The notes: generated from the letters alone by a model not told the origin. A stretch of DNA of 64,000 nucleotides from Macrostomum lignano (GCA_002269645.1 NIVC01003999.1:1836-65835); one strand, 5' to 3'; positions 1-64,000 are shown, counted from the first letter of the stretch. Program-made: numbers and translations.

Positions 1-555
1 GGCAATTATTCTGGTGTAGAGGGATAGATATGGGGCAATCATTCTGGTGTAGAGGATAGATAAGGGCAATTATTCTGGTGTAGAGGGGTGGATAAGGGGC
101 AATTATTCTGGTGTAGAGGGGTAAATAAGGGCAATTATTCTGGTGTAGAGGGGTGGATAAGGGGCAATTATTCTGGTGTAGAGGGTGGATAAGGGGCAAT
201 TATTCTGGTGTAGAGAGGTAAATAAGTGGCAGTTATTCTGGTGTAGAAGGGTGGATAAGTGGCAATTATTCTGGTGTAGAGGGGTGGATAAGGGGCAATT
301 ATTCTGGTGTAGAGGGGTGGATAAGGGGCAATTATTCTGGTGTAGAGGGGTGGATAAGGGGCAATTATTCTGGTGTAGAGGGGTGGATAAGGGGCAATCA
401 TTCTGGTGTAGACGGGTGGATAAGGGGCAATTATTCTGGTGTAGAGGGGTGGATAAGGGGCAATTATTCTGGTGTAGAGGGGTGGATAAGGGGCAATCAT
501 TCTGGTGTAGACGGTGGATAAGGGGCAATCATTCTGGTGTAGACGGGTGGATAAG
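1..555. repeat. 33-bp minisatellite (GGGGCAATTATTCTGGTGTAGAGGGGTGGATAA), about 16 copies, continues off the left edge
   Basis: Direct tandem periodicity; 11-aa periodic ORFs (TPLHQNNCPLS) in several frames. Confidence 0.95.
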
Positions 556-804
556 GAGCAAGTACTATCGCAATAGTACCGCTTTATTATTAATTATAAA
601 ATCAGCAGCCTCGTTGGAAGCATTTAATTATAATAATAGTAATATATGTAGCTCTGAGTTAACAATTGATAAAAGGCTAGACTAGCTGTGAACAGGCGGA
701 GCTGCTAAGCGTATAAACAAAATCACGCACAGTTTAAAAAACTTCTCAACAATCTGCTGGAATGGAAGCTTTGATAGCTGCATTGCAAGGCAGTTCAGCT
801 TTAG

Positions 805-3800
805 CTAGCAGCAGGAATTAAGCCACTCGACAATGAGCTGATGTGCCAACGCAGCCTTTGGCGGTACAAACCAACGACTGTTGCGTTTCAGCATGTCCGA
901 CACCTGGGCCGCGGTGAACCAGTCCGCGAACTCAAGCTCCTCTGTATCCAACTGAAACCGTTCGCGGGGGATGGGGAATCTGAATTGAAGGATGGGGAAT
1001 CTGAATTGAAGGATGGGGAATCTGAATTGAAGGATGGGGAATCTGAATTCAAGGATGGGGAATCTGAATTGAAGGATGGGGAATCTGAATTAAAGGATGG
1101 GGAATCTGAATTGAAGGATGGGGAATCTGAATTCAAGGATGGGGAATCTGAATTGAAGGATGGGGAATCTGAATTCAAGGATGGGGAATCTGAATTCAAG
1201 AATGGGGAATCTGAATTGAAGGATGGGGAATCTGAACTGAAGGATGGGGAATCTGAATTGAAGGATGGGGAATCTGAATTCAAGGATGGGAATCTGAATT
1301 CAAGGATGGGGAATCTGAATTGAAGGATGGGGAATCTGAATTGAAGGATGGGGAATCTGAATTCAAGGATGGGGAATCTGAATTGAAGGATGGGGAATCT
1401 GAATTCAAGGATGGGGAATCTGAATTGAAGGATGGGGAATCTGAATTGAAGGATGGGGAATCTGAACTGAAGGATGGGAATCTGAATGAATTGAAGGATG
1501 GGGAATCTGAATTCAAGGATGGGGAATCTGAATTGAAGGATGGGGAATCTGAATTCAAGGATGGGGAATCTCAATTGAAGGATGGGGAATCTGAATTTAA
1601 AGGATGGGGAATCTGAATTCAAGGATGGGAATCTGAATTGAAGGATGGGGAATCTGAACTGAAGGATGGGGAATCTGAATCAGGGGATGGAGAATCTGAA
1701 TTGGAGATTTGGTAATCTGAATCGGGAGTTGGAGAATCTGAATCAGGAGTTGGAGAATCTGAATCAGGAGTTGGAGAATCTGAATCAGGGGATGGGGAAT
1801 CTGAATCAGGAGTTGGAGAATTTGAATCAGGGGATGGGGAATCTGAATCGGAGGATGGGGAATCTGAATTCAAGGATGGGGAATCTGAATTGAAGGATGG
1901 GGAATCTGAATTGAAGGATGGGGAATCTGAATTCAAGGATGGGGAATCTGAATTGAAGGATGGGGAATCTGAATTGAAGGATGGGGAATCTGAATTGAAG
2001 GATGGGGAATCTGAATTCAAGGATGGGGAATCTGAATTGAAGGATGGGGAATCTGAATTCAAGGATGGGAATCTGAATTGAAGGATGGGGAATCTGAATT
2101 CAAGGATGGGGAATCTGAATTCAAGGATGGGGAATCTGAATTCAAGGATGGGGAATCTGAATTGAAGGATGGGGAATCTGAACTGAAAGGATGGGGAATC
2201 TGAATTCAAGGATGGGGAATCTGAATTCAAGGATGGGGAATCTGAATTGAAGGATGGGGAATCTGAACTGAAGGATGGGAATCTGAATTGAAGGATGGGG
2301 AATCTGAATTGAAGGATGGGAATCTGAATTCAGGATGGGAATCTGAATTGAAGGATGGGGAATCTGAATCAAGGATGGGGAATCTGAATTGAAGGATGGG
2401 GAATCTGAATGAAGGATGGGGAATCTGAACTGAAGGATGGGGAATCTGAATCAGGATGGAGAATCTGAATCAGGAGATTTGGTAATCTGAATCAGGAGTT
2501 GGAGAATCTGAATCAGGAGTTGGAGAATTTGAATCAGGAGTTGGAGAATCTGAATCAGGGGATGGGGAATCTGAATCAGGAGTTGGAGAATCTGAATCAG
2601 TAGTTGGAGAATCTGAATCAGGGGATGGGGAATCTGAATCGGAGGATGGGGAATCTGAATCGGTGGATGGGGAATCTGAATCGGTGGATGGGGAATCTGA
2701 ATCGGAGGATGGGGAATCTGAATCGGTGGATGGGGAATCTGAATCGGAGGATGGGGAATCTGAATCGGTGGATGGGGAATCTGAATCGGAGGATGGGGAA
2801 TCTGAATCGGTGGATGGGGAATCTGAATCAGGAGTTGGAGAATCTGAATCAGGAGTTGGAGAATCTGAATCAGGAGTTGGAGAATCTGAATCAGGAGTTG
2901 TAGAATCTGAATCAGTAGTTGGAGAATCTGAATCAGGGGATGGGGAATCTGAATCGGAGGATGGGGAATCTGAATCGGTGGATGGGGAATCTGAATCAGG
3001 AGTTGGAGAATCTGAATCGGTGGATGGGGAATCTGAATCAGGAGTTGGAGAATCTGAATCAGGGGATGGGGAATCTGAATCGGAGGATGGGAAAAAACAG
3101 TAGCAAATCAGGCCACGAAGGCTCCTCACCCGAATTTTGTTAATGTCATCCCCCTCGGCAGTGGCCGCCTCAAATCCAATCATGAGCTGCGAGGGAAATG
3201 GCCAGGCCTGGCTGCCTCTGTACGTCACTTCGCCCACCGCCAAGCCGACCTCCTCGGCCACCTCTCGCCTGACGCAGTCCTCCAGAGATTCGCCGGCCTC
3301 AGCGAAGCCGGCCAAGCAGGACAGCATGCCGGACGGAAGGCCGGTTTTCTGGCCAACAGGCAGCTGGGCTGATCGGAGCCTCGACCGCCCGGGTCACCAG
3401 GACGATGCGCGCTCGGATCGAGTCGAGGATGCGAAATCGGATGATCAGACCAGGCTGCTGTGGCTCCCGGTTTACTTTGCTTTCCGTTCACTATGCAGTC
3501 GGCATTGCGGCAGAGTAGTCTGCGCATTGTGGGGCGGATTAAGCGTTTCATGGATGCCTTGTTGGAGCTTGAGTGGCTCAGCAACAGAGGCAATATTCCG
3601 GGTTGGGCCGTATGATCCTCGTTAGACCAATGCTCCTTCCTTCCCTAGGACCCTGGATGTACCGCCGCACCCTGCCATTAGGACCCTGGATGGTCCACCG
3701 CGCACCCTCCCATTAGGACCCTGGATGGTCCACCGCGCACCCTGCCATTAAAACCCTGGATGGTCCACCGCGCACCCTCCCATTAGGACCCTGGATGGTC

Positions 3801-4537
3801 CACCGCGCACCCTCCCATTAGGACCCTGGATGATCCACCGCGCACTCTCCCATTAGGACCCTGGATGATCCACCGCGCACTCTCCCATTAGGACCCTGGA
3901 TGGTCCACCGCGCACCCTCCCATTAGGACCCTGGATGATCCACCGCGCACTCTCCCATTAGGACCCTGGATGATCCACCGCGCACCCTCCCATTAGGACC
4001 CTGGATGGACCGCAGCCTCCCACATACCTGTGCCCCGCATCGGCAATCTCGGTGAGGCCGCCGCAGGCGGAGCAGTACCGGTTATACCGGTGCCAGGCTA
4101 GCAGAGACCGGGCCGGGCCCCACAAATGAATCATCCTGGTCGACGATGAGCTGCACCCTGGTCGGTGACTGCACTACTCCAAAGGCGGCGGACCTCGCCC
4201 AGGCTTCCGAAGCGGCCACGGCAAAGTAGCTATCACCATTGCATAATCAACATCGGACTCGCCGCCGAGGAAAACGATAGGACAGTCGTCCGGTCCCAGC
4301 TCCGGCCGCAGCTCCGGCCAGGGTATGAGCAGAGGCGAGAAAACGCCGCTTTTAGTGGCACTCGATGCCGGCACCAGCAGAGGGCTGAGCGATTCGTCGA
4401 ATAGAAGAGCTTTGCATCTGACAGACTGGTGCAGACGTTCCAGCTGTTCAGGACGTGGGCGAAGCTCAGCGAGCCGGTGCAACGTTTGGAAGCCAACGCG
4501 TTGCGACGAACTCGTAAATTGACCGAAACTGGTGAAA
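805..4537 (-). CDS. NUDT12: NUDT12/NudC-family NAD(H) pyrophosphatase (Nudix hydrolase with zinc ribbon); exons ~4537-4028, 3519-3130, 951-805; several 1-nt frameshifts as given; start codon not resolved
   Basis: Spliced translation gives [19 protein letters not shown]...GHR|LLCRNADC...HPRLDP...CLLARK...[29 protein letters not shown] (Nudix box), [13 protein letters not shown] (NudC SQPWPFP signature) and C-terminal [12 protein letters not shown]...[19 protein letters not shown] introns 4027-3520 and 3129-952 are phase-compatible. Confidence 0.82.
969..3090. repeat. 21-bp minisatellite (GATGGGGAATCTGAATTGAAG and GTTGGAGAATCTGAATCAGGA variants) filling the last NUDT12 intron
   Basis: Tandem periodicity; 7-aa periodic ORFs (DGESELK, PDSDSPT). 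Confidence 0.95.
3647..4012. repeat. 35-bp minisatellite (CATTAGGACCCTGGATGGTCCACCGCGCACCCTCC), about 10 copies, in a NUDT12 intron
   Basis: CATTAGG recurs every 35 nt (e.g. 3781, 3816). Confidence 0.93.
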
Positions 4538-4748
4538 CTGCAGAAAAAATACGGTTTATCTACTTATAGTAGCGTAAACATGTATTTCATAAATTAATGC
4601 TTATGTATTTTTAACATACGGACACTAATCGAATCGAGCAGAAAGAACTGGACCAAACAATATTTCTTTTCTAACTGTTGACAGTATTGACCCAATGTTG
4701 ATTCAATTTCTTTAAATAAATTAAAGTTTCTAAGCTCTCCAGTGTAAG

Positions 4749-4820
4749 TCCCTGATGGTCTAGCGGTTAGGATTCCTGGCTCTCACCCAGGCGGCCCGGG
4801 TTCGACTCCCGGTCAGGGAA
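4749..4820 (+). tRNA. tRNA-Glu (anticodon CTC)
   Basis: TCCCTGATGGTCTAGCGGTTAGGATTCCTGGCTCTCACCCAGGCGGCCCGGGTTCGACTCCCGGTCAGGGAA: 72 nt, acceptor stem TCCCTGA/TCAGGGA, anticodon stem CCTGG/CCAGG around CT-CTC-AC, GGTTCGACTCC B-box, no encoded CCA. Confidence 0.96.
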
Positions 4821-4824
4821 CATA

Positions 4825-4830
4825 TTTTTT
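4825..4830 (+). terminator. RNA polymerase III oligo-T terminator
   Basis: T6 run 4 nt after the tRNA 3' end. Confidence 0.8.
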
Positions 4831-5961
4831 GTGCTTTCGAAAAGGTGAAAAAATTAGGTAAATTAAAACTGTACGATAAATATAATTCTATTTCTTTACA
4901 TTTTACATAAAACTTACTTGCATATGCCTCGTAATGACTAAGACTTACCTAATAATTACAGGACCCGATATGTATCGAAAAATACTTTAGAGTCTAAGAC
5001 ATCTCGCCAAAACCCAATGGCGTAAAGCCAATAAACAACGCCCAACGGATTTGTTTTTTGCACTCAGAAATAGAAGCAGAAAAGTCTTATTAATTTTAAA
5101 AATCTATTTAGCGGTAAAGAATATTTATCCTGACATGCAGTGCATCGGGATTTCGTATCGAGTTAAAGTACGATAAGTACTATTATATTGTTATATAATC
5201 AAGCACATAACTGTACGAGGATAAAAAACAAAAAAGACAACAAGAATGCTTCGTTTGGAATGGCTCAAAGTAGTTATTCGCAAGCATTTGTTTTGACGAA
5301 TAATTCTTAGTATTAAAACCCAAAAGTTGGGCACAATTTAATGCTTCATATTATTGTAATGTTTTTTCAGAAAAAACCGCAACAATTTCCTGGGAAATGT
5401 GATAAATGGATCAGAAGCAAATAGACAATCGAAAGGCAAAATAGGAATGTTAAAAATTGATCAATAAGAACAAATTATTTGATTATTTGCCTCTCCTTTT
5501 TAACAGGTTTAATATAATTGTTTGAATATTTTACAGTAAAAAAGAATAACAAGGTAGATACGCTATCATTCTACTTACAAGTAGGCTTAAAAACAAATCA
5601 TCGCAATTACACATTGGAAAGCGATAAAAAAGAAGAACAATTGCAAGAGAAAAATGCGGCATAGGAGAGGAGAATGAACATCCAGCGAGTACTTAGTCAG
5701 CTAATGGGTGAAGTGGACGGATGCGGATTCGCTTTGAAGCGAATGAAATACATTTTTTGTAGTTGGTAGCAACCAGACAAATTCAAAGTCCGAGAAAGAC
5801 TCTAAAAAATCAGAGGTTACTCGATAACTATTACAGTATGCATACCCACAAAAAGTTCAGGTAAAGTACAATAATCCTAAGAAGTGACTGCCAATGGTAT
5901 TTTGTTCCAATCTTTGCTTTTTAAATTTATTAAAATGCTTCAGGGTTCAAACAGAGTAGGA

Positions 5962-6140
5962 AAGGAATGGGGTGGGGTGAGGAACGGGGTAAGAGAGGAA
6001 TGGGGTGGGGTGAGGAACGGGGTAAGAGAGGAATGGGGTGGGGTGAGGAACGGGGTAAGAGAGGAATGGGGTGGGGTGAGGAACGGGGTAAGAGAGGAAT
6101 GGGGTGGGGTGAGGAACGGGGTAAGAGAGAAATGGGGGGT
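5962..6140. repeat. 33-bp G-rich minisatellite (GGGGTAAGAGAGGAATGGGGTGGGGTGAGGAAC), about 5 copies
   Basis: Tandem periodicity; ORF NGVREEWGGVR repeated. Confidence 0.92.
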
Positions 6141-6527
6141 TGAAAAACGGGGTAAATATATATTCACCATTATGATATGAATTCCACTCGTAGCAACTAC
6201 TTATTACGTAAAGCAATAAAACATGCTAGATCAAACTGAATACGCAAGTTTGCAAAGCAAAAGACAGCAGCAAATTTTGGTCAGCATTCGAAAATGAAAC
6301 TACACAAAATAAATTAGTTTATACACGCGCATAACTTGACTGTTTGGATGCTTCAATTAACAAATAAATTGCGCTTTAAAGGAGAACAATCCTAGCACTA
6401 CTTATAGTAGAAAAAGCGCATGTTTGAAAATGGTCAGAATAATTGCCTGGTTTGTTACTGTTGCAAGAGTTTTTTGTGTGTTAAAAATACGTTTAAGCTA
6501 CTCACTAGGAGTAGTAGAAAGAGTCGG

Positions 6528-18922
<12,395 letters not shown>

Positions 18923-21267
18923 GCCAGTCACTGTAGTTTTTAGCAATTATTTTTTAGTCAATTGGTTCACTTGCTATTGCTTGACAACTACTGGTAAATA
19001 TCTATATCTAGGTTGCAGGTAAGTACATTCTACAAGAATACTAATTAGATATTCTTTGACAAATTGATAGAAGATAAACAATTTTAAAAAATTTCAAAGT
19101 GCACATTATAAGCAAAGCAAATATAAAGCTTAAACACTAAATTTATATATGAAGGACCTATTTTAAAATTGAAAAAAACTGCAGAACACTTTCTAGATAT
19201 CAAATCAATCAAAATATAAATATTGATTGATATTTTAAAAGTTAATACAACAAATTAGGCAATACTAGTTTTAAGACTAATATATCTAATAAAAAAGATT
19301 TTACATCTGATATTACTCAATTTGTCAAAGCTAAACAAGAGCCTAAGAAAGCTAAGTTTTTTGCTACATAATATTAAGCAGTTTGCTAAATATTACTAAA
19401 ATTTTTTGCCATGCATCTATTTCACATTCTACAAGACTATCCACACTAGATTTTATTAGCATGCATTCAGTTTGGATGAAAAAAGTTGGTATGCATTGGT
19501 GTGAATTTGGCTATTTGGGCAATGCATAGCATAGTAATATAACATAGTATAGCTATAGCATAGCCTACATGGTGTATAGCAAAATGATATATTACCTAGT
19601 ATAGTATTAATTATAGTATAAAATATAGTGTAATTATATATTAGTATTATAGTATTATATATATATATTATATATAATATTTTTATTATAATTAGATGAC
19701 AGGCCTAAACTAGCTAAACCAAACAGAGTTAAAAAATTATTGAATAAATTTATAGTCATTTAAAATTAAAGTTAAAAAAGGTCAAGACCATTTGAAAAAC
19801 CAATATTCTTAGTCGCGAGCTATGATGTCATGGATACTGATATATAGTGATTGGTATTGGTAATGATGGATCACAGTCATGGACAGGACAGGTTAGATTT
19901 TTAGATAAACTTTACTTTACCGATTTGAATTATGAAGCAAATAAGTAAATATTATATTTTTTAAAACCACGATTTATTAACCTATTACTAATACTTGATA
20001 TTTATAAATATTAAATATTCGGGTTCGTTCTAAAATATAGTAGTGCTGTGCCGCAGGTCAGAGTGACAACGCAGAGCAGTGCAAAAACGCATATTTTTTT
20101 TAATTTTCACAAGAAAAGTTGTTGTACTTGTCAAATTTGGGCGCTGGGCGTTAGTTAATGACTCTCACGATAATACTAAAACATAAAGAATACAGATTCA
20201 CAGTTATAAATAAAGTTATTATGTAATAATTAAAGCACATAATAATACATTTTGCAAATTAAGCTAACAGCAATGGCATTTTTGTTTATGCTTTTGGCTG
20301 CCGGAATGTATATTCAGCTAGATGAACAATTGAAGGCAGAAAGTACAAGCAAAAAGCAAAAAGCTGCCAAAAAATACCACTGAAGTTTTTAGCAGGCATA
20401 ACTAGCCCAAAAACTGGTGCAGTTCAACTCCGATTTAAAGAAGGTCCGTAGAAGCATAGCGTCAAGAAGAATAAATATTATTTACATGTATTAATACATA
20501 TAATCTCATTTACTTATGTACTTGCACCATGGAATGCACATGTACTGAATGTATGATATAAAACATATTACTGCACTGGACTAAAGGCAAACAATGGTTG
20601 AACTGCAACGGTTTGAGTTCTTGTACATCGTAAAAAGGTTTTGAATTTCCCTCAAGCTGTTTTGTCTGCAAAATTAATCAAAATTAAATTAATTGTCGCT
20701 CGTCGCGCGCTCTTGGCCTTGTGCTGGCTCTAATTTACCAATAGCTAAATATATTGAATATACTTTGCAGTTCTTCGACAATGCTTCGACAGCTCCCTGT
20801 AATTCGACATAATATTAATGATCATCTAATCCTGATCGACCGCTATACAACTCATCAACCCAACAAAAAGTATCTACAAAACCGTGACAAACTTAAACTA
20901 TTATAATAGATTGTATTTTTTTATTTCAATATTACGTTGGGCCAAAAACTATAAAGTAGCATTTTCAGCCGGCGTGAATTTTGATTTTTGGCTGCACTTA
21001 AAAAAGTACTTCAGTATCTCTTACACTGAATTTAATAAATTTACCTTACTTTGAGGAGTCTCCAAAAACTGCACTCCAACACGCTCTCATTTTAAATTTA
21101 AACCGCATTTCATGCAAAGAGTTCAGAACCAATATAAAGAGCATCATTGATAGGAACCCTGCATGGTCTCTATTATACACTAATTCTATCCTAGCTCTCT
21201 TGGTAGCGTCTCTGCCCTGCGGTCTGCTCCCTGTGCTGGTATCGGACAAAGCGCCACTTTAATCTAC

Positions 21268-22391
21268 TGTTACCGACTGAAGCCGGTGATAGTGTACATT
21301 CGATAATGACGCTGCCATGAAGAGACTAATGAAGTACTTTGGGTTTTCTTGGGGTGGCCTGGTAGGTCTTTGAATCCCACCGCTGCCACCAATGAAGTAC
21401 AGGCTATTTGCTTCCCGGATTTAGGCCCTTGCGGATTACCTTAAGTCTCGAGCCTCTTCAGAGGGAAGTTCTCTCAAATCTCAGTAGCGTAGGTAATGCT
21501 GCCACCAGTTCCTTCAGGTCTCGGCCTTCGGTGAGGTGAGCTTTCCGTCGGAACGAAATAAACAAGTCAACGAACTCAGCACAGCGTGCAGATTTGCAGA
21601 TTAATGAACAAGGCGTCCTGATCAGCAGATCCCCGCCGGGCTCAGGGGTGGCTGGGAAGGCAGTGTTAGCCTCCCTTAGGCTTGGGCTTTAGTGGGGTCT
21701 CAGTCAGACCAGTACAAACGGATTCAGTACACAAAGGGCACTTAGTTAGACACTGACGCACACGGGATCTTAGCGAATTCTCCGCAGATAAGAAGCCAAT
21801 CCTTGACGGAAACAAGGGGAGAGGGGTCCTATTTATAGCCGGGAAACACCCACGCACAAGACCTCGCGACTTGTTCTATTTTTAGAACTGACGTCACTTG
21901 AGATCTCGAGGCAGGGTCTCAGTGCGCGCAAGACCTCGTGACTCGTTCTATTTTTAGAACTGACGTCACTTGAGGTCTCCGGCCAGAGTACACGCGGCTG
22001 TGACTCAGTTGCTATTTTTAGCAACATGAGTCACTCCTCTCCTTAGAGAAGGGAGGGGTCCGAAAGCACGTGATTCTCCCGGTAAACAGGGCCAACGAGT
22101 GCAGTAAACATGTTTACTGCACTTTAGGACTCGAAGAACGCAGAGTCTGTCATGTGACTTGCTCACATGACAGAGGAAAACGGGACGGGAACGAAACAGA
22201 GACAGCCCACAGCAGAGAAGCTGAGGGCTGAGAACAGAGACGCAGAAGGGCAGAACAGGCCAAGGGCAGCAACAGACGGGCCAAGGGGGGCGGAAGCTGA
22301 CCAGCGGCAGACAGCAACCCAGGGCGAGGGCGAGGGCAAGGGCGACTGCTGACAAAGTGGGACGCCTAACACCAACTAGCGGATCACTACA
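21268..22391 (-). mobile_element. Solo-LTR-like element
   Basis: TG...CA ends (TGTTAC at 21268, ...CACTACA at 22391), minus-strand TATAAAT (21837-21831), tandemly duplicated enhancer-like block, and many shared blocks with 30163-31187. No clean TSD found. Confidence 0.55.
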
Positions 22392-24145
22392 CTAAGAACA
22401 CAATTGAAAACCATCGGAACCAGTTGTTGTCAACAAATTAAGCTTCCATCTAGCAAAGCTTAAATCGCTTTGATAAACTTAGACTAACAATTTATTTGTT
22501 CTGTTCAGACGTAGCATCGAATTCAAAAGAGACGTTAGTTGATCTGTCGATGCCGCGGATCGGGTGGCGGAGGCTGCGGCTACAGACTATCTATAAGCAG
22601 CCGGCATCAACGAAAGTCAGAAGCAAATTTTCTCCGCCAAGTTTTTTAAGCAACCAAATCTGTTCAGAATGCTGTTTTGGTTTCATCAAATACAAACGGA
22701 ATATTGTTGCAGTTGATGTTGGGAAGCAGAATTTATTAGATTTTTTAATGCCAGTAAAATAGAGTATACGCTCGTAGCTATGTATAAGAATCGAGTATGC
22801 ACATAACGGTAAAATCGAGTAGACATTTCAAAACAATATAAATGTAAAATGTTTCAGAATTAATCTCGCATTTGAACACAAACAAACTGTAGACCCCGCG
22901 GGCGCCTCGATCTCGGCTAGGTTCCGGCGGGAGTTGTCTCTTCGTGGCGACCCGGTGTTACACTTTAGACTATCCGGGGTTTTTTGTCTGGCCCGGATAT
23001 CCGAACGCACTTACGATATCCGCCCGGCTATTGCCAAGCAAAAAACCTTATTTGTTTTCTCCTTCCCGGATATCTTGAGCTGCTTTGTATTGTCCGGGCA
23101 CTTTGAGATGTCTCTCCCGGACATCCTACGTCACTGAATCTGCTATCCGGCCCGGAGATCACAAGAATGGGAAGTTGTCTTAGGACATCCGACTGTAGGT
23201 TGAAAGAGCGGAGTCAGACTGCGGAGACAGAGGTTTGCTTTAGGACATCCGGCTACTGATTTCCGGGGCTAGAAATAGCAAAATTTAGAGATCACTTTTC
23301 GCAAAGTAGAAAATCACTTTTTGCTACTTTTTCAATGGCAAACATCTGCGTCATGATTATTTAACTGTGTATTTCAATAACAATTTCGCGCTTCAGGCAC
23401 TCTGAAAAGTTAAAACTAAAATTAAAGCTTCTATTGTCAACCGAAAAGAATTTAGTTACTCCATTCACAATCTAATTCGATAAATCAAAAACTGGCAATC
23501 CTCTGAATGAAGCGCGATGAGCCACAGCCTTCCAATGCTTTGATTGAGATGCTTTCCGTTTTCACATTCTGAGAAACCAGCCAGCTGATAGCTATTTTTG
23601 CCGAGACATTTGATGATACGGTAGATCCTCTAACTCCACGTCTTCTGCAGATTATCTCTCTCTTTTGCACTGGAATGTTCCGGCAGCTCAACATGCTTGT
23701 CGCTAAAAACGTAAAAAACGCCTGATTTAGCGTTACTTTGGCCACCGAGTGAATTTTTTTTCCAAAACGTAGGACTTGGACGAGAAATATATTCCATATA
23801 TCTGAAGAGAATAGGTGTATTATAATTTGCGCAACACATTCCATTGCGGGCTATTACAGTTGGGTCCGTGGAAAGGGTCTTAATTTCCGCGGAACGGCCG
23901 CGGAATTCCGTGTAAAACTGTGTGAAATGCGCTCCTATTGGCTGGGCCAATGGGGATGGGATGGCCCAGGAATCCATATCTTCCTTGACTATGCTACTTT
24001 TTCCTTTATAGTAGCACCTTATGAACGAGATTTTAAGCATACTTGATAGTTATATCATACATATAATCTTGATTTATTTTTAATGATGTCTGGCCATCGA
24101 AAATCAAAAGGCTAAAATATCGAAGCGCTTTTTGATACGAAACAA

Positions 24146-24590
24146 GGAGAGAGAAAGAGAGAGATGGAGAGGGAAGGAGAGAGAAGGAGAGGGAAGGAGA
24201 AAGAAGGAGAAAGAAAGAGAGAGAAGGAGAGGGAAGGAGAGAGAAGGAGAGGGAAGGAGAGAGAAGGAGAGGGAAGGAGAGGGAAGGAGAGGGAAGGAGA
24301 AAGAAAGAGAGAGAAGGAGAGGGAAGGAGAGAGAAGGAGAGGGAAGGAGAGGGAAGGAGAGGGAAAGAGAGGGAAGGAGAGGGAAGGAGAGGGAAGGAGA
24401 GAGAAGGAGAGGGAAGGAGTGGGAAGGAGAGGGAAGGAGAGGGAAGGAGAGGGAAGGAGAGGGAAGGAGAGAGAAGGAGAGGGAAGGAGAGAAGAGAGAA
24501 GGAAAAAGGAAGCACCGAGAAGAGAGGCGGCAGGGATGAGTGAGGTGGCAGAGAGAAAGAGAGAGGAGAGAGGAGGAGAAGGAGAGAGGC
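24146..24590. repeat. Polypurine tract built on 10-bp GGAGAGGGAA units
   Basis: About 440 nt that is almost exclusively A/G. Confidence 0.93.
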
Positions 24591-24969
24591 CGTTTGGACA
24601 GTCCGTTGCCCTCCCGCAATTATAAAATGCTTACAAATTGATACTTTTGCAAAGGTTTCTAACTAAAAGTTTTTAGTATCTCTTCCCCGCCTTTTAAAGC
24701 CGTCATCAGCAAGAATCCGATCATGCTCTGATCACGCAAGTTCCACGCGATAAAACTTAAGTCAAAAAAATTTATCAACGCATCCTGACAGTTGGGGTTA
24801 CATGGCTATGGCTTGTAGAAATAATTGGGGCGTTATCGAAATCTTCGCTAGCCTCTCTCGCGCTCAAGGAATTTCTATAGTTTGTACCCCCTTTGCATGT
24901 ACATATGAATGAAAACTGACTAATTTTGTGTACATTGAACAGGGGCAGGAGGAACTAAAAACTCATCTA

Positions 24970-25088
24970 TCGTTTCCTCTCATCTCTCCTCTCCCCTTCT
25001 CTCTCCTCTCTCCTTCTCTCCTTCTCTCTCCTCTATCGTTTCCTCTCATCTCTCCTCTCCCCTTCTCTCTCCTCTCTCCTTCCCTCTC
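24970..25088. repeat. Polypyrimidine (CT-rich) tract with an internal duplication
   Basis: CTATCGTTTCCTCTCATCTCTCCTCTCCCCTTCTCTCTCC occurs twice. Confidence 0.8.
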
Positions 25089-25953
25089 ATGTAGCTCGCA
25101 CACTGATATTGATGGCATGTACGCTTGTAGTACTTTTAACGACAGTCTATTATCGATTTATTCTAAGACTACATCTTATCTACCCCTCCCAAGCACACTG
25201 AGTCAGTCCCATTCTCGCTTAATGATGTCCTTCTGCCCCACCAGGCATTCACATGCGCCTGATCTTGTAAATAATTTGACCAACTTGCCACCCCAAACTT
25301 TATTCACCCCGGACATTTCAAAGCCCAATTTTGTTGTGCCTTGGATTATCCAGGGTAGGTTATCGCAAATCGACAATAATTTTGCTTTGCGATGTCCCCG
25401 GACAAATTAAGACCCCGGTGAACAGAAAGCCTAACACCGGATTTAACACCAAAACTCCCGACATGAGGCCGTCACCCTCGGCACGGCGATGGAGACGGTC
25501 GGACCGTGCTGACCACCTCCCGGCCCCCATGTCTCTGCCCACGGACCCTCCTCCGATCTCTTCCCTTCCCTTCCTACTCAAATATGCTTATCTCCGATCC
25601 GAAGAGGGTGCTGGCGCTGGCTAAACGCTGCCTGCGTCTAGAGCGCGTCTGGGCGCCATGCGACCGCAACAACAACAAAAATAGTTTATGTTTACATCCT
25701 TGTTTTGCCAGGTGCGCATGAAGTTCTAAAAATCTGCATATTCTAGAGCTAAAGCTACGCTTCTACGAGCTACATAAACCAACGTGGATAGATGACAAAC
25801 TTTAAAAAAGTAAGCATTCTTAGCTTCACTTTTAGATGCTATTTTTAGAACTCCATGGGTTTAGCCTTTTAGCGTCAAGTCGAAACCATAGACTATTTAC
25901 TAGCTCAAAACCTTTGATTCGCAGTCACAACATATATACAGGCTAACATTTTT

Positions 25954-27064
25954 GTCTATGGTACACCTTTCGTGCTCGGATCTGTCCATCCGTGCAGAAG
26001 GAGACTAAAAAATCTTATATAAGTTTCAAGATAGCAGACAGTAAACTAAGTCGAAGCCTATCTGGATAAATGCTTTTATTTTGCAGTCAGCGGCCGGTAA
26101 GTAGGCCTCGTATGATTTAATATGTCCAGTTTTGTTTTGTATTAGGCATAATTAACTAGCTAGGTTGTATTATAACACGTGGACTGGAGAATAAGTAAGC
26201 AGTGCGGCAATCCTCAAGAAAGGTTAATTAGCGTATTAAAAAAAACTCAAAATTTTCTCCAAAAAGGTCGTTAATAGGCTATCTTGAAACGCCCTGGGTA
26301 AATTTTAAAAACTTTAATATGATTTTCTAAATCTAGTACTTAGTTAATCGTAGTGATTGGATTTTATTCTGTTTAACTATTGCTTAACAATGTCTTTTTT
26401 GGCGCGAATCCGAATGGGATTTGTTTTAACGAATGAATTATTGAAGGTAGACGTACTAGACGCGAACTCTTCTGTAGCCAAGTGCCTTCTAACATATCGG
26501 TAATATTACAGTTTGTATTTTTTTATTATACAACCCCTAAGCTAAGGACGGGTATCCGTTGTGTTTCGTCAACAGAGTATAAGACTGTATTTGTTGGACA
26601 AATATTGATAAAATAAAAAATGATCAGGCTATTTTCTATATTAGTTTGAAATCAGGAATCATGGCGCGTTTTCTGGCATCACGTTCAATCATGCTGGGAC
26701 TTCTTGAAGTTTAAACTTCTAAAAGCTTTGGGCTCGGCGCTTTGGTTCTTTGTATTTGCCGTTCGTAATTCGGCTTACCGTCACTGTCTTTATGGCGCAA
26801 TTGCTGAAGATGTTAATGTAATTTTTCAACCCAGTAAGTACAACGGGGTGAAGATTGGCTTCCTTCTGCTGTTGTTTGCCACTGAACCGATCGAAGTACG
26901 CAAATATTTTCTGTAGATCACTATCTTCAACATGTTCCAAAACTTTTCACACTTCTGCATGCAGCATGAAATTCTTGCACTTTTACTCGAAGCATTCGAT
27001 TAGCGCGCTGGCGCTGCCGAATTCGGGTCCGTCGATGATGTTGATGTCTCGCTTTACGATGTAG
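25954..27064 (-). mobile_element. Degenerate Crypton-type tyrosine-recombinase relic (3' part)
   Basis: Minus strand reads YIVKRDINIIDGPEF...EHVEDSDLQKIFAYFDR (with stops), paralleling RYFMKLRGLDIIADPAF...IESDDLIKFSAYFDR of the 45-46 kb recombinase. GTCTATGG end motif at 25954. Confidence 0.6.
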
Positions 27065-27065
27065 T

Positions 27066-28340
27066 TTAGGCCGAGTTGTAGGCCGATGTGCGAATGTGAT
27101 GTAAGCCGAGCAATGTCGTCAAGTTCTGCATTAGCTCCGCGCGGAACTGCGAGCCCTGGTCACTCACCAGCGTCCATGTCGGGCAGTACTGCGAAATCCA
27201 GGAGTCTAGGAAAACGAGTGCGACTGACGTGGCTGTGATGTCGACGATTGGGGTAGCTTCAATCCAGTGCGAATAGGCGTCGACCATCGTGAGCAAGTAG
27301 CGGAGCCTTGGACTGACGTCGGCTGACTCTGGAGGCGGGAGCGGTCCAACGAGGTCCATATGGACAGTCGTGAAGCGTTGAGAGAGCGTCAGAAGCTGCT
27401 ACAGCGGGCGTTGGACGTGACGACCTGTCTTGCACTGCTGACACTTTCTGGATGTCGTTAGCCATGCCCGGCCAGAAGAAACGATAGATAACGAGTCGCT
27501 GAGTGGCCTTGCTGCCAGGTTGTGCAAAAGAGTCGAGAGAGTCGAACTGCAAAAGAGTGGAGAGAGTCGAACTGCAAAAGAGTGGAGAGAGTCGAACTGC
27601 AAAAGAGTGGAGAGAGTCGAACTGCAAAAGAGTGGAGAGAGTCGAACTGCAAAAGAGTGGAGAGAGTCGAACTGCAAAAGAGTGGAGAGAGTCGAACTGC
27701 AAAAGAGTGGAGAGAGTCGAACTGCAAAAGAGTGGAGAGAGTCGAACTGCAAAAGAGTGGAGAGAGTCGAACTGCAAAAGAGTGGAGAGAGTCGAACTGC
27801 AAAAGAGTGGAGAGAGTCGAACTGCAAAAGAGTGGAGAGAGTCGAACTGCAAAAGAGTGGAGAGAGTCGAACTGCAAAAGAGTGGAGAGAGTCGAACTGC
27901 AAAAGAGTGGAGAGAGTCGAACTGCAAAAGAGTGGAGAGAGTCGAACTGCAAAAGAGTGGAGAGAGTCGAACACCACGCGCCGTAGAGCCTTAGAGACGA
28001 CGGGTCATGGGTTTGTCTGCGCGATTTCGCAATGCAGCGGGCAGTCCTTGATGCTAAAGACAAAGTTATTGAAACGACCTGTCTGCCGATCGGCTTCAGG
28101 TGATCCCTTTGTGCCCGTGCGATGGCTGGCATGTCCACGCATTGCGGGAGGTCGGCTATCAGCCGAACTGCGGCTGATGTTTGATCTTGGGCAGGACGAA
28201 CTGGTCGTGATAGCTCGTCGGCTACGATGTTGTCCTTCCCGAGATGTGGGTGATGTCGCTCACAAACTCGGTGATGAAGTAACTGTCGTTGCGGCCGGTC
28301 AGAGAAGCGTTCCTTCCTATTTACCGGACGCTCCGGTGAT
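27066..28340 (-). mobile_element. Degenerate Ty3/Gypsy pol fragment (RNase H end, integrase zinc finger and core)
   Basis: ITEFVSDITHISG-KDNIVADELSRP; LRRVVFDSLHSFAQPGSKATQRLV..RFFWPGMANDI..CQQCK; MDLVGPLP...YLLTMVDAYSHWIEA...SDQGSQF...HIRTSAY (DDE core). Confidence 0.88.
27522..27971. repeat. 25-bp minisatellite (GTCGAACTGCAAAAGAGTGGAGAGA), about 18 copies, inside the integrase ORF
   Basis: GTCGA recurs every 25 nt from 27541 to 27966; the units are essentially identical. Confidence 0.97.
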
Positions 28341-30162
28341 GGGTTTTTGGAGGCAGAACACCAGGGTCTGTTGGCCTTGGATCATTTAGTTCAATGTTTT
28401 GACTTAGAAAAAATTGCGAGTAGCTCCAAAATCAAAGCTTGCGAGAGTAAAAAGCCAATAATGACTGCCCAGCCACTACTTGTTGCAATGCTGCTCCGAT
28501 TAGCCCCATAAACGCCGTTCAATTTCCAACCGTTTGGTACAAAAAAGAAGAAAATCTGCACAGTGGTTTGCGCTAAAACGTTTCATTCGTAATAACAAAA
28601 AAAGGCTGCAGAAAGGCAGAAAGAAGCAGATCTAACTTTACATATACGAGCGTATATAACCTTTCATGTGTAAAACCAGTACAACGTTTGTTTATAATGT
28701 TTTTTTCTTATTAAAGGCGCACCTATTTGTGCTTCACAAGTGGTCAAATGTGCTACACATGGTGGAAGCGCCAGTGTCCAACTTAAAGGATGACATACAT
28801 GTATATACAATAAAATATTCATAGTTGACACTTTAACTTATGGTTGGATATGACATACTTCATGCACAGCATGTAATTGTAATCAACTTGAAGTATTCTT
28901 TCTTCAAGATCTCATTGCGTACTTCATCACCTTCCTTGAGAATTTGAACTTTCTTGACATTCGTGGGTACCTTGACAAATACTTCTTCGTTATCATCCTT
29001 TGCTTTGCATTCTAGCAGTTCAATCCCAGATGGCTGAGAGCAGCTAATAGGTATGGACTGCGACGATGAATCTCGCAGCGATTACCATTCACTTAAGTTG
29101 AGAGCCATCTTTCACTATGGGATACTGGAAGTTCAGCGTCCGCCCACCGTAGTCTCTAGCTCGTACTCTAGCTCCTTTACAGGCCACCGGCCTACCGTCC
29201 TGCAAGTTGGCTGTCAGCGGCACTTTCGCCACAGGTCGCATTGACCGAACGGTCGCTTTCATCGACCAATATCATGGAAGCTCTTAATGTTCTCCAGTTT
29301 TCGTGACAACCTCAGCAGGGGCTTGTACGCTTTCTACGCCACTAAAAACACCAACTGGCCTTGATTGTAATGTTTGAAAATGGTAAATATTTAAAGTTTT
29401 TGCTTCATTAAGTAAATGATAAACAATTGACAATATTATCCATGATAACTTGCTTGTCGAGCGCGACCGAAAGGTCGGCAATTTTTTAAAGCTTTAATTG
29501 ATGCTTCCCTCTACTTTTATATAGTCGCTCTTTGCAACGTTTATTGTCCATTCTAGATGATATTTGGCGTAATTAAACCGCCTAGTTTTGAATGTGCCCC
29601 CTGTACAGCGACAGAAACGGTAGGCTCACATATTGTCACAGGCCGGTGAGTTTTTCCGTAGCATATCTGGGGGGTGTTGCATCGACAAGTCGAAGTTTAC
29701 AAGTGACAAGTTGACAAGTTACAAGTAAACCGTGAAGTCCGTTGCATAGACGCTTTACAAACGACAAGCATTTGACAAGTGACAAGTTACAATTCCCGTT
29801 ACAAGTGGTTCGTTGCATAGAATGTATAACTTGACAAGTTTTTCTGCTATTGGCGAGTGACAAGTTGCGTAGTAAACTCTGACCCCGCGAGCTTACTTAA
29901 ATCTTACAAGCTCCCATTATTTCTCTGCACTTCACGGACTTTCAAATTAGTTACTTTACATCTTTGGGGCTATATTTACACTATATTTGAATTGTAGTTC
30001 AATTTTGACTGTTGTAAACGCTTCGGTTTCCGAATATTGAAACATACTCGTTTATTGCTTTGTTTGAGGGCCTACACGAACAATATTTTTTCCTCACGTT
30101 TTCTAACGGTAAATGTATAAATTTCAAACAGCGCGAACAGTTAATTGAAGTGTTTGGTTCCG

Positions 30163-31187
30163 GTTACTTCCCAGTCAGTCGCTAGAGCTGCCTACCTTGA
30201 GCTCTCCGGAAAGTCCTCGAGTTGATCTTGTAGCGTCTGAAATGCTGCCACCAGCTTCGCAGAGTCGCAGCCTTCGGTGAGGTGCTGAGCTCGTAGAAGC
30301 AAATAACTAAGACGAGAGAAAGAGACTCGCACTTCGTGCAGATTTAGCAGTTCTCGCGCAGAGGTGCCCACTGTCAGCAGTCCCTGCCGGGCTGATGCGG
30401 GGTGAGAGCGAAAGTGCTAGCTTCGGGCGATCCGAGCTGGCCTGCTAATTGATAGCAGGAGCAATCAGAGGCAGTCACGCGCAAAGTCGGGAGTCTTGGA
30501 GTTCAAACTTAGACGCCAACTCGGCACACAAACTTAGAGTATTCGCTGGACGAAGAGAACGGTTACTCGGGAAAACGGGCTGGCAGAACGGGTGAAAGGC
30601 TGGAAACGCTTGTCTGAGCCAAGCCATGAGAGGGGCTGCATTTATAGGGAGGATCGATTGCACCATAGCACGAAAGACCCCGCTGAGAGTCATAAGTGAC
30701 TCTGTTGCTATTTTTAGCAACAAACAAGCGGGCCCTGTCTCAGAGGAGGCAAGGGGGGTCCGGGCGCGCGTGATCTTCCCATAAACACGAGCCCAGCGTA
30801 CAATGATGAAATCATTGCACTTTGGACTAAAGAAGGAAGACGGCCTTGTCATGTGACTGGCTCACATGACAAGGGGGAAAAGGCCCACAAGTGAAGGCAC
30901 TCGTGACCGTGGGACCGGAAAACAGAATGGCACTCCAAATTTGGAGATGCCAAACAGAGAACGAAACAGAGGCAGGCCAGACAAGCAGTCTGGGCACTGC
31001 AAAACGAGAACAGGAGGAAAACGGGGGCAAACGAGGACAAGCAGACAGACAGGCAAACGGGCAAGGGACAGGCCAGAGGACAGGCGGGAGGGACAGGCAA
31101 CTGCCCAGCGGCAGACAGAAGCCTGGGGCGAGGGCGAGGGCAACAGCTGACTAGTGCGGCGCCTAACTAAACTAGCGACTCACTACA
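30163..31187 (-). mobile_element. Solo-LTR-like element related to 21268-22391
   Basis: Shares AATGCTGCCACCAG, GCCTTCGGTGAGGTG, GTTGCTATTTTTAGCAAC, GTCATGTGAC..CTCACATGACA, CAGCGGCAGACAG, GGGCGAGGGCGAGGGCAA and the ...CACTACA end; TATAAAT on the minus strand at 30646-30640. Left boundary approximate. Confidence 0.55.
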
Positions 31188-31204
31188 TAATGAAAAAAGA
31201 GGAG

Positions 31205-31879
31205 TCACAACATGCAGTACTGAAGGTCGTTCGGTTCAGTAAGATGTGCAATTTCGAGGCGCAGCTTCGCATTCCGCAGTTGCCAGTTCTCGCTGCGAAG
31301 TTCCAGCTCACGAAGCTGCATTTCCACTTTGCGTTTCTTCAGGTCATCCATTTCATGTGAGGATGACTGGCCAGATCGGATCTTTCTACCCTGACCTGGC
31401 CGAGCTCCGCTTGTAGTGGGCGCAGTGTCGTTGCTTAAAGCAGGACTCTCCGTATGACTCGCTGACTCAGTAGGTGATGCGGCACCAGCAGTCTCAACTG
31501 CAGGAATCTGTTCATACGTCTCGGGAACAGCCAGGCCAACTACGATACCGGATCTCTTGTCCAAGATGTCCAGCACCAGTTCTTGAATGTCGTTCAGCTT
31601 GCATTCAGGCCCACCAGCAGCACCAGTTTTGCGCACTGAGTCGATCTTCTCCAAGGTACGACGCTTCAAGTTAGGCCAGAGTGCGTCGCGGATGTACCTG
31701 TAGGCCTTTCCGGGACAGGGGTCAAACCTGTACTCTTCCTATCTTGAGGAAATAACCTTTTTCCAGCATGCAATCCTCTTGTCCTTGGTTATGGTTGCAC
31801 TAAATTCGCCGAATAGTTCCTTCTTGTTCTCGCGTATAAGACGCAGTAGGATCTGCTTGTTCTCACTCGTGAGTGGCAT
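31205..31879 (-). pseudogene. Myb/SANT-like DNA-binding protein (Harbinger partner ORF), frameshifted with stops
   Basis: EKQILLRLIRENKKELFGEFSATITKDKRIACWKKV...LWPNLKRRTLEKID..RKTGAAGG, followed by a C-terminal coiled coil (LKKRKVEMQLRELELR). Confidence 0.7.
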
Positions 31880-32451
31880 CTTCTATATCTAAACACTTAC
31901 CCGCAAGCAAGACCGGAGGGCTCAAAGTCGCAAGCAAAGCGAAGCCTTTTTTATATAAGCCGAAATCCAAACCCCCACAGTTGAATCTCGCGACAAACAT
32001 GGGATTTGCCATAGACGAAAGTTCAATTCGTCTGAAACTTGTCCCTTGTCGAGAGAATATTACAAGCGCGCTCGTGCAACGCAAAATCGCCCTGCTTGTA
32101 GCTTGTCACTATTCAACTTTTAACTTGTCGATTCTATGCAACACCCCAGGGATTTGCTATTCCAGAAAAAATCATTTAATTAGCAATAACGAAAAAATAT
32201 ACTATAGCTGGTTGATACAAGCTTAGAGCTTTTTGGTTAATAGCGCTCTGAGGCGAGTATATTTCTTGTCTTATGATATACATGTAGCCCAGGGCTTACT
32301 AGCAGCGCACAGTGCTGTCTATGGTACTCGTAGATGGGGAAGGCAACGAACGGAAAAGTACAACGACAATGAATATCCACTCAGCAACATTTAAAACGCA
32401 ACACTCTAACTAGAAGAAAAATCAACTCACTCAGAAGAGTCAAAGCGCATA

Positions 32452-33200
32452 GTCTATGGTTCAAATCGAGCTTCAGAAACGCGTGTAGAAATTGCTAGGT
32501 TCAATAGTTTTGTATAAATAAGTAGCTAAGCTGAGTAGTAGAGGTGTAGAAATCGTTTATTATAAATGCCAGAATATGTAGTTTTAACTTTCAGACTTAA
32601 AGATTATTACAGACTCAGTAGAAATAGAAAAGTGGCGGCCGACAAGCAAGCTAGCACAATGCTGTGAGCGCGAGCCGAGTTCTGCGCTAATTCCGATCTA
32701 ACCAACAACAATAAGATAAATTGCTCATTACGTGCAACTGCTGAGCTGGCCAGGCCAACCCCCCAGCCAGCCCCAAAGTGCACCGCGCACTGCCAAACAG
32801 ACAAGGGCACATGCACTACGTGTTGAATCCCGTCTCATCAATATAGATCGAGTGACAATCTGGAGGCAAGTAACCAACCACTGCGCTAATTCTTGTCGAT
32901 GTGCCTCATTCTCTAGCGTGTTCCGAGCGACCGGTACGTCAGCATCCCTTCCTAAGCAATCAGCGTCATCAGGTGTTTGTCTAGAGATCTGCTTAGTGTG
33001 GCTTCGCTCTACTGCAGGCCAGCGAATGAATGCTCTAATGTGCATTCTCTGCTGTAACAAAACTCGCTCCACCTTCCTCTAGAATTTCATTGTCGACTGC
33101 GGCCATTTTGTGTTAAAAAACTCTAGAACTGAAGATTTATCTGTCTCTTGCCTGTATTATTTATTTGGTTGACGTAAAGCCAATTGTTTCGACCATAGAC
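32452..33200 (-). mobile_element. Putative internally deleted Crypton-family element bounded by GTCTATGG...CCATAGAC
   Basis: End motifs at 32452 (also 32317) and 33193 (also 33358). The internal minus ORF 32728-33072 (VARNTLENE...ELAQWL...IVTR) weakly resembles a Crypton N-terminus. Confidence 0.35.
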
Positions 33201-33727
33201 GATAAGAAAACTCCACAGGCCTTCCCATTGATTATTTTATTTCCTACTCGCACTTTTTTCCAGCCTGAAAAATGCTATATTGACATAAAATTCTTTATTT
33301 ATTACAGATGACTATATACCATTCATTTCGGCCAAAATACCAGCTTTAGCTTTTGGGCCATAGACAATAAAGCAGCTAAGACTGCATACAAAGTACTGGT
33401 TTGATAGGGAAAATACCTGTTTTTCACCTTTTAGAGGACCTTTTCGTTAACAAAAAAAATTAATCATACGATCTATTGTAAGACGTGGGTTAGCGTGAGC
33501 AACAAATGAGCGTGAGGAACTCCTCACTGGCATGCGCCCTGACTTATTTACGAGTATCTGTGTGGTTGGCACAACCCATAGATATCTGCATGATCCATGA
33601 TGCCACCATTGACCGAGCACACATGCAAAATCAAGTACACATACATTACAGTACGCTCGTATGATAAAATTCCAATTAAATGGTACAAAATGAAGAAAAT
33701 CGGTCCGACGGATTACTTTCAAACGTG

Positions 33728-33730
<3 letters not shown>

Positions 33731-33781
<51 letters not shown>

Positions 33782-33789
33782 GCACACAC
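33731..33789. repeat. (CA)n microsatellite
   Basis: Direct. Confidence 0.97.
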
Positions 33790-33999
33790 TTTTAGTATAT
33801 TGGATAGAACAGCTTAGTCGTAAGCTTATTTCATTATAGATAAGTCGAGGCGAATGAGCCTTAATAGAGTCGGCAACTGTTTAGGACACAGAAAAATAAA
33901 TCAAAGTGCATTGGATTCGGATCGTTACACAACATGTCCCCCTGAAAGGTCGCTTTCACAAGACGGAAATTTAGTAACGCCGAAAGACACCTGCCTTCA

Positions 34000-34725
34000 C
34001 AAGACCAACAACGGAATATGCGTTCAGCGTCACAGGGTGCGCCTCAAGGCCAGGTCGCGGATAAACGCCACGTCGCCGGCCGAATCCGGGGCGCCAGCGT
34101 CAGCCAGCAGGCAGTCGACAAAACGCCGAGTGTGAGACTGCCCTTCGCCGGTAGGGTGCCTGCAGCGTGAGCAGCAGCACCTCCTGCACCGGCTCTGGGC
34201 AGTACAACTCGGCGCGGATGATTTGGCCTGTCAGCTGGAGTTACCGACGGTGCAACAGGTCGCTTGGACAGACCAGATCGGCGTGGTGATACAAAGCCGC
34301 GTTGGTCACTCGCTCGTAGCCGATCTTGAATGCGGCGCGCAGCAGGCCAGTATGCGCCGCGGCAACTTGTTGCTCAAGCGACTCCGTCAGCGTCCCAGGC
34401 TCGGTGTTGTACAGCAGGACCGTCTCGATCACCACCTGGAACAACGCCGCCGTCTGGCGGTTAGGTAAGACCTCGGACTGCAGGACTGCCCTCACAGAAC
34501 GAAAAGCAGCCCAGGCAAGCCGGCGGCGACGCCGCAAATCCTCGCGGACGCCGGGAACCAGACCGCCGAGGTAGACGAACTGCTGACGGCAACACGGAAG
34601 CTCTGTCGCCTGTCCATCAGCGCCTCGGCACAAAATCGCAGCCTCGATGTCGTCTGGCACGCAGAGCACGACGGCTTTCTGCGTGTTGACCACCGGGCCA
34701 ACACTCGCCGCAACAGCAACTAGCT
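34000..34725 (-). mobile_element. 5'-truncated non-LTR retrotransposon (RTE-like reverse transcriptase C-terminal part), degenerate
   Basis: QQFVYLGGLV...EDLRRRRRLAWAAF...LFQVVIETVLLYNTE..TLT (RT domain 7 FxYLG plus thumb); in-frame stop after LLHRR. Confidence 0.82.
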
Positions 34726-35064
34726 TGTCTTGTTTACAAACCGAAACTTCATAAAACCGAAAGTTCACAAAGCAGAAAATTCTGCAAAGCCCTTTATAAG
34801 ACCGAAATTTCACAGCATAGAAAACTTAATATACGCTCGTAACAAGGTGGTAGGTGTTGTGTCTTTAGCCAACAAATAAAAGGCGGAGGTTTAGTGGAAA
34901 AAAAATGCAGCCGACTTTGGTCTGCTCGTAGCCTCAGCTCTGGCTATTTTCTTTTCTTATTCTTTTATTTCCCATGGGCTTTTTACCTCATATCCCTTCT
35001 GAGGGCCTGTAGAAAAGGGCCGTCAGCACCATAGACAGCTTCCCAGCTGCATATACAAGCGTAG

Positions 35065-36130
35065 CTACATAAGTACATGTTCATTTGCACTTGAATAAAG
35101 CATAAACAGATAGCAGAGCTTGTCCACAACAGTAGGTGGTAGGTGCCTGAACGGTACCAGATTTCGTGCTGTCCAAATTTTCCCATTGTCCAGTTTGTAG
35201 TTGAAGTTGCCAAGGATTTTATCGATCGGGAAGGGAGCTGTAAATGGTAAATGGTGATCTGCCTTTTGGTACGTGTGGTAGTCGTATGCGCACGAGGTCG
35301 CCAACCTTGAAATGGTTGCAGGAAACCTTGTGGTGATGCTCTTTGTTAGCCGTAGCTTCTGACTTCGCACTCTGCTTGATCATGGATCCTTGTCGAAATT
35401 GAAAGTTGGTTTAGATGTCCCGACCTAAATAGAAGTTTTGCTGGCGAGGCTCCCTTTTTGTTTGGTGTTGTGCGGTAGCTGAAAATTGTCTGCTGTATTT
35501 CGACCTCAAAGCTCTTCTTGTCCGCTTCGAACGTCTGAGCAGCGTGCTTAAGTGTCCCGTTGAATACATCGCCTTGCCATTTCGTCGCGGCTCATAAATT
35601 GGAACGCATTCTTGCCGCACATCACGGTAGGCTAGAAATTTTCTCATCTTCTTCGATACGAAGCTGCTTCTACTGTCCAATACACAAGGGTGTCAAGATT
35701 CCCGAAGCGATTCGGTAAGACATTTGATTATCCTGATTGAGCTGGCTCCAGTAAGTAGAAATTCTGGGTAAGATGAACAGTAATCTGTCAGCACGACAAT
35801 AAACCGCTGTTTGTGTGGGGCGCTCGCAAACGGGTCAGTGATGTCGATAGCTCATAGTTTCGACCAAGACCGGTCAGGTTTTTTGATTGGACCGCCATCC
35901 GGTACGAAGATTTTTGTGGGCCTTGGCGCTGTCCTGACAGGGCAACCAAAACCTGACGTGGCTCGTAATTGCGTTGTCCATGCTAGGGTACTAGAAGGCT
36001 GATCATAGGAGTCGTTTCATGCGTACAATACCAGGATGATCTTTGTGGGCACAGTTTAATATTAGCTGCCTCAGTCTGCTTGGTGGGACGATAATAATAA
36101 TTGGTCTGTAGTTTTGTATCGCATCCATGA
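35065..36130 (-). mobile_element. Degenerate Ty3/Gypsy integrase fragment
   Basis: IIIVPPSRLRQLILNCAHKDHPGIVRMKRLL*..YPSMDNAI....CQ (H2C2 finger) and the APFPIDKILGNFNYKLDNGKIWTARNL C-terminal motif; multiple stops. Confidence 0.7.
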
Positions 36131-37284
36131 CCAATTAAAGCGTTTCATCTGCCGTCGTGAGCTTCTGAAGGCCTTGCCCAGGCCTTCTTCTTCAGTTCGT
36201 GCCACTCGTTGAATGCTTTTACCATCCATGCGTCCTTCGTCTTCGTAAGTAGTTGTCTTCTACGAGCTATTTTCTGATCGAACTTCTTCTCCGTGGGCAT
36301 CTTTTGCCTGCGTACATCTTCGCCCTTAACGCTCGCATTCGGCTCAATGAACAGAGACTCCAAGAAGTCGTGGTCAATTTCTAGCTCGTACTTGAAAATC
36401 ACGTGGCAAATCCATAAAAGTCTATCAGAAAAGTATATCGTATAAGAAATTTGTCGCCTCTCCTTTCTTTCTTGCGATCTAATCGTCGCCTTCCTCTCTT
36501 TTCTTTTTTCTCTTTTTCTTGGTTTTCTACTAAAGACTACCGAATTTGACTCGAGGTCAGTCAAATCTTTATCTCGGTCAGTAAATGCAGCCCTCAGCCA
36601 CTCTGTCGACGAAATAAATGAATTCATGGGGTGATGCCATATTACGTACAGTACGTATGCCTCGGTTGCACAGGTGCAGTAGCCTATAGTCTAATTGTTT
36701 ATTTAATTTATCTGCACCGGTGCTAATAGATGATTTCTAAATAAATAAATGAACTGAGTAAAAACAAATGGCAACACTTTATATTTCATTATCGAACAAG
36801 ATAGTTCACAACGATACGCAACAGCAAGAAATCAATGTCGTTTAACGTCCTACTCGTAGTTTGTTACATGCACATACCTAAAAGTGACATTACTCCTTGG
36901 GCAAAAAAGTGATAATGACCTTGTTCGTATCTCCGCAAGCTTCAATCCGCATCAATTTGTGCGCATTTGTGCGCATACTTGCACATATTGGGCCGTATGA
37001 ATAAAAAAAAGAAATTTTTTTCTTGCAAGAAATCCAAGAATTTCTTGCGTTTATAAGAATAAAAAACTGCGAGTTTCTTGCAAGATTTTCTCGCCAAGAA
37101 AATCTCGAGCTTTCACAAGAAAAGATTTGCTCGGCAAGAAAATCTCACGAGGAAAAGATTTTCTTGCTTTCTGATGAATAAAAGACGTGATTTTCTCGCC
37201 GAGAGAGCCGACACTTGAGTTTTATGCGAGCAACTCTTTCTCTGGCTCAAGCGAATCTTCAGCGCCCATAACACGAGACACGAG

Positions 37285-38384
37285 ATGTTCCTTCAGATCA
37301 GAAAGACCAAGGAGTACCTGCCCCGACAGGCCACTCCAGTGGAGACATATAGACAGCTTCATCGATTCACTGAGGATCACGTGACCTTTCTGACAACGCG
37401 CTTCCTAGGACATACTTCCGAGACAAGGGGCGGTGCGCTGACACCGAAACAGAAGATGGAGATCACGCTGCGGTACCTGAGCAACCCTGGCTTTCAATCC
37501 GGTGTTGCCAAGCAGACAGGTGTTCATCAAAGCACGGTGTCAAATGTTGTTTGGGACGTCCTGCAGAGTATCGCGCGGCTGTCTCACGAATGGATTCAAT
37601 TTCCACAGGAAGGTGCTTCAGCGAACCGTGCTAAGGCACAGTTCACTGAAGCAATGGGCTTCCCGTCGGCCATCGGGGCAATTGACTGCACGCATGTGAG
37701 GATCGAAAAGCCCTCAGGAGCAGCCGGTGACGAGTACATCAACCGGAAGGGGTTTCCCTCCATCAATGTTCAGGCAACGTGCTCCGAGAAGTGCGTGTTC
37801 ACTAGTTTGGATGCGAGTTGGCCTGGCTCGGTGCACGACAGTAGAGTGCTCAAGAACTCGGCGCTGTACGCGTGAGTACCTCGTATTCATACTTAGAATC
37901 TGATTCCAAGTGGGCAAATGGTAAACTTTATTTATTTTACGTAGCAAGTTAAACACTTTCCAGTCATCTACTCACGACCAGAGTCAATTCTGGAGTGCTC
38001 CTCGGTGACTCTGGGTACGGAATCGCACCGTTCCTAATGACGCCGTATCCGCAACCCGAAACGGAGTAGCAACAACGGTACAATGTGCTACATGCCAGGA
38101 GCAGAGTCGTGATCGAGAGGTCGTTCGGGCAGCTCAAGAGAAGGTTCCCCATTCTGCGCTACGGTATCCGACTGCAGCTGCACAAGGCACCAACATGCAT
38201 CTTGGCATGCTTCGTGCTTCACAATGTCGCCAAGTTTCTGAATGAAGAAGACATAGACGATCCGCAATACATCGGTGATGCAGACGACCAGCTGACTAAT
38301 GAGGATGACAACGCTGGTGACGGAGCTCAGCAACTGCGTCTTCGCGGACAACAGCGGCGAAACGAGATCGCTGCTATGGTCTAG
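37285..38384 (+). pseudogene. Harbinger (HARBI1-like) DDE transposase, intron 37872-37963, premature TAG at 38067-38069
   Basis: GAIDCTHVRI, YINRKGFPSINVQ, WPGSVHDSRV, LLGDSGYG..PFLMTPY, HARSRVVIERSFGQLKRRF; GT-AG intron restores the frame. Confidence 0.9.
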
Positions 38385-38887
38385 TATACTGCATCTTTGG
38401 ACATTGGAACTCATGTGAAGGTGACAGGTGTTTACAAACATATTGTTCATAATGTTACCGTTGTACTAGTCCAAAAATGTAATCCACTTTACATGTACGC
38501 CTCGCCGATTCCGCCTTAGAGCGATTCTGGTATTATTTTCAGTAACAAGACGTGAAAACTATCTTCCACTTGACATAATTCACTTTTCTCAGATTGTCAA
38601 ACTTTGTTACATATCCTCTTAGTTGCTTTTTTCATATATATTTTGAAAAGAACAAGCAGTCGTAAGTATGTGATTTTCAGCCTTATAGCGATCAACAAAG
38701 CAACAGACAAATGTCTTCTCTTCGTCACATTTTTTCTGTCTAAATAACAAACAAGAAACAGTACAGTGGTACATATATGCGACTTTCAGCCTTAGAGCGA
38801 TCAACAAAACAACAAGTACCTATATGCTGTTCGTCGCATTTTTTCGGTCTGAATTACTAACAACAATTACTAACGTCTGCAGGGCCG

Positions 38888-39556
38888 TCAATCCTGGTAC
38901 CCGTTTCCGTACGACGGAGGGCGAAGAGCAGGTCTGCTCGCCTGAGACTCCATCACCAGTCGCCTTTTCAGTCTGACGTAGCGCAGCTGCTCCAGCAGCA
39001 CCAGTCGTTGCAAATCGGCGTTGCCCAACTTCTCCGTCTCCTCTGTCTCGCCAGACATGCGACGCTTCCTCGCTGGTTCCTTAGGCTGCACGGAGGGTGA
39101 ACGTCTCTCATCAGCTGGCTGTGGCGAGACGACGGTTGCACTTGCTTGGAATCCAGCCGCACTTGCCCCTGGAGTTTGCGACATTTTTGGATTCGAATCC
39201 GCGTCCATTATGCGGGCCAACCTGGATTCCCATGGAAGAAGTTTTATGGGACGATTCCCTGTCCTATTTCGATCCACCTTGCCCTTCATACGCGTCTTCA
39301 TGTTGGCGATCTTCTTCGATGTTTTGCCGGTCTCGAACAGCTTTCCTGTCAGCATTTCTAACTCAGCGCACAATGCTGCAATGGCCGCCTCCTTCTTCTT
39401 CTTCACGACGGGCGTGCTACTCTTTGATAAGAGAACCGGGTGCTTAGAGAGTACGTTGACAATGTAGTCGGCTTCCTCCTCGGCTTCCTGTTGACTTTCA
39501 GACTCGGCATCCGATGCGGCAGACATGTTTCTCGAGAGAAGATTGCGCGGTTTCAA
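38888..39556 (-). CDS. Harbinger Myb/SANT-like accessory protein
   Basis: Open 222-codon frame convergent with the transposase; HPVLLSKSSTPVVKKKKEAA...KKIANMKTRMK..RTGNRPIKLLPWE pattern. Confidence 0.75.
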   Translation of the reverse strand: MKPRNLLSRNMSAASDAESESQQEAEEEADYIVNVLSKHPVLLSKSSTPVVKKKKEAAIAALCAELEMLTGKLFETGKTSKKIANMKTRMKGKVDRNRTGNRPIKLLPWESRLARIMDADSNPKMSQTPGASAAGFQASATVVSPQPADERRSPSVQPKEPARKRRMSGETEETEKLGNADLQRLVLLEQLRYVRLKRRLVMESQASRPALRPPSYGNGYQD

Positions 39557-40186
39557 TGAAATCTGGTAGCATACTTCACTGGTAGGCTATTTACGTCGCT
39601 CAGCTTGCGAACGGTCCAAGGACACAGTTTTGTACACACGGCAGCTCCCATTTCTACCCCCCACGCAGCGTCTTATAACATGCTCGCAGTTTTTTTTGCA
39701 TTGTTTCTGGGCTCCTGCAAAGAGTAATCACGATATACATGTAAAAAATTGGCAACCATTCGATGCCAGGACGCTCAATCTCAGGGTAAAATTTCAAAGC
39801 AAAGTGACTTTCCTGTCACCTGATGTTCAGGTAAACTCCACATGGATTTTGCCACTTTCTAGTAGGATTTTTCTGGACGGATTTTCGGTGTTCAAGTGGT
39901 TTTAGCCATAGACACAGCATGGGCTGCGCCCAAGCTTGAGGAGATGGCCGTCAATTCCACGTCACCGACATCTTGGTTTGGGCCCTAGACAACTTTCAGC
40001 CAAGTGGCAGTCGCCGAGAAAATCTCACGAGCCGAGAAACTTTTATTCATGTCTTTTCTAGAATATCTTGACTCGTAAGATTTTCTCCAACAGATTTTCT
40101 TGCCGGAAAAGAATTTCTTTAAAGAAATTCTTGGCTCGAAAGATAATCTTTAAAGATTTTCTCACGTTTTATTCATACGGCCCATT

Positions 40187-40480
40187 GTATTGATAAAAAA
40201 TCCTTCAACGTCCCAGCTGAGTATTGCGTTTTGTCCTCACCTCCAGAATAAAAATTTTAAGTAGAAAATTCAGATCCGACTTGGAGAGTTCATCAGCGTC
40301 ATCTAAGTTTGCGCACCAGTTTACTTTCTGGGCCGCAGGCCATTCCTGGAAAGTCGAAAACATCCAGGCTCATTTCTTCAGCGTATTGGAGGGGATCGAG
40401 AGGGACCGTTCCTTGGACAAGTGCATCAAGTTCTTCTTCTGTAAGACTGACAAATCCGTGCCGTATTGTGCCCAGCAGTA
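40187..40480 (-). mobile_element. Crypton-type recombinase N-terminal relic cut by the Harbinger insertion
   Basis: FVSLTEEELDALV / IPSNTLKK*AWMFSTFQEW...ELSKSDLNFLLKIFILEVRTK / YSAGTLK across frameshifts, a pattern typical of DUF3504-like N-termini. Confidence 0.5.
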
Positions 40481-40699
40481 ATTAGATATGTAGTATATCA
40501 TCCAGAGGTTCAGGGCCCACCGTCAGCCACCCTTAAACTTTTAGAAGACTGATGGTAAGTAGAAAATATAGCATAGAGTTAAGGGGTGTATTTACTTAAA
40601 TCTCCTGAGTGCCGAAGACCGAAGGGTCTACGAAAAATACGCCCCGAAACTCTATGCTATGTTTCTCTTAAATTCCTGCGGTTGTGGCGATAAAAATAC

Positions 40700-41010
40700 A
40701 ACCCCGAGGCGGTGAGCAGTGGAAGTACCGGCAGGCAGGAAAGTGTCGTCGTGGATCGGAAGTAACAGGTGAGGGCCAACCCCGAGGAGGTGAGACGGAG
40801 TCAGCGGTGACGGATCGGCCGTGTCGTTGGAGACGGTGGTCAGCGGCCGGCAGTTGAGGATGGCCTCGATCTTGACGAGGAGAATGTGCAGTTCCTCATC
40901 GGAGATGCGCTTGCGCCAGAGGGCGGGACGAAGACTGGACTTCGTGAGGGCAACGAGGCGCTCGACCGCCCCTTGGTGTCAGGGGGCTCGGACTGGCGCG
41001 AACGTGAACA
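40700..41010 (-). mobile_element. BEL/Pao integrase C-terminal fragment
   Basis: FTFAPVRAP*HQGAVERLVALTK...DEELHILLVKIEAILNCRPLT...DPSPLTPSHLLG. Confidence 0.8.
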
Positions 41011-41086
41011 CCAGGGGTCGCGTGGCGGCGAGTGACCGGCCGGTTGTTGTGGAGCTTTTTCTAGAAGTCGGTGGCGATGTGGTTCT

Positions 41087-41422
41087 CTATGAACTTTCCC
41101 AGTATATGGACTGAGAAGGGCTTTTATCTCCAAGCTCTCTGCTGCAAGCGCTTCTGGTGAGAGCGGCCAGTGCGTGGTGGAATTTGGTGCTGGCGGAGCT
41201 GATTTCGGCCAGGGTGAATTGCGATTCGAATTGGCGGAACCAAATTTCGGGGGCTTGACGGTAGAACGGCGGTGGTCTAATTGTGGCGCGTTGTACAGAC
41301 GTGGTGTGATCTTCTCCGAAGAAGCTGCTGCAGGTGGAGTGTCTGATGGTGGCTGTTGACGCTGAGTGTCGTCCAGTGTCGTTGTCCTCAAGTGCTGGGA
41401 TTAAAAGCTCTGCTACCAATTT
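41087..41422 (-). mobile_element. Ty3/Gypsy 5' fragment: LTR end, tRNA-iMet primer-binding site and gag N-terminus
   Basis: ...GCTACA LTR end at 41422, 3-nt spacer, PBS TGGTAGCAGAGC (41418-41407); IRPPPFYRQAPEIWFRQFESQFTLAEISSASTKFHHALAAL gag motif. Confidence 0.75.
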
Positions 41423-43145
41423 GTAGCGTTAGGTTAACTGCTACAAGATTATTTAGTTGCATGCAAGATCGTTAAAAAACGAGCGAGGTTGCTAGTATAT
41501 TTTGTTACTGAGTTGGGGCTACTTAGTGCTGCGGCGAAAGGTAGCAAATTCTTTGTTCTTTTTTCTGCTTTCTGATAAAAGTAAACTAAGAACAGTCGTA
41601 ATAAATCCACAATCGTCGCCAATGTCTTATCTGAAGCATAGTAAGTGAAATTGGCCATCTGTACCACCAGTGTCAACAGTCAGCTTTGTGACTTTCGCTT
41701 TCTTCTGTGGGCCGTTCAAGCCGTAAACCATAGATTGCGTCTTCTCTAGCCGTAATTTTCAGCCATTGTCAAAAAGTTAGTTTCATAAAGGACTTCTTAA
41801 CGGCTGTAGCAAAAAAACTGCGGCTTACAGGGGTTTAGTCAGACATATGCGTCTCTGTGGCTAGACGCTGTTCTGCGGCCAACACACGAGCTCCTGAAAC
41901 AACTCTTTATTGATCGTCCGCGACACTCTGCAAAAAACGCGGCAAACCGAAGGCGCTGACAGCCTATGAGCATCACTAACGATTTGATAGAAGCTTTTTT
42001 AGCGTAGAAGCAAAGCGCTAGTAGCATTTGATCCCTGGGAAATAAGCGCAATTTCTCTGCGTAGCAGGTGCCAATCGGTGACAAATCCGCAAAAAAAAGT
42101 GCTGGGCAGTCGTGGGACTCAGCCTGAAATGCTGCATAACGCTGCGAGTGGCTAACTAATGGCTGATAATGTTAGTTAGCAGTGGTTGGTTTTTTATGAA
42201 GTTTAATTCCTTACCCCTGTAGAGTATTATATCTCCCAGAAAAGTTATTTAAAATTGTTAACGTACTACTTAAATAGTAGTAATTTGAGGAGCATGTATA
42301 AGGATATGCGCTGAACCATACATATATTCGAATTAACCAATAGAAAGAGAGAAATCTCGAGCATGCTAATTTTAGAAATCACCCAATCACGTGCGACCAA
42401 CAACTGTCAATTCAAACCCCACCTTCAAGTCATCATTTGGTTTGCACTCGGGTTGCACCCGGATGAACCAATCAAAGTCTACCAGCTACGGTAACCAATC
42501 ATGCGCTTTTACAGTAGACTAGTTGCGCAACTTTCTACCTTGTCATGCTTGACAGCCACCGAATCGTGACCCTTTGACATTTGCGAAGACAGTGATGTAC
42601 GACCTCGAGAGAGGTCTGAACGCCTATAAATACAAGTGGTCCGGAACGGACCCGGAGCCACAATTCCTCCGGAAGGAGAAGAGCTCCGAAGAGGAAGCCA
42701 CTACAGGACTTCCTACAGAAGACTCGTCGAGTTCTTGCGGTAAGCCTTACTCATTTGCGCCTGTGTTTTGAGACGTCTCGTTGGAGTTTAGTTTGAGTCT
42801 GTTGAGACTCCTGAGTCTGTTTAGACTTTACTGGTTGCAGTCTCCAGAAGGACTGCCCCTGATAGATCTTAGAAGACTATCAGTGGTTTCCGGAGCTATA
42901 CCTAGAGTGCATAGAGGCACTGCTAGAAGGAGTAGGCTTATGTTAAACCGCAGTTTGGCGCAGGGTACCCATTGTTAATTTGGAAGCTTCTTATTGGTCC
43001 GAACGACAGATACCGGCCGGCAAAAGAAGAAAAGAGAAACTCGGACCAGGACTACAAGTCGAGTCGAATTCAGGCCTGAACTACAGATCGAGATCTACAC
43101 GAGATCTACGAAGGACTAAAAGAAGGAGAGATATCTCATAAGAAG

Positions 43146-43493
43146 TCAAGGTAATTGAATACTTTCGTTTGAATTACTGGGTTGCCTAGCTAAAGAGCTA
43201 GAAGTGATTGTTCTTTGATTACCGAAGTCGGGTAATAAGGAACACATCACCCCTCCAACAGCGACTTTAGCTGTTTGCCCGACAGCACTTTTCCGTAGGA
43301 CCATGTTAGCGGAATGGGCGACGCTCGCCTCCCCGCTGCGTCTTCGGACCGCCCTGCAGGTGAGTAGGACCATGTGCTCTGGAATTGAATGTATCATTGT
43401 ATCAGTTGTCCTTGATCCTTGTGCGTCTATTCCGTCTGCATTGCTTTCCCATGGCGGTACGCACAGTGTATGAGCGTTCTGGATGAGTGTCAT
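43146..43493 (-). mobile_element. BEL/Pao aspartic-protease-like fragment
   Basis: GQTAKVAV....SLLPDFGNQRTITSSSLARQ resembles the LQTAxV...LLDxGSQRSxIT..LA motif. Confidence 0.5.
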
Positions 43494-43656
43494 CTGGATC
43501 CTTCACTTCCGCGGGTACCCATTGTTGCTTGTCTTCGTACAACCAGACTTGTTGACCTGGTTTCAGTTGTTGTAGATCTTTTGCTCCTTGGGCGTAGCAA
43601 ATTGCATTTTTCTACTTGACGGCGTTCAAAGTTTCAAGATTTTTTCTTCATCTATA

Positions 43657-44348
43657 CTGTCCGTCAAAAGTTCCGGAACCCTTGCTACGATGTCTTCTAG
43701 CGGACATAATTTCAGTCCGTTTCAATTGTAACTTGATTCAAATGAAAGCTGCGGATCTCAGCTCCATGATGTGGTCAAGAAAAAGTTTATTCGAAGGAGC
43801 GCGTGTGAACAGGCCAGTGTTATGTACATAAAGGTTAGAGAAAAAAGTGAAGAAAAGACAAACAAGCAATTGTCTATGGTTGCTGAGTCTATGGAGCAAA
43901 CACACAGGGCTATTTACACACTTGCTGCCGGCACACAAAAACAGATGGCGTCCTGAATTTAAACGGAAGAGTAATTCTCAATAGCGAGTCGCGCCGCCCT
44001 GTGCACGAATTACAGCTTCGCAGCTTACAGCTTACAGTTTTGGCCATAGACTAATGTTAGCCAGGCTGAACACTGCGCGCAAACCGATTCCTTCCCATGT
44101 GTGTTTGCTCCATAGACTCAGCAACCATAGACAATTGCTTGTTTGTCTTTTCCTCACTTTTTTTCTCTAACCTTTATGTACATAACACTGGCCTGTTCAC
44201 ACGCGCTCCTTCGAATAAACTTTTTCTTGACCACATCATGGAGCTGAGATCCGCAGCTTTCATTTGAATCAAGTTACAATTGAAACGGACTGAAATTATG
44301 TCCGCTAGAAGACATCGTAGCAAGGGTTCCGGAACTTTTGACGGACAG
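43657..44348. mobile_element. Foldback MITE copy 1 (about 245-bp inverted arms, TA/TATA flanks)
   Basis: TATA|CTGTCCGTCAAAAGTTCCGG...CCGGAACTTTTGACGGACAG|TATA; near-perfect arms; second copy at 47837. Confidence 0.92.
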
Positions 44349-44566
44349 TATATGATCTATGTTCTCTTCAGTATTAGGTCTTCAACCGGTAATGCCAGCT
44401 TGTATCTCAGTTTTCTTCCCGCGAGGAGTTCAGATGGTGTTGGCAATTCGCGTTTGATAGGTGTATTCCGATAATGAAGCGAAGCTGTTTGGAAATCTTC
44501 AGTGTTGTTTGATTGAAGCGTGCAAGAATGCCATTCCCGCACGCCTTTGCGTGCCGGAATGCTTTT

Positions 44567-46297
44567 GTCTATGGAAAAATTTCACTTGTGGCTACACAAA
44601 AATTAGTGCAGGGATGCTGCGGCATTCCTGAACCCCATGGAACGAATGTATTTAAACATAGTGAAACGTAGAACAAGGATGAAATTGCAAAGTGACGATA
44701 AATTTAAAGAAGTAACGCTAAGGTCAGCATGAAGTCAATATCGGAGCGTAGTAGACTGCATCACATATCACTCAAATGTGAACTCCACCACGTTGCGTTC
44801 GCCGTTAGCTACGATCTTCATGCGCTTCGTTAAGGCAGTAGAAACCGTCACTTGACGTTGTTGTGATGACACGGTTATCAGTAGAAACCGGTGCCAAAGC
44901 AGTCTCACTGCCACCGAACTGCACGTTGTCGCTGTCAGTCAGGGCACGCGTCAGTTGCCCGCTCATGACTGCGATGATTGTCTCTCTCTTCTTTCCGCGA
45001 CGGATGTAGCGCTCCACGGATGTGGACGACTACGAAACAATATATGGTAATGATAGTATCAGTATGACATGACTGACATGAATCAAAATTAGAGCAGAAT
45101 AAGGACGAAAAATGCGCTGACCTTATGACCTGTGGCCTTCGCGATTGTTTCGATTGCAAAGCCGGATTCATGAAGAGTGGTTACGACCGTCGGACGTACG
45201 CAGTGGGCGGTTTACACCCTGGAGAGCTGGGCATTGGTAGAAATCTTTTTCAGCAGAGGCCCGAGAGTGTTGACGCCGACTGGTTGCTTTGTGTACCACA
45301 CACCGTCTGGACCGACTCGAGACTTTGGCCGCAGGAAAACGTCGCGTCCGTTCCAATCGGGAACGTCGTTGATCTAGGCTTTGTAGAGCAGAAAAGCACG
45401 AACCAGACATTTTGCAGCTACTGACGTCGCCACCATCATCGCTTCCTTGTTGTCGTCGCACTCCCTCATGTCGGTGGAACCATGCACATTCTTTGATGTA
45501 CCGCCCTGCAGCTTGATTTCAAACGACCCATTGGCCAGTTTTACCTGGCTGAACGACTGCATGGTGATTCCACGAAGCCACTCTCTGCGCCGATTGCCAA
45601 AGTAGTATAGCAGATTGAAGTACACCTCCTCCTGAAGTCGCGACGGTGTTGCCCTGTCGAAGTATGCACTAAACTTGATCAAGTCGTCAGATTCTATGGC
45701 CCCGTAGTGGCGGATCCGACCACCATTCTGCAAAAAAGCGTTGCAGACATACTTGATCATCAGGTTAGCCGCATGAAAAGCTGGATCCGCAATGATGTCG
45801 AGGCCACGCAGCTTCATGAAGTAGCGGAAAAGAGCGGCACGTATCCCAACGATAGTATTCGGGGAATAGAACGTCCCCATCCGCCTTCCGCTGGTGAGCG
45901 TAGAAATAGCGAACGTTCTTAGCCACATCCTCCACTGGAGCATCTTTGTAGTCTAAGCGGAGGTTGTTATCCGCCAATCAGGCCGTGAACCTCCGGACAA
46001 TCGCCTCTTCCTCCGCGACACTAGACTTGCATTGGTTATCTCGTTCCAGTTGCCGAGCCAGTTCCTCAAGCTCGTCCAGGTTGCACAGCGACTCGGCTCG
46101 ATAGCCAATAGCTGCTCCAGCTCCGCATCAGTACTGTTGGGCATGCTTAACGACAAAGCCAGCACTTCTTCGCTCTCTCTTTCCAGCTTGCTCTCCGTTG
46201 ACACAATTGCCAGCGCCTCCGTTGTACAACCACTTACAGAGCAGTAGTTGAAGTCAACTAGTGGAGGTGCTATGGTGGAGTTAATAATTGCAGCCAT
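44567..46297 (-). pseudogene. Crypton-type (DUF3504-like) tyrosine recombinase gene and its 3' end; intron 45121-45030; frameshifts and a premature TAA at 45214-45212
   Basis: RYFYAHQRKADG-FYSPNTIVGIRAALFRY...LQEEVYFNLLYYFGNRRREWLR...TSKN...WYTKQPVGVNTLG...TAHCVRPT...ATGHK|SSTSVERY carries the R-K-HxxR-H-Y catalytic set; CDS ends at 44805; GTCTATGG end motif at 44567. Confidence 0.85.
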
Positions 46298-47836
46298 GGC
46301 TCAGCTCTAAAGCTATGAAACTATTAATTAAGCTCCCTCCAAGGACAACTTGATAACTCAGGACCGGAAACGGGAAACCGGAAACGAGCCAATTCATGGC
46401 GAAAAAAGTATGAGGCTCTTTTAAAAGCATTGTTCTATGGCCCATCCGTATGCGCATGCTTTCAGTTGCCAATGTATACTCGTATCATATTTGACTTTTT
46501 GATAGGCAGTCAGAAGGCGGGTGCAGGGTCGGTTTTTTTAAATGTTGAATAGTTTTATTACATAAAGTAAACGTCGTGAAAATACACAATGGGAAGGCTG
46601 TACATGCAGCACATGTATAAGGAAACTCGAGAAAAATTTACGATTCTTTCTTCATCTGAACTACAAACAGAGAGGAAAATAACAGTCACAGAACGGGACA
46701 AGAGCTGACTATGATAAATAGTGAAGTGTTTGCTCCAGGTTCGCTCACTGTCCACTCAGCTTCAGTATTTTTCTATCGTGCACTTTATCCGGCGAAGGAG
46801 CGCTCTTTGCTCCTCGTTGAACATAACCCTTGAAGAAACAGTTGGTGAGGCGCACGCAGCATCCCAGAACATCTGCTTCAGGGAAGTAAAACTCGCCAAC
46901 GGCAGGAAACAATTTCCGCACTCGCAAAGCACATTACGGTGATCGGAGCGAAATGAAGCATCCAAAACAGAGGCAAGCAAAATTGAACAGCCACTTTGGC
47001 GGGTGCTTCAACTTTCCCCGGGAAATCATTTCAGTGAATTCACCGAGTGGGGTGTTTAAATTTTCGGCAGGATCTTCACCGGCAATTTTCTCCTTAAGCT
47101 TTATGTAGCCTGAAATGTTATTATTATGCTGTGCATTATCTGTGCAGAACTGCTAATCAGGTAAAGCAAAGCAGATTGGTGCATAGTGGCAATGTCGTAT
47201 CGTCGATTGTTTGGGTGCGTTGTGGCGAACTCGAGTAGCTTCAGGATGAATGTAACCGATGTGTCCGGTACAACTCCATCGTGGTTAAAGGCAATAGAAA
47301 GGTTCTTAGATAATGCCCTCACTTCACTTTCGACGTCCACTGTAGAGTTTTTACAACGATTTATGATAGCTTCAAGTTGCGACCAATACTTTAATGTTGG
47401 TTGAAATCCAAGCAGATCTCGAACCGCAACTGGTGAGTTTAACCGAAAGCATCGCATGGAATAGTTTGGTGAAACGAAAACTCGCAGAACCATTTCGGCA
47501 TTGGCGCTTAACCACTAGTGCACGGGGCTTCTATAGCCACACAGTCTCAATCAACGGATGGCACGCTAGGCGTGCCATGGCTTATCAAATTGTCAATGAG
47601 CAATTCCCCACTGTCAATGAGCACTGTGTCAGCAAACGGCTAATTACATAAACTATTAGCACAGACTGTCTAACTTGGCAGCTTCTTTTTCCATCAATCG
47701 AGTCATTTTACGCAGCCCTATCCTGGAGACTGTATATGGCCAATATCGACCCCTCTTGCTTTTCTTTTACAGTATTTTTTTTCAAAAACCAAGCTCCACT
47801 GATTGACTCTCTGGAGTAGAACTTTATGATTTTATA

Positions 47837-48423
47837 CTGTCCGTCAAAAGTTCCGGAACCCTTGCTACGATGTCTTCTAGCGGACATAATTTCAGTCCGT
47901 TTCAATTGTAACTTGATTCAAATGAAAGCTGCGGATCTCAGCTCCATGATGTGGTCAAGAAAAAGTTTATTCGAAGGAGCGCGTGTGAACAGGCCAGTGT
48001 TATGTACATAAAGGTTAGAGAAAAAAAGTGAGGAAAAGACAAACAAGCAATTGACTCTCCCATGAAAGCTGACTGCACAAGAATCCATAAGAGCCTGTTG
48101 ATTTCAACACAAGTTTTGGCCATAGACTAATGTTAGCCAGGCTGAACACTGCGCGCAAACCGATTCCTTCCCATGTGTGTTTGCTCCATAGACTCAGCAA
48201 CCATAGACAATTGCTTGTTTGTCTTTTCCTCACTTTTTTCTCTAACCTTTATGTACATAACACTGGCCTGTTCACACGCGCTCCTTCGAATAAACTTTTT
48301 CTTGACCACATCATGGAGCTGAGATCCGCAGCTTTCATTTGAATCAAGTTACAATTGAAACGGACTGAAATTATGTTCGCTAGAAGACATCGTAGCAAGG
48401 GTTCCGGAACTTTTGACGGACAG
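47837..48423. mobile_element. Foldback MITE copy 2 (same arms as 43657-44348, different core)
   Basis: TATA|CTGTCCG...CGGACAG|TATA; about 215-bp arms nearly identical to copy 1. Confidence 0.92.
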
Positions 48424-49958
48424 TATATAACGCATACATTTTTGTGTCCCTAGGCTACCTTATTACTGCTTTCAATCCCGGTTCTAATCAAATCCTTCGA
48501 GACAAGTATAAATGGCTAGCAACTTTCATGAGAATGCCGTTGCCTTTCTTGACGACTCACCGGCTTTGACCAGTGATAAGAGCGCCAGCGAGTACGCAAG
48601 CATTGATGGCGAGGTGGATGAAGAAGATGGCCAGAGTGACGTGGAAGGCTCTCAGGTAGAAGAAGCTTTGATTGAAAATGGATGGAATTTCGTTCAGGAG
48701 GGTGAAGACTCGCGTCTCCGGGATGCGCCAGAATTCCTCGGAGTGCCCGTTCTGAACCCGGATCTATTAGCTCAAACGCCGGATAACACAATGGCTCGGA
48801 TCGAATTCTTCCTCCAGCACTTTATTACCTCTGATCTGGTGTCTGCCATTCGATTTTGGACCAATGCTCGAGCTGATTTCGAGCTCCAAAACATTGCAAT
48901 TGAGACTGATGGACCTCTTCCCCCCTTACTATCATCTTGGAGACCATGCACCGACAACGAAGTGAGGAAATGTCTCGCCATCGTCCTGTAAATGGGTCTA
49001 GTGAAGAAGCCCGAATTGCACATGTATTGGTCGACTTGCGATTTCTACGGTGGTAAATATTTTCAAAAAGATCATTGCCTCGGAAGGGATGGGTTCATTC
49101 AGCTCTTGTCATTCCTCCGATTCTACGACTGCACCGCAGTAAATAATCACCAGGATTCCCTGAAGAAAATCAGGCCTTTTTTTAGACATTGCGCGTGGTA
49201 TGTGCCAAGCCAACTACTACCCGAATCAGGACGTTTCAGTAGATGAAGAGTTGGTCATGTACAAAGGCAGACTCATTTTCCGACAGTTCATGCCCAAAAA
49301 GCGCGCCAGGTTCGGCATAAAGGTCTACTGTCTCACAGAGGCTTCCACCGGATTTCTGTGGAACTTCCGTGTGCATGCTGTCAAGCAGGACAACGACAGG
49401 TTGGAAAATGAGTGAACTGCGGGAATTTATCTTTCAGTGAAAAGATTGTTGTCGAGCTAAGCAAGGACTTGCTGGGCTTGGGCTACCGGATCTATTGACA
49501 GCTGGTTCACGTCGCTTCGCCTAGCTCAGTTTCTGCTCGAACGTAATACCATGCTGACAGGAACCGTGAGAGTCGACCGAGGCATCCCCAACGAGCTAAA
49601 GGTGCTGGCACTGCAACCCATAAGTCACTCTCACGTGCGCCGAGGCAATGCTCTTGCCGTCAAGGTCGTTGACAGAAAGGCCAGTGGTCGCAAAACTGTC
49701 TACCTTTTGGACACCCACGGCGTTGCTGGAAGCACGGAAGTGAGGCGAGTAATTCGAGGTGGCGTAGTGGAGACAGTTTTGAAGCCCAACTCAGTACTGC
49801 AGTACAACAAGAGTATGGGAGGCGTCGATCGCCTTGACGCAGCGCTACAACCCTACAGTGCAGGAAGAAGGACGCACAGGTGGCACCAGAAGCTCGGGTT
49901 TCATATTTTGCTTCAGTTGTTGCGCAATGCTTGGATTTGTTACTGCCATTCTGGCAAC

Positions 49959-52900
49959 TGTTATGTCTTCTTCTCTAGCGGAAGACAGTGGGTCAAGATC
50001 AACAAGGTCAAGTTAAAAGTTGCACTCTTAGCCGAGCGTCTTATTTCATGTTCGTAACGTTCTTTTTATTTTCCAAGCTTGAAGCATCGCTTCTTTAGCT
50101 TATGGCTGGGTGTGTGTGCGACGGAGTCGTCTATGGCCACACCCAACATCTCCCCCCTTACAATGGCAAAGAAAATTTTTTTTAAGTTAATGCGGGGGAA
50201 CAAATTTTAGCACTTATAGTTAACTTTGGGTTTCTCCGAAAGTCGCATGCTTCTCCTGGGTTCAATAGTATCCTCGGGAACCTCAGGGATCGGAGGTGTA
50301 CGCAGTCCCTCTTTTTGTGGAGGCTCCTCTTCTTGTTTTCTCCCTGCCGGGTGCTCGCCAGCTTCAGGTGGCATTCTGTCGGTTTCTGCGGGCTCCTCGC
50401 CGGTTAGACTGTACGGATGTAGCTGATCCAAGTGAACCTTCCGATACTTTGAGTTCGGTTCATCTGTCTTGATCATGGCCATGCTCCTTCCGATAGGCAA
50501 AAGCAGTTTTGCAGTGATTGGCTTGTCTCTCTCATTTTTGTAGATAACTGGATCCTCCAGTCCAACTTGCCTCTTGGTAAACGGAACCCTGAGCTTGTGC
50601 CCCAGCAGCTGTTCCGCTGGTGACGATCCCGCTTTGTTGTCTGATGCGCGATAAAACAGCAAGAAGCGGTCAACAGACTCTTGACTGAAGCCATTTGCTT
50701 TGATGCTTTCTTTTAGCGTGCGTACGAAACGCTCTGCAACCCCATTACTTTGTGGGTGATAAGCTGCAATAGTTAGGTGCTCACAGTCAATTCCTGCCAA
50801 CCACTCCGTAAACTCCTTGCTGATAAAGCATGGTCCGTTATCTGACACAAGTGTCCTTGGAATTCCAAGCTGAGAAAATGTCCTTCTGACGCACTGAATG
50901 ACAGTTCGAGAAGTCATATCTTTGGTGACGTGGACTTCAGGATACCCGCTGTACGAATCTACCAGAACGAGCATGTAGTGGTTGTCGATCGGTCCTGCAA
51001 AGTCGATATGAACACGATCCCAAGGACCCGCAGCTTCAGGCCAACTGGAGCGAAAATTCCTATTTTGCGGTTTTGCGGTCCTACAGATCTGGCACAAACC
51101 GACTGTCCGTTCGATATCGCTGTCCATGGCTGGACACCAAAACTCCGCACGAGCCAAGGACTTGGTGCGGGACATTCCCAAATGAACTTCGTGCACTGCT
51201 GCAATCGCTTTCATGCGTAAGGATTTTGGAATAATGATCCTGTGGCCTCGAAGAATAACATCGTCCTGAACACAAAGTTCTTCTCGCACATTTTTGAAAG
51301 GTCGCAGCCTAGGGTGTTTGAAGCTTCCTGTCTTTATAGCGCTCTTCAGCAAGCGCATTTCTGAATTCCGCAAGCGCGCTTCGTTGCTAGCCTGATTTCT
51401 TCCAGAGACACTGTAGTTGAAACCGTGTGAATGTTACCAATCTCTAGCGTTTCACCGCTTCTTCCTTGCGGAACCAATCTTGAGAGCGCGTCAGATGCTA
51501 TAGCTTTAGATTTTCGATACTCGATCTCGTAATCGTACGCCGTGAAAAATATCGCCCATCTCTGCAGCCTTGCGGACACTCTCGATGGTAGCTCTTTGTC
51601 ACAGGCTAAGATGTAAACGAGAGGTCGATGGTCGGTTATTAGCTTAAATTTTCTACCACAGAGAAAACGATGACATCTTCTGACACCCCATATTATCGCG
51701 AGCGCTTCTCGCTCTATTTGCGAATAATTTCGCTCCGATGATGACAAAAGTTTGCTGATGTACAAGACAGGACGTCCTTGCTGATTCAGGACACCACCAA
51801 GGGCAATCTGCGAAGCGTCTACTTCGAGCTCAACCGGTAGCTTTGGGTCGTACGCATGCAAAGCAGCGTCTTCTGAAAGTGATTTCTGGATGTTTCTGAA
51901 CGCATCTTGTTCTTTTACGCTCCAACGAAACTCCACACCTTTGCGCTTCAGGTGCACCAACGGAGCCGATATTCCAGAAAGGTTTGGAATGAATCGCGAG
52001 CAGAACGTAATCAGTCCGAGGAAGGATTCTAACTCGGAAAGATTCTTCGGAGCTTCCATTTCTTTGATCGCCCGCACTTTCTCTCCATCAGGATAAATGC
52101 GACCGCTGTCCAGAATATGACCCAAAAACCGGACTCGAGATAAATTCCGTTGGCATTTCTGATCATTTACCTTTAGCCCTTCCGATGCTAGACGGTAAAG
52201 TACTTGTTCTTCGCGTCCTTTCAACTCTGACTCATCGCTTCCACCAATTAATATATCATCCATGTACGCTATTGTTCCGGGAATACCTTGGATCACTTGC
52301 GATATATACCGTTGGAAAATACTCGGAGCCGTTTTTATTCCAAACACAAGTTTATTGTACTTAAAATTTCCAAATGGTATCGACATCATGGTTAGCGGTT
52401 TAGATGCATCGTCCAGCTCTACTTGGTTGTACGCTTTCTCTAGATCGATGATACTGTACCGAAAGCATCCCGCCACTGTCGAGAACGCTTCCTTCGGGGT
52501 CGGTGTCGGGTAGCTATCCGGGACCAGCTGTGGATTAAGCGTACTCTTATAGTCCACACATAGCCTGATACTGCCGTTGGGCTTGCCGACTACCACGACT
52601 GGAGACGCCCATTCCGAGAATTTCACAGCTTCGATTATACCTTCATCAAGTAAGCGATCCAATTCCTTTTTTACTGCTTCACATTGAGCAAATGGTAACG
52701 GTCTTGCTTTTACATACTTTTTTGGTACTGCTCCATCTTTAAGTTCCAAATGAGCTTCCATTGTAGTTGCACTTGCTGCCAGAGATGCCATATCCATGGA
52801 GACTTCCCCATTATGTCCTGTGTCCAGCTGTACACAGAGAACATCTCGCCCCAGCAAGGCATAGCTCTTGCTGCCTTTCACTACCTCAAAGTCGATGCGC

Positions 52901-53150
52901 TGATATTTTCCATTCAGTTCTACCACAGCTTCGTATCGACCTAATACCGTGAACTTGTGATCACTTACATAGCCACCCAGTTGTGTATTTGAGTTCTTAA
53001 GAGCTGGTCGACCCAACTGTTTCCAGAGGGATCCTGACATTATGGACACACCCGCTCCAGTATCCAGCTCGCATGTCAGCGCGTATCTCTTTTGCCCTTC
53101 TAGTACGGACACTGTGATGGAGATAGGCTTTCGGTGATCCCGATCTGGGC
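49959..53150 (-). mobile_element. Ty3/Gypsy retrotransposon lacking its 5' LTR and gag; 3' LTR 50148-49959, PPT 50159-50149
   Basis: LTR with TGTT...AACA ends preceded by the polypurine tract AAGGGGGGAGA; pol order protease-RT-RNase H-integrase. Confidence 0.92.
50207..53112 (-). CDS. Gypsy pol (protease, RT, RNase H in 53112-51346; integrase in 51373-50207), one frameshift near 51370
   Basis: LDTGA, WASPVVVV.KPNGSIRLCVDYK, IDLEKAYNQV, YMDDILI, VDASQIALGGVL, ERNYSQIEREALA, TDHRPL; HEVHLGMSRTK, WDRVHIDFAGP, SDNGPCF, YHPQSNGVAERFV. Confidence 0.93.
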
Positions 53151-55254
53151 AAGAACTTCTGCATGAAGTTCTTAGACATCTTGGAGGCTACGATCCGCCT
53201 TCTGATGGAGCAGACGGGTCGGGGCAAGCGGCAGAACACATCGAAGCGTCGAGCTGCCTCGCTGCATACCCCATCCAAACTACCACCGACTGAGGCCAAT
53301 ATGAGACCGACTAAGCGGTGCAGAGTCTGCTATGGAAACGACTCGGCCAAGCGAACTGTCTACGTGTGTGATGCTTGCCCTGGAGAGCCTGGACTTTGCG
53401 CAGCTTCTTGCTTTCAGAGCTGGCACACTGCCGCGGGGAACTGATTGTACAGTCGACTTACTGTTACTCTGTAATCATCTGAATTCCTGACATCTAAATC
53501 GATCCCGTTCTGCCGAATTATCTTGTCAATTTTCTATTCTTACAAGTAAGAGAGTAAGCTACTTCTCGCTTGTTTTATGTTGAAGTGCTAGTTAAATTAT
53601 CTAAGCTTCTTTACTCCTTAGCTTGTTTCAACAGTTCGTATAAGTCCCAGTTCGTATAAGTCCGAGTCCGTCGAAGTCCCATGTGTCTCAAAATCCCAGT
53701 TATCCGAATCCCAGTACTATTGTAATAGTATTTTGCTAGACTGTTTACTTAGAATTTCGAATTCTTAAAATAAAAAAATTTCCTCTGACACTGAACAGGG
53801 AATAACAAACACAAAAACAAGTTTTTCGATCTATGATTGTGCCATCCGTGAGTTGTGGGGGTGTAGAAAACTGAGAATTCATAAAAAGAGATTGTGCCAT
53901 AGACATGTTAAGCAACAAATATTTTTTCTAATAATATGGTACGCCCAGCATGCCATCCGTGAAGAGAGGGTTAACGAGAAGATAAACACCTCTTGAACAA
54001 TGGTAACAATAAGCCGATGTGCTTTGATGACGTCTGAACAGTGAATGGATGCTCGGAATTCGGTTCACGATGGCAGCGTGTCACGCTCTCGAAATTCTAC
54101 TAGTTCATCTTGGAAAAGTCATCGTTCGGACAACAGCACGCCCCTTCCCTTAGCCTGTCGACTGGCACGCACTGCAATATCCAAGCACGCATCTTAGTGT
54201 TTCGTTTGATGGAGTGCAAATACGCTCGAATATTTGAATTAAAGCAGTAGAACTTCACAAACCTTGTGTTTGAACGAGGCAGGACTGCGGGACTCCGTCG
54301 AAAACTGACGGTGGAGCGGCCTTTCATTTCTTCCCTTTTTTTATCATTGGTGCATCTTGAGGCCAGTGCTTAGCACACACGCCCATGTAGTCTGTCACGG
54401 TCCAACAACAACAAAATTGTTAATGAATTCATGTGGCCAGGCCAAATCTGATTCACAAAGCACATTTGAAGAAATTCTTACCGTCAGTTGATTAGGCAGA
54501 GACAGTCGCCAAGCCTCTTGTTCAGTTGCATCTTTAGGAAACGAAAATACTGCAACATTCCGATCACGGTTACTATTGTAGTTTGCACAACAGAAAATGA
54601 CGCTGCATTTTCTCGGCATGATATTTAGTTTCAGCAAGAATAAAAGTTCTCTCTCTCAATTGCAAGTGCATGCGAAAAACTCCATTTTTAGCTCAGCTTT
54701 CTTCGCTTTCGTAGCTTTGGATGGGCCATAGAACAATGCTTTTAAACGAGCCTCATACTTGTTTCGCCATGAATTGGCTCGTTTCCGGTCCTTTGTTATC
54801 AAGTTGTCCTTGTGCTCTCCTTAATGCACAGTTTTGGCCATAGACAATCACCGAAGCGTGGGTTCACGTTTTAAGCCGATTGGCCTGACCAATTTTCTCC
54901 GTTTTTTCGCCAAAAGATGTCAAATGTACCCGGGATGGTACCTGCAATTTTATTAAGCTCTGGCTCATTGCTAAAGGGGTTTAATACTCGAACAACTGTA
55001 TTTTCCCTATCTAATTAGTGTATTTTTCTCGCAGTGAGAGCTCGAAAAATAAATAATACGTTTATGGCCATAGACTAAACTTCAACTTCCTGAGCTGATG
55101 CTACGAGCTATAAATAATTAAATAGGAGTATTAGACAGCATGCTTTTTTGCATAAGGGAGAGAAATCAGCCAGTGCACTTTAAAAGTATTGAAGTATTGC
55201 GCCACTATATAGTATATGCAAGGGAGAGAAAAATGCTCAGTGGCTGAGGCTGCG

Positions 55255-56385
55255 TGCTGTCTGGGGGATGCTTGCTGTCTGAGGAATGCTGGCTGTCTGG
55301 GGAATGCTGGCTGTCTGGGGGATGCTTGCTGTCTGGGGAATGCTGGCTGTCTGGGGGATGCTTGCTGTCTGGGGAATTCTGGCTGTCTGAGGAATGCTGG
55401 CTGTCTGAGGAATGCTGGCTGTCTGGGGGATGCTTGCTGTCTGGGGAATGCTGGCTGTCTGGGGGATGCTGGCTGTCTGGGGGATGCTTGCTGTCTGAGG
55501 AATGCTGGCTGTCTGAGGAATGCTGGCTGTCTGGGGGATGCTTGCTGTCTGAGGAATGCTGGCTGTCTGAGGAATGCTGGCTGTCTGAGGAATGCTGGCT
55601 GTCTGGGGGATGCTTGCTGTCTGGGGGATGCTTGCTGTCTGAGGAATGCTGGCTGTCTGAGGAATGCTGGCTGTCTGGGGGATGCTTGCTGTCTGAGGAA
55701 TGCTGGCTGTTTGGGGGATGCTTGCTGTCTGAGGAATGCTGGCTGTCTGGGGGATGCTTGCTGTCTGAGGAATGCTGGCTGTCTGGGGGATGCTTGCTGT
55801 CTGAGGAATGCTGGCTGTCTGAGGAATGCTGGCTGTCTGGGGGATGCTTGCTGTCTGGGGGATGCTTGCTGTCTGAGGAATGCTGGCTGTCTGAGGAATG
55901 CTGGCTGTCTGGGGAATGCTTGCTGTGGGATGCTTGCTGTCTGAGGAATGCTGGCTGTCTGGGGGATGCTTGCTGTCTGAGGAATGCTGGCTGTCTGAGG
56001 AATGCTGGCTGTCTGGGGGATGCTTGCTGTCTGGGGGATGCTTGCTGTCTGAGGAATGCTGGCTGTCTGAGGAATGCTGGCTGTCTGGGGGATGCTTGCT
56101 GTCTGAGGAATGCTGGCTGTCTGGGGAATGCTTGCTGTGGGATGCTTGCTGTCTGAGGAATGCTGGCTGTCTGGGGGATGCTTGCTGTCTGAGGAATGCT
56201 GGCTGTCTGGGGAATGCTTGCTGTGGGATGCTTGCTGTCTGAGGAATGCTGGCTGTCTGGGGGATGCTTGCTGTCTGAGGAATGCTGGCTGTTTGAGGAA
56301 TGCTTGCTATCTAGGGGATGCTTGCTGTCTGGGAGATACTTGCTATCTAGGGGACGCTTGCTGTCTGGGGGATGCTTGATGTCTG
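55255..56385. repeat. 18-bp minisatellite with two interspersed variants (CTGAGGAATGCTGGCTGT / CTGGGGGATGCTTGCTGT)
   Basis: 6-aa periodic ORFs (CLRNAG, CLGDAC); about 62 units. Confidence 0.95.
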
Positions 56386-57678
56386 GGTGATTGCTTGCTA
56401 CATTACATCATTATTAAAAGTATTACATTCTTTCTTTGCTTTTTGCTTTGATTCTTGTTTGACTGATATTTATGGACAATATAATTTTTTACAGTCCAAT
56501 GAGCATAGGGGTTTTTTGAAATGTTGAATAAGTCTAACGGGATGGGAGTTTTGACAAAGTAAACGGTATTTGAGTTGGATAAAGTCTACGGGGTGAGTCG
56601 GATAGAGTTAAAATAAAGTCGGATACAGTTTTAAGTCCTAACTGTTTTGAAGTTTCTTTACGAAGTTTCTCTTTACGAAGTCTAGAAGTCAACGGGTCGA
56701 ATTATGCTAGTCTTTACTAAAAGTGAATGAAATAAAACTCTGTCGTATCTTCTACCCATAGGACCAGCGTGTTGATACAAATGGTAAAGATCGCCATTTT
56801 AATGCACAATGGAAAGCATATTAACCGGATTGCCGTATAGGATTAGCAAACACATTGGCTTATTTTTTAAAGTCTACATACTAGAATTTGAAGTAAAGAA
56901 CCTTCATATAGGCTTTTAATGTTTTTCGGACACAGCTGAGACAGCTAAAATGAGACCAGTACGGTACGAAGTAAAAAACTTCTATGAAGAAGCTTTTGCG
57001 GGAGTCAACAAATGGCAGAACATTTTCTGAGTTCGCCACAATGTCACGAAAATGGACAGTAAACAAAAATGCAATTCTCTGTTTGCAAAGGCTCTGTTTG
57101 AATTTCCACACTCGCTTATGCGCGTTTGCATTTGCTATAATTTTTTCCATACATAGCTTTTCTGTCTGTTTTGTGCGTAGGCTTGCAGATATAATAGGAG
57201 CATGGGGGTCAGAGGTCTTGGGGTGTGCCCGACTGTGCGCGCTCGCCAGCCAATTATCTAACAATAGAAGAATGAGCAAATGTATTTGAGCATTCGCGAG
57301 CTAATGCGGCTGTGAATTTTAATGAAAAACTTCATGCAACAACGTGCATCACCTCGATTCTGCTGAGTCATGGTCAGAAGGCTTGACCCCTGGAAGAGAG
57401 GGGGGGAGAGAATGAATGAAGAAAGCAGAAAGAGAAGACATGACGCGGCGAAAACGTGCCAACAGATGCACATTGCAGAGACATGTTGATGCGCGCAGTC
57501 TGTCTGTCTCACAGGTTAGGTGAGGGTTTGCAGCTGCTCTTGGGTTTGGGGTTTGAGGGTCAATAGCCAGTCTCACACAGCGTTTATATTTCCGAACCCG
57601 CAAAGCCGGACCGAGAGTGAATGTGCTGCAGTAAAATTTTCTTGAGTTTAGAATTTTATAAGCAAATTAACTATAGTC

Positions 57679-59609
57679 ATGAAGGCTGGAACTGGCAAAG
57701 CCAACTCAACGAGCAATGGAAGCGGAACCGAAGCCAAAACTTTTGCCCTAATCGATCAGCTCGTAGATAAAAATCGCGACTTGCTTGACAAATCGGCGGG
57801 CGACCGGGTCGCCGAGGACATCCAGGCCCGACTGGCCTATCCTTGGTGCACCGATCTGCCAGTCGTGTTGTCGAAACGTTTGCCACTGTTGGCGCGAATC
57901 TGGTGCTGCGTCAAGCGCTGGACCTGGCGCTTAATGTTGATCTACCTGCTCTACGCCGCCGCCTCAGCCACCGTCAGCTTCTATTTCGAGTCGCAGATTG
58001 ACGCCTGGCAGAGAAGCGACGCCTACACTGACTATTCTCTGGGCGTGAATTACATCGTGCGCAAGCTTGCCGTGTGGACCGGCACGCCTAAAATGGACTC
58101 CGTTCAGGAACTGGCGGCTGGAGAGTGCTTGTTGAGCAATCCGATCTATCGAAAGCCGCTGATGTGCTGCAATTGCAAGTTCAACGTCACGCTGTCTAAA
58201 GTTACTGACGTCCCGAAGGTAGCGTACTGCTTGGAAAAATAGCGGGAATATCGGTTGCTTAGCTTCTTGAATCATTTTATGATAGTCTTCTCTGAGACCC
58301 ACTTTTCTTAAACCATTGACCCACACTAATTTAGTGTAATCTATCTTAACTCCATCTTATTTAATGGACATAACTCAACTCAATAAAATCTACTAAACTT
58401 TACTCAATCAAATCTACTGGACGTCACTTAATTAGATTTATTAGATGTAACTCAATCAAACTACTGGACGTCACTCAATCAAATCTAATGGACGTCACTC
58501 CATTTGAAGGTCAATGCAAGATTTCAGCATTCTCACATCTTATGCTTTATTTGTAGTAGGGTGATTTGAAAATTATCAAAAAATCGTTTTCAGCTAAACT
58601 CAAACATAAGAGTAATAAATTATCAAACAATCAAATGATTAGAGCCGTTTGCGTGCTCAACTGTGAAGCAGCTGCTTTGCGCAGAATGTCCTTTCTAAAG
58701 TATTCTCAAAACGATGCTCAACCAAATGAGATTCATCAGCTAAGAGGATCTTATAGTCTATTTTCGATCATGTTTTTCAAGTGACTTATCAAGATCCACA
58801 GGGGGGATTTGTAAGGCAAAGACTTATTCGCACTCTAAGGGGGCTGACTGAGACAGATTCGAGTGTACTTTTGGCCGCTGGATATACTCAGATTTCACGA
58901 CTTTCCTGCCTTCCTTCCTGAACCAAATAAATAATTCGTTTCCAATGCCGCCTCCCCATAGGTGATGGAGAACTTTGACAAGCTAGTGAGTACCGGCCGC
59001 CCTCGGGCCTTCATCGTCGTCAACCATATCCAGCAGCCAGTGAGCTACCAGACCATTCGCGACATCGCCCTGGCGAACGAGGCCGACCTGAACATTGGCT
59101 TCAACCGGTTCTACACCCTGTCCGGCCCCCGCGTGTCCAGCACGCAGCAGCTGTTCGCCGACCCAGCCGCGCCGCCGACCCACTCTGCCGTCGTCTGGCA
59201 GTTCGGACACGTCGAAGCGTTGCGCCATTTCCGCAACGTTGTCCTTCGGCCGCATTTCGTATCGCGCGAACTGGAGATTAATCTGCAGCGCCAGTTTTTG
59301 TTCTTCGGCTCCGAGCACACTGACCGAGTGCCGCTTAACACGATGGCTGACATCGACGGCCAGGTGTACATTGTTGGCCTGGCTGGCGAGATCGTGTTCA
59401 CCATCAAGTCCGACCCGAACTGCTGCAAGAAGCCGGAGAATCAAGTAACGAGATTCGCCAAAGTGCGCCCCGGCCGGCTGCTGTCGTTACCGTCCAACTG
59501 CTACAACATCCTGGCTCGGCGGAACGGCACAGACTACGCCATGGCCTATGTGGGCTCGGTGGCCATGGCCCAGCACCCGTCTGCTGAGCGGGTGAAGCCG
59601 AAGAAGTGA
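57679..59609 (+). CDS. Two-exon gene join(57679-58218, 58962-59609), 395 aa; membrane-anchored protein resembling the C6orf89 (BRAP) family
   Basis: GT-AG phase-0 intron (AAG|GTAGCG...CCCATAG|GTG), one hydrophobic segment (WRLMLIYLLYAAASATVSFYF), CLLSNP...CCNC, and W...LRHFR..LRPHF...E...FLFFG...C...VRPG pattern recalled from C6orf89-like proteins. The gene model is firmer than the family call. Confidence 0.6.
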
Positions 59610-59793
59610 ATGGACGGGTTGAATGCCGTTCTGAATTAACTCATTATATTTATAAAATACTGATTCGGTGGTCTATATACACAAGAATGCCAGCCTGTTA
59701 CTACTAGTCGCTACTCACTAGGCATCTAGCACACGAGGAGTTAGTCACGATACACATATCGTGATACTACGAGTATATAGGTAGATAAACAGC

Positions 59794-59994
<201 letters not shown>

Positions 59995-60581
59995 ACCTAA
60001 CAAAATATGATTGTTTCATATATGCGTTACTAGAATTAATTTAGCTAGAGAAACAAATTACTAGGCAGAGAATTATTACCACCGAAACAGAGCGCTTACG
60101 AATTTATTCAATCACTACACGCTATTCCGCTATACCCGTTACAAAATACACTCGAAGCAAATCTATAGTTCGCTGTTAGTTTGACAAGTCTATAAAAATA
60201 TTCATCAAACAAGAAGATAGATCTACTGTAACTCAAAGACGCGAGTTGAAATATGAAAATTGGATTTTTGTGTGTTTTTCAGTGAAGCCGTTTATTGAGT
60301 TCTATTGACGCAAACAGCGGTGGATGAGGGAGCGATGGAGGCGAGTTAAGAGTAGGCGACTGGCTGAGCACAGCTGGCTCACCTGCCGGCGCCAGCAGAT
60401 TTTTTTCAAATGATGGAGCTAAGGGGGGGGGGCTTCCAGCTGCCCTTGCATAGGCAACCGGTGATTGAGTCGCCCACTCGGAGCCGGCGTCCATCGAGTC
60501 CTGCTGTCTGGCGTAAACAGCCATTACGGTTGCTTTTGCCTGGGACACTCCCAACCGTAGGATGGGAATTTATAAGCTTCG

Positions 60582-60812
<231 letters not shown>

Positions 60813-61549
60813 ATTCAGATTCCTTCCTGTTTTTTCTTGACGGTGAGCTTCTTGTGTATGCAGATACAGACTCCTTTGCCCCATCTGGACTCAAGACCGG
60901 ACTAAACTAAACTCCAATTCGAGAAAAAATGATTTAAAAAAATTGTCGACAAATTTTCAGTCGCAGACTCGAAGCGCGAATCAAGTGGAAGCTTCAAAGC
61001 AAAAAAACAGAGCAATTTCGTCTGGCGCACCTGTGGCACAATTTATTTTTTGAGGGAGGAAAATTGGGACGTTTTTGTTTGTCTGTCTTATGGACCAATT
61101 CGGCTGCCCGCAGAGCGGCAGAGCCGTTTGAATATAATTGATCAATTATTTCGAAAATTTGCTCAGCATGGACCAGGTAGTTAACTGCTGCGAAACAAAG
61201 TCAAAGCAAAATTTCCTGCAGCAAATTTTCAAAACAGCAAAGCTTTACTTATAATTGTTTTTTCCAGCAATTTGCTAACAAATTGTTGGAAATCGCTCTT
61301 GAATGGGAAATTGTTTAAAGCAATTTTTGATGGGAAATCTTTTTTTATTGCCGCGACTTGCCTTCCCAGCTGTCTTGGTCGGCTGTCCGAGTGTCCGATC
61401 CAAGTTATTTTCTGGGCTTGTGTGTACTGCTGGGGCGCTTTCATATCTCAGAAATTTCATATTTCCGAATCGTATTTCCGAAATTTCATATCTCTGACGC
61501 TCCATATCTTTATATCATATCATATGAAGTCTGTTGCTAAGCTTGTCTG

Positions 61550-62490
61550 GGATGTGAAGTGTCGGAGATATGGATCGAGTGTTGGAGATGTGAAGTGTTG
61601 GAGATATGGAGTGTTGGAGATGTGAAGTGTCGGAGATATGGAGTGTTGGAGATGTGAAGTGTCGGAGATATGGAGTGTTGGAGATGTGAAGTGTTGAGAT
61701 GCGAAGTCGGAGATATGGAGTGTTGGAGATGTGAAGTGTCGGAGATGTGAAGTGTCGGAGATATGGAGTGTTGGAGATGCGAAGTCGGAGATATGGAGTG
61801 TTGGAGATGTGAAGTGTCGGAGATGTGAAGTCGGAGATATGGAGTGTTGGAGATGTGAAGTGTCGGAGATATGGAGTGTTGGAGATGTGAAGTGTCGGAG
61901 ATGTGAAGTGTCGGAGATATGAAGTGTCAAAGATATGAAGTGTCGGAGATATGAGATATCGGAGATATGAAGTGTCGGAGTTGGGAAGTGTTGGAGATGT
62001 GAAGTGTCGGAGATGTGAAGTGTCGGAGATATGAAGTGTCAAAGATATGAAGTGTCGGAGATATGAGATATCGGAGATATGAAGTGTCGGAGTTGGGAAG
62101 TGTTGGAGATGTGAAGTGTCGGAGATGTGAAGTGTCGGAGATATGGAGTGTTGGAGATGTAAAGTGTCGGAGATGTGAAGTCGGAGATATGGAGTGTTGG
62201 AGATGTGAAGTGTCTGAGATATGAAGTGTCAGAGATATGAAGTGTCGGAGATATGGAGTGTTGGAGATGTAAAGTGTCGGAGATGTGAAGTCGGAGATAT
62301 GGAGTGTTGGAGATATGAAGTGTCGGAGTTGGGAAGTGTTGGAGATGTGAAGTGTCGGATATATGAAGTGTCAGAGATATGAAGTGTCGGAGATATGGAG
62401 TGTTGGAGATATGAAGTGTCGGAGTTGGGAAGTGTTGGAGATGTGAAGTGTCGGAGATATGAAGTGTCGGAGATATGAAGTGTCGGAGAT
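61550..62490. repeat. 16-bp minisatellite (GGAGATGTGAAGTGTC / GGAGATATGGAGTGTT), often as 32-bp dimers
   Basis: Tandem periodicity with variant units. Confidence 0.92.
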
Positions 62491-62760
62491 ATGATTGCCG
62501 GATATGTGAAAGAAGCTGCTTTTCAAAGATATAAAAGTAGGGGAACTAATATGCAAGGATCCTATGTTCGCATAATCAAATACATCTGGATACGCTACAA
62601 CAATGCTGTGTCTTCGTTCAGTGAAGTCACTTATTGAAATGCCAACTTCGGGCGGGCGACTCGCATAGCAATTATGTAGTACACCTTTTCACGTTCAATT
62701 TTGATCAAAGTCCAGTTCTAAAAAAACTAGCGGAAATTCAATTCAGACTGAGGATAATTT

Positions 62761-63993
62761 TGTCTATGGCTAAACCTTACTTCGGTTAGAATGTTTTGAA
62801 CTGGGGTCAGACTGGGCCCCAGTCTAAATTGTCTGAATTGAATTGCTAGAAAATTTAGAATACTAATTATTATTTAAGTTGAACTGGAAATTGATACCAC
62901 ATTGAAACCACAGGAATTTAAAACATATAACTGCAATACTACGAAAACAAATGTCGGCAAAACTTAGTAGTTTTTTCAGTTTGGGTAGCATTGACGATGT
63001 CAGGTTGCATCCTAGGGCTTGAAATTGAACGCGCAGTTCGCAAAAGTTCCATTGAAGTTAAGCGAAAACGCTGAACGGTTCCCTACTACGTTGGTGGAAT
63101 CCACGTCGATCACCTGATTCATAAGGTGCTGACTGGACGAAACAGGTCCGAGCTTGGTGACAGGCACGACCACTTTTGGGTCTACGTTGACCAAAAAAGT
63201 AAACGAGTACGAAGTACACCTCGTGCAGAAGTAGTTGGAGTTGACCGATCAAAATAGCTAGATAGCTTTTCCAGGTCTTCCTTGCAAATTGCCTCAAAAT
63301 GTTCGATCCTTCCGCCAGCTTTAAGAAAAAGTCTGCCAACGGCTTTTAACGCCAAATTAGCTTTGAGTAAAAGCGATATCCTCAATGATATTCAGCCGGC
63401 GAACACGCAAAAAATAGCGACAGAGTCCGGCTCTAACACAGATCAGCGTAGTTGGTGCATAAAAGGTCTTGTCGAAGTGTAGCGTAAAAGTACTTTAACT
63501 TTTCAGCTAGATATTCAACGTCACAAGTATCGATGTCGCGACCTAGGCACGAGTCATCTCTCCATTGGTGCACGCTTGAAATATCTATGATCTAAACTTG
63601 GTGTTGAGCGGCCTTAGTGGAATTACGAGCCGTATTTTCATTCTAGTATTGTCTTAATTTTAACGATCGTGTATACCAAAGCTCATAGTCGTGATCTACG
63701 ACGCGGCATCGGTGAACGAATTGGCCTACTACACATGTCAGAAGGAGACGTGGTCGCGGCACCTCCTCGGCTGAGATTGGCGAGAGTACGAGTATTCAGC
63801 GCGAGTCAACCATGCTCAGCATGTTCGACGATCTGGCTCAATTAGATGTGAACGAACCCGAGGAGATTTTACTCGGTCAGGATCTGGATCAGGATCGAGA
63901 CCTGCTCAATGAGATGGATCTTATACAATTGGACGAAACGCTGAAAGTCGTATTAAATAAAGTTTTTTGTTCGGTGTGGTTTGGCCATAGACA
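62761..63993 (-). mobile_element. Deleted Crypton-type element with 16-bp inverted ends
   Basis: TGTCTATGGCTAAACC (62761-76) and GGTTTGGCCATAGACA (63978-93) match 15/16. Internal LFLKAGGRIEHFEAICKEDLEKLSSYFDRSTPT / LHEVYFVLVYFFGQRR is homologous to the 45-46 kb recombinase. Confidence 0.75.
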
Positions 63994-64000
63994 TTAGGCT

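Follow-up and report, generated by a model that had tools for sequence, protein, structure and literature searches.

Uptake sequences and Chi are exact words that are over-represented in bacterial genomes, and the attP site of phage lambda is a complex recombination site that combines arm-type Int sites with IHF sites. For DNA transposons, Ac/Ds and En/Spm are the models of subterminal repeats bound by the transposase. Among elements that move by a tyrosine recombinase, the reference for those described here is CryptonA (Goodwin 2003; Kojima & Jurka 2011, PMC3212892); Platyhelminthes is not among the six animal phyla in which Cryptons were listed in 2011 (PMC3212892). In Macrostomum lignano, the presence of heat-shock elements in LTRs gives a precedent for sites of host factors within transposons (PMC12801592).

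We analysed a stretch of 64,000 nt of M. lignano DNA (GCA_002269645.1, NIVC01003999.1:1836-65835; hereafter the window) together with further M. lignano contigs and one contig from another sample. The 8-mer GTCTATGG (CCATAGAC on the opposite strand) occurs 25 times in the window, against 1.36 ± 1.04 expected and a maximum of 4 among 100 shuffles. All 24 positions that the first-pass annotation had listed are exact matches, and the copy at 7719 is added to them. The word is the most frequent 8-mer of the window after masking of tandem repeats and stays so when duplicated copies are removed; its 15-mer extension GTCTATGGCCAAAAC is found 17 times (1.4 expected) when three mismatches at most are allowed. 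The same enrichment recurs in the independent M. lignano contigs and in the contig from the other sample: 88 kb of M. lignano DNA without Crypton bodies and tandem arrays hold 29 copies, where 1.5 are expected, and the pooled 138 kb hold 51 against 2.5, a 20.6-fold excess. Density in non-tandem DNA is about 0.35 copies per kb. In a genome of about 760 Mb, the sample covers only about 200 kb, and a Crypton gene served to pick most of the M. lignano loci. We regard it as virtually certain that GTCTATGG is a real, non-random and genome-wide feature.

The constraint on this word is sharply delimited. Enrichment is maximal exactly on the 8-mer and falls off symmetrically, and words taken from the flanks alone show none. 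Among 42 non-redundant sites, the sequence is random outside −4 to +15; the consensus around the core, wTTT GTCTATGG CCAAAnC, spans about 16 bp and is near-palindromic, with dyad pairing at 6 of 8 positions of TTTGTCTATGGCCAAA in the matrix of these sites. Variants with one mismatch are not in excess in the window (26 versus about 37 expected) and slightly so in M. lignano (55 versus 43). In a 50-bp satellite that carries the motif in each unit, 15 units contain no substitution in the 8 motif columns and 28 in the 42 others. The 8-mer is also invariant in the noncoding flanks of Crypton families that share just 44–68% protein identity, and unchanged in LTRs too diverged to align. Neighbouring copies are clustered, 21 pairs lying at most 300 bp apart where 6.0 are expected, and 14 of these pairs are direct. 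A downstream TATA box has no general association with the motif (9 against 2 across 53 sites).

The first-pass annotation had taken the motif for the recombinase-binding end of a tyrosine-recombinase family with three recombinase copies in the window. Two of these, at 44.8–46.3 and 63.0–63.7 kb, are indeed tyrosine recombinases; the third is an rve (DDE) integrase without similarity to copies B or C, and no tyrosine-recombinase likeness was found in 25.96–27.1 kb. The corresponding features are as follows.

27069–27398, minus strand: fragment of an rve (DDE) integrase core (Pfam PF00665, 43.8 bits), formerly recombinase A
44500–46447, minus strand: Crypton copy B, decayed but full-length, with its gene running from 46297 to 44768
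44519–44634: five copies of a Crypton-specific 12-mer (CATTCCTGCACG-like), including one inverted pair
44567–44574, plus strand: motif in copy B, 194 bp past the stop and 67 bp short of the right terminus
46433–46440, minus strand: variant matching the motif at 7 of 8 positions (sense CCATAGAA), directly ahead of the CAATG junction on the 5′ side of copy B
54719–54789, plus strand: duplicate of the 5′ block of copy B (97%), including the 7/8 variant
54838–54845, plus strand: exact motif after the duplicated block, CCATAGAC within the 18-mer GTCTATGGCCAAAACTGT, which is also present at 44044
63000–63660, minus strand: Crypton fragment C, limited to box I (YFFGQRR) and the N-terminal/core-binding part

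The gene of copy B, whose right terminus carries the word AATCAAACAACACTG at 44500–44514, is interrupted by in-frame stops at 45955, 45376 and 45214 and by an intron or frame change, with box I (FGNRRREW), HCVR, TGHK and SVERY still recognizable. Over 44.8–46.3 kb it matches Phage_integrase with 33.2 bits (cut-off 27.1), a Pfam match shared by P0001 and P0002; for DUF3504 (PF12012), P0001 scores 39.4 bits, above the cut-off of 29.7, and copy B 26.3 bits, just below it. The box I R, K, HCVR, GHK and SVERY are invariant in the alignment of Crypton proteins. Fragment C, with 42–55% amino acid identity to copy B, has several stops and frameshifts and lacks the HxxR/Tyr region. On the sense strand of copy B, the motif at 44567 reads CCATAGAC-AAAAG-CATTCCGGCACG; none of the other 24 motif sites of the window has the Crypton-specific 12-mer.

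The ends of intact Cryptons lie outside the motif. In eight independent insertions of two M. lignano families, the elements begin with T(A/T)A and terminate in (C/G)AATG; the left flank ends in nAnTG, matching these last bases, and the right flanks are unrelated. No terminal inverted repeat (TIR), target-site duplication or long terminal repeat was found in the eight mapped insertions. The mobile unit of 1,916–2,074 bp contains one gene and no reverse transcriptase or other enzyme, copies more than 99% identical lie on different contigs with differing flanks, and a head-to-tail junction, with GCCGACAATG abutting TCTTTTGACC, is present in M. lignano (L003/L004), which would be in line with excision as a circle and site-specific integration. 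The mapped insertions indicate that Crypton integration here proceeds through a short nAnTG crossover at the true ends. The motif lies 66–67 bp inside the right end, with a further copy near the left end or upstream of the gene, giving 2–3 per element. It is always 5 bp from a 12-mer in the composite CCATAGAC-N5-12-mer, in which the 12-mer differs by family (CATTCCTGCACG, CAATYCTGCACG, CATTCCGGCACG, CGTTGATGCACG) and the 8-mer does not. This subterminal GTCTATGG is conserved in four diverged families: copy B of the window, both M. lignano families and, from the other sample, a relative with 44% identity. In addition, 7/8 variants adjoin the Crypton junctions of copy B and of another M. lignano locus (L002).

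Like CryptonA, these elements are about 2 kb long, encode a tyrosine recombinase alone with the catalytic residues R-K-H-R-H-Y and similarity to DUF3504, have short terminal direct repeats but no reverse transcriptase, TIR or long repeats, and are multicopy with unrelated flanks and head-to-tail junctions. Unlike CryptonA, the M. lignano-type elements carry arrays of a family-specific 12-mer and, at a constant distance of 5 bp, the 8-mer that recurs throughout the genome. Further, no terminal repeats were found for animal Cryptons in PMC3212892, whereas an nAnTG direct repeat is found here in all eight insertions.

The link to Cryptons drawn by the first-pass annotation thus holds in that Crypton-type transposons are present and conserve the motif subterminally. 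The role assigned to the motif does not survive: homology between copies runs 66–67 bp past it on the right and also past it on the left, and the copies around Crypton genes, presumed to be inverted, are direct, with CCATAGAC on the sense strand in each. The proposed heterologous spacers of the Tn916 type find no counterpart, as the junctions share nAnTG and show nothing that resembles a 6-bp coupling sequence. The annotation itself had named in advance, as decisive against it, true boundaries at other places, and by that criterion its model is refuted.

The motif is also found in several repeats other than Cryptons.

34855–35039, minus strand: short element of about 205 bp, from GTCTATGGTGCTGACGGCCC (preceded by GCT) to AAAGACACAACA, with the motif (35029–35036) at its 5′ edge
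43653–44352: foldback MITE copy 1, TA-flanked ends TACTGTCCGTCAAAAG, motifs at 43872 (+), 43887 (+), 44044 (−), 44110 (−) and 44125 (−)
47835–48425: foldback MITE copy 2, motifs at 48120 (−), 48186 (−) and 48201 (−)
50129–50160, minus strand: polypurine tract and start of a 3′ LTR, Gypsy-type, TAAGGGGGGAGA followed by TGTTGGGTGTGG and the motif CCATAGAC (50129–50136, LTR positions 13–20)
50210–53187, minus strand: Gypsy-type pol, 70% identity to an M. lignano protein
62677–62880: small foldback MITE with arms 62735–62748 and 62831–62844, 86% identity to M. lignano L001:12438-12613

Gypsy-type LTRs carry the motif 13–28 bp inside the start of U3, in the same sense-strand orientation as upstream of the Crypton ORF. 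The layout of the LTR start in the window recurs in both LTRs of an M. lignano element (L011, 8627–8836 and 12764–12980). The element at 50.1–53.2 kb has the domain order Asp_protease_2 (weak), RVT_1, RT_RNaseH, Integrase_H2C2 and rve; only its polypurine tract and 3′ LTR start are recognizable, and no second LTR was found in the window. Both larger foldbacks (43.65 and 47.83 kb) run from TACTGTCCG to CGGACAGTA between TA dinucleotides; these would be the target-site duplication if the foldbacks were Tc1/mariner- or Stowaway-like MITEs, but in two copies they are inseparable from an extension of the TIR. In copy 1, all five motifs are at least about 220 bp from the element ends; copy 2 differs by one replaced segment, with breakpoints at motif sites. 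The 205-bp element has a sharp 3′ end without TIR, and two more copies are present in M. lignano (L006). Homology breakpoints coincide with motif edges in two to three repeat families, among them the 205-bp element and that of the foldback pair; ends of HSPs fall close to motifs 9 times versus 1.9 expected.

In the small foldback MITE, the motif at 62762–62769 lies between the arms and is therefore not an element end; homology with M. lignano continues leftward for about another 85 bp. The inverted pair noted earlier at 62761/63978, with 15 of 16 positions matching, is real, but it bounds no element, its left copy being internal to this MITE. Since Gypsy-type LTRs, foldback MITEs, the 205-bp element, the satellite and many solo sites conserve the motif just as well, it does not define a tyrosine-recombinase family. 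Very probably, it is neither a Crypton terminus nor specific to recombinase elements.

Some 15 of the 25 sites in the window fall outside any recognizable element. The following were located singly or in clusters.

7719–7726, minus strand: solo GTCTATGG in GC-rich ORF-like DNA, outside the range annotated earlier; about one chance copy is expected per window
25886–25893, minus strand: motif in an outward-facing pair with 25954, 60 bp apart
25954–25961, plus strand: motif on the 3′ side of the rve fragment, about 1.1 kb away
32009–33365: cluster of five motifs (32009 −, 32317 +, 32452 +, 33193 −, 33358 −) in otherwise unrelated contexts
37219–38381: Harbinger-type remnant (DDE_Tnp_4, Pfam domain match)
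39906–39913, minus strand: motif GTCTATGGCTAAAAC, with the Harbinger-type remnant at a distance of about 320 bp
53897–53904, minus strand: solo motif upstream of the Gypsy-type internal region
55068–55075, minus strand: solo motif 165 bp ahead of a minisatellite with an 18-bp period
63985–63992, minus strand: motif GTCTATGGCCAAACC at the window edge, the former right TIR, oriented opposite to the upstream copies of intact Cryptons

Local inverted repeats were not found in the 32009–33365 cluster. The sense-strand context at 25954, GAAAGG followed by TGTA and CCATAGAC, is compatible with an LTR start. A degenerate motif copy, GTCTAGGGCCCAAAC, lies at 39976–39990.

The best explanation overall, to which we give an even chance, is that a constrained putative binding site of a common factor is exploited by several transposon classes. 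GTCTATGG would then be the core of a short cis-motif used at conserved internal positions by unrelated mobile and repetitive DNA, and its dyad symmetry, its constraint and its fixed place in elements of several classes point indirectly to such a site. That the motif is the putative target of a shared trans-acting factor we rate just short of even. The factor would be sequence-specific and probably host-encoded and dimeric. In Cryptons, the 8-mer may serve as an accessory site beside the 12-mer sites of the recombinase itself, and in LTRs as an upstream element, its exactness presumably being kept by selection within elements. An invariant 8-mer that tolerates no variants is, however, unusual for a transcription-factor site, and the breakpoints at motif edges and the 7/8 variants at two Crypton junctions would better fit a role in recombination. 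The lack of a general link to a TATA box, the many sites outside recognizable elements and the small sample, with its M. lignano loci mostly picked via a Crypton gene, also speak against the factor reading.

Like the heat-shock elements of M. lignano LTRs (PMC12801592), this putative factor site is a short word conserved in U3 of the same organism; unlike them, it is an invariant 8-mer, found also in DNA transposons, MITEs and satellites and about 20-fold over-represented genome-wide. The Crypton ends recall lambda attP in that the crossover is flanked over about 200 bp by two kinds of repeated short sites, one putatively specific to the element's own recombinase and the other a word common elsewhere in the host genome. 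They differ in belonging to a eukaryotic transposon and in orientation and spacing, and the likeness is an analogy and not membership. With uptake sequences and Chi the motif shares an exact short core with weaker flanks, use of both strands, a density of about one per few kb and little mutational halo, but it is a transposon-associated motif of an animal genome, and we know of no mechanism comparable to theirs for it.

Several other readings compete with that of a shared factor site. It is quite unlikely that the motif is a subterminal transposase-binding repeat of one large superfamily of DDE transposons and MITEs, with the remaining copies being decayed fragments or nested insertions. Doublets 7–11 bp apart in the foldback MITE arms (in the window and L001) and the clustering within 300 bp would fit, but the MITE motifs are not subterminal, being located between the arms or some 220 bp away from the ends, the flanks of 42 sites are unrelated past about 16 bp, the mutational halo expected of decayed fragments is missing, and homologous positions are conserved in Crypton and LTR families. 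Less likely again is an element acting in RNA, with CCAUAGAC in transposon transcripts as a target or processing signal such as the seed match of an abundant small RNA. An exact 8-nt word has the size of a seed match, CCATAGAC is on the sense strand in the 3′ UTR of every Crypton copy (about 25 nt before AATAAA in L001), and U3, where CCATAGAC is also sense, is the 3′ part of retroelement RNA; the dyad-symmetric flanking consensus argues for recognition of DNA, though, both strands are used in foldbacks and clusters, and some copies precede the Crypton start codon. A recombinase-binding TIR of an autonomous/non-autonomous Crypton-like family with heterologous spacers, of which most of the 24 copies would be ends, has become highly improbable. 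Cryptons are present with the motif always near both ends, the 62762/63985 pair matches at 15 of 16 positions, and non-autonomous Cryptons exist in other animals (PMC3212892). Against these points stand the termini 66–67 bp outside the motif in eight insertions of two families, the direct copies, the position of the 62762 copy inside a MITE with an M. lignano counterpart, the restriction of the 12-mer to one of the 25 sites, foldback MITEs whose TA-flanked, DDE-type ends are about 220 bp from the motifs, conservation in Gypsy-type LTRs and the satellite, and the rve identity of recombinase A. As for chance, base composition, a single amplified repeat or an assembly artefact, the 8 of 25 copies that fall in two copies of one foldback lend it something, but the shuffles, the rank of the word after masking and removal of duplicates, the 42 unrelated contexts and the repeated enrichment in independent contigs leave its probability practically negligible.

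A different reading places the crossover of a site-specific recombination system exactly in the 8-mer, which would form the overlap core of many att-like sites; their arms, TTTG/CAAA, would be weakly palindromic and the enzyme some tyrosine recombinase. We consider this unlikely, and equally so its corollary that the sequences between sites are exchangeable cassettes, one site being added per integration. The exact 8 bp almost without one-mismatch variants, the degenerate, partly palindromic arms, the clustered and mostly direct sites, the breakpoints and HSP ends at motif edges and the 7/8 variants beside Crypton junctions all accord with it. Most CryptonS elements have TATGG as their terminal direct repeat and presumed crossover (PMC3212892); this pentamer is contained in GTCTATGG, and both are tied to Crypton end regions. 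Here, however, the crossover is at nAnTG and the motif 66–67 bp inside, and the resemblance may be a coincidence. The only recombinase elements with mappable ends cross over outside the motif. Arms of about 4 bp fall short of the 11–13 bp usual for tyrosine recombinases (PMC3212892), the breakpoints come from just three independent families, the fixed position in diverged Gypsy-type LTRs argues for a function that serves the element, and no element with the motif at both of its boundaries was found. Slightly less likely still is the full form of this reading, in which GTCTATGG would be the overlap core of genome-wide att-like sites of a eukaryotic tyrosine recombinase, cassettes of transposon fragments, satellites and other DNA between the sites would be moved, exchanged or multiplied, and Cryptons would be directed to integrate next to the motif. 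If true, this full form would give an animal genome a recombination network like that of integrons.

The 8-mer GTCTATGG (or CCATAGAC; the motif) occurs 25 times in the window, against 1.36 ± 1.04 copies expected and a maximum of 4 in dinucleotide-preserving shuffles; all 24 positions listed by the first-pass annotation are present, and a 25th lies at 7719. Once tandem repeats are masked, it is the commonest 8-mer in the window, outranking poly-A words. Many copies are extended to GTCTATGGCYAAAMC, and the 15-mer, allowing at most 3 mismatches, is found 17 times in the window versus 1.4 expected. The enrichment extends to other Macrostomum lignano DNA: 88 kb, from which Crypton bodies and tandem arrays were taken out beforehand, holds 29 copies versus 1.5 expected, and the individual loci L001, L002 and L011 (the last picked without regard to Cryptons) carry 29, 9 and 5. 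For 8-mers sliding along the site in 138 kb, enrichment peaks exactly at GTCTATGG (51 versus 2.5 expected, 20.6-fold), with adjoining words 9.4- and 8.0-fold enriched and flank-only words not enriched. The copies also cluster, with 21 neighbour pairs at most 300 bp apart (14 direct, 7 inverted) versus 6.0 ± 2.1 expected.

The consensus of 42 non-redundant, non-Crypton sites is wTTT GTCTATGG CCAAAnC, with random sequence outside it, and the 16-mer TTTGTCTATGGCCAAA has dyad pairing at six of its eight positions. In the window, variants with a single mismatch are not in excess (26 versus about 37 expected); M. lignano has a small excess of them (55 versus 43). A 50-bp satellite at L001:20854–21597, which falls within a Tudor/DEAD-box gene call, has at least 15 units, each with the exact motif in the form TTTGGCCATAGACTAAA; the 8 motif columns contain 0 substitutions versus 28 in the 42 non-motif columns. 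Because one-mismatch variants are few, the satellite columns intact and the motif invariant across diverged Crypton and LTR families, sequence comparison indicates constraint rather than neutral decay.

Several simpler identities can be set aside. Unrelated flanks at the 42 sites rule out a single long repeat that has decayed around the motif as its core, and the sole match of Rfam and ARAGORN in the window is a tRNA-Glu gene at 4749, which rules out a known RNA gene. A promoter element before a TATA box is likewise rejected, as motif sites have no general TATA association; TATAAAG does lie 45–75 bp downstream of the motif in Crypton and LTR. RFX, NFI, YY1 and primer-binding-site consensuses, compared by eye, gave no convincing match, and the enrichment is centred on the 8-mer, not on TTGGC/GCCAA-type half-sites. 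Local inverted repeats accompany the window sites only at foldback copies.

The motif had been read as the recombinase-binding end of a tyrosine-recombinase element family with three recombinases in the window (regions A, B and C, at 26.7–27.1, 44.8–46.3 and 63.0–63.4 kb). Two of these hold in part, B being full-length and decayed and C an N-terminal fragment; A is an rve (DDE) integrase, its rve domain standing alone with no tblastx similarity to B or C, which rules it out as a tyrosine recombinase.

Features of the window, with one junction from locus L002 (a slash marks a junction)
1–18500, 24144–24491, 27523–27972, 55255–56399, 59794–62494: tandem arrays
4749–4821: tRNA-Glu(CTC) gene, between minisatellite arrays
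20483, 28796, 32279, 38490, 39736: TACATGTA, also in all M. lignano loci
27069–27398: rve (DDE) integrase core of region A, rve domain only, just decayed sequence downstream
33549, 46476, 59768, 63787: ATACTCGTA, also in all M. lignano loci
37219–38381, plus strand: Harbinger-type transposase (DDE_Tnp_4), two exons or fragments
46297 to 44768, minus strand: tyrosine recombinase B, full-length, decayed
46428–46447 (duplicate 54719–54738): 7/8 motif variant at a Crypton junction, GGGCCATAGAACAATG/CTTTT
48512–50054, plus strand: piggyBac-type transposase fragment (DDE_Tnp_1_7)
63000–63660: Crypton fragment C, N-terminal part only, 42–55% identical to full-length B
L002:9770–9790: 7/8 motif variant at a Crypton junction, GGCCATAGAttg/TTAGG

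Recombinase B still shows a recognisable box I (FGNRRREW), HCVR, TGHK and SVERY, interrupted by three in-frame stops and an intron or frame change. Its Pfam scores are 33.2 bits for Phage_integrase, where the cut-off is 27.1, and 26.3 bits for DUF3504; its closest matches, at 68% and 61% identity, are DUF3504/tyrosine-recombinase proteins of M. lignano. The inverted pair said to bound element C (62761/63978, matching at 15/16) does exist; its left copy sits within a MITE also present in M. lignano and C is only an N-terminal fragment, so an element between the two copies is ruled out.

Intact relatives of B allow the true Crypton ends to be mapped. At least 13 paralogues make up the M. lignano Crypton protein cluster. 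Family 1 copies at five independent loci (L001, L003 = L004, L005, L006 and L007) are >99% identical over ~2 kb and then diverge fully, giving a left end /TAATATTCCTGCACG... and a right end ...CATTCCTGCACGCTGTGGTCAAACGACAATG/; the family 2 ends, from three loci (L002, L012 and L013), are /TTAGGATTCTTGAACG......AATCAAATAAGAATG/. In L012:3720–3960 and its L013 equivalent, just upstream of the motif preceding the gene, is a ~70-bp G-rich insertion (…GCGGGGGTGCGGGGGCAGAGCCCCCGCTGGGGGCGTGGGGGCGAAG…) that is absent from L002. The left flank ends in nAnTG in all eight insertions (caatg, caatg, gattg, cactg, gaatg; gattg, caatg, gaatg), the same as the last bases of the element itself, while the right flanks are unrelated and both TIR and target-site duplication are absent. 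nAnTG is the kind of short direct repeat that Cryptons should have at their termini. At L003:5820–5900, and also in L004, the left end /TCTTTTGACCATAGAC is joined directly to a related copy's right end (...CCATAGACATCCATTCCTGCACG...GCCGACAATG meeting TCTTTTGACCATAGAC...), a head-to-tail junction of the kind that a circle integrating into a resident copy would produce; the predicted circle junction of family 1 is ...CGACAATG/TAATATTCC....

Distant Crypton relatives from other samples lack GTCTATGG and carry repeated ACAATGTA words. One of them (L009, an ENA metagenome scaffold; 34% identity) has an 11-7-11 palindromic site 3′ of the gene, GACCACAATGT-ACAATAC-ACATTGCGGTC, of classic tyrosine-recombinase type, with further GACCGCAATGT half-sites; another (L010) has repeated ACATTGATGCCC words, and CAATGT is common to both and to the M. 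lignano junction. The repeated ACAATGTA words and the palindromic site fit a CAATG^TA crossover in the Crypton lineage. A 2011 survey by Kojima and Jurka reports that terminal repeats were not found in animal Cryptons and does not give flatworms among the host phyla (PMC3212892); unlike those elements, the M. lignano Cryptons do have a terminal nAnTG direct repeat.

Against these ends, the motif lies inside the element. CCATAGAC is on the sense strand 66–67 bp inside the right end in families 1 and 2 and in window copy B (44567), and again ~100 and ~145 bp before the start codon, every copy in one orientation. Five base pairs beyond each copy comes a 12-mer that ends in TGCACG, differs by family (CATTCCTGCACG, CAATYCTGCACG and CATTCCGGCACG, with CGTTGATGCACG in L008, a 44%-identical relative) and clusters at Crypton ends only; within the window it is confined to 44519–44634. 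Because position and orientation are fixed, the 12-mer spacing is constant and the mapped ends lie elsewhere, the motif is a conserved subterminal component of these Cryptons, neither end nor crossover; the mapped nAnTG ends rule out the crossover for both mappable families. The true right ends, 66–67 bp beyond the motif, put the boundaries elsewhere, which the first-pass annotation itself had named as a refutation; in its specifics, the idea that the motif terminates the elements of a tyrosine-recombinase family is refuted, although the recurrence itself is real and striking.

Nor is the motif a mark of such a family, as it also occurs in Gypsy-type LTRs, MITEs, a 205-bp element, the satellite and solo sites. 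A Gypsy-type element in L011 has it in both LTRs, 20 bp into the LTR, counted from the start next to the polypurine tract. The related Gypsy-type element of the window, whose pol shares 70% identity with a protein of M. lignano, repeats the layout at 50129, TAAGGGGGGAGA/TGTTGGGTGTGG(CCATAGAC), in an LTR that can no longer be aligned with that of L011. The start of the window element's 3′ LTR adjoins the end of the piggyBac ORF. Two foldback MITE copies in the window contain 8 motif copies in all, ~220 bp from the MITE ends (TA/TACTGTCCG...CGGACAGTA/TA). These copies (43653–44352 and 47835–48425) share one orientation and flank Crypton copy B at distances of 148 bp and ~1.4 kb, which could reflect segmental duplication or a composite arrangement. 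A small foldback MITE, 86% identical to L001:12438–12613, has the motif of 62762 between its two arms, and the motif at 35029 is located at the 5′ edge of the 205-bp element, whose 3′ end is sharp. About 15 window copies lie in neither a recognisable element nor a local inverted repeat.

Could the motif nevertheless act in recombination, as an att-like site? Most CryptonS elements have TATGG, a word contained in the motif, as their terminal repeat (PMC3212892). The foldback MITE copies differ by a replaced segment with breakpoints at CAATTG/TCTATGG and /AGTTTTGGCCATAGAC, homology of one copy of the 205-bp element stops 3 bp before the motif, and 9 HSP ends fall near motifs versus 1.9 expected; this enrichment is statistically positive, but we do not take it as proof because it comes from only three independent families. 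In L002 and window copy B a 7/8 variant (GGCCATAGA..) immediately precedes the Crypton insertion junction on its 5′ side, that is, in 2 of 9 flanks versus about 0.03–0.2 expected, so that integration may be steered next to motif sites. The Crypton crossover lies away from the motif in both mappable families, and we consider a recombination role unlikely.

Best supported is a reading in which a single shared factor, probably a dimer encoded by the host, would bind the 8-mer and several transposon classes would make use of it. Cryptons would have the 8-mer as an accessory site next to the recombinase's own, co-evolving 12-mer sites, and LTRs as an upstream element. Complex recombination sites of the lambda attP type mix arm-type and host-factor sites; Crypton ends, with putative recombinase 12-mers and a putative host-factor motif, resemble them by analogy only. 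Host heat-shock elements are already known from M. lignano LTRs (PMC12801592). Neither the motif word nor Cryptons in Macrostomum are mentioned in the papers on the M. lignano genome, trans-splicing and LTRs or in the literature covered by full-text searches.

GTCTATGG is the strongest among several dispersed over-represented words in this genome, since the palindrome TACATGTA (31 versus 1.6 expected, 19.6-fold) and TACTCGTA (26 versus 2.1, 12.5-fold; both pooled, masked 138 kb) are also enriched, independently of the motif and without co-occurrence with it. TACATGTA has the form TA-CA-TG-TA, which we take to be a candidate Tc1/mariner excision footprint. The window otherwise holds Harbinger, piggyBac and Gypsy-type remnants and 18 tandem arrays of at least 150 bp (12,957 bp, 20% of its length; periods 4–190 bp, mostly 16–35 bp), its first 18 kb being almost wholly different minisatellites in succession. 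A 25-bp minisatellite at 27523–27972 (18 copies, 99% identical) lies in the frames of a decayed retroelement integrase region and accounts for long spurious ORFs on both strands at 27400–28400. A few short window repeats match M. lignano DNA at 86–98%; with the recombinase and pol similarities, these matches place the window, which is eukaryotic, in M. lignano or a closely related macrostomid. No homologues were found for the ORF at 58962–59606.

What remains, on sequence evidence, is a lineage-specific, constrained, genome-wide 8-mer common to unrelated mobile elements. From eight insertions, the ends, nAnTG crossover and 12-mer arrays of flatworm Cryptons are now defined to base level. M. 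lignano, a flatworm used as a transgenic model, has a genome of which more than half is repeats, and about 1 motif per 3 kb extrapolates to about 250,000–300,000 genome copies. Its retention in DNA transposons, LTR retrotransposons, MITEs and satellites points to one factor linking diverse elements to their host, and such a shared factor would be relevant to transgene silencing or expression.
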